Of a stretch of DNA of 64,000 bases, positions 1 through 64,000 are shown in pieces. The stretch lies in the NCBI GenBank assembly GCA_030611885.1, contig JAUWOY010000011.1:9456-73455 (forward strand), written 5' to 3'. Made by a program: the position numbers and the translations under genes. The notes under the pieces were generated by a model. That model did no database searches. It worked only from the letters and a program-made list of their open reading frames with translations, and was not told where the DNA came from. How positions within the stretch are numbered: position 1 is the first letter of the stretch; each line of letters begins with the position of its first letter. Source of the DNA: Chloroflexota bacterium (lineage in GTDB: Bacteria; Chloroflexota; Anaerolineae; VGOG01).

Positions 1-113
1 TAGACGACGCCAAGGTCTACGCCATCCTGAAGAAGCGTTTGGGCGATCTCGACCAGTATGCCAGGACTATTGTGGCTTACCTGGAGCGGCGAGAGCGAGA
101 GAAAGCAAGCTAG
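1..113 (+). CDS. 3' end of a HepT/DUF86-like (HEPN) protein, partial
   Basis: Frame from nt 3 reads DDAKVYAILKKRLGDLDQYARTIVAYLERREREKAS*. It resembles the C-terminus of the HepT at 53865 (IDPVRVLGYARENLGDFEAF). The catalytic motif lies outside the window. Confidence 0.6.
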   Translation, partial: DDAKVYAILKKRLGDLDQYARTIVAYLERREREKAS

Positions 114-262
114 GCATCGCCAAGTCCGATTACAACCTGGAGGTAGGCTTGGACAGATGCGAGTGGCAGACAAGCGGGATTGCCGATCAGGGTTAATGTT
201 GTTTCACAAAACTAATTTCGGCTTTTTCGCATTACGGCAGAAGTCGCGTCGCGCAGCACGCC

Positions 263-358
263 CGGCGCTAAAGCACCGTGCTAAAAGAGCAAAGCCCCCT
301 TCGGGCTGAATTTCAGTTCGTAGAGCTTTGCTCTTTTAGCGTCGAGCTTCAGCTCGTC
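263..358. repeat. REP-like composite palindrome
   Basis: Perfect 16-bp inverted repeat GCTAAAAGAGCAAAGC (280-295) / GCTTTGCTCTTTTAGC (325-340). Flanked by small hairpins CGGCGCTAAAGCACCG and CGAGCT-TC-AGCTCG. Confidence 0.7.
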
Positions 359-368
359 GCTGTTCTTT

Positions 369-434
369 TTCACACAAGCTTCACGCCAAATTCACGTTAT
401 TTTTACGCACAGAACAGTTGATTAGTGTTATGAT
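369..434 (+). promoter_or_regulatory. Four 11-bp-phased TT(C/T)AC boxes upstream of an extended -10 element
   Basis: TTCACAC (369), TTCACGC (380), TTCACGT (391), TTTACGC (402); TGnTATGAT at 426-434. Confidence 0.5.
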
Positions 435-581
435 GGTATAAACCGGGCGCTCTATAGGGAAGGCAACCTCGCCGCCTCGATTTTTGGCGCTGGGGTTCAT
501 AACCGCCTTCATGGATGCAACAGGTGGCGGTGGTTGGGGGGGGTAGGGGATGATAGAAAATCACAGCGATGGAGGTGGTGG

Positions 582-1583
582 ATGATCACTATCGGGCAGG
601 TAGGTTTGGGATATTGGGGGCCCAATGTATTGCGCAACTTCGCCACCCTGGCCGAGTGCCAGGTGAAAAAGTGCTGCGATATAGATGCCCAACAACTGGA
701 GAACATGAAGCGGAGGTATCCCTTCATCGAGCTGACGCAGGACTACAACGAATTGGTGAACGACCCCAAAATCGAGGCCCTCGTCGTTACCACCCCCGCG
801 CCCACCCACTATCAACTGGCTAAGATGGCGCTCAAGGCTGGCAAACACGTGTTCGTCGAGAAGCCGATCACCCTCGACGTCGGCGAGGCGGAGGAGTTGA
901 TTGATCTCGCGGAGAGACGGAGGCGAGTTTTGATGGTCGGGCACTTGCTCATCTACCATCCGGCCGTCTCCAGGCTGAAGGAATACGTTGACGGCGGTGA
1001 TCTCGGCGAGATCCGATACATCTATTCCAGCCGCCTCAATTTGGGCAAGATCAGACACGACGAGAACGCCATGTGGAGCTTCGCCCCCCACGACCTGTCG
1101 GTGGCTTTATATTTACTTGGCGAGGAGCCGGAAGCGGTCAGCGCTCAGGGGATGGCCTATCTACGACCCGACGTCGAGGATGTGGTTTTTATGACGGTGC
1201 GATTCCCTCAGGGCAAAGTAGCGCACCTCCACGTCAGCTGGCTTGATCCCCACAAGGTGCGCCGCATCACTGTGGTGGGCAGCAAGAAGATGGCCGTGTT
1301 CGATGATATGGAGAGCGCGGAGAAGCTGCGCATCTACGACAAGGGGGTTGACAATCTTGACTACAGCTCCTACGGCGAGTTCCTGACCCTACGCTTCGGC
1401 GACATCCACATCCCCAGGATTGGCATGAAGGAGCCCCTGCAACTGGAGTGTCAGCACTTCCTGGACTGCATCCAAAATCACCACCGCCCTTTGAGCGATG
1501 GTCTGGAGGGTTTGCAGGTTCTCAAGATCCTCGATGCCGCCCAACGCTCATTAAGAAACGATGGGCAATTGGTGAAGATATGA
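582..1583 (+). CDS. Gfo/Idh/MocA oxidoreductase (WbpB/WlbA-like NDP-sugar 3-dehydrogenase)
   Basis: GLGYWG Rossmann motif, EKP motif, MWSFAPHD; GGAGG RBS before ATG 582; next to an acetyltransferase and a DegT gene. Confidence 0.85.
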   Translation: MITIGQVGLGYWGPNVLRNFATLAECQVKKCCDIDAQQLENMKRRYPFIELTQDYNELVNDPKIEALVVTTPAPTHYQLAKMALKAGKHVFVEKPITLDVGEAEELIDLAERRRRVLMVGHLLIYHPAVSRLKEYVDGGDLGEIRYIYSSRLNLGKIRHDENAMWSFAPHDLSVALYLLGEEPEAVSAQGMAYLRPDVEDVVFMTVRFPQGKVAHLHVSWLDPHKVRRITVVGSKKMAVFDDMESAEKLRIYDKGVDNLDYSSYGEFLTLRFGDIHIPRIGMKEPLQLECQHFLDCIQNHHRPLSDGLEGLQVLKILDAAQRSLRNDGQLVKI

Positions 1584-2323
1584 GCGGTTACATTGATCCT
1601 TCAGCAAAGACAGGCGTCAATTGTCAACTGGGGAAAAACGTTGTCGTTCTGGAAGATGTCCAACTCGGCGATAACGTGGTCATCGGCCACAACGTGGTCA
1701 TCCACCCTGGGACAGTGATCGGCGAGGGGACTATCATCGGCGACGGCGCGGTCATCGGCAAGCAGCCCAGGCCCGGCAAGACGAGCACGGTCAAGGTGAC
1801 CGAACCTTTGCCTCCGCTGGAGATCGGGGCGGGTTGCAATATCGGCGCAGGTGTGATATTATATGCAGGCTCGAAAATCGGAGCCAATACCATGATCGCC
1901 GACCAGGCCTTCGTCCGAGAGAGATGCGAGGTCGGCGATTTCGTGGTCGTCGGGCGCGGAGTGACGGTGGAGAACCAGACGACCATCGGACATTACACCA
2001 AAATTCAGACAGGCGCTTACATCACCGCCTACACGACTATCGAAGACCACGTTTTCATCGCCCCCTGCGTGGTGACCACTAACGACAACTTCATGGGGCG
2101 CACTGAGGAGCGTTTCAAATATCGCCAGGGGCCGACTATCAGGCGTGGAGCGCGAGTGGGGGCAAACTCGATTCTGCTTCCCGGTATCGTCGTCGGACGA
2201 GAGGCCTACGTGGCTGCGGGCTCGGTAGTCACCAAAGACGTGCCCGATTGTAAACTGGTGATGGGCGTGCCGGCCAGAGCGGTGCGGGATGTGCCGGAAA
2301 GGGAATTTGCGGAGAATCAGTGA
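1580..2323 (+). CDS. Hexapeptide-repeat N-acetyltransferase (WbpD-like)
   Basis: Left-handed beta-helix repeats, TTNDNF, VVTKDVP..MGVPAR; ATGA overlap with the upstream gene. Confidence 0.85.
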
Positions 2324-2324
2324 A

Positions 2325-3422
2325 ATGATCCCCATATTGGATTTAAAAGCCCAGTACCAATCAATCAAGGATGAGATTAACGAGGCCGTCCAAGGGGTTT
2401 TGGAAAGCGGCCGTTTCATTCTTGGCCCAAATGTCGAAGCGCTGGAGAAGGAGGTGGCCGAGTATTGCCAATGTCGCCACGGGGTGGGCGTGGCCTCGGG
2501 GACGGATGCCTTATGCTTGAGCCTGCACGCCCTGGGAATCGGCCCCGGCGACGAGGTCATCACCACGCCCTTCAGTTTTGTGGCCACGGCCAGCACCATC
2601 TCGCGTGCCGGCGCGACTCCTGTGTTTGTGGACATAGATCCGCGCACTTTTAACCTGGATCCTGATGAGGTGGAGATAGCTATCACCAGCAAGACCAAAG
2701 CCATCATGCCTGTTCATCTTTTTGGTCAGCCGGCGGAGATGGGACCGATCATGGAGATCGCGAACCAGCGTGGCCTTAAAGTCATCGAGGATGCGGCGCA
2801 GGCTATCGGGGCTGAGGAGAACGGACGGCGGGTCGGCTCCTTTGGTGACGTGGGCTGCTTTAGCTTTTATCCCACCAAGAATCTGGGAGCCTACGGTGAC
2901 GGCGGGATGGTGACAACGAACGATCCGGCCCTGGCCGAAAAGATAGATGTGTTGCGCCGCCAGGGAAGCAAACGCAAGTATCACAACGAAGTGCTGGGCT
3001 TCAACAGCCGTTTGGATGAGATCCAGGCGGCCTTGTTGCGGGTGAAATTCAAGTATCTGGAGGAATGGGTTGCCGAGCGTCAGCGGGTGGCCCGTCTCTA
3101 CTCTGCTCTGTTGTCGCAGGCGGGGGTAGAAACGCCCTACGAGCGGCCGGGCGTGCGGCACGTCTATCACCAGTATACCATCTGCGTGGCGTGCCGTGAC
3201 GAGTTGCGGATCTATCTTCAAGAGCAGGGCATCGGCGCCATGATTTACTACCCTGTTCCGCTTCATCGTCTGAAGCTGTACGCCGATTTGGACTACCCGG
3301 CTGGCAGCCTGGAGTTCAGCGAGCAGGCGGCGCGTGAGGTGCTCTCACTGCCTATGTATCCGGAGTTGACGGATGACCAGATCCAGACCGTGGTAGACGC
3401 TATAAAAAGCTTTTGCGGCTGA
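2325..3422 (+). CDS. DegT/DnrJ/EryC1/StrS aminotransferase (WbpE-like)
   Basis: [29 protein letters not shown] (PLP lysine), [10 protein letters not shown]. Confidence 0.9.
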
Positions 3423-3446
3423 GCTTGACTTCCCAGGGAGATTAAG

Positions 3447-4400
3447 GTGTACAAGGGCAAGACCGTAGCAGTTGTGGTCCCTGCTTACAATGAAGAACAA
3501 CTTATAAGCCAGGTCATCGAGACCATGCCGGACTATGTAGACCGGATCATAGTCGTTGACGACGCCAGCCAGGATGGGACGGCGGACACGGTACGCCATT
3601 ATTTGCCCCACATGAATGAACGGCTGCTGCTCATCCAGCACGAGGCCAACCAGGGCGTGGGCGGAGCCATCGCCACCGGCTACAAGTGGTGCCGCGACCA
3701 CGATATAGACGTGGCGGTGGTGATGGCCGGCGACGCGCAGATGGACCCCGCCGACCTGCCCGCCCTGCTCGATCCGGTGGTGTCCGGCGGAGTGGACTAC
3801 GCCAAAGGCAATCGTCTGTTTACAGGAGATGCGTGGCATCAGATCCCCAAGATCCGCTACCTGGGCAATTCGGCGATGTCACTGCTGACCAAGATTGCAT
3901 CAGGCTATTGGAACGTGGCCGACTCACAGTCGGGCTACACGGCGATCAACCTGAAGGCCCTCGAGACGATTGACTGGGACCAGATGTACAAACGGTACGG
4001 CCAGCCCAACGACCTGCTGGTACGGCTCAACATTCACGGTTTTCGGGTGCGCGATGTGCCGGTGAGGCCGGTGTACAACGTTGGGGAGAACAGTGGCGTC
4101 AGGCCGCTGCGGATGATTCCCAAGTTATCGTGGCTGCTGTTCAAGCTATTCTTTCACCGGATGGTGCAAAAGTACGTCATCCGGGATTTTCACCCGCTGA
4201 TCTTTTTCTATCTGTTAGCCTTTGTTCTATTGATGGCATGTATTCCTCTGACAGGTCGAATCCTTTATATGATTATTGTCCAAGGGAAAGACATCCCTCC
4301 GATCAACGCTTTGACTTTAGTGTTCAGCGCGATATCGGGGATGCAGGCTTTGCTTTTTGCCATGTGGTTTGATATGGAATACAACAGTAACCTGAGATGA
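3447..4400 (+). CDS. GT2 glycosyltransferase (DPM-synthase-like, two C-terminal TM helices)
   Basis: VVPAYNEE, VDDASQD, MAGDAQMDP, DSQSGY. Confidence 0.9.
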   Translation: MYKGKTVAVVVPAYNEEQLISQVIETMPDYVDRIIVVDDASQDGTADTVRHYLPHMNERLLLIQHEANQGVGGAIATGYKWCRDHDIDVAVVMAGDAQMDPADLPALLDPVVSGGVDYAKGNRLFTGDAWHQIPKIRYLGNSAMSLLTKIASGYWNVADSQSGYTAINLKALETIDWDQMYKRYGQPNDLLVRLNIHGFRVRDVPVRPVYNVGENSGVRPLRMIPKLSWLLFKLFFHRMVQKYVIRDFHPLIFFYLLAFVLLMACIPLTGRILYMIIVQGKDIPPINALTLVFSAISGMQALLFAMWFDMEYNSNLR

Positions 4401-5173
4401 GCCGGGATTTTACGCTGGGAATGTACCGACAGTTGTGTGAAGCGATTGTCGCTGCTGGGTATCAGGTTTGGCCTATTATGCGTTACATGGCAGCTCGCGA
4501 CATGCCAGACCTGGTGGTATTATTGCGTCATGACATTGACCGCTGTCCCGGCAACGCCCTATGGATGGCCCGACTGGAGCATGAACTGGGTTTACGAACC
4601 ACTTACTATGTCCGTATGACTCCCTCGGTCTTCCGTCCAAAGGTACTGAAAGAGGTTGCCGCTATGGGGCACGAGATTGGCTACCATTATGAGACTCTGG
4701 CCAAGGCCCGAGGCAATGTGCAACAGGCTATCACCTTGTTCGAACAAGAGTTAGCGCGACTGAGGGAAATATATGATATCCAGACTATCAGTATGCATGG
4801 ATCACCACTCTCTCCCTACGACAACCGGGACCTGTGGCGACAATACGATTTCCGTCAGTTTGGTCTGTTAGGGGAAGCTTATCTCTCACTGGATTACAAA
4901 CGACTGGTATACTTGACGGATACCGGACGCTCATGGGCGAAAAACCACTACAACCTACGGGATAAGGTAGCCCAGGAGTGTCCCATACCAGATCTAAAAA
5001 CCACAGACGACCTCATATCTGCCATTCACAATCACCGTTTTACTCACGTTTGCATCTCCACGCATCCAGAGCGATGGGCGCAGAGCATTGGGGAATGGAT
5101 CATCAGTGTTGCTGTAGACTTGGCAGTGAATCTGGCCAAGATGGCTATCCAGTATAGCAGGGGCAGGAGATAA
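4397..5173 (+). CDS. Polysaccharide deacetylase-like protein
   Basis: LRHDID, GHEIGYH, MHGS and THPERW motifs typical of NodB-like folds. Confidence 0.7.
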   Translation: MSRDFTLGMYRQLCEAIVAAGYQVWPIMRYMAARDMPDLVVLLRHDIDRCPGNALWMARLEHELGLRTTYYVRMTPSVFRPKVLKEVAAMGHEIGYHYETLAKARGNVQQAITLFEQELARLREIYDIQTISMHGSPLSPYDNRDLWRQYDFRQFGLLGEAYLSLDYKRLVYLTDTGRSWAKNHYNLRDKVAQECPIPDLKTTDDLISAIHNHRFTHVCISTHPERWAQSIGEWIISVAVDLAVNLAKMAIQYSRGRR

Positions 5174-5175
5174 CG

Positions 5176-6238
5176 ATGATCGCTGGGCTGCTCCAAGAAG
5201 GAGAGGAACCGGCTTATGAAGCCTTCATCAGGCAGGCAGATGATTCGAAGATCTACCACACATTGGAGTGGAAGAGAATCATAGAGGATACCTATGGGTA
5301 TATATAGGCCGTATTACGTCGTAGTTAAGGAAGGATCATCAATAAGAGGGGCTCTGCCGCTGTTCGAAGTCAGGAGTTTGATCCTTGGCAATAGGTTGGT
5401 TTCGATTCCATTCAGCCATTGGGTGAACATCCTTTGCGATGGGGATCTGGCGATCTTGCAAAAGCTGCTCAGTTTTGCCCGCGACTTGGCCAGAAAGAGG
5501 CGATGCCGCTATCTTGAGATCAAGCACGGCCAGCCGCTGTCAGAGGCACACGGGCTTGAGCGAAGCGAGCACTTCTTCAATTCCGTGTTGGATTTGTCTC
5601 GAAGTATCGAAGATATCTGGAGTGGCTTTGAAAGCGGAAGCGTTAGATGGGGGATAAACCGGGCCAAGAAGAGCGACCTGCAGGTTGAAAAGGGAAGCAC
5701 TTTGGAAGATTATCGAAGGTTCTATCGGCTGGAGCTTGAGACCAGGAAATCGCAAGGTGTTCCTCCATATCCTTTTCGTTTCTTCAGGAACTTACGAGAC
5801 CATCTTGGTAATGGTCGTAAGCTAAGATTGTATTTAGCATACCTGGACGATGTATGCGTTGCTGGCATCATTGTGCTTTGCCACAGCAAGCGGGCCATCT
5901 ATGGATATAGTGCTTCTCTCAAGAAGAGAGAATATCTGAGAACACAGCCCAATAATCTGCTGTTGTGGACAGCGATAAAGGAGCTTCATGACGACGGTTA
6001 TCAGGAGTTCGATTTAGGAATCACACCCCCAAGCAATAAGGGACTGTTGAGTTTCAAAACTCGTTGGGGGACAGAGAACTATAAGATTCCCTATTATTAT
6101 TTTCTGAACAGGGCTGAAGAGGTACCCGTCGTAGATAGAACCAGCAAGGGAATGCGCGTAGCAAATGATATTTTGAGGAAGCTCCCTATTTCCATTTTGG
6201 AGCGGGTTGGCCCGTTTCTCTTGAAGCAAGTAGGTTGA
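5176..6238 (+). pseudogene. FemAB/GNAT-family acyltransferase, frameshifted at a (TA)4 tract
   Basis: ATG 5176 frame (…YEAFIRQADDSKIYHTLEWKRIIEDTYGYI*) stops at 5307. The rest (RPYYVVV…PNNLLLW…FKTRWG) continues in the +1 frame (ORF 5294-6238). Confidence 0.7.
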
Positions 6239-6242
6239 GGTG

Positions 6243-6275
6243 ATGAGGATTTTGATTGACGTTAGCTCCGGTTAG
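6243..6275 (+). pseudogene. 10-codon stub resembling the start of the next gene
   Basis: GAGGTG RBS, then MRILIDVSSG*, compared with MHILIDINHP at 6365. Confidence 0.4.
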
Positions 6276-6364
6276 TGGATGGGATGTTACCGAAGCAGTT
6301 TAGGGCTAAAGAACTGGCCCACTCTTAGTCCGGTGGTGTTTGTAGTAGCCCGGAAAGTTACCTG

Positions 6365-7405
6365 ATGCATATCTTGATTGACATCAACCATCCTGGACAG
6401 GTCCATCTGTTCAAGCATGCGGCCTGGCAGTGGGAAGCACACGGGCACCAAGTCCTGATGGTTGCTCGCGGCAAGGACGTGACAATGGCCTTGCTCCAGG
6501 CGTATGAACTTCGCTACGTGACAGGCACCACCCGCCAGCCAGGTCTGGTCAATCTGGCCCTAGAACTGCTGCGCAAAACGGCGCTAGTGGTGAAAATTTC
6601 ACGCCGATTCAAGCCTGACGTGTTTCTCAGTGTCGGATCACCTGCGGCAGCCTGGGCATCAACACTGATGCGAGTACCACACATTGTGTTTGAGGATACA
6701 GAACACTCAGTTGAGCAATACATCCTCTACGCGCCATTTACTGATGTAATTTGCACACCATCCTGCTTCACCAAAGACCTGGGCCGTAAGCAGCGCCGCT
6801 ACAATGGATATCATGAGTTGGCTTATTTACATCCAAATTGGTTTACGCCGAAACCCAAAGTATTGCATGAAATTGGTCTGACAGAGAAGGACGCTTATTT
6901 CATTGTCCGCTTCGTGTCTTGGGGAGCCACGCATGACGTTGGTTGTCACGGATTCAGCGACTCGGGCAAAAGACGTTTGATCACTGAATTGGAAAAACTC
7001 GGCCGTGTAATCATAACTTCAGAGACCCCGTTGCCGCCTGACTTCCAGCCATACCAGATGAGTATTTCGCCCACCAAGATCCATGATCTGCTGGCCTACA
7101 GTTCGCTGTATATCGGTGAGGGTGCTACAATGGCTTCGGAGGCAGCTTTGCTGGGAATACCGTCTATCTACGTCAACCCACTCACTGCTGGAAGTCTTGA
7201 AGAGGAAGAGCGGTATGGTCTCTTGTATAGAATCCCAGATGAGAATGAGGCCATAAAGCGCGCCATTGCATTGATGAATACCGCCGGTGTTCGGGCCGAC
7301 TGGCAGCGCAAACGGCAACGACTATTGCAAGACAAAATTGACGTGACTGCCTGGATGGTAGATTTTGTGGAGGGATATGTACTACGGACAAGGAGACTTG
7401 CATGA
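6365..7405 (+). CDS. DUF354-family glycosyltransferase-like protein
   Basis: IDINHPGQVHLFK, FEDTEH, YHELAYLHPNWF, GATMASEAALLGIP. Confidence 0.8.
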   Translation: MHILIDINHPGQVHLFKHAAWQWEAHGHQVLMVARGKDVTMALLQAYELRYVTGTTRQPGLVNLALELLRKTALVVKISRRFKPDVFLSVGSPAAAWASTLMRVPHIVFEDTEHSVEQYILYAPFTDVICTPSCFTKDLGRKQRRYNGYHELAYLHPNWFTPKPKVLHEIGLTEKDAYFIVRFVSWGATHDVGCHGFSDSGKRRLITELEKLGRVIITSETPLPPDFQPYQMSISPTKIHDLLAYSSLYIGEGATMASEAALLGIPSIYVNPLTAGSLEEEERYGLLYRIPDENEAIKRAIALMNTAGVRADWQRKRQRLLQDKIDVTAWMVDFVEGYVLRTRRLA

Positions 7406-7510
7406 TTGAGGTGCACCCCAAAAGTTGTACCGATCTGACCTGTGTTTATTGTGATACTCTCGACCAACTCAGGCATCAGCACTATTCGGGATGATCAGGT
7501 GAGCTAAACC

Positions 7511-9094
7511 TTGCCAGAGAAGAATATCCAGACTGACCCAACTGAACCGGCACCAGTAGAGCAACCGTCACGCGCTACTCTGTTAGCTGTATCCGCAGTG
7601 CGGGGGAGTATGTGGATAACTGTATCCATGTTGGTCACCCAGGTTATGGTGCTTGCGAGTAGTATCATCATGGCTCGGATTCTCACCCCCGCAGATTTTG
7701 GACTGGTTGAGATATCCATCTCGCTGGCTGTGCTGATCAATCTGGTGGGTGAATACGGGTTAAGTGCTGAAATCATCCAGCGCAAGACCTTGACAATAGA
7801 GTATCTATCTACGGCGTTTTGGGCCAACATAGCGGTCGGGGTCATAGTCTCGATACTTGGCATCGCGCTTGCGCCAATGGCGGGCGTCTATTTCGACTCC
7901 CCAAGCGCTGGGCCTGTCCTGAGTCTAACCGCGCTCAATTTCTTTATTAATGCCTTTGGTGTCGTGCAACGCTCACAACTGATCAGAGAGATGGTCTTTG
8001 GCAAAATCGCCCGGATTGAAATGGCCGCTATGGTCGGCTTTGCCGTTGTGAGCACGGTACTTGCGTTGGTCGGATGGGGTGTATATAGCTATGTGCTGGG
8101 TTGGCTGGGGCGTACTTTGCTGATGGCAATTGCCTTGTTCCTGAGTGCAGCCTGGAGGCCTGCTTGGACCTTTCGGTGGGCATTGTTCAAGGAGATGTTC
8201 CGATTTGGTTCCAATGTGATGGTGGGCAAGACGCTTCAGTATTTCGGTGGAAACGTGGACCGTTTTATTCTTTGGAAGGGGTTAGGCAGTGTTGGACTAG
8301 GGTACTATGGACTTGCTCGGCGGGCTCCCGCTACACTTGCTAGCTTGTTGAATTCAATCTTGATCAAAGTGGCTTATCCTGTGCTCGCGAATGTTCAAGA
8401 GGATCGCTCAAAGCTCAAAAGCGCCTATCTGCGCATAGTCCAACTTTCATCCTGGCTGGTCTTTCCTGCCTTGTTCTTGATGAGCGTTCTGGCTGGCCCC
8501 TTCGTCCGCGTGATTTTTGGCCCGCAGTGGGAAGCTGCGGTTTTCCCACTGCGCTTGCTAGCTTTTCTTCCTTGCTCTGTAGTGATCTTTGTGCCGTGCG
8601 ATTCAGCCTTTCAGGCGGTGGGACAGCCTGACTTGGTATGGAAAAATCAGGCAATTCGGACCGCAATGTATGTAGTGTCTATTCTCATCGGACTCTGGGG
8701 GGGGATCGACGGCGTAGCGATAGCCATTCTTGTGTACGCGCTCGTTTCATCTCTGGTCACCCAGTTCCTGGTTCGCAAAGCGATTGACGTGTCGTTGGGG
8801 GATGTTACGAGATCTGTATTTGCAGCCTTTCGCAACAGCGTACTGGCTGCGGTGATTAGTGGCGCTGCGCTCATTGGATTGGAAGGACTCGGGATGTCTG
8901 ACTTGCCGATCCTCATGATTAGCGGATGCGCTGGTGGGGCAACTTACCTGGTAGCGTTCCGCTTATTGAACTTGAAAGAATTGCAGGAAATGTTCGACCT
9001 GGTTTTGCGAGGGGCCAGTTTGCCTCGCCTGGAGAAGTATATCAGGTTTGTGTACCGTATTGTAGGAATAGGGTGGAGAGTACAAGGTGTTTGA
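7511..9094 (+). CDS. Wzx/WzxC-type oligosaccharide flippase 1
   Basis: ARILTPADFGL, about 12-14 TM segments, LGYYGLA. Confidence 0.9.
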   Translation: MPEKNIQTDPTEPAPVEQPSRATLLAVSAVRGSMWITVSMLVTQVMVLASSIIMARILTPADFGLVEISISLAVLINLVGEYGLSAEIIQRKTLTIEYLSTAFWANIAVGVIVSILGIALAPMAGVYFDSPSAGPVLSLTALNFFINAFGVVQRSQLIREMVFGKIARIEMAAMVGFAVVSTVLALVGWGVYSYVLGWLGRTLLMAIALFLSAAWRPAWTFRWALFKEMFRFGSNVMVGKTLQYFGGNVDRFILWKGLGSVGLGYYGLARRAPATLASLLNSILIKVAYPVLANVQEDRSKLKSAYLRIVQLSSWLVFPALFLMSVLAGPFVRVIFGPQWEAAVFPLRLLAFLPCSVVIFVPCDSAFQAVGQPDLVWKNQAIRTAMYVVSILIGLWGGIDGVAIAILVYALVSSLVTQFLVRKAIDVSLGDVTRSVFAAFRNSVLAAVISGAALIGLEGLGMSDLPILMISGCAGGATYLVAFRLLNLKELQEMFDLVLRGASLPRLEKYIRFVYRIVGIGWRVQGV

Positions 9095-9423
9095 CAGCCT
9101 CTTGCAAATGCATGGTGTTGGCTAAATCATTGATAGTGTAATCGCTCCTATCTACCAGCGAGGAATCTACCCCAGTTATGGCAGACTTTTTGAGTGAATC
9201 TCTGCAAATGACTGGGGCAAACCGCACCGTTACGCCGGATTTTGGCGAATTCCTGCAAGTAATCAGGGCAAAGTGCGTCATTGGAAGACTTTTTCTCTAG
9301 AACATCAGTGCTGGTAAATGAGAGCAACTGCACCCAAATCATTATCGGCAGAGATAAACAATCGGCAATCGTGACTACGGATCAATCTGATTGCTTCAAT
9401 GGATAGATGGGGTATGTGGAAAG

Positions 9424-10068
9424 ATGCGCATTGTCATCGTAGGGGCTCGCCCTGATGGGCATGGCAAAGTCGTGCTTGAAATTCTGCGGGCGATGGGTGA
9501 TTTTGAGGTTGTAGGGTTTGTTGACGACGACCTCGCCAAGAAAGACCTGAGGGTACGGGGATTGCCTGTGATCGGATCCACGCGTGACTTTGGTCGGTTG
9601 TGCCGAGATCACGGCGTGCAAGGCGGAATTGTTGCCATAACCGACAATCCTCAGCGTCGTCGCCTGGGCAAGATGATGATGGATGTGGGTCTCGATTTGG
9701 TCAGTGCCATTCACCCCACTGTTCACCTCGACTCTGATGTTTCACTCGGTAGGGGGATTGTCTTGTGCCAGGGCGTCATCATCGTAGCTGGAACTCGAAT
9801 CGGCGATTGCGTCAACATCCATACTGGCGCGACGATAGATCATGATAACGTCATCGAGGATGGCGCCAATTTAGGCCCTGGCGTGCACACTGCTGGACGA
9901 GTACACATAGGTCGAGATGCTTTCATTGGCACAGGGGCCGTGTTTATCCCCGATGTCAGCGTTGGTGAGGGAGCAGTCGTTGGCGCAGGCGCGGCAGTCA
10001 TTCGGAACGTTAGTCCGTTTGACAAAGTGGTTGGCGTTCCAGCGCGTTCGATTGTAGATCGTAAATGA
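9424..10068 (+). CDS. NeuD/PglD-family sugar acetyltransferase
   Basis: GHGKVV, GFVDD, AIHP, IDHD, VVGVPAR. Confidence 0.85.
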   Translation: MRIVIVGARPDGHGKVVLEILRAMGDFEVVGFVDDDLAKKDLRVRGLPVIGSTRDFGRLCRDHGVQGGIVAITDNPQRRRLGKMMMDVGLDLVSAIHPTVHLDSDVSLGRGIVLCQGVIIVAGTRIGDCVNIHTGATIDHDNVIEDGANLGPGVHTAGRVHIGRDAFIGTGAVFIPDVSVGEGAVVGAGAAVIRNVSPFDKVVGVPARSIVDRK

Positions 10069-10090
10069 ATCTTTACGAGGTGGCAAGAAA

Positions 10091-11086
10091 ATGTTTGAAA
10101 CGATTCTCGTGACCGGTGGCGCTGGCTACGTAGGTGCTGTGCTGGTACCGCAGATGTTGGAGCGTGGGTATAGAGTCAAGGTCCTGGACCTGTATATCTA
10201 TGGCGAGGATGTGCTAGACGCTGTCAAGGATCATCCCAACCTGGAGCAAATCAAGGGAGACATCCGAGATCAGGCCTTGCTACGGCAGGTGTTGCTGGGT
10301 TGCGATGTAGTGATCCACCTGGCCTGCATTTCCAACGACCCCAGCTTTGAACTCGATCCCAGTCTGGGCAAGTCCATCAACTACGACGCTTTCACCCCGC
10401 TGGTGGAGATCAGCAAGACCAGCGGCGTGCGCCGGTTCATCTACGCTTCCTCGTCCAGTGTCTATGGCGTCAAGGATGTGGAGAACGTGGACGAAACCAT
10501 GCCGCTGGAACCACTGACCGACTACTCGAAGTACAAAGCGCTGTGCGAGGAGATTCTGCTGCGCTACCAGTCGCCGGGTTTCACTACGGTCATCGTCCGC
10601 CCAGCCACGGTCTGTGGCTACTCGCCCCGACAGCGGCTGGATGTGATCGTCAACATTCTGACCAATCACGCGGTCAATACCGGCCAGATCAAAGTGTTCG
10701 GCGGTGAGCAGAAGCGTCCCAATATTCACATCCAGGACATGGTTGGCGTCTACTTGCTCCTGCTTGAACCGCCGGACGCAAAGATTGCCGGCAGGATCTT
10801 TAATGCCGGTTATGAGAATCACACGGTACGCGAACTGGCCGGGATGGTGCGCGATGTGGTCGGCCCGGAAAAGGTAAAACTGACCACTGTGCCGACGGAT
10901 GACCAGCGGTCTTATCATATTTCGTCAGCAAAGATCGCCCGGGAACTCGACTTCTGTCCCCGGCATATCATTGAAGAGGCGGTGCGCGATTTGGTGCAGG
11001 CCTTTGCCGACGGCCGTTTGCCCAACTCTATGACAGATTCACGCTACTTTAACATCAAGCGCATGCAGGAGATTAACTTAAAATGA
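10091..11086 (+). CDS. NAD-dependent epimerase/dehydratase (extended SDR)
   Basis: GGAGYVG, ASSSSVYG, YSKYK. Confidence 0.9.
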   Translation: MFETILVTGGAGYVGAVLVPQMLERGYRVKVLDLYIYGEDVLDAVKDHPNLEQIKGDIRDQALLRQVLLGCDVVIHLACISNDPSFELDPSLGKSINYDAFTPLVEISKTSGVRRFIYASSSSVYGVKDVENVDETMPLEPLTDYSKYKALCEEILLRYQSPGFTTVIVRPATVCGYSPRQRLDVIVNILTNHAVNTGQIKVFGGEQKRPNIHIQDMVGVYLLLLEPPDAKIAGRIFNAGYENHTVRELAGMVRDVVGPEKVKLTTVPTDDQRSYHISSAKIARELDFCPRHIIEEAVRDLVQAFADGRLPNSMTDSRYFNIKRMQEINLK

Positions 11087-12198
11087 GCAGGGTACAGGTT
11101 CCCTACATAAACTTGCCATTACAACACCGACCGCTCAAGCCGCAACTTTTGGCGGCGGTGGAGCGAGTTCTCGACCATGGCCAATTCATTCTAGGCCCCG
11201 AGGTCTCTGCTTTCGAAGAGCGCTTTGCAGCCTACTGTGAAACCCAATACGCAATCGGTGTGGACAACGGCACCAGCGCATTGTTTCTGGTCCTGCGGGC
11301 GCTGGGCATTGGGCCTGGGGATGAGGTGATCACACCACCTAACTCCTTCCTGGCTTCGGCCTCCTGCATTGCCCTCGTCGGCGCGCGGCCCGTTTTTGTG
11401 GACGTGCGCGATGACTTTAACATTGACCCTGGTTTATTAGAAGACGCCATTACACCCCGCACCAGGGCCATCATCCCGGTGCATCTGACCGGACGCCCGG
11501 CCGATATGCATCCCATCCTGGAGATTGCGCAGCGGCACGGCATCCACGTTGTGGAAGATTGCGCCCAGGCGGTGGGTGCTCGTTACCACGACCAGCGGGT
11601 GGGCAGTTTTGGCGTCGCTGGTTGCTTCAGCCTGCATCCGTTGAAAACCCTCAACGCAGTTGGGGACGGGGGCGTGATCACCACCAACGACTCTGCCCTT
11701 TACGAGATGTTGCGCAAGGCACGTAATCACGGCCTGCGTAATCGCGACGAGTGCGAGTTCTGGAGCCACAATTGCCGGCTGGATACTATCCAGGCAGCCA
11801 TGTTGTTGGTCAAGATGGACTACCTGGATCAATGGGCCGAAGCGCGCCGGGCCATTGCCGCTTTTTATCGGAAATTCCTGCGGGATGTAGTCGCGCAAGT
11901 GCCGGAGGACAAATCTCACGAGTATGCCGTCTACCACACATTCATCATCCAGGCCGAGCGACGGGATGAACTTCAGGACTACCTGCTTGAAGAAGGAGTA
12001 GAGACCAAAGTGCATTACCCAATTCCCATCCACTTGCAAGACGCGGCCCGGTCGCTGGGCTATGGGCCGGGCAGCTTCCCTGTCGCTGAGCGTCAGACGC
12101 AGCGTATCTTGAGCTTGCCTGTGTATCCAGAGTTGATGGATGCTCAACGAGACTGGGTTGTCTATACTATCAAGCGATTCCACAAGCCAATCCGGTGA
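11083..12198 (+). CDS. DegT-family aminotransferase 2
   Basis: NGTSAL, EDCAQAVG, SLHPLKTLNAVGDGG. Confidence 0.9.
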   Translation: MSRVQVPYINLPLQHRPLKPQLLAAVERVLDHGQFILGPEVSAFEERFAAYCETQYAIGVDNGTSALFLVLRALGIGPGDEVITPPNSFLASASCIALVGARPVFVDVRDDFNIDPGLLEDAITPRTRAIIPVHLTGRPADMHPILEIAQRHGIHVVEDCAQAVGARYHDQRVGSFGVAGCFSLHPLKTLNAVGDGGVITTNDSALYEMLRKARNHGLRNRDECEFWSHNCRLDTIQAAMLLVKMDYLDQWAEARRAIAAFYRKFLRDVVAQVPEDKSHEYAVYHTFIIQAERRDELQDYLLEEGVETKVHYPIPIHLQDAARSLGYGPGSFPVAERQTQRILSLPVYPELMDAQRDWVVYTIKRFHKPIR

Positions 12199-12213
12199 AG
12201 GAGCGGGAGCGAT

Positions 12214-13224
12214 ATGACCGTCGGCGTGAAGGAATTCAAGAGATGTCTGGTGACAGGCGGTGCCGGTTTTATCGGCAGTCATCTGGTAGATCGGTTGCTC
12301 AGCGACGGTCACGCGGTGATTGTCCTCGACAACTTTTCCACCGGCCGGCTGCAAAACCTGGCCCGCCAACAAGAGGTGGCCCAATTGCAGATTGTGCAGG
12401 TGGACGTGGCTGACCATGCGGCCATTCCCTCGTACTTTGAAGATGTGGACTGGGTCTTTCATCTGGCAGCCCTGGCAGACATTGTGCCCTCCATCCAACG
12501 CCCGTTGAACTATCACCACGCCAACGTGGACGGCACGGTCAGCGTGTTGGAAGCAGCCCGGCAGGCCGGCGTCAAGCGCTTCGTCTATGTGGCCTCCTCC
12601 TCCTATTATGGCATTCCAGACGTCTATCCCACGCCCGAAACAGCGCCGATTCGCCCCCAATATCCCTACGCCTTGACCAAGTACCTGGGCGAACTGGCGA
12701 CGTTACACTGGGGCCAGGTTTATGGATTGCCGGTGGTTTCCTTGCGCCTCTTTAATGTCTATGGCCCCCGTTCCCGCACCTCCGGCGCCTACGGCGCAGT
12801 TTTCGGGGTCTTTTTGGCGCAGAAACTGGCCGGGCAACCCTTTACCGTGGTCGGAGACGGCACCCAAACCCGTGACTTTACTTTTGTCACCGACGTGGTG
12901 AATGCCTGTGTGATGGCAGCCGAATCGGACCTGGTGGGCGAGGTGATGAACGTGGGCAGTGGCAACACATATAGTGTGAATCGCCTGGTCGAACTATTGG
13001 GCGGCGATGTCACCTACATTCCCAAGCGGCCTGGCGAACCCGATTGCACCTTTGCCGACACCACCAGGATCAAACGCTTGTTGGGTTGGGAGCCTCAGGT
13101 GTCGTTCGAAGAGGGCGTGCAGATCATGTTAGACAACATTGACTACTGGCGCGAAGCGCCGGTGTGGACGCCGGACACAATCGCCGAGGCGACCCAAGAC
13201 TGGTTTGCGTATTTAGGGCAGTGA
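12214..13224 (+). CDS. NAD-dependent epimerase/dehydratase (SDR)
   Basis: GGAGFIG, YALTK, FNVYGPR, RDF. Confidence 0.9.
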   Translation: MTVGVKEFKRCLVTGGAGFIGSHLVDRLLSDGHAVIVLDNFSTGRLQNLARQQEVAQLQIVQVDVADHAAIPSYFEDVDWVFHLAALADIVPSIQRPLNYHHANVDGTVSVLEAARQAGVKRFVYVASSSYYGIPDVYPTPETAPIRPQYPYALTKYLGELATLHWGQVYGLPVVSLRLFNVYGPRSRTSGAYGAVFGVFLAQKLAGQPFTVVGDGTQTRDFTFVTDVVNACVMAAESDLVGEVMNVGSGNTYSVNRLVELLGGDVTYIPKRPGEPDCTFADTTRIKRLLGWEPQVSFEEGVQIMLDNIDYWREAPVWTPDTIAEATQDWFAYLGQ

Positions 13225-13256
13225 ATGTCTGAGCCCGACCAAGAGATTACGAGAAA

Positions 13257-14768
13257 ATGACCAACAGTAACACCAAGATCAAAACCATCGAAGAGCTGGC
13301 CGGCATTGTGGCCCGGTTGAAGCGAGATGGCAAAACAGTGGTACATAGCCACGGGGACTTTGACCTGTTGCATCCGGGGCATATCCGGCACTTTCAGGCT
13401 GCGCGCGCCCTGGGAGATGTACTGATCGTCACCCTGACGCAGGACCAGGATATCCACAGAGGCCCCGATCGGCCAGTTTTTGGGCAGCAACTACGCGCCG
13501 AATCGCTTGCCGCTTTGGCCTCCGTGGACTATGTGGCGATCAATCCCTGGCCAACCGCTGCCCAGGCCATTCGCAGGCTAAAGCCCCATATCTATGTCAA
13601 TGGAGCAGAGTCAGCAGACGAGTTGACAGGAGAGGAAAGGGAAGCCGTTGAAGCGGTGGGGGGACGCATTGAGTTCACCCACGACGTCACCTTTAGTTCA
13701 ACGCACTTGATCAACCAGTATCTGGACGTCTTTCCCGAGCAGACACGTTCTTTCTTGGAAGCATTTCGCGCCCGTCACTCGGCTGACGAACTCACCGCGC
13801 GCCTGCAAAGTCTAGCCAATCTGCGGGTGCTGGTCATTGGTGACGCGATCATTGATGAGTATCACTACGCTCACGCAATGGGCAAGTCGTCCAAGTCGGC
13901 TACAATCGTGGCACGCTTTTTGGGAGGAGAGACTTATGCTGGGGGTGCGCTGGCGGTCTGTAACCACGTAGCGGGTTTTTGCCAGGAGGTTGACCTGGTC
14001 ACCTGCCTGGGCACGGAAGGTTCGTATGAAGACTTTATCCGTAGCGCGCTGAAACCGAACGTCAGCCCCTGCTTCTTTCTCTGGCCCGGTGCGCCGACGG
14101 TGGTAAAGCGTCGCTTTGTTGATCCGTTTATGCTAAACAAGATGTTTGAAATCTGTTTCCTCAGTGACCAGGAATTGCCCGGCGAGGTGCGTCAGGAGGT
14201 CGCTGACTATCTGGAGCAAACTCTGGATGCCTACGACCTGGTGATTGTGGCGGACTTTGGACATGGCTTGTTGGGTGTGGACCTGGCGCGGTTCATTAGT
14301 GAACACGCCCCCTTCCTGGCGCTGAGCGTCCAGGCTAACAGCGCCAATCTGGGCTTTAACGTGGTCACCAAGTTCCCGCACGCCGATTATATATGCATTG
14401 ACGAGCAAGAAGTGCGCCTGGCGTTGCACGATCGCATTACGCCGGTGGAGGGGTTGTTGCACACCGTGGCCGGGCAGATGCAATGCCGGTTGGTCGCTGT
14501 GACATTGGGTTCACGCGGATCATTGACGTATTCCTCGAACGCTGATACAGTCTCTATTCCAGCATTGTCGCGAAAAGTAGTGGATACGGTCGGCGCAGGT
14601 GATGCATACATGGCGGTTTCGTCGCTGTGTGCAGTTGCGGACGCACCAGCGGAAATAGTTGGGTTTGTCGGGAATGTGGCTGGCGCTCTGGCGGCCTGTA
14701 TCGTTGGGAATAAGGAATCTATTGATTTGGAATCGGTGCGTGATTTCATAGTAACTTTGCTGAAATAG
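13257..14768 (+). CDS. Bifunctional cytidylyltransferase-fold + PfkB sugar kinase (HldE-like, reversed domain order)
   Basis: N-terminal GDFDLLHPGH; C-terminal VIGDAIIDEY and DTVGAGD. Confidence 0.85.
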   Translation: MTNSNTKIKTIEELAGIVARLKRDGKTVVHSHGDFDLLHPGHIRHFQAARALGDVLIVTLTQDQDIHRGPDRPVFGQQLRAESLAALASVDYVAINPWPTAAQAIRRLKPHIYVNGAESADELTGEEREAVEAVGGRIEFTHDVTFSSTHLINQYLDVFPEQTRSFLEAFRARHSADELTARLQSLANLRVLVIGDAIIDEYHYAHAMGKSSKSATIVARFLGGETYAGGALAVCNHVAGFCQEVDLVTCLGTEGSYEDFIRSALKPNVSPCFFLWPGAPTVVKRRFVDPFMLNKMFEICFLSDQELPGEVRQEVADYLEQTLDAYDLVIVADFGHGLLGVDLARFISEHAPFLALSVQANSANLGFNVVTKFPHADYICIDEQEVRLALHDRITPVEGLLHTVAGQMQCRLVAVTLGSRGSLTYSSNADTVSIPALSRKVVDTVGAGDAYMAVSSLCAVADAPAEIVGFVGNVAGALAACIVGNKESIDLESVRDFIVTLLK

Positions 14769-14779
14769 TGGGGCCAGCT

Positions 14780-14813
14780 TCCCCCCCTGATTTCGGGGGG
14801 GACTGAGGGGGGC
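14780..14813. repeat. C7/G7 miniature hairpin element
   Basis: TCCCCCCC-TGATTTC-GGGGGGGA followed by CTGAGGGGGGC in a 48-bp intergenic gap. Confidence 0.6.
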
Positions 14814-14816
14814 AAA

Positions 14817-15443
14817 GTGGACAGGCGAGTGGCAGTTTTCCTGGATCGTGACGGGGTGATTATTCGCGATGTTCACCTGCTAACCCGGTCGTCGGAAATC
14901 CAGCTCTATCCGTATTCGGCTGCCGCGATTCGCGCTTTGAAAGACGCGGGCTTCCTGGTTATCGTCGTGAGCAATCAGACGGTTGTCGCACGCGGGCTGG
15001 CGACAGAGGCGGACGTCGAGCGCATGAACGCCGAGATCCAGCGTCTCCTCCAGCAGGCAACCGGGGCCAGTATTGATGCCTTTTATTCTTGCCCCCATCA
15101 TCCCCATGCGACGATGCCGGCATACCGCGTGATCTGTGAATGTCGCAAGCCACGACCGGGCCTGTTGCTACGAGCCGCCCAGGAGCATCACGTTGATCTA
15201 GCCGCCAGCTACATGGTGGGTGACCGTATAACCGACATCATTGCGGGCAAGCGCGCGGGATGTACATCCGTCCTGGTGCAGACCGGCGCGCATACGCACA
15301 AGCCGATTGAAACGGATGAAGATTTGTCGCGATTTGACGGGCAACCTGATTTTATCTGTGCTGATCTGGGCGAGGCGGTGGACTATATAAAAGCGGTCAA
15401 CGGTCAGCGGTCAGCCATCAGCCTGGAGCAGGCCGAACGATGA
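14817..15443 (+). CDS. gmhB: D,D-heptose 1,7-bisphosphate phosphatase (HAD)
   Basis: FLDRDGV, SNQ, CPHHP…CECRKP, MVGD. Confidence 0.9.
   Translation: MDRRVAVFLDRDGVIIRDVHLLTRSSEIQLYPYSAAAIRALKDAGFLVIVVSNQTVVARGLATEADVERMNAEIQRLLQQATGASIDAFYSCPHHPHATMPAYRVICECRKPRPGLLLRAAQEHHVDLAASYMVGDRITDIIAGKRAGCTSVLVQTGAHTHKPIETDEDLSRFDGQPDFICADLGEAVDYIKAVNGQRSAISLEQAER
15393..15423 (+). repeat. Heptamer array GCGGTCA-type x4 in the gmhB 3' end
   Basis: GCGGTCA ACGGTCA GCGGTCA GCCATCA encodes AVNGQRSAIS. Confidence 0.8.
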
Positions 15444-16180
15444 GAGCTATGGTGTTATGTGCTGGTTATGGCATCCGCCTGGGTGATTTGACCCGCAGAC
15501 TCCCCAAGCCGATGCTGCCGTTGCACGATAAGCCGCTGTTGGCCTACACGTTGCGTTATCTGGCCCAGAACGGCTTTACTGAAATTGCGATCAACCTGCA
15601 CTATATGCCGGACATGATCCCAGCTTACTTTGGGAGTGGCGAGGAGTTTGGGATCAAGATTGTGTATTCCTACGAGGAGCAACTCTTGGGCACAGCCGGC
15701 GGTCCGAAACAAGTTGAGGATTTTCTAGCAACGGAGGGGGATTTCCTGGTCTTGTACGGAGACTTGCTCATTGACCAGCACCTGGCGCCCATGGTGGCTC
15801 TGCATCGTGAGAGAAGCGGAATCGCGACGTTGATGGTCCACCAGCGTCACGCTTCAAACAGCCTGGTATGTATGGACCAAACACATCGGATTACCGGCTT
15901 CCTGGAGCGGCCTACCGAAGATCAGCGACGGGCCAACCCATTCCCGTGGGTCAATTCAGGGGTGTATTTGCTTAATGCAAAGATATTCGAGTATATTCCG
16001 CCTGATGTGCCGTATGACTTTCCGCGTGATGTGTTTGCCAAACTGGTTCGACATCCGGATAAGCACCTCTATGGTTTCCCTTTAACAGCGTACCGTTGCG
16101 CCATCGACTCGCCAAAGCGGTACAAAGAAGCCCAGGCAGCTATTACAGAAGGGCGGTATCAAGGTCCGTTCAGCTCCTAA
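15440..16180 (+). CDS. Sugar-1-phosphate nucleotidyltransferase (HddC/GmhD-like)
   Basis: LCAGYGIRL…PKPMLP, LGTAGG, YGD, NSGVY. Confidence 0.85.
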   Translation: MRAMVLCAGYGIRLGDLTRRLPKPMLPLHDKPLLAYTLRYLAQNGFTEIAINLHYMPDMIPAYFGSGEEFGIKIVYSYEEQLLGTAGGPKQVEDFLATEGDFLVLYGDLLIDQHLAPMVALHRERSGIATLMVHQRHASNSLVCMDQTHRITGFLERPTEDQRRANPFPWVNSGVYLLNAKIFEYIPPDVPYDFPRDVFAKLVRHPDKHLYGFPLTAYRCAIDSPKRYKEAQAAITEGRYQGPFSS

Positions 16181-16199
16181 ACGGCGGAGAGTTACCAGG

Positions 16200-16775
16200 A
16201 TGTCTCTTGTTCAAGAGTATTTTATGGCATTGACACAAGCCTTGGAGAGTACAGTCGTCACTGATGCAAAAGGGGCACAGTGTGATCTGGAGAACGGAAT
16301 TGAACAGGCAATCACTTTGTTCCTGCGACAGACACGCCTGGGGGGAAAACTGATGTTCATCGGCAATGGGGCTAGCGCCAGCATCTCCAGCCACCAAGCC
16401 GTTGACTACTGGAAACGTGGGGGGCTGCGCGCTATGGCGTTCAACGATCCAACGTTATTGACATGCATCAGTAATGATTTTGGGTACCCTCACGTGTTCG
16501 AAAAGCCTATTGAGATGTTTGCCAACCCCAATGATGTGTTGGTCGCCATCAGCAACTCCGGCAATTCGCCCAATATCCTCAATGCGGTGCAGGCGGCGCG
16601 TAGCATTGGATGTGCGGTGGTCACGCTATCGGGATTAAGACCAGACAACCAGTTGCGGGCGTCGGGAGACCTGAACTTCTATGTGCCCGCGCCCGAGTAC
16701 GGACACGTGGAAATTGCACACCTGGCCATTTTGCATTGCATCATTGATACGATTATCGAGGGAGGTTCAGTATGA
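16200..16775 (+). CDS. gmhA: Phosphoheptose isomerase (SIS domain)
   Basis: GNGASAS, ISNDFGY, SNSGNSPN, VEIAH. Confidence 0.8.
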   Translation: MSLVQEYFMALTQALESTVVTDAKGAQCDLENGIEQAITLFLRQTRLGGKLMFIGNGASASISSHQAVDYWKRGGLRAMAFNDPTLLTCISNDFGYPHVFEKPIEMFANPNDVLVAISNSGNSPNILNAVQAARSIGCAVVTLSGLRPDNQLRASGDLNFYVPAPEYGHVEIAHLAILHCIIDTIIEGGSV

Positions 16776-17977
16776 ATATTCTCTTTACCAGGCGACGGGC
16801 ACACGTACGCGTGTTGCGGCTGGCGGCCGGGCTCCGGCGCACGGGGCGACACAAGTTGTTCCTGTTGTATGGAACGAATGTCGGCCGCTTGATGCATATG
16901 TACCGTTGGCTGATGGGCTTGTTGCGCGGCCAGTGGTACCGCCCCGCCGGACTGTTGAAGTCAGATGTGTATCGTGGTTTGTTTGACGGGATAGATACTT
17001 ATGCTTCTGCCGGTGAATTGGCTCGCAAGCTTCAGCGGTATTGTGATGTAGACATTGTCCACGCGCTGGCGGAACCGAATGTAGACGTCGAGGTGGCAAT
17101 ACGATCGGCGAACAGTCGTGTTGTGTTCGACCCAGTCGATATTACCAGTATGCGTTTTGGCGACAATAAGCAAGTGAATCAGGCTGAATTAGAGGCGGAG
17201 AGATTCTGTTTTGAACACACCCATGGAATCGTGCATAAGGGCCCGGAAATCCAGTACGCCCGGGAACGTTATGCAATTCAGTGTCCCACGTTGCATTTTA
17301 GTAATTATTGCATGGATGATTGGATTGTGAAGGACCCTTTACCCAAGCGCTCACAACGAGACACAGAATGGCACTTCGTGATAGCTGGGGGCATTTCCCC
17401 ACTTTTCATATCGCCGCGGGGGTACGAGTACAATCAGTATGGTGAGTTGGCAAAGCGCCTGGCGCAACAACGAATCCACCTTCATCTTTACCCTCCGCCA
17501 ACACAGGGGAATCCACTGGCCACGTACGCCCTACTTGCTGCGCGCAATCCGTACCTGCACTTGCACAACGGTCTGCCCGCCAGTGAAATTGGCCAGGAGA
17601 TCAGCCAATATGATTTTGGAATCTGGATTCACCCCAAGAATCCGTTGGTAACAGATGATAGCTATAGGCTGGCAATCGGCAACAAGTTCTTTACGTACCT
17701 GGAAAGCGGATTGCCGATTATCATCAACCATGACCTGGTGTACGGTAGTGAACTGGTTCGGGAACATCGGGTTGGGATTGTGTTTAACTACGATCGTGAG
17801 GTAGACCAGTTAAAGAATATCATTGCGGCCTGTGACTATCAAGCGCTATGTACCAATGTCAGGGCCGCCAGAGAACAACTTGCGCTGAGCCAGCAGATTG
17901 CGCGTCTGGAGGAGTTCTATCGTCTTGTGTTGCACCAGGTTGGGCCAAGGTCTCCGACAGGTTCCTCCATCAGTTGA
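16772..17977 (+). CDS. Glycosyltransferase-like protein (GT-B fold)
   Basis: C-terminal YDFG…NKFFTYLESGLPII acceptor-lobe motif; operonic overlap. Confidence 0.6.
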   Translation: MNILFTRRRAHVRVLRLAAGLRRTGRHKLFLLYGTNVGRLMHMYRWLMGLLRGQWYRPAGLLKSDVYRGLFDGIDTYASAGELARKLQRYCDVDIVHALAEPNVDVEVAIRSANSRVVFDPVDITSMRFGDNKQVNQAELEAERFCFEHTHGIVHKGPEIQYARERYAIQCPTLHFSNYCMDDWIVKDPLPKRSQRDTEWHFVIAGGISPLFISPRGYEYNQYGELAKRLAQQRIHLHLYPPPTQGNPLATYALLAARNPYLHLHNGLPASEIGQEISQYDFGIWIHPKNPLVTDDSYRLAIGNKFFTYLESGLPIIINHDLVYGSELVREHRVGIVFNYDREVDQLKNIIAACDYQALCTNVRAAREQLALSQQIARLEEFYRLVLHQVGPRSPTGSSIS

Positions 17978-18339
17978 TTCTGTCGAAAAGTGTGTTGCGG
18001 ATACGGTGCGCTTGCCTTTGCCAGAAAACAATGCCCTTGTTGACCAACCCGATCCGGCGCTAGCAGTCGGACGATCAGGTGCAAGTTCATTGGCCATATC
18101 TGCCTCGCCTAGCCGGCATCCGGGTTGACTATAAAGCGTTGCTGGCTATCCCTGCTGCGCGGACTCGTAGTCTCGAGCATCTACCTTCTGAGAATGATCA
18201 TGCCAACTCTTCCCGGTATGACGCTGGCTATGGCTATCTTTGTCTGGATCGGCACTAAGGTCTGGCATCCTGAACAGTACTTAGTCCACCGGCAGCGCAG
18301 GGTCGTCTCTCTCAAATGCGCTCGAGGGGTAATGCGGAT

Positions 18340-21300
18340 ATGCTCATCTATGCTCTCGGGATCACGTCGCTGATTGCGTCGGTTGCGATACAACTTGGGT
18401 TGGTGGCGCTTCCCAACTCGATGCTGTCCACTCTCATCAGTACCGGAGTGCTTTTCGTTCTGCCAGGTTTTTTGTTCTCAGAGCTGCTTCTTGGACAAGA
18501 TAAGCTGTCTCTCATTGAAAAGCTGGCCACGTCCTTCGTCCTGGGGATCGGATTACTGATCATCCCTGGCACGGTCTTACTGGCCTGGCGGGCCAGCCTG
18601 ACTAGCCTGATATGGGTATCCGTAGGCACCAACGTGATCCTGATCGTGCTGCACATGGTGATGCGGCCCGGGGACAGACAACCCCGAGTAGTCGCCAAAG
18701 CAACAGGGTGGCGCAGTGTGCCGAAGCGGATGTGGTGTGCTATCTGGGGAAGTAAGGATCCCAATTTGGAGTTTGTCCTTCTGTCGGTTGTCTTGGTAAT
18801 ACTTATTGCGTTCTTACTCTATTTCATCAAGTCTGAGGCGAGGATGTGGGGCTACGGCACCGAAGACGGTTGGTCCTACGCCCCGTATGTGCGCAGGTAT
18901 GTTGATGATTCCTGTCTCAATCCCGACGGCACGGTCTGTCCGAAGCTAGACGGGAGGGTGCGCCTTTCAACCTGGTTGGCTCTGTTGGCGCTGGTGGGTA
19001 GGGTCTCCCAAGCAAATCTGAATGATATGTACTGGCTCCACCTGACGCCTATTTTTGCAGGTGCCTGTGTTCTGAGTTCCTATACTCTCGCCAAGACTTT
19101 GTTCAGACGGACCAACGCTGCGCTATTTGCGTCCCTTGTGCAGATGGGCTACTATGCCACCTCGATGATCAAGGATACACACCACTGTTACAGCGACGGG
19201 CTCGCATTGTTCGCGCGGATTCACGAGGACAAGTGGTTTGCCGTCTGGGTGGTTTTCCCCATAGCACTCGTGTTTGCGTTCAGATATCTTGAAACAAGGA
19301 GGCCTAGATACCTGGCAGGTTTTGTGCTTTCTGCTGCGGCGGCGACAATCATTCACCCCATGGGGTATGCTTCGCTGGGTCTTGGCCTTGCCTCTTTTGC
19401 CCTGGTTCACGTTCTCTCCAGTTTGTGTCCTGGTCAGCAACTAGGAAAAACCAAATCCAGATCCGTCTCATGGTTGCACTTCTTATGGCATCAACTCCTG
19501 AGGGGAAAAACCAAGTTTGTGGCCTTCGGTATTCTATTTGTGATTCTCGGATGCCTGCTCATCCATCCCTGGCTGGCGAGGCAGGCGTTGATCCAAGCAG
19601 GGAGCAAAGCCTTTTCACTAGAGGATCTCCCTAACGTGGAGTATCTCATTGATTTCTACAACCAGCGGCGCCACTTGGTTATGTCCTCTCTAGATTGGTA
19701 TAGGGCTCGTTCCACGCTTTTGGAGCATCCTGTGATTATTTTGGCCCTCTTACTAACGCCAGCACTGATCAAGTACCTGCGCAGAGATTGGGCCGCTCAG
19801 TTTCTTTTTTCGAACATGGTCTTGCCGCTCATTGTGATCTATAATCCTCTGACAGCGCCCTTGTTGGGCAAGTTGATTCCAGCCGGTATACTCTTTCGCG
19901 TTCGTTATATGCTGCCCATATCGCTTGTGGTCGGGTTTGTGTTGTATAAGCTGATCGAGTTCTTGCGGCAGCGCCTAGTCGCCGCTCGTGTTCTGGCACC
20001 TCAACGCATCCTGTGGTCGGCGTTGCCGCTGTGCGTAGTTGCAGGTCTCATCGCATCATTGCATGGTATGATTGGGGATGGCATCAGCGAGATCTCCCAG
20101 TGGGTCTCCGTCAACCCCGCTCAACGTGATGTGTTGGAATATTTGCACGATTACTTGACCGAGGAAAGTGTGGTTTTGGCGGATCCGGAGCAGATGATTC
20201 ACCACTTGCCCGCTTTCACTAGCAAGACTTATCCCTTAATTCACAGGAGTTGGGCGATTGACTCGGACGTTGTGGACAATGTCGAGTACTTTTACGACGC
20301 CGAGCTTGTTGATCGTTCGATAATTGATACACTGCGCCGCTACGATGTCAGATACGTGATCATTGAGGGAGGGAGTTCCCTTGGCCTGCAATTCAGGTTG
20401 CTGCCGTATCTGTTCCCGAAGATATATCACAATGACACTTACGAACTATATGAAGTAGCCTCTGAGTTACGGCCCAACCATGTTATCACCGGCAACACCT
20501 ATCTCGTCGGTGGAGAATGGGACAAGGCCATCGCCGAGTACGAGGCAGCTCTCACACTTGATCCCGACTGCCCTCTGGCTCATCTTGGACTGAGTCAGGT
20601 ATATCAAGCCCGAAGTGAAATGGAGATCGAATTAGCGAAGCGGGCGAGAGCAACAGCCGACCTATTGGCTCACCTCGAACTGAATCGGGAATATCAAGCC
20701 CTGGCTGAAATAGAGATCGAATTAGCGGAGCACGAGAGAGCAATGGCCGACCTATTGGCTCGCCTTGAACTGAATCGGGAGTATCAAGCCCTGGCTGAAA
20801 TGGAAAAAGCCGTAGTGGAACTCGATAGGGCGGTGGCAGCAAGCCCAGAAAATGCGGGACTGCATTTCTATGTCGGGCAAACATACGCAAACTTGGCGGA
20901 GATGACGGAAACCGGTGCTCAGACTTACCTCCAAAAGGCTGCTGAAGCGTATCGGCGATCTTGGGCCCTCAACTGGGAAAACACCACAGCAGGCGAAGAG
21001 TTGATGGAAACGTGCGAGAAACTGGAAACCTGCTATCAGCAGGCCTGGTGCCAGCAACCAGGCATGCTCGACGAGGTGATAGCGCACTTTGAAAAGGCAG
21101 TAGAGTTGAATCCAGAAGATGGCGAATTGCAACTCACGCTGGCGCGCTGCTACAAAGCGGCGGGGTGCTATGAGGAAGCAATCGCTTCCTATCTGGCTGC
21201 CGCCGATGTAGCAGCGGATGGGCACACGAAGGCGGATCTCTTTGCAAAGGTAGGCCAGATCTATGAGGCCCAAGGCCAGATCTACGAGGCTCAAGACCAA

Positions 21301-22308
21301 TTCGATAAGGCCATTGTCCACTATCTGGCTGCCGCCGATGTATCAGCGGATGGGCCCCTGAAGGCCGATCTCCTTGAAAAGGCAGGCCAGCTCTATGAGG
21401 CTCAAGGCCAATTGGATAAGGCTATTGTCCAGTACCTGACCGCAGCGCAGGCTACGGCCGACTCTGGCACGACGCGGAGATTATACCGACGTGTGGCGGA
21501 CGTGTACCTGGCAGCCGGCAATCCAGAAGCTGCCCGGAGTCTCGTCCGGAGCGTGTTATGGAACGAGCCCCGGAACGCTGGGTCGTGGTCGCTGGCTATG
21601 GACGCTTATCCCGCTCTGATAGAGTGGTACGAAGCGCAGGAAGAAATGACCAGGGCCAGAGCGATGGCCTGGGAGCTCCTTGCCATCGTTCCCAAGCACG
21701 AAGCCGCTTTGCAGGCGTTTACTTACTATGACTTTATTGCGAACTTCAGCGCCGCCGAAGTGGAGACTGAGGAGGAGTCCTCCCCCCACGTCAAGCTCAC
21801 CGACGGATGTCGTCTATCCGCATTCACCATGCCCGCCACCGGCGATCAGCGATCGGTGCTTCTCATGTCTCCAGAGGCTCAGGTCTCTTACAGGCTCAAG
21901 ATGCCATCGGAGCCGTCGGTGCTTCGGTTCGGCCTGGCCATGAACCCTGAGACCTGGGAGCTGGGTGGAGACGGCAGCACCTTTGAGGTCTACGTGACGG
22001 ATGAAGGGGGAGCACATCGGTCGTTGTTTTCGGAGCACATCAGCAACGATCCCGAGGATCAGAAATGGCACGACCGAGAGGTGAGCCTGGCGCCTTACGC
22101 CAGTCAAGAGGTGACCATCACCTTCGTAACTCAACCGGGCCCAGGGGCCGATTCCACCGGGGACGAGGCTGGCTGGGCAACCCCGCGAGTGATGTGGGCA
22201 CGGACGGAGGAGCGGGACTTTTGGGACTATTCGGAAGAGGAGATATCGGCGGCGGATACTCTGAAGAGATCCCCGGAGTCTTTCACGACGCTGTACCCGC
22301 TGGATTGA
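18340..22308 (+). CDS. Large polytopic membrane protein (GT-C/DUF6077-like) + TPR array + C-terminal beta-sandwich domain
   Basis: About 14 TM segments in the first ~580 aa; DVRYVI…YHNDTYELYEV soluble domain; TPRs (AIAEYEAALTLDP, EKAVELNPED); C-terminal GDGSTFEV…WHDREVSLAPY…GWATPRV. Confidence 0.75.
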   Translation: MLIYALGITSLIASVAIQLGLVALPNSMLSTLISTGVLFVLPGFLFSELLLGQDKLSLIEKLATSFVLGIGLLIIPGTVLLAWRASLTSLIWVSVGTNVILIVLHMVMRPGDRQPRVVAKATGWRSVPKRMWCAIWGSKDPNLEFVLLSVVLVILIAFLLYFIKSEARMWGYGTEDGWSYAPYVRRYVDDSCLNPDGTVCPKLDGRVRLSTWLALLALVGRVSQANLNDMYWLHLTPIFAGACVLSSYTLAKTLFRRTNAALFASLVQMGYYATSMIKDTHHCYSDGLALFARIHEDKWFAVWVVFPIALVFAFRYLETRRPRYLAGFVLSAAAATIIHPMGYASLGLGLASFALVHVLSSLCPGQQLGKTKSRSVSWLHFLWHQLLRGKTKFVAFGILFVILGCLLIHPWLARQALIQAGSKAFSLEDLPNVEYLIDFYNQRRHLVMSSLDWYRARSTLLEHPVIILALLLTPALIKYLRRDWAAQFLFSNMVLPLIVIYNPLTAPLLGKLIPAGILFRVRYMLPISLVVGFVLYKLIEFLRQRLVAARVLAPQRILWSALPLCVVAGLIASLHGMIGDGISEISQWVSVNPAQRDVLEYLHDYLTEESVVLADPEQMIHHLPAFTSKTYPLIHRSWAIDSDVVDNVEYFYDAELVDRSIIDTLRRYDVRYVIIEGGSSLGLQFRLLPYLFPKIYHNDTYELYEVASELRPNHVITGNTYLVGGEWDKAIAEYEAALTLDPDCPLAHLGLSQVYQARSEMEIELAKRARATADLLAHLELNREYQALAEIEIELAEHERAMADLLARLELNREYQALAEMEKAVVELDRAVAASPENAGLHFYVGQTYANLAEMTETGAQTYLQKAAEAYRRSWALNWENTTAGEELMETCEKLETCYQQAWCQQPGMLDEVIAHFEKAVELNPEDGELQLTLARCYKAAGCYEEAIASYLAAADVAADGHTKADLFAKVGQIYEAQGQIYEAQDQFDKAIVHYLAAADVSADGPLKADLLEKAGQLYEAQGQLDKAIVQYLTAAQATADSGTTRRLYRRVADVYLAAGNPEAARSLVRSVLWNEPRNAGSWSLAMDAYPALIEWYEAQEEMTRARAMAWELLAIVPKHEAALQAFTYYDFIANFSAAEVETEEESSPHVKLTDGCRLSAFTMPATGDQRSVLLMSPEAQVSYRLKMPSEPSVLRFGLAMNPETWELGGDGSTFEVYVTDEGGAHRSLFSEHISNDPEDQKWHDREVSLAPYASQEVTITFVTQPGPGADSTGDEAGWATPRVMWARTEERDFWDYSEEEISAADTLKRSPESFTTLYPLD
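20602..20803 (+). repeat. 90-bp in-frame tandem duplication
   Basis: TATCAAGCC recurs at 20602, 20692 and 20782; 30-aa unit E(M/I)EIELA…ADLLA.LELNREYQALA. Confidence 0.9.
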
Positions 22309-22339
22309 TCCGTCCGCCAAATGCCATTTATTAAGCGCC

Positions 22340-22462
22340 GCCGGTTGAGTAGCGAAGCGTATCGAAACCACGGCGCGGTCCATGCAATGCAAAATCCATC
22401 GCAAAAGCCGCTCACGGGGTCTGGGAAATCGTTCGGAGGCTTGGGTTGAGCCTGTCGAAACC
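22340..22462. repeat. GGTTGAG…TCGAAACC repeat family, two units
   Basis: GCCGGTTGAGTAGCGAAGCGTATCGAAACC (22340-22369) and GGTTGAGCCTGTCGAAACC (22444-22462); a related copy lies at 58757. Confidence 0.7.
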
Positions 22463-24614
22463 TATGAATCCAATGAAATCACTGCGAAATCAAGCGCCCA
22501 ATATCCTGCTTCTCCTACTCTATCCTGCATTTCTCCTTCCAAACATTCCAGTCGCGATAGACCTGAAGGTATACCTGGGCCTGATCTCCCTTTTCGTGAT
22601 CCCCGGCTATATCCTGGTCAACCTCATAGCCAGGGAGCGGCTGTCCAATCTGGGCTTCCTGGAAAGAACGGTCATCTATCTGGGCGGTTCGTTAAGCTTG
22701 ATGTTAATTCCCTGGCTGCTGGTCTACTTCGCAGGGCTTTCGATTACCGTTGCTTTTTGGGGCATCTGTGCGCTCGGTGTTCTGGGGCTGATATCACTGG
22801 CCCTGGTGAAACGCCCTTCGAGCGATCTGGCGGGCGTCGGCGGCGCTTTTGCAGTTTCCTGGGACTCTCTCATTATCTCTCTCTTTATCGTTGCCTGCAT
22901 GCTTGGCACTTACGCCTTCGGCGCAAAAATCGAGGGCGATGAGACCTCTTTCAGGGCTTACATGAGGAACATATACCATGGCGAAATCGCTCCCGAGGAA
23001 AACGTTCAGGCTGAGTGGGAGCGAGACTACAGGGGAATCGCGTATAGACATCCCTTGCTATTGTTGTCCTACGCAGCAACCGCAAAAGCCATCGCGGTAG
23101 ACCCAGATGCGGTATGGGTGCGGGCGCCGTCTTTTTTTACTTTCTTCTTCCTCGCCGTCAACTATGGCTTAGCCAAATTCATCTTTAAGAAGCGCCGCAT
23201 CGCTTACCTGGCGCTTGTCCTGTCACCCATCGTTCTCGCCAGTTCACTGGGTCCCCCGGCTCTGGTTCTCCCGTCTCTGGTTGGCCCGCATCTTCTGTCC
23301 AATTCCGTCTTTCTGCCTTCGGCCATCCTATTTGCCCTGTGGTATATGCTGGATGATGACCCCCACCCGCTTTTTCTGCTGCTTCCCGCGCTTCTGGCTG
23401 TCGTGCTAACTGTGGAGCACACGCAGCATTTTTTCTTTTTTCTGCTAGCGCTGGGCTCTTTTGGAGTGGTGCGGTTGATTCTGGAGAGGAGGCTCACAAC
23501 CGATGTCTGGAAGAACGGACAGATAATCCTGCTCTCCATCCTCTTGTCATTACCCTATCTCCTGGCCATGCGATTGTGGGCCTCTCAGGTTCAGCATGAT
23601 TCAGCCAGACTGGCGGCAGCGGTACTGGCGTCTGGAAGGAGACGTTTTTTCGGAATCCCTAATTTCTACATCGTCCATCCATACAGGTTGCTGAGAACAA
23701 ATCCCGGGTTGATCCCATGGATCCTGATCGGCGTGCTCTTTTATCGTAAGCGGTTCTACAGGACGGCAGGAGGTAGTTTCCTGCTCTCGAACCTTGCTGT
23801 GGTGACATTCATAGGGTTGAATCCCATATTGGCGCCACTGGTATCCCATCTCGTCGAGCCTCGGGTCGTGTTTCGACTTGGCGACCTGATGCCCGTGCTC
23901 CCGATTGCCAGCTTCTGCCTCTACAGGGCCTGGGTGACACTGGCACGATCCTGCAAAAGAGATCGAATTGATTTTGGCGGATTGCTACAGAAGGGGAAGA
24001 ACCGGTGCGCCTTGATACTGATCCTCCTGGCCTTGCCCGCTTTCGGCTCACAGGTCTCTCTGATGAGTTTTAACACTATCGAGTGGAGAATCAGGCAAAG
24101 CTTCTTCTCGCCGAAGGGAGCCAGCCCTAATTGGCTGGATAACAGGCTTAGAGCCGCCGTCGAGAGCAGGCTGGTAGAGAACCCTTTCTATCTGTTCGTG
24201 GAACCACCACGTATTGCTCTGTTCCTCGACCGTTCCATCCTGGAGTTCATCGAAGATGAGATTGAAGATAACTCCGTGTTTCTGTCTGAACACGTGGTTG
24301 AAGCGATGCTGCCTGCCTATGCCAACCAACTGGCTTTCCTGGGTCGGTATGCTGCTCCAGGCCTGGATTTCGACCCGGCCCACGATACAAGCACACGCCC
24401 GCCAGTACGAGAAAGGCGGGCTGCGGCATATACAATTCTGTCCCCAGAGACCAGCGTTTCGCAGGTCGAGGCGCTATTGGAGCAATATCGTGACGAGATA
24501 GATTACGTGCTCGTAACTCCCAAGAAAGCCTTCTTGCGCTCAAAGCTTGATGAGATAGATTTCACCAAGAAGATATATGACCAGAATGGGTTGGCGCTCT
24601 ACGAAATCAGGTAA
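22446..24614 (+). CDS. Polytopic membrane protein (GT-C/DUF6077-like), paralog of the 18340 N-terminal region
   Basis: FVIPG, FLLSNL…NPILAPL, DYVLV…YDQNGLALYEI align by eye with the 18340 protein; start uncertain. Confidence 0.7.
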   Translation: MSLSKPMNPMKSLRNQAPNILLLLLYPAFLLPNIPVAIDLKVYLGLISLFVIPGYILVNLIARERLSNLGFLERTVIYLGGSLSLMLIPWLLVYFAGLSITVAFWGICALGVLGLISLALVKRPSSDLAGVGGAFAVSWDSLIISLFIVACMLGTYAFGAKIEGDETSFRAYMRNIYHGEIAPEENVQAEWERDYRGIAYRHPLLLLSYAATAKAIAVDPDAVWVRAPSFFTFFFLAVNYGLAKFIFKKRRIAYLALVLSPIVLASSLGPPALVLPSLVGPHLLSNSVFLPSAILFALWYMLDDDPHPLFLLLPALLAVVLTVEHTQHFFFFLLALGSFGVVRLILERRLTTDVWKNGQIILLSILLSLPYLLAMRLWASQVQHDSARLAAAVLASGRRRFFGIPNFYIVHPYRLLRTNPGLIPWILIGVLFYRKRFYRTAGGSFLLSNLAVVTFIGLNPILAPLVSHLVEPRVVFRLGDLMPVLPIASFCLYRAWVTLARSCKRDRIDFGGLLQKGKNRCALILILLALPAFGSQVSLMSFNTIEWRIRQSFFSPKGASPNWLDNRLRAAVESRLVENPFYLFVEPPRIALFLDRSILEFIEDEIEDNSVFLSEHVVEAMLPAYANQLAFLGRYAAPGLDFDPAHDTSTRPPVRERRAAAYTILSPETSVSQVEALLEQYRDEIDYVLVTPKKAFLRSKLDEIDFTKKIYDQNGLALYEIR

Positions 24615-24619
24615 AAAGC

Positions 24620-26152
24620 GTGGCTGAGGATTCCATCGCTGCCCAGGCCGTGCGCGGTTCGGCCTTCACCATCATCGCTTCGGGGATAACTACAGTCTCC
24701 GGCTTTGCGCGCTCGGTGCTGTTGGCCCGGCTGCTGCTGCCCGAACACTTCGGCGTGGTGACGCTGGCACTGTTCTTCCTTTCCCTCACCACACAGGTGC
24801 AGCGCTTTGGTTTTAACAAGGCTTTCATCCACCGTGACGACAATTCGCCGGTCAATCTGACCACCTTCGCCTCGCTAAGCGTGGGGTTCGCAGGTGTTGC
24901 AGTGGTGCTGGCTCTTGTGGCAGCGCCGGTCTTGACGCGGCTGTATCCTGAGCAATCGGCGTTGGCTCCTGTGCTGGTTGTGCTGGCTCTGTTCGAGATG
25001 ATGCAGGCCTTCAACAGCGTGACTGACGCTATCCTGGTCAAAGACCTGCGGTTTCGAAGATTGGCAGCTCTGGATGTAGCCAGCTCACTGACGATGACAG
25101 TTGTGGCTCCTGTCGTGGCGCTAGCGGGCGGTGGGGTGTGGGCATTGGTAACAGAGAGAGTAACTGGAGTGCTGGTTCGTACGGCAGGGCTGTGGCTGTT
25201 CCGGCGGCCATGGCATCCTACCTTTGGCATCAGTCGTGCGCTGGCTCGCTGGTATCTGCGATTTGGTGTTTTACTTTTTGTCAATGACGGTCTGGCTTTT
25301 CTGCTCGACCAATTCGATGACTTCTGGACGGGCACATTTCTGGGAGCCACGGCTCTCGGATTCTATTCGCGAGCCTACGAATTCGCGCGCTACCCACGAC
25401 GCATACTCTCCGGCCCGCTGGTAAGAGTTTTTTTCCCCACTTTTGCCAGTCTTCAGAAGGATCGGTTACGGCTATCCAAGGCTTTCTATCGGGTATGTAG
25501 CGCCATTGTACGCGTGGGATTCCTGGCTTTCGGATCCTTCGCTATGGTGGCGCCCGAATTCATCCATATCTTTTTGGGCGACAAGTGGATGCCGATGGCC
25601 TTTACCTTTCAGTTAATGCTGATTTATAGCCTGCTCGATCCGTTAATCGCCATTTGCACTTACCTTCTGGCAGCCGTAGGACAGCCGCAAACCGTGACCA
25701 AGATTCAACCTGTCCGGTTGATCGTTTTCATTCCATCGGTATTTCTCTTGGGAAGAAAGTTCGGGATCAACGGGGTGGCCGTGGCCGCAGATCTGATGTT
25801 GCTCATTGGCCTGGCATTGCTCTTTTGGCAAGCCCGTCGCTTTGTGGACTTTTCCTTGTGGCGGATGTTCCTGGTGCCATCACTAGGGCTTAGCCTTGCA
25901 GGCCTGGCGGCGCTGGGAGTACAGCACTTAGTTCCTTTGCCCGGCGACTGGTGGAGGTTGATTGGTAAGGTAATTGTGGCTTTCGTTGTCTACTCCAGCG
26001 TCTCGTTACTGTTGGAAAGGCAGGAATATGTCCGCATAGTCCAACTTGGATGGCGGTTGATATTCAGTCAAGCGTCTGTATCGTCTTCTGTAGCTCCTAT
26101 TCTTCCTGCGTCGAAGGATGTACATGCAAAGGAGTTTCCAGACACGGATTAA
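24620..26152 (+). CDS. Wzx-type flippase 2
   Basis: ARLLLPEHFG, LGFYSRAY, many TM segments. Confidence 0.9.
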   Translation: MAEDSIAAQAVRGSAFTIIASGITTVSGFARSVLLARLLLPEHFGVVTLALFFLSLTTQVQRFGFNKAFIHRDDNSPVNLTTFASLSVGFAGVAVVLALVAAPVLTRLYPEQSALAPVLVVLALFEMMQAFNSVTDAILVKDLRFRRLAALDVASSLTMTVVAPVVALAGGGVWALVTERVTGVLVRTAGLWLFRRPWHPTFGISRALARWYLRFGVLLFVNDGLAFLLDQFDDFWTGTFLGATALGFYSRAYEFARYPRRILSGPLVRVFFPTFASLQKDRLRLSKAFYRVCSAIVRVGFLAFGSFAMVAPEFIHIFLGDKWMPMAFTFQLMLIYSLLDPLIAICTYLLAAVGQPQTVTKIQPVRLIVFIPSVFLLGRKFGINGVAVAADLMLLIGLALLFWQARRFVDFSLWRMFLVPSLGLSLAGLAALGVQHLVPLPGDWWRLIGKVIVAFVVYSSVSLLLERQEYVRIVQLGWRLIFSQASVSSSVAPILPASKDVHAKEFPDTD

Positions 26153-26236
26153 AGTGCTTTGGCAGGCGAGTAGTCTCCCTCGGTGAACAGCGATTTGTTC
26201 GAAACAATTGGGTTCAGTGGAGAAAGGGGCCAAATC

Positions 26237-27313
26237 ATGACAATAAATATCACAAAGTCTTTCTTGCCTCCGTTCGAAACGTATTCAGCTTACTTGAAAA
26301 AGATTTGGGAGTCCAATTGGTTAACGAATAATGGGCCGCTACTACAGGAATTAGAACAGCGGCTCAAAGAATACTTGGGCGTTAAGCATCTGTTTATCGT
26401 GTCAAATGGGACAATATCGCTTCAAATAGCTATAAAGGTACTTAACCTCACAGGCGAAATCATCACCACGCCATTTTCCTACGTCGCCACAGTATCAAGT
26501 ATCGTTTGGGAGAATTGCGTACCAGTTTTTGTCGATATCGACCCAGAAACTTTATGCTTAGATCCAAGGAATATTGAGGCAGCGATAACGCCTAAGACTC
26601 AGGCAATTATGGGAGTGCATGTCTATGGAAATCCTTGCGATGTCCTAGAAATTGAGAAAATAGCAACAAAGCACAATTTGAAGGTCATTTATGACGCAGC
26701 CCACGCGTTTGGGGTAAAGCTTAATGGCAAGTCAGTATTGAATTATGGCGATGTTTCTTCGCTAAGTTTTCACGCGACAAAGTTGTTCCATACCGTCGAA
26801 GGTGGCGCACTCATTACCGACAGCAATGAGCTGGCACACAAGATAAACTATGCTAGACATAATGGACATAAATCTCCAGAGGAATTCTATGGCCTAGGTA
26901 TCAATGCCAAAAACTCGGAATTTCACGCCGCTATGGGATTAAGTATTTTGCCTTCAGTGCAAAGAATAATTCGCAAACGAAAATCTGTTTGTGAACTATA
27001 CGACGCCTACTTTGCGGGTACGAATTTGCGAAGGCCAGTGATACCAGAAAACGTTGAGTACAACTATGCTTACTACCCGGTTATTCTTGAATCAGAAGCC
27101 CAACTCTTAAGGGTCAGAGAACGGTTGGTCGAAAACGACATCCATCCAAGAAGGTATTTCTATCCTCCGTTAAACACACTAAACTATGTGACATTCAGGG
27201 AGACCAAAATGGCCACTGACATTTCTTCCAGGGTTCTCTCTTTACCTCTATACCCGGATTTGCCAGAAGAGGATGTGAGGCGAATAGCCGGTCTTGTTTT
27301 GGAGGAACTGTAA
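26237..27313 (+). CDS. VioA-like dTDP-4-amino-4,6-dideoxyhexose aminotransferase
   Basis: WLTNNGP, YDAAHAFG, SFHATKLFHTVEGG, RRYFYP. Confidence 0.85.
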   Translation: MTINITKSFLPPFETYSAYLKKIWESNWLTNNGPLLQELEQRLKEYLGVKHLFIVSNGTISLQIAIKVLNLTGEIITTPFSYVATVSSIVWENCVPVFVDIDPETLCLDPRNIEAAITPKTQAIMGVHVYGNPCDVLEIEKIATKHNLKVIYDAAHAFGVKLNGKSVLNYGDVSSLSFHATKLFHTVEGGALITDSNELAHKINYARHNGHKSPEEFYGLGINAKNSEFHAAMGLSILPSVQRIIRKRKSVCELYDAYFAGTNLRRPVIPENVEYNYAYYPVILESEAQLLRVRERLVENDIHPRRYFYPPLNTLNYVTFRETKMATDISSRVLSLPLYPDLPEEDVRRIAGLVLEEL

Positions 27314-27894
27314 TGGCTTTTCTGGGTCAAGAGGAGCTAGACGGAATAGGATTCAAATACCTGGGTAAGAAAGTCCTGATTTCGGATAAAGCCTCGATTC
27401 ATAATCCGGCCCAAATAGAGATCGGTGATTTTTCAAGGATTGACGATTTCTGTGTCCTATCGGCAGGTTCAGGCGGAATAAGAATTGGTAGAAACGTCCA
27501 TATAGCTGTATACACTTCGCTGATTGGTAGGGGCAAGATAACCATAGAGGACTTTGCTAATTTGAGTTCAAAGGTGGCAGTTTATTCCAGCAATGATGAC
27601 TACAGCGGGGAGTTTATGGCAAACCCAACGGTAGATGAGAGGTTTACGAAAGTGACACACGGGGATGTATTCATTGGTAAACACGTAATCATTGGAGCCG
27701 GCAGTGTTATATTACCAAATGTTCAGATAGAGGAAGGCGCATGCGTTGGTGCACTTTCATTGGTAAAAGATGACTGTCAAGCGTTTTGTATATATGGCGG
27801 AGTACCTGCCAGATTCTTGAAAACACGGACTAGAAGACTGTTGGAACTCGAGAAAGAATTCTTGGCTTACCAATCTGAGGATAGTTCTGCATGA
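27313..27894 (+). CDS. VioB-like acetyltransferase
   Basis: SRIDDFCVLS, SSNDDYSG, hexapeptide repeats, YGGVPAR. Confidence 0.85.
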   Translation: MAFLGQEELDGIGFKYLGKKVLISDKASIHNPAQIEIGDFSRIDDFCVLSAGSGGIRIGRNVHIAVYTSLIGRGKITIEDFANLSSKVAVYSSNDDYSGEFMANPTVDERFTKVTHGDVFIGKHVIIGAGSVILPNVQIEEGACVGALSLVKDDCQAFCIYGGVPARFLKTRTRRLLELEKEFLAYQSEDSSA

Positions 27895-28997
27895 AGAAGA
27901 AGCTCGTATTCATCAGCAATATGGCGGCTCCATACCAAGTAAAATTTTGCTATGCGTTACAAAAGTACTTCGATGCTGAGTTCTGGTTTCACGTCTATTT
28001 AGAACCTCACAGGCCAGGCTGGTGGGAAATCGAACTTGGAGAAAAATGCCGGATCTTAAACAGGGTTGTTTTCAGAAGAAGCCGCAGATACTTATCGTTG
28101 GACATAATCAAAGAGCTAAACAGATTTGATCCGGGCCTTGTCGTTTTGGGTGGGTTTGCTCTCCCTTCAGTGATTGTAGCATATTACTGGGCCAAACTTT
28201 TCAATAAAAAGGTCGTGATGTTTACCGAAATATCCCGCAACAGACGTGGTATTGTTAGAAAGAAAGGCTTCTTCACGAAGTTTGTAAAGTTCCTGTACAA
28301 GGATATAGATGCAATACTGACTTCTGCCGTCGAGGGCACAGAGCAATTCAGAGATGTGTTTGGATTTGGCGATCGAGTTTTCACAGCCCAATACCCATCT
28401 GATATTGACGAACAACTGAAGCATCCACTGAGAGCAAAGACAGGACCTTACGTATACCTCTATGCAAATAGATTAACAGCAATCTATAATCCCATTTTGG
28501 CAATAGAGATTTTCGATGTTGTTCGAAAAGAATATCCTGGCTCCAAGCTGCTTATGAATGCTTCTGGCGAACTACTTGACCAATGCCAATCGAGGATTAG
28601 AGAATTAGGGCTGTTTACCGAGATAGAGTTTTTGGATCAGATTGAGTCTTGGAATGATTTGCACAAAGTCTACCGACGCAGTGATATCCTCGTCCTACCG
28701 GCGGTTTTCAGTGCTGGTAATCTGACGATTATCGAATCGATGGCTTCTGGCATGGGCATTGTCGTCAGCAACAAGGTTCTTGGTCCTGGTATAGATTATA
28801 TTGAGAATGGCAAGAATGGGTTTATCTGTGATCCAAATGTTGATGACTTCGTAAAGGCAATTGATACCTACAACAAGAATCCGATTCTACTCAAAACTCA
28901 CGCAAAGATTAATAAAGAAATAGTCAAGAAATATTCAATTGCTCAAACGGCGGTTCTATGGTATGGATTGCTGAGCAGCGTTGTTCCCGAACAATGA
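27891..28997 (+). CDS. GT4 glycosyltransferase
   Basis: APYQ N-terminus; DILVLP…ESMASG…NGKNG. Confidence 0.85.
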   Translation: MKKKLVFISNMAAPYQVKFCYALQKYFDAEFWFHVYLEPHRPGWWEIELGEKCRILNRVVFRRSRRYLSLDIIKELNRFDPGLVVLGGFALPSVIVAYYWAKLFNKKVVMFTEISRNRRGIVRKKGFFTKFVKFLYKDIDAILTSAVEGTEQFRDVFGFGDRVFTAQYPSDIDEQLKHPLRAKTGPYVYLYANRLTAIYNPILAIEIFDVVRKEYPGSKLLMNASGELLDQCQSRIRELGLFTEIEFLDQIESWNDLHKVYRRSDILVLPAVFSAGNLTIIESMASGMGIVVSNKVLGPGIDYIENGKNGFICDPNVDDFVKAIDTYNKNPILLKTHAKINKEIVKKYSIAQTAVLWYGLLSSVVPEQ

Positions 28998-30112
28998 GTG
29001 TGTATGAGACAGTTATGCACCCCCTGATCATCACCGCCCTCTACCCCCCCGCCGTCGGCGGCGCGGCTACTTATTTTGGCAGCGTCGTGCCCCGCTTGGC
29101 TCAACGCAACGAGATCGAGCAACTGACCGTGCTGACCGAGCGCATGCCCGGTCAGCCCCGCCAGCAGATCAATGGCAAGCTGCGACTGTTGCGCCACCTG
29201 CCCACCCGAACCAGCCTGACACAGCGCCACTGGCTGACCCACGCGGCGACCTACGTGCTGACTCAAGCCTGGTTCACGGCTCGCCTACCTGGTCTGGTAC
29301 ACCACCACCGCGTAGACCTGATCCATTTCCACACCCGTTTCCGCGGCCGGCTGTTCTATGCCTCACTGCGACACAGTGGTGCGCCAGTGATTGCTGACCT
29401 CCGTGACAAGATGACCAATCCGGCGCTACTGGTGGATGTGGCCGACCTGCTGCTGTGCTGCGGTGAGGGCGTGCAGCGCTTCGCCATTGAGGGGGGCTTT
29501 CCCAGCGAGCGGACGGTGCTGGTTCCCAACGCTTTCGTGCCACCGGATATTCCATCGCCCCAGTTGATTTCCAACGTCCGTCGGCGTTACAAGTTAAGTG
29601 AGAGGCCCTATTTGCTCTTCGTAGGTGATATCACCTATAACAAGGGCGTCTATGATTTTCTGGAGGCATATCGGCGTTGGGGATCTGAGCACCCTCAGGT
29701 CCAACTCATCCTCGCCGGCACCAACCGCGAGGGAGCGCGCTTTCTGGACCAGGTGCGGCAAGCTCCAGGAGTAATCTACCTGGGCCATGTGCCGCACCAA
29801 GATGCGCTGGCCCTGATGCGCGGCACCGAGATCGTAGTCTTGCCTTCCCGCTCTGAGGGGCTACCGACAGTGATCCTGGAATCGGTGGCTTTGGGTACCA
29901 AGGTCATCTGCCCGCCGGGGATACCGGAGTTTGAGCGGCATTTGCCTCGGTTTGTGCTGCCTGAGGTGGATGTGGATTCTATCATCACGATGTTGAACGC
30001 CATTTGGCGTTGCGACGACCTGCCCTCGTATCCTCTCTCCGAGCACAGGGTGCACCGTGTTGTTGAGGAACTGACGAATGTTTATCGCGAGATGGTGAAA
30101 GCGAGAGAATGA
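28994..30112 (+). CDS. GT4 glycosyltransferase
   Basis: YPPAVGG, FVGD…KG, PSRSEGLPTVILE; start could also be 29014. Confidence 0.85.
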   Translation: MSVYETVMHPLIITALYPPAVGGAATYFGSVVPRLAQRNEIEQLTVLTERMPGQPRQQINGKLRLLRHLPTRTSLTQRHWLTHAATYVLTQAWFTARLPGLVHHHRVDLIHFHTRFRGRLFYASLRHSGAPVIADLRDKMTNPALLVDVADLLLCCGEGVQRFAIEGGFPSERTVLVPNAFVPPDIPSPQLISNVRRRYKLSERPYLLFVGDITYNKGVYDFLEAYRRWGSEHPQVQLILAGTNREGARFLDQVRQAPGVIYLGHVPHQDALALMRGTEIVVLPSRSEGLPTVILESVALGTKVICPPGIPEFERHLPRFVLPEVDVDSIITMLNAIWRCDDLPSYPLSEHRVHRVVEELTNVYREMVKARE

Positions 30113-31236
30113 GCATGCGCCTGATTTTGGATGCCCGCACCGCTACCAGCCACTTCCCCGGCATCGGCCGCTACGTGGTTAACCTGGCCCGTGCGATGGT
30201 GCCGCTTCTGGACGAGGATGAGCGGCTGATCCTGCTGCGCGACCTCATCCAGCCTTCACGTTGGGACCTGACAACCTTGACAGAGGAGCGAGTGCAAATA
30301 GTGGATGTTCCCGCCTCCCCCTTCTCACTTCACCAGCAGTGGATCATCCCGCGCTTGCTGCGCCGCCTGGGGGCCGACGTTTACCACAGTCCCTACTACC
30401 TGATGCCCTACCGACCCCAGCTACCAACAGTAGTGACGGTGTATGACCTGATCCCTCTCCTCTTTCCACAGCACGTTTCTCCCACAGCCCGTTTGCTGTT
30501 CCGATGGATGACAGCCCTGGCCCTGCGGACGGCATCCCGCGTCATCGTAATCTCCCAGGCCACCCGTCGTGACTTGCTGACCCTTTACCATCTCCCTCCA
30601 CAAAAGGTCACAGCCATCCCCCTGGCGGCCGACCCAGGCTTCCATCCACCGCCTCCCACCGAAGTGGAGCGAGTGCGTCGCAAATATGCCCTTCCAGAAG
30701 ACTACCTCCTCTACCTGGGCATCAACAAGCCTCACAAGAACCTGGTTCGCCTGATTGATGCTTTCTCACGCATCACGTTTCACGTTTCACGTTTCACGCT
30801 CGTCATCGCCGGCGCCTGGGACTCTCGCTACCCTGAACCACGGCAGCGAGCGGAGGCCCTGGGGCTTGAAAACGTCGTCCGTTTCCTGGGGCCGGTGCTG
30901 GAGGCAGACCTGCCGGCTCTCTATGCCGGTGCTGCCCTATTTGTGTTCCCCTCCCTCTACGAGGGCTTCGGCCTGCCGGTGCTGGAGGCCATGGCCTGCG
31001 GGACGCCGGTAGTCTGCTCGAATACATCCAGCCTGCCGGAGATCATGGGCGAGGCTGCGCTGACCTTCGATCCTCTCAATGTTAAGGAGATGGCGGCCAA
31101 GATTGAGGAGGCTTTGGGTGATGAGTCGCTGCGAGGGGAGATGAGAGAGAAGGGCCTACGGCAGGCGGCGAAGTTCTCCTGGGAGAGAACGGCACGGGAG
31201 ACGTTGGAGGTTTATAGAGAGGCAGCGAGCCATTGA
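30109..31236 (+). CDS. GT4 glycosyltransferase (mannosyltransferase-like)
   Basis: GIGRY, PHKN, FPSLYEGFGLPVLEAMACG. Confidence 0.9.
   Translation: MSMRLILDARTATSHFPGIGRYVVNLARAMVPLLDEDERLILLRDLIQPSRWDLTTLTEERVQIVDVPASPFSLHQQWIIPRLLRRLGADVYHSPYYLMPYRPQLPTVVTVYDLIPLLFPQHVSPTARLLFRWMTALALRTASRVIVISQATRRDLLTLYHLPPQKVTAIPLAADPGFHPPPPTEVERVRRKYALPEDYLLYLGINKPHKNLVRLIDAFSRITFHVSRFTLVIAGAWDSRYPEPRQRAEALGLENVVRFLGPVLEADLPALYAGAALFVFPSLYEGFGLPVLEAMACGTPVVCSNTSSLPEIMGEAALTFDPLNVKEMAAKIEEALGDESLRGEMREKGLRQAAKFSWERTARETLEVYREAASH
30766..30800 (+). repeat. Heptamer array TCACGTT x5 inside the GT4 gene
   Basis: TCACGCA (TCACGTT)3 TCACGCT encodes SRITFHVSRFT. Confidence 0.9.
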
Positions 31237-32336
31237 GGGTACTTCAAGTCTACAAAGACTACCACCCCGTCCTGGGCGGGATCGAAAATCACGTCAAGAT
31301 GCTGGCCGAGGGGCTGATCCAGCGGGGCCTCGATGTCCAGGTGCTGGTCACCAACACCGGGCCGAGGACAGCCATCGAGGAAATCGAAGGAGTGCCGGTG
31401 ATCAAGGCCGGCTGCCCCTTTCGTATCTCCGGCGCTCCCATCAGCCCCAGCTTCTACGCCTGGATGCGCCGCCTGAAGCCGGACATTGCCCATCTCCACT
31501 TTCCCAATCCCCCCGGCGAACTGGGCCAGCTCTTCCTGGGGCAAAGCCGAAGATTCGTGCTCACCTATCACAGCGACGTCGTCCGGCAGAAGTATCTGCT
31601 GCGTTTATACAAGCCCTTCCTATGGAAGGTTCTGGCCAAAGCCGATCGCATCATTGCTGCTACCCCTAACCACATCCAAAGCTCTTCCTACCTAAGCCAA
31701 ATGGCTAAGAAGTGCATTATTATTCCTTATGGCATTAACCTGACCCATTTTGAGAACGTGGGAATGGGACAAGTCGAGGTCATTAAGAGACGATATGGCT
31801 GCCCATTGTTACTATTCGTAGGGCGGTTGCGTTACTACAAGGGGCTGCAATACTTACTCGAGGCCATGCGCCAGATTGAGGCCCGGCTTCTGGTGGTGGG
31901 GACAGGGCCTATGGAAAGGGAATGGCGAGCGCTGGCCGAGGAGCTAGGTCTGCAGGACAAAACCTTCTTCCTGGGCGAGGTGCCCGATGAGGAGCTGCCT
32001 CTTTACTATCACGCCTGCGACCTCTTCGTCCTGCCCGCTTCGCACCGCAGCGAGGCCTTCGGCGTGGTGCAGGTAGAGGCCATGGCCTGTGGCAAGCCCA
32101 TAATCTGCACCGAGTTGGGAACGGGCACTTCCTACGTCAATGTCCACGGCGAGACGGGGCTGGTGGTGCCGCCGCGCGATCCAAAAGCCCTGGTCGAGGC
32201 AATCAACCAACTGCTGGCGGACGAGGCATTGCGGAGAAGATTGGGAAAACGAGGAGGGGAGCGAGCAAGAGAGTTTTCCAAGGAAGCGATGGTGGAGAGA
32301 ATTGTGGAGCTATATGAGGAGCTTCTCTCCACTTGA
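31233..32336 (+). CDS. GT4 glycosyltransferase
   Basis: GGIE, HLHFPNP, TYHSD, VGRLRYYKG, RSEAFGVVQVEAM; TTG start. Confidence 0.9.
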   Translation: MRVLQVYKDYHPVLGGIENHVKMLAEGLIQRGLDVQVLVTNTGPRTAIEEIEGVPVIKAGCPFRISGAPISPSFYAWMRRLKPDIAHLHFPNPPGELGQLFLGQSRRFVLTYHSDVVRQKYLLRLYKPFLWKVLAKADRIIAATPNHIQSSSYLSQMAKKCIIIPYGINLTHFENVGMGQVEVIKRRYGCPLLLFVGRLRYYKGLQYLLEAMRQIEARLLVVGTGPMEREWRALAEELGLQDKTFFLGEVPDEELPLYYHACDLFVLPASHRSEAFGVVQVEAMACGKPIICTELGTGTSYVNVHGETGLVVPPRDPKALVEAINQLLADEALRRRLGKRGGERAREFSKEAMVERIVELYEELLST

Positions 32337-32507
32337 TTTTTATCGCTAAATGGGTTAAGATTATGGCGCTGAGGAGGATAAGGGTTCTTGCCGCCCAGAC
32401 CTTGATCGCCAACGTCGAAGGGCTTTATGCTGAGTTGTTGGGGCAGAAAAAAGTCAATTTCCATGAACGATGAGCTTGAAGTACTAAACGGGAAGGAGTA
32501 GAGAACC

Positions 32508-32762
32508 ATGGCACTGAAATTAAAAGCGTGTGACGAGGATATCATCGCCATTCCAAGGTCTATCCTAGAACGCCTGTTGCTAAAAGAGGGCGATAGAGTA
32601 GAGGTTAGGGTAGACACCAGCAGGTTGATCCTCCAGGAGGCGGCAGATAAGCTGGCAGCGCTCAGGCGTTTCCGTGGAATCTGGAAGAACGAAGACGTTG
32701 ACAAGGTCTTCCAAGAGATTGATGAGGAGTGGGATAAGTGGAACGAACGGTTGCATGCGTAG
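32508..32762 (+). CDS. AbrB/MazE-type antitoxin
   Basis: IAIPRSILERLLLKEGDRVEV swapped-hairpin pattern; overlaps the PIN gene. Confidence 0.75.
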   Translation: MALKLKACDEDIIAIPRSILERLLLKEGDRVEVRVDTSRLILQEAADKLAALRRFRGIWKNEDVDKVFQEIDEEWDKWNERLHA

Positions 32763-33139
32763 ATACAGATATTTGTGTGGATTACCTGCGAGGAAAAGCT
32801 CCAAGGTGCACACAGTTCGAGAAGGCGATGGCGAGATTCGATCTCCGCATGACCGCGATCACAGCCTATGAACTGCTCCTAGGACAGTTGCGGATGCGAC
32901 ACAAGCAAGACCTAACGGGCCTTTTGGAAATCGTTCCTGTCATCCCATTCGGGCAATGCGCTGCGGAGGAATCGGCGAAAACTCATTTCACCCTGATGAG
33001 GAAAGGGCAGGAGATTGGATTGCCCGACACGTTGATCGCTGGCATATGCCTGGCAGAGGCCATTCCTTTGCTCACCTACAATTTAGCTCACTTCGAAAGG
33101 GTTGAGGGTTTGAAGGTGATTGATCCCAGCACTTTGTGA
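32738..33139 (+). CDS. vapC: VapC/PIN toxin
   Basis: VDTD, YE, DTLIA, LLTYNLAHF PIN acidic motifs. Confidence 0.85.
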   Translation: MERTVACVDTDICVDYLRGKAPRCTQFEKAMARFDLRMTAITAYELLLGQLRMRHKQDLTGLLEIVPVIPFGQCAAEESAKTHFTLMRKGQEIGLPDTLIAGICLAEAIPLLTYNLAHFERVEGLKVIDPSTL

Positions 33140-33173
33140 AGAAGCATGCTCTACAAAAAGGAGACCCAGTTCT

Positions 33174-34139
33174 ATGAAAATCCTAATCACCGGCGGGGCG
33201 GGCTACATCGGCTCGCACCTGGTGGACGCCCTGATAGCCCAGGGCCACGAGCTCTACGTGGTTGATAACCTCGCCACGGGGAAAATAGATAACATCCAAC
33301 ACCTCCTGGAGAACGAGCACTTTCACTTTGTAAATGACAGTATCCTCAACGAGACTCTGATGGAACGGATCATAGAGCAGGTGGACCTCATCTATCACCT
33401 GGCGGCTGTGGTGGGGGTCAAGCACGTCATTGATAATCCTCTGCGGGGCATTTTGACCAATGTGCGAGGCACCGAGATCGTGCTGGAATTGGCCTACAAG
33501 TACTGGCGAAAGGTGGTCATCGCTTCCAGCTCTGAGGTCTACGGCAAGTCAGAAAAGGCTCCCCTGGCCGAAGAGGACGACAGCATCCTGGGTCCCACGG
33601 CGGTGGGGCGCTGGTCGTATGCTCTGGCCAAAGCCATTGATGAACACCTGGCCTTCATCTATCATGACAAGGGGTTGCCGATCAGCATCGTCCGTTATTT
33701 CAACTCCTACGGCCCTCGCCTCGATCCCAGAGGCTATGGCAGTGTCGTCGCTAAATTCATCAATCAGGCCCTGGCAGGCAAGCCTCTGACGGTTTTCAGC
33801 GACGGGCAGCAAACCCGCTGTTTCACTTACGTTGACGATACCGTCAAGGGGTCCATTCTGGCGGCAAACCTGAAAGGGGCCGAGGGGCAGAGCTTCAACA
33901 TCGGCAATAGTCGGGAAACTACTATTTTGGAACTGGCCCAATTGGTCAAGAAACTGGTCGGCTCGCCTTCGGGGATCGTTCACGTGCCCTACGAGCGGGC
34001 CTACGGCGCCGATTTCGAGGAGACTCGTCGTCGGGTGCCGGATGTGAGAAAGGCCGAGAGGGTGCTGGGCTTTAGAGCCGAGGTGCCTTTGGAAGAGGGT
34101 CTTAGAAAGACTATTGATTGGTTCCAATGTGGGCGGTGA
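33174..34139 (+). CDS. NAD-dependent epimerase/dehydratase (UDP-glucuronate decarboxylase-like SDR)
   Basis: GGAGYIG, ASSSEVYG, WSYALAK, RYFNSYGPR. Confidence 0.9.
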   Translation: MKILITGGAGYIGSHLVDALIAQGHELYVVDNLATGKIDNIQHLLENEHFHFVNDSILNETLMERIIEQVDLIYHLAAVVGVKHVIDNPLRGILTNVRGTEIVLELAYKYWRKVVIASSSEVYGKSEKAPLAEEDDSILGPTAVGRWSYALAKAIDEHLAFIYHDKGLPISIVRYFNSYGPRLDPRGYGSVVAKFINQALAGKPLTVFSDGQQTRCFTYVDDTVKGSILAANLKGAEGQSFNIGNSRETTILELAQLVKKLVGSPSGIVHVPYERAYGADFEETRRRVPDVRKAERVLGFRAEVPLEEGLRKTIDWFQCGR

Positions 34140-37100
34140 GTGATTATGCTTACAAAGATAAGCGTTTTTTGCGACAAGGTTATTGAAGCCGGTTGGCTGG
34201 TGGCCGTTATCGTGGTGCCCCTTTTCTTCAACGTCTTCTCCGACCGCGTTTTCGAGCCCGACAAGCTTACTCTGCTGCGCTCTATCGCCCTGGTGATGGC
34301 CGTCGCCTGGGCCATCAAGGTGCTGGAAGTTGGAAGTTGGAGGTTGGAAGTTGGAAGTTGGAAGTTGAGAACTCCACTGGTTCTCCCCACGCTGCTGCTG
34401 GTGACGGTGTACATACTGGCTACCATCGCCTCTGTGTCTCCCCGAGCCAGCCTCTGGGGCTCTTACCAACGCTTGCAGGGTACCTACACCACCTTCTCGT
34501 ACATTGTGATCTTCTTCCTGGCTCTGCAGGGTCTGCGCACTCGCGAGCAGATCGAACGATTGGTTACCACTGCCATCCTGGTCAGCTTGCCTATCGCTTT
34601 GTATGGAATCCTGCAGCATTATGGTCGAGATCCCTTGCCCTGGGCAGCTTCTGTCACGACTCGCGTAGCCTCCAACATGGGCAATTCCATCTTCGTGGCC
34701 GCCTACCTGATCATGGTGGTTCCCCTTACCCTGGCTCGTGTTGTTGAGACCTTCTCCGCCATTCTGGCCGATGAGGAAGGCATTATCTCCGACGTGGCCC
34801 TGGCGACCTGCCACGTTTTCATTCTGGCTGCTCAGTTGATCTGCATCTTCTTCACTCAGAGTCGTGGTCCTATGTTGGGGTTGCTGGCGGGCTTCTTCAG
34901 CTTTGTGCTGCTGTCACTGACTCTATTGCGCCGACGGGCAGAGGATCAGACCTCGCTCAGCCTCAGCGATGGGATCAAGGCCCTCGCTGCAGTGATCCTC
35001 AGCGGCCTGGTCGGATTTTTAGTAGGCATGGCGGGCGGTGCTCTCCTGGGCAAAATCGGTTTCTTTGGCGGTGCTCCTGACAAGATGCTTCTATCCGCCA
35101 TTGGATTTTTTGTAGGGATAGCGAGCGGGGTGGTTTGTATTGGATTCATGGTCATCCTGCGCAAAGGATGGAAGTGGCTCTGGCTGGCCTGGATCATACA
35201 GGCCCTTGTCCCGCTGGCCTTTTTGATAGTTTTCAATTTGCCTGGCTCCCCCATAGCATCGTGGCGAGACCTACCCTACATCGGCCGCTTGGGACGTGTC
35301 TTCGAGACCGAAACCGGCACTGGCCTGGTACGAGTGCTCATCTGGGAGGGGGCTGTGGATATGGTAACGCCCCACGAGCCCATCCAGCATCCCTCTGGTC
35401 AGCCCGACAGGTTGAACCCTTTGCGGCCTCTCATAGGCTACGGGCCGGAGTCAATGTTTGTGGCCTACAATCGCTTCTATCCGCCAGACCTGGCTCACAT
35501 CGAAGCCCGTAAGGCATCCCCTGATCGTTCCCACAACGAGACCTTCGATGCGCTGATAATCACGGGTCTGGCGGGCTTCGTAGTCTACATCTTGCTCTTT
35601 GGCAGTGTATTCTATTATGGCTACAAGTGGCTGGGGTTGATCGAGAGCTCCAGGCAGCGCAACGTCTTCATTGGCTTATTCCTTGTTGGCGGTCTGGCTG
35701 TTGCTCTTTTCTTTTGGCTCTGGAGAGGGGTCGCGCTCGTGGGTGTGAGCTTGCCGTTAGGTATGGCCTTCGGCCTGGTCGTATACCTGGTCGTGTCCGC
35801 AATTACGTTTTATAACCGGCCAAAAGAGAACCAGGTACAAACCTCCAACTTCCAACCTCCAACTTCTAATCTCCAATCTCCAATCTCCAACCTCCAACCT
35901 CCAACCTCCAACTTCCAATTCCTACTCATCGCTCTGGTATCGGCCTTGCTGGCTCATTTCGTGGAGATCAACCTTGGTATCGCCATCGCCGCCACCCGCA
36001 CCTATTTCTGGGTTTACGCAGCCTTGCTGGTCGCTGCAGGCCACTACCTGGGGACTGCTGAAACGGTTGTGCCTGTTGAGGTGCCAAAGCAGCCTCGCAG
36101 GAAGCGGCATAGAAGCCGGCGAAGTCAGCTCCAGGCCCCCAGCAAGTTATCTTCGCCAGAGATCAAGGCACGAACCTCCAACCTCCAACCTCTAACCTCT
36201 AACCTCCAAGTTATCATCTACTCTTTGTTGATAGGTCTTGTCCTGGTAACCCTGGGGTACGATTACATCACCCCTCAATTCGACATCTCGGCCAGGGGCT
36301 ACAGCTTGCTCTGGCTGCTCGTTCTTACCTGGCTTGTGGGCGGTGCTATAACCGTGGCTCTGACGAGACGTAGCAATTGGCCTTTGGCTTCTCTACTTTA
36401 CTCATTTATCTCCCTGGGGTGTTTTCTCATCTTCTTCGTCATTCGCACTCGTCAGATGCAGATCGGGATCACCGTGACATCCCTGGGCGACTTGCTGAGG
36501 CAAGCCAGTGCCGTGGCCAATGGTCTGGTGCTCTATTATGTCTTTGCTCTACTTCTCCTCCTGGCCATTGCAGGTGCGTTGCTGCCTGGGAGATCATTGC
36601 CCGCCAGCTTTTGGCGGCCCCGCTATGGATGGCTTTATCCCTTTTTGGTGGTCGGGGTCGTGGCCTTGATCTTCACCACCAACCTCAGCGTTATCAGGGC
36701 CGATATCATCTACAAGCACGCCAAATCCTACTTTGGGGCGGGCCAATATGATGCCAGCATCGCCCTCTATCAGCAGGCCGTAAAGCTTGCTCCCAATGAG
36801 GACTATTACTACCTCTTCCTGGGCTCGGCCCTCTTGGAAAAGGCCAAACAGGCGCCAAAGGGGCCAGCCACACTGCCGGAAAACATCAGCGCTGCTGAGC
36901 TACTCTCGTTCACGCCGCAGCAGATTGCCAGCCTGGGCCGCGAAGACATACTGAATGTCAGTCAGGCAGTCCTGGCCGAAGCGCGACGGCTCAACCCGCT
37001 CAACACCGACCACAGCGCTAACCTGGCCCGCCTCAATCGTACTTGGGGCCAGATTGCTTCCGACCCGGCTCGGCGGACCGAGAAGTTGGCCCAAGCTTTA

Positions 37101-37976
37101 GAGTATTACCGTCAAGCGACGAACCTCAGCCCCCAAAACGCCCAGCTCTTCAACGAGTGGGGACAAGTTTATTATATTCTGGGCGATCAGGAGAAGGCTC
37201 TGGAGAGGTATCAACATTCTTTGAGTGTGGATCAGGAGTATCACGAGACCTACATTCTCATAGGCGATCTGTACTTGAATATGAAGGAGCTGGACGAGGC
37301 TGCCGACGCTTACTCCAGGGTCTTAGAGCTAAATCCCGGAATAGTACAGGCTCATAGCTCCCTGGGTTATATCTACTCGCAGCAAGGGAAGCTTCAAGAA
37401 GCTATGGAGGAGAACCTCGAGGTACTGGAGCTAGCTCCCAACGATTACGCCAGCCACAAGAACCTGGCCCTTCTCTATCAGCAGTTGGGGCGAATGGATG
37501 AGGCTGTGGCAGAAGCTCAAATCGCTTTGGAGTTGGCTTCGGAAGGGGATAAAGCCAACCTGGAGGCCTTCATCGCCCAGTTGAGGCCAGGACAGCCCAT
37601 TACCAGTTCGGATGAGGAGTTGATCCAGACCTATCTCTCCGAAGGCCAAACCTACTTGAACGAGAATGACCTGGAACAGGCGGAGAGGGTTTACGCCAGG
37701 GCTCTGGAATTGAACTCCGATATAGTACAGGCCCACAGCGCGCTAGGCTACATTTATGCTCTGCAAGGTAAGCTCCAGGAGGCGCTGGCAGAGAACCTCA
37801 AGGTGCTAGAGTTAGCGCCCCACGATTACGCCACCCACAAGAACCTGGCCATGATCTACCAGCAGTTGGGGCGCCTCGAAGAAGCCATCGTCGAGGCTGA
37901 GACCGCTTTGGAGTTGGCCCCGGAGAGCGACAGGCCAGCACTGGAAGCTTTCATCGCCCAGTTACGACAGCAATGA
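34140..37976 (+). CDS. O-antigen-ligase-like (Wzy_C/O-OTase) polytopic protein fused to a TPR array
   Basis: SLWGSYQRLQG, RVASNMGN, TQSRG, RVLIW, RPLIGYGPE, DRSHNE, AHF; C-terminal TPRs. Confidence 0.85.
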   Translation: MIMLTKISVFCDKVIEAGWLVAVIVVPLFFNVFSDRVFEPDKLTLLRSIALVMAVAWAIKVLEVGSWRLEVGSWKLRTPLVLPTLLLVTVYILATIASVSPRASLWGSYQRLQGTYTTFSYIVIFFLALQGLRTREQIERLVTTAILVSLPIALYGILQHYGRDPLPWAASVTTRVASNMGNSIFVAAYLIMVVPLTLARVVETFSAILADEEGIISDVALATCHVFILAAQLICIFFTQSRGPMLGLLAGFFSFVLLSLTLLRRRAEDQTSLSLSDGIKALAAVILSGLVGFLVGMAGGALLGKIGFFGGAPDKMLLSAIGFFVGIASGVVCIGFMVILRKGWKWLWLAWIIQALVPLAFLIVFNLPGSPIASWRDLPYIGRLGRVFETETGTGLVRVLIWEGAVDMVTPHEPIQHPSGQPDRLNPLRPLIGYGPESMFVAYNRFYPPDLAHIEARKASPDRSHNETFDALIITGLAGFVVYILLFGSVFYYGYKWLGLIESSRQRNVFIGLFLVGGLAVALFFWLWRGVALVGVSLPLGMAFGLVVYLVVSAITFYNRPKENQVQTSNFQPPTSNLQSPISNLQPPTSNFQFLLIALVSALLAHFVEINLGIAIAATRTYFWVYAALLVAAGHYLGTAETVVPVEVPKQPRRKRHRSRRSQLQAPSKLSSPEIKARTSNLQPLTSNLQVIIYSLLIGLVLVTLGYDYITPQFDISARGYSLLWLLVLTWLVGGAITVALTRRSNWPLASLLYSFISLGCFLIFFVIRTRQMQIGITVTSLGDLLRQASAVANGLVLYYVFALLLLLAIAGALLPGRSLPASFWRPRYGWLYPFLVVGVVALIFTTNLSVIRADIIYKHAKSYFGAGQYDASIALYQQAVKLAPNEDYYYLFLGSALLEKAKQAPKGPATLPENISAAELLSFTPQQIASLGREDILNVSQAVLAEARRLNPLNTDHSANLARLNRTWGQIASDPARRTEKLAQALEYYRQATNLSPQNAQLFNEWGQVYYILGDQEKALERYQHSLSVDQEYHETYILIGDLYLNMKELDEAADAYSRVLELNPGIVQAHSSLGYIYSQQGKLQEAMEENLEVLELAPNDYASHKNLALLYQQLGRMDEAVAEAQIALELASEGDKANLEAFIAQLRPGQPITSSDEELIQTYLSEGQTYLNENDLEQAERVYARALELNSDIVQAHSALGYIYALQGKLQEALAENLKVLELAPHDYATHKNLAMIYQQLGRLEEAIVEAETALELAPESDRPALEAFIAQLRQQ
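34324..34365 (+). repeat. Heptamer array TGGAAGT x6
   Basis: Encodes LEVGSWRLEVGSWKL. Confidence 0.95.
35841..35917 (+). repeat. Heptamer array ACCTCCA/ACTTCCA/ATCTCCA x11
   Basis: Encodes TSNFQPPTSNLQSPISNLQPPTSNFQ; the unit is the reverse complement of the 34324 unit. Confidence 0.95.
36174..36208 (+). repeat. Heptamer array ACCTC(C/T)A x5
   Basis: Encodes TSNLQPLTSNLQ. Confidence 0.9.
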
Positions 37977-37977
37977 G

Positions 37978-38019
37978 AAATCCAAAACCCAAAGTTCAAA
38001 ATCCAAAGTCTGAAATCCA
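37978..38019 (+). repeat. Intergenic heptamer array AAATCCA-type x6
   Basis: AAATCCA AAACCCA AAGTTCA AAATCCA AAGTCTG AAATCCA. Confidence 0.8.
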
Positions 38020-38031
38020 AAGAGGACTAAT

Positions 38032-39033
38032 ATGACTAACTACATGCTCATCCTCGTCACCGCCCTGCTCTTCGCCATTGGCGTCACGCCCCTCGCCAGG
38101 CGACTCGCTCCACGCCTGGGAGTGATGGATCGGCCCAGCGCTCGCAAGATCCACACCAAGGCCATGCCCCGCCTGGGAGGGGTAGCCATCTACCTGGCTT
38201 TTATCCTGGCCCTCCTCCTCTGCGGGGATCGCCATTACATCTCGCAGTTGGTGAGCATCCTCCTGGGGGCTACCCTGGTCTCTTTCTGCGGCATCTGGGA
38301 TGACCGCTGGGGTATGCGTCCCTTGTTCAAATTGGGGATCGGCCAGCCCCTGGCCGCGCTTATTCTCATTGCCTCAGACATCAGGGTCAGCTTCCTGCCC
38401 TACCCCATCCTCAACATCCTGGTAACCATCATCTGGGTGGTGGGGATCACCAGCGCCTTGAATCTGCTGGACAACATGGATGGACTCTCCGCTGGAGTGG
38501 CTACCGTCGCCTCCGCCTTCTTCCTCCTGCTGGCGGCCATGAGCGGGCAGTATCTGGTGGGCAGCCTGGCGGCGGCCCTTCTTGGGGCTTGTTTGGGTTT
38601 CATCTTCTATAACTTCAACCCGGCCAGCATCTTCATGGGGGATACGGGCAGCCTCTTCATCGGCTTCATCCTGGCCGCCGTGGGGATCAAGCTGCGCTTC
38701 CCTGGCAGGATGAACATCGTCACCTGGATGATCCCGGTGCTCGTCCTGGGGGTACCTATCTTCGACACCACCCTGGTAGTGGTCTCACGCCTACGCCGGG
38801 GCCTCAACCCCACCACTCATCCTGGCAAAGACCACTTCTCCCATCGGTTGGTAGCTCTGGGTTTAAGCCAGCGGGAGGCGGTGATGGCTATCTACTTGAT
38901 CTGCGGGGCATTGGGCGTGTTGGCCCTCTTCCTGACCCAGGCCAGCATTGCTGAGGGATATGTCATCGGAGCAGTGGTGATTCTCGTGGGCCTGTTTGGG
39001 CTGTGGAAGTTAGAGCGAGTTAAAGGACTATAG
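38032..39033 (+). CDS. Undecaprenyl-phosphate GlcNAc-1-P transferase (WecA/TagO, MraY family)
   Basis: [31 protein letters not shown]. Confidence 0.9.
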
Positions 39034-39037
39034 TGAG

Positions 39038-39757
39038 ATGGTGCAAACACACATGAAAATGGAGAAGACCCCTCGTCACATAGGCATCGTTATGGACGGC
39101 AACGGACGTTGGGCCAAAGAACGAAAATTGCCGCGCTTGATGGGGCATCGAGCGGGCACGGAGAACACTCGTCGGGTGCTCAGGGCTTGTGGGGAGTTCG
39201 GGATCGAGATCGTGACCCTCTATGGCTTCTCCACGGAGAACTGGCGGCGACCGAAGAATGAAGTGAACGGACTGTTTAGCATTTTCGAGAGCGCTATTGA
39301 CCGGGAGGTGCCGGAACTACACCGAAATGGCGTTCGCCTGCGCCATCTTGGCCGCACGGAGAGGTTGCCGGGGAGATTGGTCAAAAAGATAGAGCGCGCG
39401 GTGGAGTTGACCAAAGACAACGATCGGTTGGCTCTTAACCTGGCCTTCAACTATGGCGGGCGGGCGGAGATCGTGGATGCCACGCGGCGTATCATAGCTG
39501 AGGGAATAGACCCCGCAGCCATAGACGAAGAGCTCTTTGCCAGCTATCTCTACACGGCTGGCCTGCCCGATCTCGATCTGTTCATTCGCACCGGCGGCGA
39601 GATGCGTCTCTCCAACTTCCTCCTCTGGCAGACGGCCTACGCTGAGTACTACACCACTCCCACCTACTGGCCCGACTTCGACGAGGCAGAGCTTGAGAAA
39701 GCCCTGCTTGCCTATAGCCAGCGGACGAGAAAGTTTGGTAGGCTGATTGAAGAATAG
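39038..39757 (+). CDS. uppS: Undecaprenyl diphosphate synthase
   Basis: [37 protein letters not shown]. Confidence 0.95.
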
Positions 39758-40319
39758 AATCACGCAAGAAGCAGCGCAAAGAAAGAGAATATATCAACGG
39801 CTTGGGGCAGTGGTGTTCGCTGTCGCCATCACCTTGGCCATCGCTGCCTTTCACGATGAGCTAGCCCGGTTTGAGCGCTATGGCTATCCTGGCGTTTTTT
39901 TCATCAGTTTGCTGGGAAACGCCACCGTGATTTTTCCTGCCCCTAGCCTGGCGGTGGTTTTCGGCATGGGCGGAGTATTGAATCCCCTCTTCGTTGGGCT
40001 GGTAGCCGGCGTCGGCGAGGCCCTGGGCGAACTGACGGGTTATCTGGCCGGCTACGGGGGTCGAGCCGTGATCGAGGACTGGGAGATGTACGAGTGGCTG
40101 GAGAGATGGATGCAGCGCAATGGCTCAGCCACCATCTTCGTTCTCTCGGCCATTCCCAACCCCATCTTCGACCTGGCGGGCATCGCCGCTGGCGCTCTGC
40201 ACTTTCCGCTGGCGCAGTTCCTGCTGAGTTGCTGGGTGGGGAAGACCATCAAAACCACCTTCTTCGCCTTTGCCGGCGCGCAATTCATCAACACCATTGA
40301 AAGCTTGTTCGGTGCTTGA
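39747..40319 (+). CDS. VTT/DedA-family membrane protein
   Basis: [26 protein letters not shown]. Confidence 0.8.
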
Positions 40320-40344
40320 CATTTTCTGGGGTATGGGTTAGAAT
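40316..40344 (+). promoter_or_regulatory. Sigma70-type promoter
   Basis: TTGACA-N17-TAGAAT. Confidence 0.65.
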
Positions 40345-40462
40345 CATTAAAGAGGCAGGGATGACAAGCAAATACTTTCCGCCTGGATAGGATGAAGAAC
40401 GAGTGCGTCGAGTTCTTGCCCATTGCGAAACTCAAACAGAAGAGGAAGCTGTCACCGAAGAG

Positions 40463-40993
40463 ATGAGAGAGCTTTTGAGGAAGGAAGTTAAAACACAATA
40501 CGAGCACGTTATCCTCAACGGAGATAATGTGCCAGTCATTGCTGGAACAAACATGAAGGTGATCGAGCTCGTCCTGGGCAGAATGGCCTATGGCTGGAGT
40601 CCAGAGGAGGTGCATTTCCAGCATCCCTACTTGACGCTGGGTCAAATCTACTCAGCCTTGGCCTACTATTGGGACCATCAGGAAGAACTCGACCGAGACA
40701 TTGAGCGGCGGCTTCAGTTTGTTGATCAAGCTCAGCGAGCGCAAGAGCCTTTGAGGAGGTTCACGATGGGAGAGGTGATGACTTTACTGGAAATCCAAAG
40801 CTGTTTCGATGCCGAATGGGTGTTGATAGAAAACCCAGAGGTCACAGAGTCGCTACAAGTGAAACATGGAAAGGTCTTGTGGCACAGCAAGGATAGAGAC
40901 GAAGTCTACCACAAGGCCAGGGAGCTTCGGCCCAAACACTCAGCTATTCTCTACACAGGTCGCTTGCCGGAAGGCACAGTGGTGGTGCTATGA
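40463..40993 (+). CDS. DUF433 domain fused in-frame to a small protein of the kind found upstream of aspartyl proteases (internal start 40766)
   Basis: PVIAGTNMKV…SPEEV…QIYSALAYY (DUF433); AGGAGG RBS at 40754 before the internal ATG 40766. Confidence 0.65.
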   Translation: MRELLRKEVKTQYEHVILNGDNVPVIAGTNMKVIELVLGRMAYGWSPEEVHFQHPYLTLGQIYSALAYYWDHQEELDRDIERRLQFVDQAQRAQEPLRRFTMGEVMTLLEIQSCFDAEWVLIENPEVTESLQVKHGKVLWHSKDRDEVYHKARELRPKHSAILYTGRLPEGTVVVL

Positions 40994-41373
40994 GTCTCTC
41001 GTTTGATCCGCAAGCAGGCTTGATTGTTGTGCCAGTTCGCCTTTGGGGGCCTGCTGGGGATACCATTGCACATCTGGCCATGGACACAGGTGCCACGGGA
41101 TCGCTGGTGAACTGGGACATCGCTGTATTGTTGGGATACGATCCGGCTGCTACCAGGGAGCGAATTCGAGTGACGACTGGAAGCAGCGTTGAGTTCGCCC
41201 CCCAAATCGTGGTGCAAAGAGTTGAGGCGCTTGGGAGAGAGCGGACAGACTTTCCCATCGTTTGCCACACCCTCCCGCCAAGTGCAGCCGTTGATGGAGT
41301 GCTTGGTCTCGACTTTTTCCGAGGTACTCGCTTGGTGCTGGACTTTCGCAAGGGTCTGGTGACGGTTGATTAG
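40990..41373 (+). CDS. Retropepsin-like (clan AA) aspartic protease
   Basis: AMDTGAT catalytic motif; DGVLGLDF. Confidence 0.85.
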   Translation: MSLSFDPQAGLIVVPVRLWGPAGDTIAHLAMDTGATGSLVNWDIAVLLGYDPAATRERIRVTTGSSVEFAPQIVVQRVEALGRERTDFPIVCHTLPPSAAVDGVLGLDFFRGTRLVLDFRKGLVTVD

Positions 41374-41420
41374 AGAGCTGTTTCAGCCAGGGCGGGGCCG
41401 CTAGCCGAAAATCTGATAAG

Positions 41421-41695
41421 CAAAAGATGATGATCAGGAGGAGTAGGCGGGTCGGACATGGTAGAGAAGAGGGGTCGTGGGCTGAAAGCTCCTCGCAGGG
41501 AGATCCGCCGAAGGTCGCCTGGGAGTCTGCTGGCTGATGGCAGATGGCTCGCAGCTTCTGCAGCAGGTCAGTACGGGTAAGCCCGTTACAGCAGAATGAG
41601 AGAACAGCGGATCTGCCTGGCAATCTGCTGTTAAGCAAGGTGGTACCACGGGAGGTGAGCCTCTCTCGTCCTTGACGGGAGGGGTTCTTTTGTTT
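41421..41695 (+). promoter_or_regulatory. T-box riboswitch with Val specifier and terminator
   Basis: Stem I AGAG/GCTGAAA motifs; GAAG-GTC specifier (41514-41516); T-box AAGCAAGGTGGTACCACG (41633-41650); terminator stem 41660-41684 with T tract. Confidence 0.9.
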
Positions 41696-41712
41696 ACCAT
41701 GGGGACGGCCAA

Positions 41713-41762
41713 TTGACAAATCAGGCGACTTCCCCTATACTTCATGTGCCACTATGGTGGCA
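41713..41762 (+). promoter_or_regulatory. Promoter plus palindromic operator of the TA cassette
   Basis: TTGACA-N17-TATACT (41713-41741); TGCCAC-N4-GTGGCA (41747-41762). Confidence 0.75.
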
Positions 41763-41785
41763 ATCTTTGGACGGAGGTGATCAAA

Positions 41786-42112
41786 ATGGAGACGGCTAAA
41801 CTAACGGTGCGTTTGCCCAGGCAGCTTCACCAGACCCTGCGGGAACGGGCAACGCGATCGGCGCAGTCGCTGAACAAGGTCATCGTTAACACCCTTTGGC
41901 GAGGATTGGAGCGCAAGGAGATCACTCCCCCCTCAGAATATGAGCGCACGATGGCCGCTATTCGCAAGACGGGATTGGTGACGACCCTGGGACCAGAGTG
42001 GGACAAGTATATCGAAGATGCTCCGGATATGACCGCTGAAGAGCTTCGTGAGGCGCTGAGAGGAATATCCCCTCTGTCTGAAGATATCATCGCGGATCGG
42101 GGCGAGCGCTGA
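41786..42112 (+). CDS. Ribbon-helix-helix (Arc/HicB-like) antitoxin
   Basis: KLTVRLPRQLHQTLRERA…SLNKVI; C-terminal PLSEDIIADRGER; GGAGGTG RBS. Confidence 0.8.
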   Translation: METAKLTVRLPRQLHQTLRERATRSAQSLNKVIVNTLWRGLERKEITPPSEYERTMAAIRKTGLVTTLGPEWDKYIEDAPDMTAEELREALRGISPLSEDIIADRGER

Positions 42113-42588
42113 TGGCTTCTTTCTACTTTGACAGCAGCGCATTGGTCAAATATTACATCGCTGAGATCGGCACCCACTGGGTGAAGATCTTGGTTGATGA
42201 TCGAGTCGGTGATGAATGGCGCAACGCCGTCGCCACTTCATCTCTCAGCGTTGCGGAAGTGGTGGCTGCTTTTACTAAGCGGCATCTGATGCGCGAGATT
42301 TCCACGGGGCTGAAAGCGGCCCTTATTTCTCGCTTTCTGAGGGATGGGCGCCAACGGTGTACATTGCTTGAAGCGGATAGCACGGTCATTGATACCGCCG
42401 TACAACTCATCCAACGCCATCCCCTGCGCGCCTATGATGCTGTGCAGTTAGCCACCGCTCTGATCTTGAATAATGCCTTGATCGCCGATCAGCTACCCCC
42501 CCTAACATTCGTCTCCGCTGACAACGTTCTCTGCAGAGCGGCGCGGGCGGAGGGGCTGCCAGCCGAAAATCCCAACGAGTATCAGTAG
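42112..42588 (+). CDS. vapC: VapC/PIN toxin
   Basis: FDSSALVKYY, AE, LRAYDAVQLA, FVSAD. Confidence 0.9.
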   Translation: MASFYFDSSALVKYYIAEIGTHWVKILVDDRVGDEWRNAVATSSLSVAEVVAAFTKRHLMREISTGLKAALISRFLRDGRQRCTLLEADSTVIDTAVQLIQRHPLRAYDAVQLATALILNNALIADQLPPLTFVSADNVLCRAARAEGLPAENPNEYQ

Positions 42589-42673
42589 ATCCAAGATTTC
42601 CAGCAGAGGCGGCTCCCATGCCGCCGGTTCGCGGGCGTGGGAGCCCGCTCTGCTCAGAATTTGGATCTACTGA
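42582..42673. repeat. 92-bp long hairpin element
   Basis: TCAGTAGATCCAA / TTGGATCTACTGA outer arms; inner GGCTCCCATGCC / GGCGTGGGAGCC. Confidence 0.8.
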
Positions 42674-42713
42674 GCATGAATAACCGAGTAATTTTCTAAG
42701 GAGGTATCTATCT

Positions 42714-45506
<2,793 letters not shown>

Positions 45507-45568
45507 GGAAGGGGTCCCTGCCCTGTCCCAATGGCGGGAATGTCATCGAATAGCGTGAGGGGAAAACC

Positions 45569-46828
45569 ATGATCCAAGCTGACCTTCTCATCCACAGCGC
45601 CGCCCAGCTTCTCACCCTCGCCTCCGATGGCCCCAAGCGCGGGGCAGCGATGGGGGAGTTGGGCATTATCGAGCACGGAGCGGTGGCTGTCAAAGATGGC
45701 CTCATCGCCCTGGTGGGGCCGACGCCGGAGGTGCGGGGGCAGGTCACGGCTGCCGAGGAGATGGACGCCGCGGGCAAGGTGGTCATGCCCGGCTTTGTTG
45801 ATCCCCACACCCACCTGGTCTTCGCCGGCGACCGAGCGGGGGAGTTCGAGCAGCGGGTCAAGGGGGCTGCTTATTTGGAGATCATGGCTGCCGGTGGGGG
45901 GATCATGTCCACCGTGCGGGCCACGCGGGCGGCGAGCGTGGAGCAACTGGTGGAGGAGAGCCGGGCGCGGCTGGATCGGATGCTGGCCCACGGCACCACT
46001 ACCGCCGAGGCTAAGACCGGCTACGGCCTGGACGTCGAGACCGAGCTCAAGATGCTGGAGGCCATCCGCCGCCTGGACGCGGAGCACCCCGTAGACCTGG
46101 TCCCCACTTTCCTGGGCGCCCACGCGGTGCCTACCGAATACCAGGGCCGCGCCGATGAGTATGTGGACCTGGTCGTCGAGGAGATGCTGCCGATGATCAA
46201 ATCCCAAATCTCAAATCCCAAATCCCAAATTTTCTGCGACGTCTTCTGCGACGAGGGGGCCTTCACCCTGGAGCAGTCTCGACGAGTGCTGGAGGCGGCG
46301 CGCGCCCTGGGCTTCGGGCTGAAGATCCACACGGACGAGTTCAGGCCACTGGGAGGCGCGAGGCTGGCGGTGGAGCTGGGGGCGGTCTCGGCCGATCACC
46401 TGGTCTGCACCCCCGACGATGAAATCGAGTTGCTGGCGAGGTCGGACACCATCGCCGTGGCTTTGCCGGGTACACCCTTCGGTCTGGGGCGCCACGAGTA
46501 TACCCCCGCCCGGCGGATCATTGACTCCGGAGGCGCTTTGGCCCTGGCCACCGACCTCAACCCCGGCACTTGCTGGTGCGAGTCCATGCAATTTATCATT
46601 GCCCTGGCCTGCCGCTTCATGAAAATGACCCCCGCCGAGGCCATCGTCGCTGCTACCATCAACGCCGCTCACGCCATCGGGTTGGGCCACCAAGTGGGGA
46701 GTTTGGAGGTCGGCAAGAAAGCCGACGTCCTCGTCCTTGATATTCCCGACTATCGCCATCTGCCCTATCGCTTCGGTGTCAACCTGGTGGATAGGGTGAT
46801 AAAAAGCGGTGAGTTGGCCTGTACTTGA
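45569..46828 (+). CDS. hutI: Imidazolonepropionase
   Basis: PGFVDPHTH, GGGIMSTV, EAKTGYGL, GAHA, KIHTDE, SADH, ATDLNPG. Confidence 0.95.
   Translation: MIQADLLIHSAAQLLTLASDGPKRGAAMGELGIIEHGAVAVKDGLIALVGPTPEVRGQVTAAEEMDAAGKVVMPGFVDPHTHLVFAGDRAGEFEQRVKGAAYLEIMAAGGGIMSTVRATRAASVEQLVEESRARLDRMLAHGTTTAEAKTGYGLDVETELKMLEAIRRLDAEHPVDLVPTFLGAHAVPTEYQGRADEYVDLVVEEMLPMIKSQISNPKSQIFCDVFCDEGAFTLEQSRRVLEAARALGFGLKIHTDEFRPLGGARLAVELGAVSADHLVCTPDDEIELLARSDTIAVALPGTPFGLGRHEYTPARRIIDSGGALALATDLNPGTCWCESMQFIIALACRFMKMTPAEAIVAATINAAHAIGLGHQVGSLEVGKKADVLVLDIPDYRHLPYRFGVNLVDRVIKSGELACT
46198..46230 (+). repeat. Heptamer array CAAATCC x4-5 inside hutI
   Basis: Encodes KSQISNPKSQI just before FCDVFC. Confidence 0.9.
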
Positions 46829-46853
46829 CGAAATCGCCAAAGTAAACTACAAT
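46825..46853 (+). promoter_or_regulatory. Sigma70-type promoter upstream of ffh
   Basis: TTGACG-N17-TACAAT. Confidence 0.6.
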
Positions 46854-46864
46854 GACGCTACTGG

Positions 46865-46961
46865 AGAAACCAGGTTTTTCTCTGCCTGATCAAGCAGATC
46901 ATCGCTTTTAGGGTCTCTTGGGGTACGAAAGAGCATCTTACAGCCAAAAAACCTGGTTTCT
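46865..46961. mobile_element. 97-bp MITE-like element with 15-bp terminal inverted repeats
   Basis: AGAAACCAGGTTTTT (46865-46879) / AAAAACCTGGTTTCT (46947-46961). Confidence 0.6.
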
Positions 46962-46987
46962 GATTGACTTGAGGGGATGAGCACAAA

Positions 46988-48316
46988 GTGTTTGAGAATC
47001 TGACGGATAAGCTGCAAAAGGTGTTCGACAAACTGGCCAAGCGGGGCAAGCTCTCCGAGGGCGATGTTGATGCCGCCATGCGCGAGGTGCGACTGGCGCT
47101 GCTGGAGGCCGACGTCAACTACAAAGTGGTCAAGGACTTCGTGGCCAGGGTGCGCGAGCGGGCCGTCGGCGTTGAGGTGATGAGGACTCTCACGCCGGCC
47201 CAGCAAGTGGTCAAGATCGTCAATGAGGAGCTGATCAAGACTCTGGGCGAGCCTAGCAAGCTGGACCTGACGGGCGCACCGCCTCACGTCATCATGCTGG
47301 TGGGCCTCCAGGGATCGGGCAAGACGACTACGGCGGCCAAGCTGGCCCTGATGCTGCGCAAGTCCGGCCAGCGGCCCCTGCTGGTGGCCGCCGATCCCCG
47401 CCGTCCAGCGGCGGTGACTCAGTTGGAGGTGCTGGGGAAGCAGTTGGACATCCCCGTCTATCAAGAAGGCACTACCGTGCCTCCACCGATTGTCTGCGCC
47501 AACGCCGTCCGGCGGGCCGAAGAGGCTGCCCGTAGCACCGTCATCCTGGACACCGGCGGACGGTTGCACATTGACGAGGAGCTGATGCAGGAGCTGGCGG
47601 AGATCAAGAAGAAGGTCTCGCCTCAAGAGGTGCTGCTGGTGGCCGATGCCATGACGGGCCAGGACGCAGTGAGGGCAGCGGGTGACTTCAACCAGCGGGT
47701 GGGTTTGACGGGCCTGATTCTGACCAAGGCCGATGGGGACGCTCGCGGCGGGGCGGCCATCTCCATCCGCTCCGTGACCGGCGTGCCCATCAAATTCCTG
47801 GGCGTGGGCGAGAAGACCGATGCCCTGGAGCCCTTCTATCCCGATCGCCTGGCCTCGCGCATCCTGGGCATGGGCGACGTCCTCAGCCTGATCGAGAAGG
47901 CAGAAGCGACCCTCGATCAGGAGCAAGCCCTGGCTGTGGGTAGAAAGCTGGCCAAGGGCGAGTTCGACCTGGAGGACTTCCGGCAGCAACTGCGCGAGGT
48001 CAAGAAGATGGGGCCGTTGAGTCAGATATTGGACATGATCCCCGGCTTTTCCCAGGTCAGTCAGCAAGTGTCGCCAGAGGTCACCGACCAGCAGATGAAG
48101 CGGACCGAAGCTATCGTCAATTCCATGACCCTGGAGGAGCGGCACAATCCCAAGATCATCAACGCCAGCCGCAAGCGGCGCATCGCGCGGGGCTCCGGCA
48201 CCACCGTCCAGGAGATCAACCAGCTCCTGGGCCAATTTCGCCAGATGCAGCGCATGATGAAGCAGATGACTAGCGGGCGCGGTCCGTTTTCGATGTTGAG
48301 GCAGTTAGGTAGTTAG
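46988..48316 (+). CDS. ffh: Signal recognition particle protein
   Basis: ALLEADV, GLQGSGKTTT, DTGGR, TKADG, DRLASRILGMGD, M domain. Confidence 0.97.
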   Translation: MFENLTDKLQKVFDKLAKRGKLSEGDVDAAMREVRLALLEADVNYKVVKDFVARVRERAVGVEVMRTLTPAQQVVKIVNEELIKTLGEPSKLDLTGAPPHVIMLVGLQGSGKTTTAAKLALMLRKSGQRPLLVAADPRRPAAVTQLEVLGKQLDIPVYQEGTTVPPPIVCANAVRRAEEAARSTVILDTGGRLHIDEELMQELAEIKKKVSPQEVLLVADAMTGQDAVRAAGDFNQRVGLTGLILTKADGDARGGAAISIRSVTGVPIKFLGVGEKTDALEPFYPDRLASRILGMGDVLSLIEKAEATLDQEQALAVGRKLAKGEFDLEDFRQQLREVKKMGPLSQILDMIPGFSQVSQQVSPEVTDQQMKRTEAIVNSMTLEERHNPKIINASRKRRIARGSGTTVQEINQLLGQFRQMQRMMKQMTSGRGPFSMLRQLGS

Positions 48317-48367
48317 GAGTTGACCACCCATGTCCATACACTGGGTGGTTGGAAAGGAGTTGGCGAA

Positions 48368-48694
48368 ATGATTGATGTGGTCAAAGCGGCGGATGTCGAG
48401 CCGGTGGAGATGGTCCCTGGGGTGTGGCGACGAATGTTGACCTACGGGGAGCAGGTCATGGTCGTCCAGGTCACCCTGGAGGAGGGGACGGTTGTTCCAG
48501 CCCATCGGCATCCTCACGAACAGATCACCTACGTCATCGAAGGGGAGCTGTCCATGGAGGTCGAGGGTCGGACCCATGTCCTGGGAGCGGGGGATAGCCT
48601 GCTGTTTCCATCCGATGTGGAGCACGGGGCCACCGCTCTCCAGCGCACCCTTGTCCTTGATACCTTCTCCCCACCGCGGGAGGAGTACAAATAG
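48368..48694 (+). CDS. Cupin-domain protein
   Basis: HRHPHEQ, PSDVEHG, FSPPRE. Confidence 0.85.
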   Translation: MIDVVKAADVEPVEMVPGVWRRMLTYGEQVMVVQVTLEEGTVVPAHRHPHEQITYVIEGELSMEVEGRTHVLGAGDSLLFPSDVEHGATALQRTLVLDTFSPPREEYK

Positions 48695-48723
48695 CAGATA
48701 TCCAATAGCTAATAGCAAATACC
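48689..48723 (+). repeat. Heptamer array xAATAGC x5 spanning the cupin stop codon
   Basis: AAATAGC AGATATC CAATAGC TAATAGC AAATACC. Confidence 0.7.
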
Positions 48724-48751
48724 AAACCGAAAGGAGTTCAAGAGAAGAGAA

Positions 48752-49408
48752 ATGGTAAAGATCAGACTACGTCGTACAGGCAAGAAGAAACAAGCCAGCT
48801 ACCGAGTGGTGGTGGCCGATTCCCGAGCGCCGCGCGATGGGCGCTTCATCGAGATCATCGGGTTCTACAACCCCCGCACGGATCCACCCACTGTTCAGAT
48901 AAAAGAGGACCGCGCTCTTTACTGGCTATCGCAGGGGGCTCAGCTTTCCGATGCAGTGGCCAGGTTGTTGAAAAAACAGGGCACCCTCGACCGATTCGCG
49001 CGCTTGAAGGAGGGAGAGGACTTGGAAGCTCTACTGGCCGAGGCGACTGTAGAGGAAGTCGTGGCTGAGGAAGTTGTAGAAGAAGTCGCGGCCGAGGAGG
49101 TTGCCCCGGTGGAAGAAGCGCCGGTGGAGGAAGCTGCTCCGGTGGAGGAGGAAACGCCGGTGGAAGAAGAAGCGCCGGTGGAGGAGGCTGCTCCGGTGGA
49201 GGAAGAGCCGGGGGAGGAAGCTGCTCCGGGGGAGGAAGAGCCGGTGGCGGAAGCTGCGCCGGTGGAGGAAGAGCTGGTGGAGGAGGCTGCGCCGGCGGAG
49301 GAAGAAGCGCCGGTCGAAGAGGCTGCGCCGGCGGAGGAAGAAGCGCCGGCGGAGGAGGCTGAACCCCCTGAGGCCGAAGTCGCTGAGGAGGTGTCTATAG
49401 CTGATTAG
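48752..49408 (+). CDS. rpsP: 30S ribosomal protein S16 with a long acidic repeat tail
   Basis: MVKIRLRR…[18 protein letters not shown]; about 120 aa of (E/A/P/V) repeats. Confidence 0.95.
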
Positions 49409-49523
49409 GAAGCACCTTCTGAGGAAGAGCTCATGTAAGCGCCGCTGAAAGAGGAAATCTACGAGACCGCGGGCGAACAAGCTGACCAGCTCAGAACATC
49501 ACAAGCAAAAGGAGGGCGATCCA

Positions 49524-49931
49524 ATGAAGGAACTGATCGAGTACATCGCGAAAACACTGGCGGATGACCCATCACAGGTCCGTGTGGACGAGATTGAGGG
49601 CTCTAGCTCCGTGGTCCTCGAGCTGCGCGTGGCCCCAGAGGACATGGGGCGGATCATCGGCAGTAAAGGACGGGTGGCCAACGCCATGCGCACCCTGCTA
49701 AGGGTGCTCGGTGGTAAGGAGGGCAAGCGCGTTACCCTGGAGATCGTCGAATCTCCAACGGCGGAGGCTGCCGCCGGAGAGGTTGCTCCGGTGGATGAGG
49801 TTGCACCCATTGAGGCTGAAGTAGTTGAGGAGGCGCCTATAGCTGATTGGGAAATGCCTTCTGATGAAGAGCTCTTAGCAGCGCCGCTGGAAGAGGAAAT
49901 CTACGAGACCACAGGCGAGCAGGCTGACTAG
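49524..49931 (+). CDS. khpA: KhpA KH-domain RNA-binding protein, copy 1, with acidic extension
   Basis: DMGRIIGSKG GxxG loop; 59-aa tail resembling the S16 tail. Confidence 0.85.
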   Translation: MKELIEYIAKTLADDPSQVRVDEIEGSSSVVLELRVAPEDMGRIIGSKGRVANAMRTLLRVLGGKEGKRVTLEIVESPTAEAAAGEVAPVDEVAPIEAEVVEEAPIADWEMPSDEELLAAPLEEEIYETTGEQAD

Positions 49932-49964
49932 CTCAGAACATCCCAAGCAAAAGGAGGCGATCCA

Positions 49965-50195
49965 ATGAAGGAGCTGATCGAGTACATCGCAAAATCGCTG
50001 GTGGATGACCCGTCACAGGTCCGTGTGGACGAGATTGTAGGCACTACCTCCGTTGTCCTCGAGCTGCGCGTAGCTCCAGAGGACATGGGGCGGGTCATCG
50101 GCAAGAAGGGGCGGGTGGCCAACGCCATGCGCACCCTGGTAAGGGTAGTCGCTGCTAAGCAGGGCAAGCGCGTTACCCTGGAGATCGTCGAATAG
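49965..50195 (+). CDS. khpA: KhpA KH-domain RNA-binding protein, copy 2 (canonical length)
   Basis: DMGRVIGKKGRVANAMR; 76 aa; lies between rpsP and rimM. Confidence 0.92.
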   Translation: MKELIEYIAKSLVDDPSQVRVDEIVGTTSVVLELRVAPEDMGRVIGKKGRVANAMRTLVRVVAAKQGKRVTLEIVE

Positions 50196-50202
50196 CAACC
50201 GA

Positions 50203-50238
50203 GGCGGGGGCTCCGTTGCGTGCCCCCGCCCCTTTTTC
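50203..50238 (+). terminator. Intrinsic terminator-like hairpin
   Basis: GGCGGGGGC / GCCCCCGCC followed by CCTTTTT. Confidence 0.55.
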
Positions 50239-50251
50239 AGGGCGCAGTGAG

Positions 50252-50788
50252 ATGACAGGCTCAAAACCTGGGGGAACAGATAATAGGGCTGGGCCTCGTT
50301 ACCTGGTTATCGGCCGGGTGGCAAGGCCCTGGGGAATACAGGGCGAAGTAAAGGTGAAGATCATGACCGACTTCCCAGATCGCTTCTCCCTGTTGCGAAA
50401 GATCTACCTGGGGCCGGAGGCTGTGCCTTTCGTCCTGGAGGGCTTTCGCCTGCACCAGGGGGCGGCTCTCCTCAAACTGGAAGGCTGCCATGATCGGACC
50501 GCAGTCGAGAAACTGCGGGGCCAATGGGTGCAGATTCCGATTGAAGAAGCCATGCCCTTGGAGCAGGATGAGTACTACGAGTACCAAATCATCGGCCTCG
50601 CTGTTTGGACAACGGGCGGGGAATACCTGGGCACAGTGGACGAAGTCATCTCCACGGGAGCCAACGACGTCTACGTGGTGCGCGGCGAGGAGCGCGAGAT
50701 CCTGATCCCAGCCATCGAGGACGTGGTGCTGGAGATCAACCTGGCCCAGGGGCGGCTGGTGGTGGAGCTGATAGAGGGGTTGATTTAG
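50252..50788 (+). CDS. rimM: Ribosome maturation factor RimM
   Basis: GRVARPWGIQGEVKV, EYYEYQIIG, TGANDVYVV, LIPA. Confidence 0.93.
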   Translation: MTGSKPGGTDNRAGPRYLVIGRVARPWGIQGEVKVKIMTDFPDRFSLLRKIYLGPEAVPFVLEGFRLHQGAALLKLEGCHDRTAVEKLRGQWVQIPIEEAMPLEQDEYYEYQIIGLAVWTTGGEYLGTVDEVISTGANDVYVVRGEEREILIPAIEDVVLEINLAQGRLVVELIEGLI

Positions 50789-50802
50789 GATAGGAGGTTT
50801 CG

Positions 50803-51939
50803 GTGGCCGAGGTCACTTCGACTAAGCTCAGTGCAAGCAAATATTGGGTTGGCTTTAACATCGTTCACGGGATAGGGCCGATGAAGTTCAGGGCCTTGCT
50901 CAATCACTTCGGCGATTTGGAAGAGGCCTGGCACGCCGACGCCGGTGAGCTCAAATCGGCAGGGCTGGATCGGCGTGCCCTTAAGAACCTCATGACCACG
51001 CGCTCTACCATCTCGCTGGATGGGAAGATGGAGGAGATCGAACGCCAGGGGGCGAAGGTGCTCACCTGGAACGACCCCGCCTACCCGACTTGCTTGTTGA
51101 ACATCTACGATCCGCCGCCGGTGCTCTACGTTAAAGGCGAGATCCTGGACGAGGACCAGTGGGCGGTGGCGGTGGTCGGAACCCGGGGGGCCACGGTCTA
51201 CGGGAAGGAAGTGACGCGACAGATAGCTGGCGGCCTGGCCCGCAACGGGCTTACCATCGTCAGCGGTCTGGCACGGGGGATAGATAGCGAGGCCCACCGA
51301 GCAGCGCTGGATGCCGGTGGCCGTACGATTGCCGTCTTAGGCTCTGGCGTAGACGTAATTTACCCGGCGGAGAGCCGTAAGCTGGCTCAGGCCGTAATCG
51401 AACGAGGGGCTTTGGTGAGCGAATACGCCCTGGGCACCCGACCAGAGGCGGGCAATTTTCCACCACGCAATCGCATCATCAGCGGGCTGTCCCTGGGAGC
51501 GGTCATCGTCGAGGCGGGGGAGAGGAGCGGGGCTCTCATCACGGCTGACTTCGCCCTTGAGCAAGGGCGGGAGGTCTTCGCCGTGCCTGGCAACATCTTC
51601 AGAAAGAAAAGCATGGGGGCCAACAAGCTCATCCAGCAGGGGGGGGCCAAACCGGTCCTCTCGGTAGAGGACATTTTGGAGGAGCTCAACCTGACCATGG
51701 TCAGCCAGCAGGCGGAGGTGCGGGCCATCGTCCCAGAGAACGAGACGGAGGCTACATTGTTGGAGTACATCACCGCTGACCCCGTCCACGTGGACGAAAT
51801 CAGGCAAAAGAGCGACTTGCCCATTGCCCAGGTCTCCAGCACCCTGGCTTTGATGGAGCTCAAGGGCATGGTGCGGCAGGTGGGGGGGATGAACTACGTG
51901 CTGGCCAGAGAGGGCCGAGTGGAGTACGTGGTGGACTGA
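50803..51939 (+). CDS. dprA: DNA-processing protein DprA
   Basis: DPPPVLY, VVGTR, SGLARGID, FPPRNRIISG, C-terminal winged helix. Confidence 0.95.
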   Translation: MAEVTSTKLSASKYWVGFNIVHGIGPMKFRALLNHFGDLEEAWHADAGELKSAGLDRRALKNLMTTRSTISLDGKMEEIERQGAKVLTWNDPAYPTCLLNIYDPPPVLYVKGEILDEDQWAVAVVGTRGATVYGKEVTRQIAGGLARNGLTIVSGLARGIDSEAHRAALDAGGRTIAVLGSGVDVIYPAESRKLAQAVIERGALVSEYALGTRPEAGNFPPRNRIISGLSLGAVIVEAGERSGALITADFALEQGREVFAVPGNIFRKKSMGANKLIQQGGAKPVLSVEDILEELNLTMVSQQAEVRAIVPENETEATLLEYITADPVHVDEIRQKSDLPIAQVSSTLALMELKGMVRQVGGMNYVLAREGRVEYVVD

Positions 51940-51947
51940 GGGAACTG

Positions 51948-51979
51948 TACGAATCTACGAATTTACGAATTTACGAATT
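51948..51979 (+). repeat. Intergenic octamer array TACGAATT x4
   Basis: TACGAATC (TACGAATT)3. Confidence 0.9.
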
Positions 51980-51990
51980 GAGGTAGAATA

Positions 51991-53058
51991 TTGTACGCTT
52001 TGATCATGGCCGGAGGGAGCGGCACTCGCCTCTGGCCTCGCAGCCGAGGGTCTTGCCCCAAGCAGTTATTGGGTCTTTTGTCCGAGAGGACGATGCTGCA
52101 GGAAGCCTGTCAGCGCATCACACCTCTCGTCCCTGACGATAAAATCTTTGTGGTGACCAACGAGGCCTACACCGGCGTCGTCCGCCAGCAGATCCCGCAG
52201 GCGCCGGCAGCCAACGTTATCGGCGAATTGGAGGGCCACGGTACAGCGCCCTGCATCGGCCTATCCGCCTTGTACCTCAGGCGGCTGGACCCTGAGGCGG
52301 TGATGGCGGTCCTCACGGCCGATCACTACATTGAGAAGGCGGACGAGCTCCGGCGCGCGCTGGCGGCGGCGGCCCAGGTGGCGGAGGCGGGCCGCCTGGT
52401 AACTCTGGGCATCAAACCCAATCGCCCGGCGACAGGCTACGGCTACATCCACCGAAGCAAGAAGTTGGCTCAGGTCAGCGGGCACGACGTGTACCGAGTC
52501 GAGAAGTTCACCGAGAAGCCCGATCTGGCTACGGCCCAAGCCTTCGTGGAGAGCGGCCGGTACTACTGGAACAGCGGCATGTTCATCTGGAAGGTGGCAA
52601 CCATCTTACGGGAGTTCGAGAAGCTCATGCCCCGATTCTACGCTCAGTTGATGGAAATTGACGCTGCCCTGGGCACGGCGGAGGAGCGGGCCGTGCTGGA
52701 GCGGGTTTGGCCCCAGGTGGAAAACGAGACCATTGACTACGGCATCATGGAGCGGGCCGAGGACGTGGCCGTCATCCCGGTGGACATCGGCTGGAGCGAT
52801 GTGGGGAGCTGGGCCACGTTGTTCGATCTCCTCCCCGCCGACGAGGAGGGCAACGTCATCGTCGGGAAACACATTGGGCTGGACACCACGGGCTGTCTGA
52901 TCCACGGCTCCCGCCGTCTGGTGACCACCATTGGCTTGGAGGACATGATCGTCGTAGATACCGAGGATGCTCTACTGATCTGTCCCAAAGAGCGGGCTCA
53001 AGAAGTGCGGGATTTGGTGAAGAAGCTCAAAGAGAGCGGTAGGGAAGAGTACTTGTGA
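51991..53058 (+). CDS. manC: Mannose-1-phosphate guanylyltransferase
   Basis: MAGGSGTRLWP, PKQ, GYGYI, FTEKP, WNSGMF, WSDVGSW. Confidence 0.9.
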   Translation: MYALIMAGGSGTRLWPRSRGSCPKQLLGLLSERTMLQEACQRITPLVPDDKIFVVTNEAYTGVVRQQIPQAPAANVIGELEGHGTAPCIGLSALYLRRLDPEAVMAVLTADHYIEKADELRRALAAAAQVAEAGRLVTLGIKPNRPATGYGYIHRSKKLAQVSGHDVYRVEKFTEKPDLATAQAFVESGRYYWNSGMFIWKVATILREFEKLMPRFYAQLMEIDAALGTAEERAVLERVWPQVENETIDYGIMERAEDVAVIPVDIGWSDVGSWATLFDLLPADEEGNVIVGKHIGLDTTGCLIHGSRRLVTTIGLEDMIVVDTEDALLICPKERAQEVRDLVKKLKESGREEYL

Positions 53059-53098
53059 TGAGCTTGGCTGATTTATGTACTTGATGAGGAGTTGAGGA

Positions 53099-53464
53099 GT
53101 GGACAAAGAAGCATTGAAATATCTTGCCGATCATGAGCAGGCGGCGTTAGAGGAGTTCCTGACCAAGCTGCATGAGCAGCACGGAAACGAGGTGGTGCTC
53201 GTTAGTCTCTTTGGTTCAAAAGTGCGCGGCGATTTCGACGAGGAATCGGATGTTGATGTGCTGGTCGTAGTTGAAGACAGGATTAGCCAATTGTGGGAAG
53301 ATATTGTAGAGATCGAAACCGATCTCATGCTGAAATACGATTTGGTCATTTCGTCGTTGATCATGGGCCGAGATAACTACGAGTGGCATCGCCGGCATCG
53401 CGCCCCGCTGTATCGCAACGTCGAGAGAGAAGGAGTTGAACTGTGGACGAGCAGGCCAGAGTGA
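53099..53464 (+). CDS. Minimal nucleotidyltransferase (MNT)
   Basis: LFGSKVRGDFDEESDVDVLV; NVEREGV. Confidence 0.85.
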   Translation: MDKEALKYLADHEQAALEEFLTKLHEQHGNEVVLVSLFGSKVRGDFDEESDVDVLVVVEDRISQLWEDIVEIETDLMLKYDLVISSLIMGRDNYEWHRRHRAPLYRNVEREGVELWTSRPE

Positions 53465-53865
53465 TCACGGAAGCTGACACAGACGATGTGCGCTGCCAGC
53501 TACGGGAGGCGCTGGCAGCGAGGACGGAGATCGTCTTCGCCTACCTGCACGGCTCTTTCACCGAGGGGCTCCCTTTCCACGATGTAGATGTGGCGGTCTA
53601 CCTGGATCCAGCTTTGGCTACGGCCACGGACATCTTCGATTACGAGATGAGCCTCTCAGTGGAGCTGACTCGCGCTTTTCGTTTTCTGGTGGATGTACAC
53701 GTCCTCAACAGCGCTCCCTTGGGTTTTCAACACAGCGTTCTGCAAGGAGAGGCATTGCTAGTGCATGATGAGGATGAACTGACCGATTTCATCGAGCGAG
53801 TGGCAATTGAATACATGGACTTCGCCTATCTGGGACGTCGTTATCTGTTGGAGGTGCTCCGATAA
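53443..53865 (+). CDS. mntA: MntA-type adenylyltransferase antitoxin
   Basis: AYLHGS…DVDVAV, VDVHVLNSAP. Confidence 0.8.
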   Translation: MDEQARVITEADTDDVRCQLREALAARTEIVFAYLHGSFTEGLPFHDVDVAVYLDPALATATDIFDYEMSLSVELTRAFRFLVDVHVLNSAPLGFQHSVLQGEALLVHDEDELTDFIERVAIEYMDFAYLGRRYLLEVLR

Positions 53866-54320
53866 TGATCGGGATAGATATCGAGCGCGTTAAAGAGCGT
53901 GCACGGGAGATTCGGGAGAGTCAGGAGAAGATCCGCCATTATGCTGCCCTACCGGATGCGGAATTTTTCGCCGACGAGCGCAATCTCTATACCGTGATGC
54001 ACTTGCTCCTCATTGCCATCGAAGCCACGGCTTCCTTGTGCACACATATCCTGGCCAAAACTGCTCGTAAAGCCCCTTCCAGCCACGCGGAATGTTTTGA
54101 AGGGCTACGAGACCTGGGAATAGTGGACGATGAACTGGCGAGTCATCTTGTGAAAATGGTCCGCTTTCGCAACCTGTTGGTCCATCGTTATTGGGAGATA
54201 GACCCGGTCAGGGTACTGGGCTACGCCCGAGAGAACTTGGGGGATTTCGAGGCTTTCTTGGCAGCCGTGGAAGGCTTCGTGAAGAGAGATTTGGAGGAGG
54301 AAGTTGAGAGGAGATCATGA
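53865..54320 (+). CDS. hepT: HepT/DUF86 RNase toxin
   Basis: Rx4HxY motif RNLLVHRY. Confidence 0.9.
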   Translation: MIGIDIERVKERAREIRESQEKIRHYAALPDAEFFADERNLYTVMHLLLIAIEATASLCTHILAKTARKAPSSHAECFEGLRDLGIVDDELASHLVKMVRFRNLLVHRYWEIDPVRVLGYARENLGDFEAFLAAVEGFVKRDLEEEVERRS

Positions 54321-56716
54321 CCGATAACTCGATCACTGCTTATTGCATGAAGTGCAGAGCTAAACAAGGGATGGAGAACCCGCAGCCGGTTTTCACCAAG
54401 GCCGGTCGGCCAGCCACGACGGGCACCTGCCCTGTGTGTGGAACCAAGATGTTCCGTATGGGCGAAACTCCTGCCCACGCTGGGCTTCCCAAGCCCAAGC
54501 CTAAGCCTAAGCCCAAGCCACGCCAACGCGACGGCAAGTTGGTCATCGTGGAATCGCCGGCCAAGGCCCGTACTGTCGGCAGGTTCCTGGGCCATCCCTA
54601 TCGCGTCAGGGCCTCCATTGGCCACGTGCGGGATCTGCTCAGGTCCCGCCTCAGCGTGGACGTGGAGAACGACTTCGAGCCTACCTATCGCATACCTAAT
54701 GAGAAGAGGGACGTGGTCAGGGAACTGCGGGAGGAGGTCAAGAAGGCTGGCGAGGTCTACCTGGCTACAGACCCCGACCGCGAGGGGGAAGCTATCGCCT
54801 GGCACCTCATGGAGGCGGCCCAAATCAGCAACGAGCAGGCCCGGCGCGTGGTCTTCCACGAGATCACTCGCGATGCCATTGACGAAGCATTCTCTCACCC
54901 CCGCGATATTGACATGCAACTGGTCAACGCTCAACAGGCCCGGCGCATCCTGGACCGCCTGGTGGGCTATAAAATTAGCCCGCTTCTCTGGGAGAATGTG
55001 CGCAACCGCACCACGGCCGGACGGGTGCAATCGGTGGCCCTGCGTCTCGTCGTCGAACGAGAGCGGGAGATCGAGGCCTTCGTGCCGGTGGAGTACTGGT
55101 CCATTGATGCAGAACTGGCCAAGCGGGAAGAAAAGTGCCGCAGTTTCACCGCCAGGCTGCACCGCATTCGCGGCGAGGAGGTGGATCTCAAGAGTGAAGC
55201 GGATACCCAGAAGATCGTAGATGATCTGGAGGAGGCGACCTATGTCATAACCAAGGTGCGCAAGGGCCAGCGGCAGCGAAATCCCTCGCCTCCTTACACC
55301 ACCAGCACCATGCAACAGGAGGCCTCCCGACGACTCGGCTTCACCGCCAAGCGCACCATGCGGATTGCCCAGCAACTCTATGCGGGGGTGGAGATCGGCG
55401 ATGAGGAATTGGTGGGCCTCATCACCTACATGCGCACCGACAGCGTCAATGTGGCTAAGGCCGCCCAGGAGGAAGCCCGCGCTTACATCGCCGAAAGGTT
55501 TGGCGCTAAATACAGGCCGGCCAAACCTCGCCGCTACAAAACCAAAGCCAAGGGCGCACAAGAGGCCCACGAAGCCATCCGGCCCACCTCGGTGCATCGC
55601 GAGCCCAAAGCCATAAAACAGTATCTCTCACGCGACCAGTACCGCCTCTACGATCTCATCTGGAAACGCTTCCTGGCCAGCCAGATGTCCTCGGCTATCT
55701 TCGATACCGTCTCCGTGGACGTAGTAGCAGATAGCAAATTGCAGATGGCTGATAGCGAGCTAACGGTAATCCCTGGCGATCAGCTATCAGCTATCAGCCA
55801 TAAGCCGGATTATCTCTTCCGAGCTACGGGATCCAGCATCCGATTCCGGGGCTTCTTGATCGTCTACGAAGAGGCCAGGGACGAGGATGAGGCTCTTGAA
55901 GAGGGTGAAGGCAAGATTCTGCCGCCGCTCTCCCAGGGCGAGATTTTGGACCTCTTGCGGCTCTTGCCAGAGCAGCACTTCACCAAGCCGCCGCCGCGCT
56001 ACAGCGAGGCCACCCTGGTCAGAACCCTGGAGGAGTACGGCATTGGCCGGCCCAGCACCTACGCGCCCATCATCTCCATCATCCAAACTCGGGGTTACGT
56101 GGATCGCGAGGCCAGACGCCTGTTCCCTACCGAGTTGGGCTTTATCGTCAACGATATCGTGGTGAAGCATTTCCCCGACATCATAAACGTGGATTTCACT
56201 GCTCGTATGGAGGCGGAGCTGGACCTCATCGCCTCAGGTGAGCGGGAGTGGGTGCCAATGTTGCGGGAGTTCTACGGCCCCTTCGATGAGGCGGTGAAAC
56301 AAGCCAGGCTCATTATGGAAAAGGTGGACTTTGGCCCGCAAGAGACTGGCGAGATATGTGAGAAGTGCGGCCATCCCATGGTCGTCAAGTTCGGCCGCTA
56401 CGGCAAGTTCATCGCCTGCAGCAATTATCCAGAGTGCCGCAACACCAAGCCCTACCAGATCAAGACCGGCGTGGCCTGCCCGGAGTGCGGCGGCGACCTG
56501 GTGGAGAAGCGTACGCGCAGGAAGCGGGTCTTCTACGGTTGCTCCAACTATCCTGAGTGTGAATTTTCTACCTGGAAACACCCCTTGCCCCAGCCCTGCC
56601 CCAATTGTGGCGGCCTGTTGACTGTTGCTGGCAAGGAAAGAGCCAAGTGTGTTAAATGCGAAGAGGTGGTGGAATTGACCCTACTGGAGGAGACGGAGCC
56701 GGCGGGGGCGGACTGA
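54317..56716 (+). CDS. topA: DNA topoisomerase I with an extra N-terminal zinc ribbon
   Basis: [43 protein letters not shown]-terminal C4 ribbons; N-terminal CMKC…CPVC plus PK linker. Confidence 0.96.
55727..55805. repeat. Inverted pair of heptamer arrays inside topA
   Basis: GCAGATA GCAAATT GCAGATG GCTGATA … GCGATCA GCTATCA GCTATCA GCCATAA; encodes [10 protein letters not shown]…DQLSAISHK. Confidence 0.85.
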
Positions 56717-56756
56717 GAACCTGGCGAAGGGTAGTGGCAGGATGAGGAGCCAGCGT

Positions 56757-57935
56757 ATGAAGGCGCTGTCGATCAGCCGACCGGTTTTCGACATCATAAA
56801 GAGAGATGGCTGGGCCGGCCAGGTGCTCGCCAATTACCGCCGGGCTTGCAACCTGCTGACCTCCGAGGGGGAGATAATCGCTCTGGTTGGCCCAGCGATC
56901 GGCAACGGCCCTCTGAACATTGTGATCGAGGAGACCGGGGTTCTTGAGCACGTGAAGCCTGGGTTGCTAGCAGTCTTTTCCGATGCCCAACTCATTTTGG
57001 GCGATTTGCTGGTTGTCTCGTTAGATGGGGCTCAGTTGTGGAGACCCGAAGTGGATTGGGGGCGTTTGGCAACTCAACCGAGAAGACTGGAACGCAACCT
57101 GGCCGCGCTGTGTAGTTGGCTATCTAAAAACGGCATTTCCCAGGGGCTACTTGGACTGGTGTTGGATAAAGAGAAAAAGTTCTTCGGGATCTCGCAGGGC
57201 CACGGTACCGGAGTCCCCAACTTGTTGGGGGTATGGCGTTACAAACCCCAGCAAGTTGGGGACTCCAGCCTGTTATTCACGCCAATTCCCACACCACACA
57301 ACCAGGCCTTCTTGACAATGGCGCGGGCGGCGATCAAAGGGCTGATGCAAGCGCTGCAAGATGGCGACCGGTCGGGCATCCGTGAAAACGCGGCGCTACT
57401 GGCCGGTCTGGGGCCGGGCTTGACGCCGGCCGGGGATGACTACTTGGTGGGACTTATGGCCGGGCTTCGGCTCTGGCTGGCCCCGCTAGAGAATAGCGGA
57501 TTATCGCCCGAGGAGGCTTGCCCAATCATCCTCGAAGCGACAGAGGGCAGGACCACCCTCCTCAGCAGGGCCTTCCTGCGTAGCGCCAAACAGGGTCTGT
57601 TCGGAGAAAACTGGCACGAATTGCTGGCAGCACTAGCAAGGGGGGACGCCATAGGAGTACAGCGGGCAGCCAGGCGCATCCTGTCCTCAGGAGCCACGTC
57701 GGGAGCCGATGCCCTGGCTGGTTTCCTGAGTCCGTATCTCTGGCATCGTAGTGGCGACTTCAGTCGCGCTAATCCGAGAGACAGCCGAGTTCGCGTTGGA
57801 AGAGTGGTAACCTGTACAGCGGGCAACTGGAAGACTTCTACGACGAAGGTGATTGGGAGGAATTCGACGAGGATGAGGATTGATAAGACGCCTGGCATCG
57901 GGGACAAAAATAGGTCCCCCGCCCGCCTACTTTGA
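56757..57935 (+). CDS. DUF2877 (AllH/YlbF-like) protein with a probably non-native C-terminal extension
   Basis: GLGPGLTPAGDDYLVG, TTLLS, GATSGADALAG. The tail runs through a REP element and overlaps the Fpg gene. Confidence 0.75.
   Translation: MKALSISRPVFDIIKRDGWAGQVLANYRRACNLLTSEGEIIALVGPAIGNGPLNIVIEETGVLEHVKPGLLAVFSDAQLILGDLLVVSLDGAQLWRPEVDWGRLATQPRRLERNLAALCSWLSKNGISQGLLGLVLDKEKKFFGISQGHGTGVPNLLGVWRYKPQQVGDSSLLFTPIPTPHNQAFLTMARAAIKGLMQALQDGDRSGIRENAALLAGLGPGLTPAGDDYLVGLMAGLRLWLAPLENSGLSPEEACPIILEATEGRTTLLSRAFLRSAKQGLFGENWHELLAALARGDAIGVQRAARRILSSGATSGADALAGFLSPYLWHRSGDFSRANPRDSRVRVGRVVTCTAGNWKTSTTKVIGRNSTRMRIDKTPGIGDKNRSPARLL
57210..57266. repeat. 57-bp in-frame palindrome inside the DUF2877 gene
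   Basis: GGAGTCCCCAACTTGTTGGGG / CCCCAGCAAGTTGGGGACTCC, 21-bp arms with 1 mismatch. Confidence 0.9.
57748..57767 (+). repeat. GTAG-type REP
   Basis: GTAG-TG-GCGACT-TC-AGTCGC; possible degenerate inverted mate near 57823-57841. Confidence 0.6.
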
Positions 57936-58704
57936 TTCTCTCGATGGGCGTCGCGCAGGCGAAACAGGGCTTCCCTTTACGCCCTTTGACCTGAAAGCTC
58001 TCCTGATAGGAGCCCTCGCTTCCGTCCAGGTGCAGGAAGGCCATCTCCGACGAACCACCCAGCTCCAACCCCCGCTGTAGCTCCGCCACGATGCTGGCGT
58101 GCAATCGCTCCACCTCCTCCTCGCTCAGCTCCGAGGCGCGGCGCTGAGGATGCAGCCTCGCTCGGAAGAGGATCTCGTCGCTGTAGACGTTGCCCAGGCC
58201 AGCGATGGCAGCCTGATTCATCAGGGTGGTCTTGATCATTCCCCGCTTCTTGGCCAGAAGCCGCCGCAAGAGATCAACAGTAAAGCTCTCATCCAGGGGA
58301 TCAACACCCAGTTTGGCTATGGGCGGCCAGTTGTCCACCTCGGCTGTGGGCAGCAAGTGGACGTATTTGAGCCTTACCTGGCCCAGAGTCAGGCGGGCTC
58401 CGTCGGCGAACTTAAGCTCCAGGCAAACGTCGCGGGGCTGGCCGGCGAAGGGCGGCGAGAGGAGCAGTTGGCCCACCATCATCAGGTGGATGAGCAGCGA
58501 GCGGCCGCCCTCGAAATCGAGCACCAGCATCTTGTCCCACCGCCGCACCCCCACGACAGCTCTACCCTCCACGGCTTCCCTGAGTTGGACGATGGGGAAC
58601 TGGCCCTCTGTCTTTTCGAAGGCAACAACCTCTTCCACCCTCCGCCCGACGACCTCGCGTCTCAGCTCCTCTTTTAGTATCTCTACCTCAGGCAGCTCAG
58701 GCAT
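57838..58704 (-). CDS. Fpg/Nei-family DNA glycosylase (divergent MutM)
   Basis: N-terminal PELPEVE, H2TH GLGNVYSDEILF, zinc finger CFAC…GRGTYFCPRCQ. Confidence 0.9.
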   Translation of the reverse strand: MPELPEVEILKEELRREVVGRRVEEVVAFEKTEGQFPIVQLREAVEGRAVVGVRRWDKMLVLDFEGGRSLLIHLMMVGQLLLSPPFAGQPRDVCLELKFADGARLTLGQVRLKYVHLLPTAEVDNWPPIAKLGVDPLDESFTVDLLRRLLAKKRGMIKTTLMNQAAIAGLGNVYSDEILFRARLHPQRRASELSEEEVERLHASIVAELQRGLELGGSSEMAFLHLDGSEGSYQESFQVKGRKGKPCFACATPIERIKVGGRGTYFCPRCQASYQSSSSSNSSQSPSS

Positions 58705-58756
58705 TTTGTCAACCTCTTCATCATGTGCGATTCTTTGTCAAGCATGAGAGACTAGC

Positions 58757-58849
58757 GCCGGTTGAGTAGGAGCGAAGCGACGTATCGAAGCCAAGCGGGT
58801 TATGTCCTTAGACCCGCTCGCTGGTCTCGATACACTTCGCACTCGACCG
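58757..58849. repeat. GGTTGAG…TCGA palindromic element overlapping the radical SAM stop
   Basis: CGGTTGAGT…TATCGAAGCC / GGTCTCGATA…ACTCGACCG with inner AGCGGGT/ACCCGCT stem. Confidence 0.75.
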
Positions 58850-59971
58850 ACGCTCGCTGGCCTCCCGATGGATCTGCTGCTCGACTTCCCTGGCCAACTT
58901 CTTCCCCAGGCTCGGGATGCTCTCCAACCCCTTCACCCCCATCCGCTCGTAGATCAGGCGCACATCCTGTTCCAGTTCGTCCAGAGCCCAGGCAGCCTTG
59001 CGATAGGCCCAAATCCTGTAGCCCCGCTCCCCCGCTAGTTCCAGCCGATAGGTCTTGATGGCCAGGTGCTCGGCGATGCGCTTGTTCACCGCCCGCTTTT
59101 CACCACGGATGATGGGGCGGGGTATGCGGTCGCTGAGGCCGTACTTCTGGCACAGCTCTGCCACCTTCTGCCCCAATCGGTTCCAGTAGCTCCGAGGCGG
59201 GCCGTAGCTGCCTTGCGGATAGAAGTGCTCGTAGAAGGGCACTTTCTCCGGACAGATGCGCGCCAACTGTTGCAAGAAATAGGCTTTCTGCTTATCGGAG
59301 AGGGTCAGCCCGCCGGCCAGGACGAAGGCACCGCCGTGATCCCGCGTCCAGCGCACCACCGCTTTCAGGTTCTCGTTGTCATCGTAGATGCCGGGGAGGA
59401 TGGGCATGAAGGATGTGCCAGTGAGGATGCCCGCCTCGGCGAACTGCTCCATGGCCTCGAAGCGGCGCGGCGGCATGGGCACGGCAGGCTCGAAGCCTTT
59501 GAGGTGCTCGTAATGGGGGGATTCGGGGGTGGCGATAATGCTGAAGCTGACCACGGCCCGCGCCCTGTCGTTGATGGCCGTGATCAGCTCCAAATCTTGC
59601 AGCACGTTATGGGACTTCTCCAGCACGAAGACGGGGAAGCCCAGGTCGAGGCAGACCTGGAGCATCTGGCGCGAGAGGCGATAGCGGAACTCGGCGGGCT
59701 GGTAGTCCCCCAAACCGACGACGCCCACCGGCACCTTCGAGAGCTCCTTGCGCAAGAGCTCCGGCGCGTTGATTTTCACCTTGATCAGGCGGGAGAAATC
59801 CTCAGGATCAGGGTAGGGGCAATACTTGCTCTCGCGCCAGTAGCAATACTCGCAGCCGTGCTGACAGCCTATGTAGGGATGGGCGGTATAGCGCGTCCAA
59901 AACCAGTGGTCGGGGCGTTTGTGCTTGTTCAGGATGCGCTTGGGCCTGTAGACTTTATATTCGACAGACAT
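58808..59971 (-). CDS. SPL-like radical SAM protein with a C-terminal PolX-type helix-hairpin-helix domain
   Basis: PYIGCQHGCEYCY, KINAPELL, DYQPAE, MPILPG; C-terminal NKRIAEHL…AYRKAA…ESIPSLGKKLA. Confidence 0.85.
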   Translation of the reverse strand: MSVEYKVYRPKRILNKHKRPDHWFWTRYTAHPYIGCQHGCEYCYWRESKYCPYPDPEDFSRLIKVKINAPELLRKELSKVPVGVVGLGDYQPAEFRYRLSRQMLQVCLDLGFPVFVLEKSHNVLQDLELITAINDRARAVVSFSIIATPESPHYEHLKGFEPAVPMPPRRFEAMEQFAEAGILTGTSFMPILPGIYDDNENLKAVVRWTRDHGGAFVLAGGLTLSDKQKAYFLQQLARICPEKVPFYEHFYPQGSYGPPRSYWNRLGQKVAELCQKYGLSDRIPRPIIRGEKRAVNKRIAEHLAIKTYRLELAGERGYRIWAYRKAAWALDELEQDVRLIYERMGVKGLESIPSLGKKLAREVEQQIHREASERRSSAKCIETSERV

Positions 59972-59998
59972 GGTCCCTGGCCCAGGCCACTTTTGAGA

Positions 59999-60547
59999 TC
60001 ATCGTGGCAGAGTCGGTTCCAGCAAAACAGTACCGTCTTCTGGGTCCCATTCCGCTGCCCAGCCGATCTTCAGGCCCTCGTCCTCTTCTGCAGGGTCCTC
60101 CAGCCGCCACCAAGCAGTACCCTCTTTCTCCTCAGGGCCATCCAGTACTTTCAGAATGGTCCCGTCCTCGACGAACTTCTTGGTAATGGTGTCCGTCCCA
60201 GGCCCCCAGCGAAACCTGAGTCCGTCGGCTTCGGTGTTGACCACCTTCACGTAGACGCCGACCTCAATCTCGGTGGGGACGCTTGGAGTAGGTGTAGGTT
60301 TGGGAGTGGGAGTGGCAGTGGTGAGCGGGGCCACCGTCGGCAGAGCGGGGGTGACGGTAGGTATGATCACAGTCGGCTGGGGCGATGGCCTAAAGAGGTC
60401 CGGACCGAAAGAGATGATCACGACCGCTATCAACAGCACGATGACCACCAGAGGCCAAAGGGGCAACCCGCGCCGACCCTTCGCTCGTGTCTGCCGCTGA
60501 ACTTCCTCTTCTTCGTAATAATCGTCTTGGGTGTTGAAGTCAGACAT
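59999..60547 (-). CDS. Single-TM protein with Pro/Thr linker and SH3b-like domain
   Basis: Hydrophobic LWPLVVIVLLIAVVII, PT-rich linker, GLRFRWGPG…VLDGP…WW…GW. Confidence 0.7.
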   Translation of the reverse strand: MSDFNTQDDYYEEEEVQRQTRAKGRRGLPLWPLVVIVLLIAVVIISFGPDLFRPSPQPTVIIPTVTPALPTVAPLTTATPTPKPTPTPSVPTEIEVGVYVKVVNTEADGLRFRWGPGTDTITKKFVEDGTILKVLDGPEEKEGTAWWRLEDPAEEDEGLKIGWAAEWDPEDGTVLLEPTLPR

Positions 60548-60646
60548 TTTGATGCTCCTTTCTCTGTTTATTCTTGTCCTCCATCAGCACATCGGCGGAA
60601 GACCTCGCTTAGGAAGACTGACTGAGCTAACATGATAAATTAGTGG

Positions 60647-61132
60647 CTAAGCAGTGCCCAGAGGGAGGCGATCGCTGCGTCGGCGGAGGGCCTCGATGCC
60701 GGCCAGGATATTGGCCTCCGACTTGACGCCCAATCCCGGCAGATCCCTGAGCTTGCCCTCCTGGGCTGCTCGTTCCACATCGGCCACGCTCGTCAACCCC
60801 AACCTCTCGTAGAGCAGCTTTGCCGTCCTGGGGCCTACGTTGGGAATGGCCAACATATCCACTACCCCCGGCGGGATCTCCTCTCTCAGTCTCTCGTAAT
60901 ATCCCAGACGCCCCGTGCGCAACAACTCATCGAGCTTCTTGGCCAGGGCCTCACCGACGCCGGGTATCTCCCTGAGTTTATCATCCCGCCAAACATCGTT
61001 GACATCTCGCCCCAGGTTGAGGATGTTATCCGCTGCCCGCCGGTACGCCACGGCCTTGTAGATGATCTCGCCCTTTATCTCCAGCAGGTCAGCGATGTCG
61101 TAGAGTATATCGGCCACCTGGCGATTGTTCAT
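60647..61132 (-). pseudogene. polX: DNA polymerase X, N-terminal 8-kDa and fingers domains only (truncated)
   Basis: MNNRQVA…AYRRAA…IPGVGEALAKK…IPNVGPRTA…LPGLGVKSE; stops at RLPLGTA before the palm GS.RR/DxD motif. Confidence 0.8.
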
Positions 61133-61183
61133 CGTCCTTTTCCCCACTACTCGCAGCAGGTACTCTCACAGCGAATCTACTCA

Positions 61184-61212
61184 ATTATACCAGTTTTTGC
61201 TCAACTTGACAA
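61184..61212 (-). promoter_or_regulatory. Sigma70-type promoter for the polX-side cluster
   Basis: TTGTCA-N17-TATAAT on the minus strand. Confidence 0.65.
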
Positions 61213-61308
61213 CAATAGGCCAGGAGGGTTTTCGAAGCAGAGTAGGGCGGGGAAAACACAGTCGGATCATCAACGTGGAACTCATTTTACATGAACGAAT
61301 ACGACTTT

Positions 61309-61337
61309 TTGCCACGATGTGGTATTTGTGTTATACT
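61309..61337 (+). promoter_or_regulatory. Sigma70-type promoter for the ABC transporter
   Basis: TTGCCA-N17-TATACT with TG extension. Confidence 0.6.
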
Positions 61338-61399
61338 GCTGGCGATCTTTCATGGAGAGGAAAGTGTCGACTCCCCGGCCGATAGATGGGTTTGGGGAC

Positions 61400-61423
61400 G
61401 TAAACTTTACGCGTAAACTTTAC
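61400..61423. promoter_or_regulatory. Tandem palindromic operator-like site
   Basis: GTAAACTTTAC-GC-GTAAACTTTAC, 2 nt before the ATG. Confidence 0.45.
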
Positions 61424-61425
61424 CT

Positions 61426-63243
61426 ATGCGAACAGACGAATCAGCAAGACTAAAGCTAGAGCGCGTGTTGCGGCTCGACTTCGCCTTGCGCCTGGTCTGG
61501 CAAAGCGCGCCAGGCTGGACGATAGCCAGCCTGGCGCTCCTGGTTGTGCAGGGCGCGCTGCCGCTGGTGTCGCTCTATCTCATGAAGCTGGTGGTGGACG
61601 CGGTGACCACCGCCCTGGAGGCTTCCGACAAAGGTGCCGCCTTCGGGCAGGTGGCGCTGCTCATCGGTCTCATGGGCGGGGTGGCCCTGGTCAGTGCAGT
61701 AGCCCGCTCAATAGCGGGCCTGGTCAGCGAAGCGCAGGGCCAGGTGGTCACTGATCACATGAGCGATCTTCTCCACGCCAAGTCCATCGAGGTAGACCTG
61801 GAGTATTACGAGAGCGCGCAGTACTACGACAAGCTCCACCGCGCCCAACGGGAAGCCCCCTACCGGCCCATCCGCATCGTGAATGGCCTGGTGCAGGTCG
61901 CTCAGAGCGGAATCTCCCTGCTGGCGATGGCCGGCCTGCTGTTCTCGTTCCATTGGGGCATCGCCGCCATCCTGTTCGTCGCGGCTATTCCCGGACTCTT
62001 CGTGCGCCTGAGATATGCTGGCCAGACGTATCGCTGGCAACGCCGAAGTACCCCCGCCGAACGGCAAGCCTGGTATTTTCACTGGCTGCTCACCGGAGAC
62101 GGGCACGCCAAGGAAATCCGGCAATTTGATCTAGGATCCCTGTTCATGCGCCGTTTTCGCGACCTGCGCCAGCAGCTCCGCCGGGAGAAAATCGAGATCG
62201 CCACCAGGCGCTCCGTGGCGGAGCTGGTGAGCCAGGCCAGCGCCACCATCGCGGTATTCGGCTCGTACGCCTTCATCGCCTACCGCACGGTGCAGGGTGC
62301 CATCACCCTGGGCGACCTGGTCATGTATTACCAGGCGTTTCAGCGCGGGCAGAGCTTTCTGCGCGAGATGTTGGGCGGCCTGGCCGGCCTCTACGAGGAC
62401 AATCTGTTTCTCTCCAATCTCCACGAGTTCTTTGAGCTGAAATCAAAGGTCGTCGAACCGTCGCATCCCAGGCCCGTTCCCCAACCCATGCAAATCGGCC
62501 TCGCCTTTGACCACGTCAGTTTTCGGTATCCCACAGGCACCAGGAAGGTGCTGGAGGACATCAGCCTGACCATTCGGCCGGGGGAAGTGGTAGCCCTGGT
62601 GGGCGAGAACGGCTCCGGCAAGACGACCCTGATCAAGCTGCTGTGCCGATTGTACGACCCCGCCAGTGGGATCATCACCCTCGACGGCGTTGACCTGCGC
62701 CAGCTTGAGACGACCGCGCTGCGGCGCGAGATCAGCGTCATCTTCCAGGACTATGCCCAGTACCATCTGACGGCGCGGGAAAACATCTGGTTTGGGAACG
62801 TTGCCCTGCCGCCCGACCAGGAACGGATCGTGGCGGCGGCGCGCCATGCCGGCGCTGACGAGGTCATAGCGGGGTTACCCCAGGGCTACGAGACCATCCT
62901 GGGCAAGTGGTTTGAGAACGGGGAGGAACTCAGCGTGGGCGAGTGGCAGAAGGTGGCTCTAGCGCGGGCGTTTATGCGCGACACCCAGATCATCGTGCTG
63001 GACGAACCGACCGGTGCTCTGGACGCCGGGGCCGAGTACGAGGTCTTCAAAAAGTTCCGCCAACTGGCCGAAGGCCGCACTGCCATCCTCATCAGCCATC
63101 GCTTCTCGACCGTCAGGATGGCCGACCGCATCTTCGTGCTGGAGGGTGGGAGAATCATTGAGAGTGGCACCCACGACGAGCTGGTTCGCCTGGGCGGAAC
63201 GTATGCGCGCCTGTTTGAGACACAGGCCCAATATTATCGGTGA
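61426..63243 (+). CDS. ABC exporter, fused TMD + NBD
   Basis: Walker A GENGSGKT, signature LSVGEWQ, Walker B IIVLDEPT, SHRFS. Confidence 0.93.
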   Translation: MRTDESARLKLERVLRLDFALRLVWQSAPGWTIASLALLVVQGALPLVSLYLMKLVVDAVTTALEASDKGAAFGQVALLIGLMGGVALVSAVARSIAGLVSEAQGQVVTDHMSDLLHAKSIEVDLEYYESAQYYDKLHRAQREAPYRPIRIVNGLVQVAQSGISLLAMAGLLFSFHWGIAAILFVAAIPGLFVRLRYAGQTYRWQRRSTPAERQAWYFHWLLTGDGHAKEIRQFDLGSLFMRRFRDLRQQLRREKIEIATRRSVAELVSQASATIAVFGSYAFIAYRTVQGAITLGDLVMYYQAFQRGQSFLREMLGGLAGLYEDNLFLSNLHEFFELKSKVVEPSHPRPVPQPMQIGLAFDHVSFRYPTGTRKVLEDISLTIRPGEVVALVGENGSGKTTLIKLLCRLYDPASGIITLDGVDLRQLETTALRREISVIFQDYAQYHLTARENIWFGNVALPPDQERIVAAARHAGADEVIAGLPQGYETILGKWFENGEELSVGEWQKVALARAFMRDTQIIVLDEPTGALDAGAEYEVFKKFRQLAEGRTAILISHRFSTVRMADRIFVLEGGRIIESGTHDELVRLGGTYARLFETQAQYYR

Positions 63244-63291
63244 AGGCGTACTCGTTCACCGTGTCCTCTAGCGACCGCGAAGACACAAAGG

Positions 63292-63999
63292 TCATGATCC
63301 ACCCTCTTGCACGAGAGCCAGTTTCTCCTCCAGCAAGGGGATGATCCTGGGGTCGAGAAGGTGCCTCTCTATCTTCAAGCCCGTATCAACGGGTGCCTGG
63401 GGAAGCTCATAAGCGGACTTCACCTGTTGGATCAGGTCGGTCTTCTGCAGTTCGAACTCCACGTCGGACAGCCCTTTCGCCTCCTCCAGAATAGCAAGTA
63501 TTCTCACCGTTTCCGCCTCTTCATTGATGGCCAGCACGGAACCCCTGGGCAGGTGGATCTTCAGCCGCTCCATGATCCTTCGTGCTATCTCTTCTTTGTA
63601 TCTCTCGAACCTGGCGGTTGGTATGGCCCTGATGCGTGCCAGAACCCCTTCAGCGGCGGTGGTGTCCTCCGCCTGGCCGATTCGCGCTCCACCCTGGGGC
63701 GGGATGACGCAGGGGATGAAGTGCTCCAGGGCGTAGATTTGATGCCCCTCCAAAATGACCTGCACCTCTCGCGCGATCCTGGTCATCTCCGCTTGGTATT
63801 CCTCTCTGAGATCCAGGTTTTTACTGCGAATGGAGTACCATTGTTCTCTTGAGGAATCCGTGATGTTCTCGTCTTTCATCAGGGTGGCCCTCAGCTCGCT
63901 CAGCACGGCGACTGTCTCCTCGACGTTTTCATCAGCCTTGCCTTGAAGCTCCTCTCGGATCTCCTGAGCTTCTTTGGCCTTTTCGAGGAGGAAACGCAT
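63292..63999 (-). CDS. Hypothetical helical protein, 5'-partial
   Basis: Open frame of at least 235 codons reaching the window edge; Glu/Lys-rich; converges on the ABC gene. Confidence 0.65.
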   Translation of the reverse strand: MRFLLEKAKEAQEIREELQGKADENVEETVAVLSELRATLMKDENITDSSREQWYSIRSKNLDLREEYQAEMTRIAREVQVILEGHQIYALEHFIPCVIPPQGGARIGQAEDTTAAEGVLARIRAIPTARFERYKEEIARRIMERLKIHLPRGSVLAINEEAETVRILAILEEAKGLSDVEFELQKTDLIQQVKSAYELPQAPVDTGLKIERHLLDPRIIPLLEEKLALVQEGGS

Positions 64000-64000
64000 C

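Follow-up and report, generated by a model that had tools for sequence, protein, structure and literature searches.

Heptamer tandem arrays pervade an Anaerolineae genome, and many are read as protein loops within ordinary and essential genes

Introduction

Heptamer arrays have been published for other phyla (PMC4679880, PMC4692102, PMC2700814). The prokaryotic LSSR of Mrazek, Guo and Shah (2007), as summarised in PMC4679880 and PMC4692102, are head-to-tail arrays of 5–11-nt units in scattered taxa, with period 7 as the most abundant class. Their proposed cause was slippage of the polymerase in a 7-nt register, and units that are not a multiple of 3 are expected mainly outside genes; Anaerolineae are absent from the LSSR lineages that these two papers name. 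The tandem heptamers described in PMC4692102, which include the STRR of filamentous cyanobacteria, GGGGAYT in Nostoc and GGGAATC in Xanthomonas, comprise several unit types per genome, form inverted pairs (70–75 in Xanthomonas; X. campestris is rich in heptamer repeats), keep their place while length and sequence change between close relatives, and are mainly intergenic.

For other heptamers, a function in cis has been proposed. In G. metallireducens, four GGGACCG heptamers in tandem make up one multicopy element (49 copies) and five MTYCTGA heptamers another (15 sites), and they were read as regulatory (PMC2700814). A similar role was proposed for the TAACTGA direct repeats found in marine Beggiatoaceae and also in some Cyanobacteria and Bacteroidetes (PMC4679880). 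The latter form 2–6-copy arrays in spacers just 5′ of start codons and, because their single unit carries stops in one orientation, are described there as almost wholly intergenic. Finally, ORF-bearing 23S rRNA intervening sequences of Coxiella and Leptospira encode S23p, a PF05635 protein, within terminal inverted repeats (stem ~28–45 bp, element ~430–560 nt), and S23p of X. campestris is reported to be a homopentameric toroid (PMC4990558).

The arrays analysed here resemble all of these in part. Like LSSR they run head to tail and are dominated by period 7; like STRR they comprise several unit types, include inverted pairs and hold their place while changing between relatives; the modal size of 4–5 units is that of the Geobacter elements; and, as with TAACTGA, arrays lie just 5′ of start codons, occur in scattered phyla and are limited by stop codons in their entry to genes. 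They differ in unit composition, since more than 100 mostly AT-rich units, led by CCAANNN types, replace the G-rich units of Nostoc and Xanthomonas and the one or two units, one of them GC-rich, of Geobacter. They also differ in position. Neither strand of the leading units contains a stop, and these units enter genes; about 150 of 517 arrays lie deep within confident genes, in frame. In all, 206 of the 517 lie deep in an open frame of at least 200 aa (random windows 67%), compared with 25 of 337 in a 120-locus sample of other taxa (random windows 55%). A link to cyanobacterial STRR, suggested in an earlier note on this DNA, holds for a single unit, TTGGTCA, which forms 24 arrays in the genome under study and is present as exact four-copy arrays, (TTGGTCA)4, in many cyanobacteria of filamentous type.

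Results

The window is a 64,000-nt stretch from a 3.45-Mb, 108-contig metagenome assembly (G000; 5.6% estimated contamination). Across the whole genome, TRF found 517 period-7 arrays of at least 3 copies, as against 7, 71, 125, 56 and 17 for periods 5, 6, 8, 9 and 10. Two genomes simulated from it under a 5th-order Markov model contained 8 and 6 period-7 arrays, 5 and 4 of period 6, and 3 and 0 of period 9; period 8 is also enriched (1 and 5 simulated). Density is ~150 arrays per Mb, and period-7 and period-8 arrays together number 642. The family that the earlier note had drawn from the window and defined by its period is therefore genome-wide, and period 7 exceeds both its neighbours and the null.

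Repeat arrays in the window are confirmed as real, with TRF calling period 7 at 10 of the 11 places previously named. All coordinates refer to the forward strand, and hosts are assigned by Pfam. A HAD-like hydrolase (ORF 14817–15443) has AGCGGTC ×3.4 (15392–15415, or as period 14 to 15422) in its C-terminal tail, translated as ...KAVNGQRSAIS..., and TCACGTT ×3.7 (30773–30798) lies within a GT4 glycosyltransferase (30109–31236). A 1278-aa TPR protein (34140–37976) contains TGGAAGT ×6.3 (34324–34367), AACCTCC/AACTTCC/AATCTCC ×11.3 (35840–35918, encoding ...TSNFQPPTSNLQSPISNLQPPTSNFQ...) and AACCTCC ×5.3 (36173–36209), and the spacer between its stop (37976) and the start of Glycos_transf_4 (38032) holds TCCAAAG/TCCAAAA ×6, or a 14-mer ×3 (37981–38022). 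Three abutting arrays, (AATGACC)2.3 (CCAAATC)2.6 (ATTGGTC)4.6, occupy 44624–44684 in valS (42714–45506), and CAAATCC ×4.7 (46198–46230) encodes residues 210–221 (IKSQISNPKSQI) of an Amidohydro_1 enzyme (45569–46828). A CAAATAG-type array ×5.6 (48688–48726) overlaps the stop of a cupin gene (48320–48694) and fills the gap ahead of rpsP (48752). The period-8 array at 51948 was recovered as TACGAATC/TACGAATT ×4.0 (51948–51979), in the spacer from the dprA stop (51939) to the start of the following gene (51991). Two places are weaker than first described. In topA (54317–56716), the stretch at 55727–55798 is a degenerate heptamer run until a clean ATCAGCT ×2.9 array, called by TRF, begins at 55779 (to 55798). 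In the T-box leader (41421–41676, itself real, as it scores 98.6 bits where the gathering score is 93), TRF at score 30 made no call at 41531, and only a degenerate four-unit GMTGGCW run (gctggct gatggca gatggct cgcagct, 41529–41556) is visible by eye.

Every in-gene array of the window is open when translated in its host frame, in agreement with the proposal that conserved genes are entered in frame. Genome-wide, 151 arrays fall in 98 confident host ORFs, each of at least 200 aa with a high codon score, and all 14 multi-array hosts carry Pfam domains. In 238 of 255 in-ORF arrays the unit has no stop on the coding strand, as is necessary by construction. The sense strand of 173 deep-in-gene arrays is C+A-rich in 112, G+T-rich in 35 and neither in 26; this orientation bias is restricted to genes, and outside them orientation shows no association with GC skew (odds ratio 1.03, p = 1.0).

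Two hosts illustrate the tolerant sites that had been postulated. The valS composite, which encodes ...QMTNDQIPNPNWSLVIGHWSL..., falls exactly in the linker that joins the Pfam catalytic domain (ending at residue 613) to the anticodon-binding domain (starting at 659). Its outer units are mutual reverse complements and form a hairpin (RNA fold with 15-nt flanks, −34.5 kcal/mol). The loop measures 24 residues, versus 20–22 in distant class members. In G017, a genome from a different family, the stretch holding the composite is identical at 71 of 72 nt, with flanks ~75% identical (0.74 and 0.76 in adjoining 90-nt windows), and a second gene of G017 has a nearly identical composite; from sequence comparison, this looks like transfer or insertion of a ready-made array. 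Across genera the same loop holds different, unrelated arrays, with newer ones nested at the apex of an older hairpin. Neither the G017 match nor this succession of arrays is readily accounted for by slippage alone.

The amidohydrolase array corresponds to a helix end plus connecting loop in an AF2 model of moderate confidence. Of the 13 same-family relatives compared, 11 retain a loop of 13 residues, as does G021; the exceptions are G004 (a longer composite) and G003 (a plain longer loop). The loop also equals in length that of L227 and L229–L231. The array is homogenised at fixed length, to CAAATCT in one genome and CAAATCC in another, which suggests concerted evolution with length held constant. 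Since the array-coded loops of valS and the amidohydrolase are about as long as the plain loops of distant orthologs, both arrays have overwritten a variable linker or loop with little net change in length, and are not the pure inserts adding 7-aa pseudo-repeats that had been envisaged.

Turnover was followed in G001, an independently assembled genome of the same genus (307 kb sampled), in which 24 of the 642 period-7/8 arrays could be placed; 10 of the 24 are equal in length, 9 of these being the same array. Arrays called intergenic changed by whole units, namely by −14, −8 (a period-8 array), +7 and −7 nt, and seven in-gene arrays by 0, 0, 0, 0, +3, −42 and +24 nt. The 30773–30798 array is unchanged in place and length, with one extra unit intact. 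In the TPR gene, the 34324 array is mostly swapped for an AAAATCC array (net +3 nt), the 35840 array is 6 units (42 nt) shorter and the 36173 array is interrupted by a 24-nt insertion of a different small element. The 37981–38022 spacer array is kept with point changes, the 51948 array is one unit shorter and the topA site is occupied by unrelated sequence; conversely, a 73-nt array of G001 stands opposite a mere GGT in G000. More widely, relatives carry heptamer arrays with other units at 0 to 175 per Mb (20–60-kb samples), and the dominant units vary from genus to genus.

Unit sequence matters as well as period, contrary to the view that period alone is shared. Nine of the 108 canonical units hold 280 of the 517 period-7 arrays, and units are AT-rich (41% G+C, versus 58% for the genome) and belong to a few related families, of which CCAANNN is dominant (226 arrays). 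This choice is far more concentrated than slippage from chance seeds would predict, and unit use does not correlate with background heptamer frequency (Spearman 0.04, p = 0.19). Per 10^5 genomic occurrences, units with 2 and 3 G+C yield 55 and 34 arrays, and those with 5 and 6 yield 1.6 and 1.0, making AT-rich units 35–50 times as array-prone as GC-rich ones, which fits easier strand melting. Lengths peak at ~4.5 units: 214 arrays have 4 full units, 143 have 3 and 93 have 5, in place of a monotonic decay. Intergenic arrays again show a mode at 4 (58, 50 and 21 with 4, 3 and 5 full units), so frame constraint alone is insufficient to explain it. Lengths of 7n and 7n+1 are avoided (15 arrays measure 28 nt and 11 measure 29 nt, versus 34–40 for every length from 30 to 34 nt), a pattern compatible with seeding from short direct repeats 7 nt apart.

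Discussion

The observed enrichment, positions, frames, turnover, unit bias and gene-confined orientation bias are, in our judgement, probably best explained by unit-register slippage filtered by selection, that is, by the known LSSR/STRR phenomenon in a new lineage and not by a new device. We infer slippage as the generating step: arrays would grow, shrink and homogenise through unit-register misalignment, in slipped-strand or template-switch events acting on a small, lineage-specific set of AT-rich units, and selection would decide which persist. Between genes, steps of any unit number would be tolerated. Within genes, an array would persist only if its unit has no stop on the coding strand, its net length preserves the frame, its peptide is mostly hydrophilic (the C+A-rich strand), and it occupies a variable loop, linker, tail or membrane-protein loop, where older loop sequence may be overwritten at about equal length.

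It is also possible, if doubtful, that the arrays are arms, or ORF-less or half-deleted derivatives, of a selfish PF05635 hairpin cassette built like the ORF-bearing 23S rRNA intervening sequences, whose toroidal homopentamer would read five motifs 7 nt apart and so set both the period and the ~4.5-unit mode. PF05635 (S23p/Avd-like, a four-helix bundle) is a gene family repeatedly flanked by arrays, of the kind that the earlier note advised looking for. In G000, each of the four PF05635 genes is flanked left and right by period-7/8 arrays, versus 80 of 3001 called genes and 21 of 897 small genes, a chance of (80/3001)^4 = 5e-7. The arrays around all four genes are inverted, and arms in three of the four cassettes are 32–45 nt long, 80–91% complementary and 382–480 nt apart. 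Relatives provide 26 PF05635 genes whose flanks are complete: arrays border 17 of them on both sides, 6 on one side and 3 on neither, and at least 9 show inverted units. Related genomes are non-independent samples. Of nine loci in Nostoc, another filamentous cyanobacterium, a Cyclobacteriaceae genome and two Pirellulales genomes, seven are flanked on both sides and two upstream only. Inverted-unit pairs in G000 are bimodal by gap, with 29 at <40 nt, none at 100–300 nt and 5 at 300–500 nt, 4 of the latter (3 cassettes) containing PF05635 genes. Six genomes of the class that have no PF05635 match (G015, G016, G018, G023, G024, G026) gave 2 arrays in ~152 kb sampled, and the unit classes of the 51948 array also flank the PF05635 gene of contig C83. 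The only PDB hit, 2gsc, has five chains, S23p of X. campestris being reported as a homopentamer (PMC4990558), and the heptamer-rich X. campestris has many inverted pairs (PMC4692102).

Against such an origin, there are four genes but 642 arrays, and the dominant CCAANNN family flanks none of the four. Just 47 of 515 arrays lie within 80 nt of an inverted partner, so that roughly one in ten is half of a hairpin. Of the 558 array zones, just 3 pairs have a heterogeneous 35-mer in common, so recent copy-and-paste is rare. With 7 arrays in 40 kb, G025 is rich in arrays and has only a sub-threshold PF05635 match, whereas G030 has two PF05635 genes and no array in 40 kb. An HMM of our own, run over 873 kb surrounding (TTGGTCA)4 arrays in other taxa, detected no S23p-like ORF. 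The cassette may merely insert into hairpins already there, and we know of no case of S23p binding to repeats. The cassettes resemble the rRNA elements described in PMC4990558 in holding a PF05635 ORF between terminal inverted repeats, in stem length and in overall size; unlike them, they lie between protein genes and have stems of tandem 7–8-nt units, and they account for few arrays only. Nevertheless, PF05635 genes are bracketed by inverted arrays far beyond chance, a hint that some of the arrays, at least, originated with an element. The mobile-element scar once suggested as one form of a putative dedicated process gains partial support from these cassettes, with slippage as the simplest reading.

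Another reading, which we consider unlikely, treats the arrays as functional cis-elements, either phased regulator binding sites or RNA structures governing translation or the processing of mRNA. Relative to called start codons, 236 of the 517 arrays fall between −150 and +60 nt, a closeness that is partly an artefact of longest-ORF gene calls and short spacers, and the window arrays at 37981, 48688 and 51948 fill spacers directly upstream of the ribosome-binding site. The 4–5-unit mode recalls the four and five tandem heptanucleotides of PMC2700814, and some intergenic arrays are identical in G001 despite differing flanks. CCAANNN arrays tend to start and stop at the CCAA core, but such ends can also stem from TRF trimming of degenerate end units. 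More than 100 units with genus-specific dominants are hard to fit to one regulator, one valS loop holds unrelated arrays in different genera, and no regulatory logic is obvious for arrays deep in essential enzymes.

Contingency loci, in which length-variable arrays act as on/off or loop-length switches as in pathogens, are very improbable. Unit number does vary between close relatives, both in the TPR membrane protein and in spacers, and many hosts are envelope glycosyltransferases or O-antigen-ligase-like membrane proteins. However, none of the seven in-gene arrays compared with G001 leaves the frame, single-copy essential valS and topA, where frame loss would be lethal, carry arrays, and the amidohydrolase array is largely of one length; the earlier idea of length-variable switches is not borne out. 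Assembly or binning artefact, for which fragmentation and estimated contamination are the sole argument, is so very unlikely as to be negligible, given the equal-length arrays in G001, recurrence at orthologous places in independently assembled relatives, open reading frames across arrays, and arrays in isolate and complete genomes of other phyla.

With slippage under selection as the preferred reading, this genome offers a rich new case of a known repeat habit of bacteria, one in which many arrays are read as protein loops within ordinary and essential genes.

Results

Period 7 stands out among the short tandem repeats of G000, the Chloroflexota genome under study (3.45 Mb in 108 contigs, 58% G+C). 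A whole-genome TRF scan returned 517 arrays of at least three copies at period 7, with 7, 71, 125, 56 and 17 at periods 5, 6, 8, 9 and 10, respectively; two 5th-order Markov simulations of the genome gave 8 and 6 arrays at period 7, 1 and 5 at period 8, 5 and 4 at period 6, and 3 and 0 at period 9. An earlier note had named a lack of enrichment of period 7 over its neighbours as a refuting condition, and this condition clearly fails: period 7 is enriched about 70-fold over simulation and its count far exceeds those of the neighbouring periods. The heptamer-array feature of G000, at a density of ∼150 arrays per Mb, is genuine and strongly non-random, and period 8 is a genuine second class of array.

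Within the window, which spans C103:9456-73455 of G000, TRF called period-7 arrays starting at 15392, 30773, 34324, 35840, 36173, 37981, 46198, 48688 and 55779, three abutting period-7 arrays in valS (44624-44684) and a period-8 array starting at 51948, bearing out the places recognized from the sequence alone. Two entries had to be amended: the leader at 41421-41676 is a true T-box that encloses a degenerate four-unit heptamer run, which TRF did not call, and the topA array, initially placed from 55727, is degenerate there and runs into the clean array at 55779. The proposal that arrays enter conserved genes in frame is sustained, since every in-gene array of the window is open in the frame of its host and the hosts are genuine by Pfam: a HAD-like hydrolase, a GT4 transferase, a 1278-aa TPR protein, valS, an Amidohydro_1 enzyme and topA. 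The same region carries repeats of other kinds. A hexamer array (CCCAAG, 5.3 copies, 54488-54519) is coding in the N-terminal region of topA, between a DUF5679 zinc-ribbon-like N-terminus and Toprim, and has two additional 6-nt units in G001, an independently assembled relative of the same genus; the ribosomal protein S16 encoded by rpsP (48752-49408) is 218 aa long, with its Pfam domain confined to residues 8-66 and a C-terminal extension (49036-49361) made of 18/36-nt and 27-nt tandem repeats, including ∼14 copies of the 18-mer; and a 90-nt tandem repeat (20576-20801, 2.5 copies, 85% matches) lies within a 1330-aa TPR protein (18316-22308). The T-box leader and the start of valS at 42714 are separated by a pair of small ORFs, one at 41744-42112, which has a weak HicB match, and one at 42112-42588.

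Relative to ORFs called with a crude finder of our own (longest ORFs plus codon score; it called 88% of the genome as coding), 259 of the 517 arrays lie within an ORF, 115 across an ORF end and 143 outside; 159 are at least 150 nt away from either end of the host ORF. Ninety-eight ORFs of at least 200 aa and high codon score contain 151 arrays, and Pfam domains were found in all 14 scanned hosts with two or more arrays, among them three Wzy_C+TPR proteins, PMT_2, YfhO, GH38, GH65 and CoaE. Genes are mildly depleted of arrays, with 206 of 517 deep in an open frame of at least 200 aa vs 67% of random windows. At 120 loci from other phyla chosen for exact (TTGGTCA)4, the corresponding figures are 25 of 337 period-7 arrays vs 55%, a rough comparison given that this sample was selected on a unit with a stop in one orientation and differs in G+C. 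The sense strand of in-gene arrays is C+A-rich in 112 cases and G+T-rich in 35, and orientation outside genes is independent of local GC skew (40/20 vs 35/18), which excludes a replication-strand bias and indicates that the in-gene preference reflects tolerated peptides and not replication direction. Two array-bearing ORFs of G000 each combine a pair of enzyme modules, GT9 and WecG in one (C57:7543-9447) and HAD and GH65 in the other (C82:19823-23329); stop-free arrays may aid the fusion of adjoining genes or may be a source of misleading ORF calls.

The in-gene arrays had been viewed as added inserts, and this is where orthologs required a different description. In valS, compared across 29 relatives out of 31 genomes searched (one further row, a spurious ORF, was left out), the array occupies the linker joining the catalytic and anticodon-binding domains, which is a plain loop of 20-22 residues in distant class members and 24 residues long in G000. 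In the second case, a CAAATCC array in the amidohydrolase gene (45569-46828), 11 of the 13 same-family relatives shown keep a loop length of 13 residues, as does G021, and this length recurs in several distant orthologs; the exceptions are G004, with a longer composite, and G003, with a plain longer loop. These lengths show that the arrays overwrite variable loops at near-ortholog length and are not simple insertions. An AF2 model of the amidohydrolase, of moderate quality (mean pLDDT 62, pTM 0.60, 13-row alignment) and used only for local helix-loop-strand assignment, places residues 210-221 at a helix end and the loop preceding a strand, with block pLDDT falling from 91 to 68.

While the sites stay fixed, their contents vary. 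At constant length, the amidohydrolase array is homogenized to different unit variants from genome to genome. The valS loop carries AATGACC/CCAAATC/ATTGGTC in G000 and three other class members (G002, G008, G017), AACCTCC and CCAATAT types in G001, G005 and G012, and GGATCAG types nested within leftover AATGACC arms in G004 and G007. Inverted pairs with hairpin-forming capacity are numerous among these arrays. A 72-nt stretch containing the valS composite is identical at 71 of 72 nt between G000 and G017, which belongs to a different family, and its flanks share only ∼75% identity (0.74 and 0.76 in the 90-nt window on either side). The composite, (AATGACC)2(CCAAATC)2(ATTGGTC)4.6, is 61 nt long and, in nearly identical form, is present in frame twice in G017, in valS (L010) and in an unrelated gene at L038:9292-9353. 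On these sequence matches, the sharing of one composite by G000 and two G017 genes suggests that a finished array may have been transferred or inserted.

Two further small elements are translated in frame at seven valS loci of relatives (L003, L004, L005, L009, L012, L017 and L027), where their sites follow residues ∼246-255 and ∼764, and in G001 opposite window positions 36173-36209. One is a C7-AAAG-TT-G7 hairpin encoding the peptide SPPKLGG.KGG; the other, CCTGAGC...GTCGAAGGG, encodes LSLSKG, PELVEG or FGQAQGR. They are at times nested in one another or within a heptamer array.

G001 has ∼90% nucleotide identity to G000 and equal array density, its sampled 307 kb containing 48 arrays. Among 24 G000 arrays that could be placed in G001 by their flanks, length is equal in 10 (nine with the same array, one with unrelated sequence). 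Arrays called intergenic differ by -14, -8, +7 and -7 nt, and seven in-gene arrays by 0 (four cases), +3, -42 and +24 nt, with the frame kept in all seven. Several G000 arrays lie opposite unrelated G001 sequence of similar length, and one 73-nt G001 array lies opposite only 'GGT' in G000.

It had been supposed that the arrays share their period alone and not their sequence, a view that the unit repertoire does not support. Nine of 108 canonical units account for 280 of the 517 arrays: AATATCC (47), AACTTCC (42), AACCTCC (39), AATCTCC (33), AAACTTC, AAAGTTC and AAAGCTC (25 each), AATGACC (24) and AAACGTG (20). Unit G+C averages 41%, compared with 58% for the genome. Read in another phase, the leading units conform to CCAANNN, a core present in 226 arrays, and such arrays tend to start with NCCAA and to end with CCA, CCAA or CCAAN. 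Background heptamer frequency was ruled out as the origin of the repertoire (Spearman 0.04 with unit use); per occurrence, units with 2-3 G+C are 35-50 times as array-prone as those with 5-6 G+C. Array size is equally structured. Full-unit counts among 625 period-7 arrays form a peak and not a decay, with 214 arrays of four units (28-34 nt), 143 of three and 93 of five, and array lengths have troughs exactly at 7n and 7n+1. The four-unit mode is strongest inside genes and is seen in intergenic arrays too, so that a frame constraint (1+3 units) is insufficient to account for it.

The earlier note had recommended a search for genes of one family with arrays as recurrent neighbours, and such a family does exist. 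All four G000 genes of PF05635, the S23p/Avd-like four-helix-bundle family, have period-7/8 arrays on both sides, compared with 80 of 3001 called genes overall and 21 of 897 small genes. These PF05635/TIGR02436 'four helix bundle' cassettes, bounded by inverted period-7/8 arrays, are situated outside the window and between protein genes, at C83:48317-48858, C37:38152-38710, C38:44865-45310 and C54:39699-40187 (loci L263 and L276-L278). Three of them have arms of 32-45 nt that show 80-91% complementarity and are separated by 382-480 nt, and the C83 protein has a C-terminal tail translated from the flanking array (ESTNP repeats). The gaps of inverted-unit pairs in G000 have a bimodal distribution: they are either shorter than 40 nt, as in 29 tight hairpins, or of PF05635 size. 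Candidates for other cargo proved to be ordinary genes: an amidase-like gene and an ABC ATPase occupy the intervals of 1.0-1.2 kb, and one interval of 422 nt falls within a Ser/Thr/Pro-rich ORF. A DGR-like setting was also rejected, as the two RVT_1 genes sit on other contigs. Arrays lie on both sides of 17, on one side of 6 and on neither side of 3 of the 26 PF05635 genes of relatives with full flanks. In other phyla the family is present in five of five array-bearing genomes, with arrays on both sides at seven of nine loci checked; an HMM derived from Anaerolineae sequences, a profile that may be insensitive, detected no S23p-like ORF in 873 kb around the (TTGGTCA)4 arrays of other phyla.

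Discussion

The G000 arrays belong to an already known kind of bacterial heptamer repeat. In both the window and the genome they are head-to-tail runs of at least three copies of a unit within the 5-11-nt range that defines heptanucleotide LSSRs, and they exceed composition-matched random sequence with period 7 leading. The closest known system in build is that of Geobacter metallireducens, for which multicopy elements of four or five heptamers are reported within and between genes (PMC2700814). G000 shares with it the arrangement of about four tandem heptamers, in many copies, in and between genes (mode 28-34 nt, 214 of 625), and differs in lacking a single conserved unit and alignable copies (108 units; three pairs among 558 zones). 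Other near relations are cyanobacterial STRR, Nostoc and Xanthomonas repeats (PMC4692102) and the TAACTGA repeats of Beggiatoaceae (PMC4679880).

The STRR label does not fit the host, since the 30 nearest GTDB relatives of G000 form one non-cyanobacterial class and a T-box leader is present. The unit TTGGTCA makes up 24 of the 517 arrays. Exact (TTGGTCA)4 occurs in at least 120 stretches, from many filamentous cyanobacteria and also from Planctomycetota, Bacteroidota, Verrucomicrobiota, Polyangiaceae, Acidobacteriota and others, and 77 of the 120 8-kb loci around them (L039-L158) contain additional period-7 arrays with other units. Mobile hairpins of the MITE/REPIN type, which are near-identical multicopy elements with terminal inverted repeats and conserved ends, are a poor match: 13 G000 hairpins of AATGACC and AAATCCC units (-13 to -45 kcal/mol) have individual unit order and number and unconserved flanks, the sole exception being the near-identical 61-nt composite at two G017 loci and in G000 valS. 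Phase-variable contingency repeats would shift a gene into and out of frame by changes in unit number within a population; between species, all seven in-gene arrays compared stay in frame. A PF05635 ORF within stem-capable inverted repeats, the build of an S23p cassette resembling an intervening sequence (IVS) of the kind that interrupts 23S rRNA and is cut out by RNase III, is found at four G000 loci and not among the window arrays; these cassettes match ORF-bearing IVSs in build, but they sit between protein genes. In the literature searched, which covered few subscription journals, we found no description of such arrays in Chloroflexi or Anaerolineae and no paper that brings heptanucleotide repeats together with an intervening sequence, 23S rRNA and a four-helix bundle.

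We consider it most likely that the arrays change by misalignment in unit register, a process proposed for heptanucleotide repeats generally (PMC4679880), as polymerase misalignment or slippage in a 7-nt register. Slippage fits the unit-step length changes, the concerted homogenization, the avoidance of 7n and 7n+1, and the preference for AT-rich, easily melted units. Avoidance of these lengths would follow if the first duplication required direct repeats of at least 2 bases at a spacing of 7 nt. Selection would then act as a later filter, so that the arrays left in genes are stop-free, frame-neutral and hydrophilic and lie in tolerant loops. Several features are not explained by slippage alone: the narrow unit repertoire, the mode of 4-5 units, the repeated occurrence of exact (TTGGTCA)4 in other phyla, and the nearly identical valS stretch of G000 and G017, with its near-copy in a second G017 gene.

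An element-borne origin of the repeats is a live alternative. It is also possible, though we think it improbable, that they are not a by-product of slippage and are instead the footprint of a widespread selfish PF05635 hairpin element, whose protein, a homopentamer reading five motifs spaced 7 nt apart, would set both the period and the mode of ∼4.5 units; the hundreds of solitary arrays and the ORF-less hairpins, with the in-gene arrays of valS, topA and other genes among them, would be its decayed or miniature derivatives. The solved family member, S23p of X. campestris, forms a homopentameric ring (PMC4990558; PDB 2gsc has five chains), and PF05635 resembles the DGR protein Avd (PMC10053308); X. 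campestris is itself heptamer-rich. Against such an origin, four PF05635 genes stand beside 642 period-7 and period-8 arrays, the dominant CCAANNN units flank none of the four, an inverted partner lies within 80 nt of only 47 of 515 arrays, and two class members, G025 and G030, break the co-occurrence of arrays and PF05635.

Copy-and-paste spread of whole arrays is rejected, as just three pairs among the 558 zones have a common heterogeneous 35-mer and two of the three share larger flanks. Loss of mismatch repair is dismissed because its genes are present in G000 and in array-rich and array-poor class genomes alike (MutS_V matched in 31 of 31, MutL, as DNA_mis_repair, in 28 of 31).

Bacterial heptanucleotide repeats have been known for decades and, to our knowledge, still lack an accepted mechanism or function. 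G000 offers a dense and well-controlled case, which shows that repeats can take over loop and linker sequence in essential enzymes at unchanged length, that the choice of unit and the size of arrays are strongly non-random, and that arrays turn over rapidly at fixed sites. For annotation, stop-free arrays extend or fuse ORFs and put odd peptides, such as SNLQPPT and KSQISNP repeats, into otherwise conserved proteins. Bracketing by heptamer arrays is specific here to one gene family, the pentameric S23p/Avd-like proteins, and this opens the way to a concrete binding experiment.
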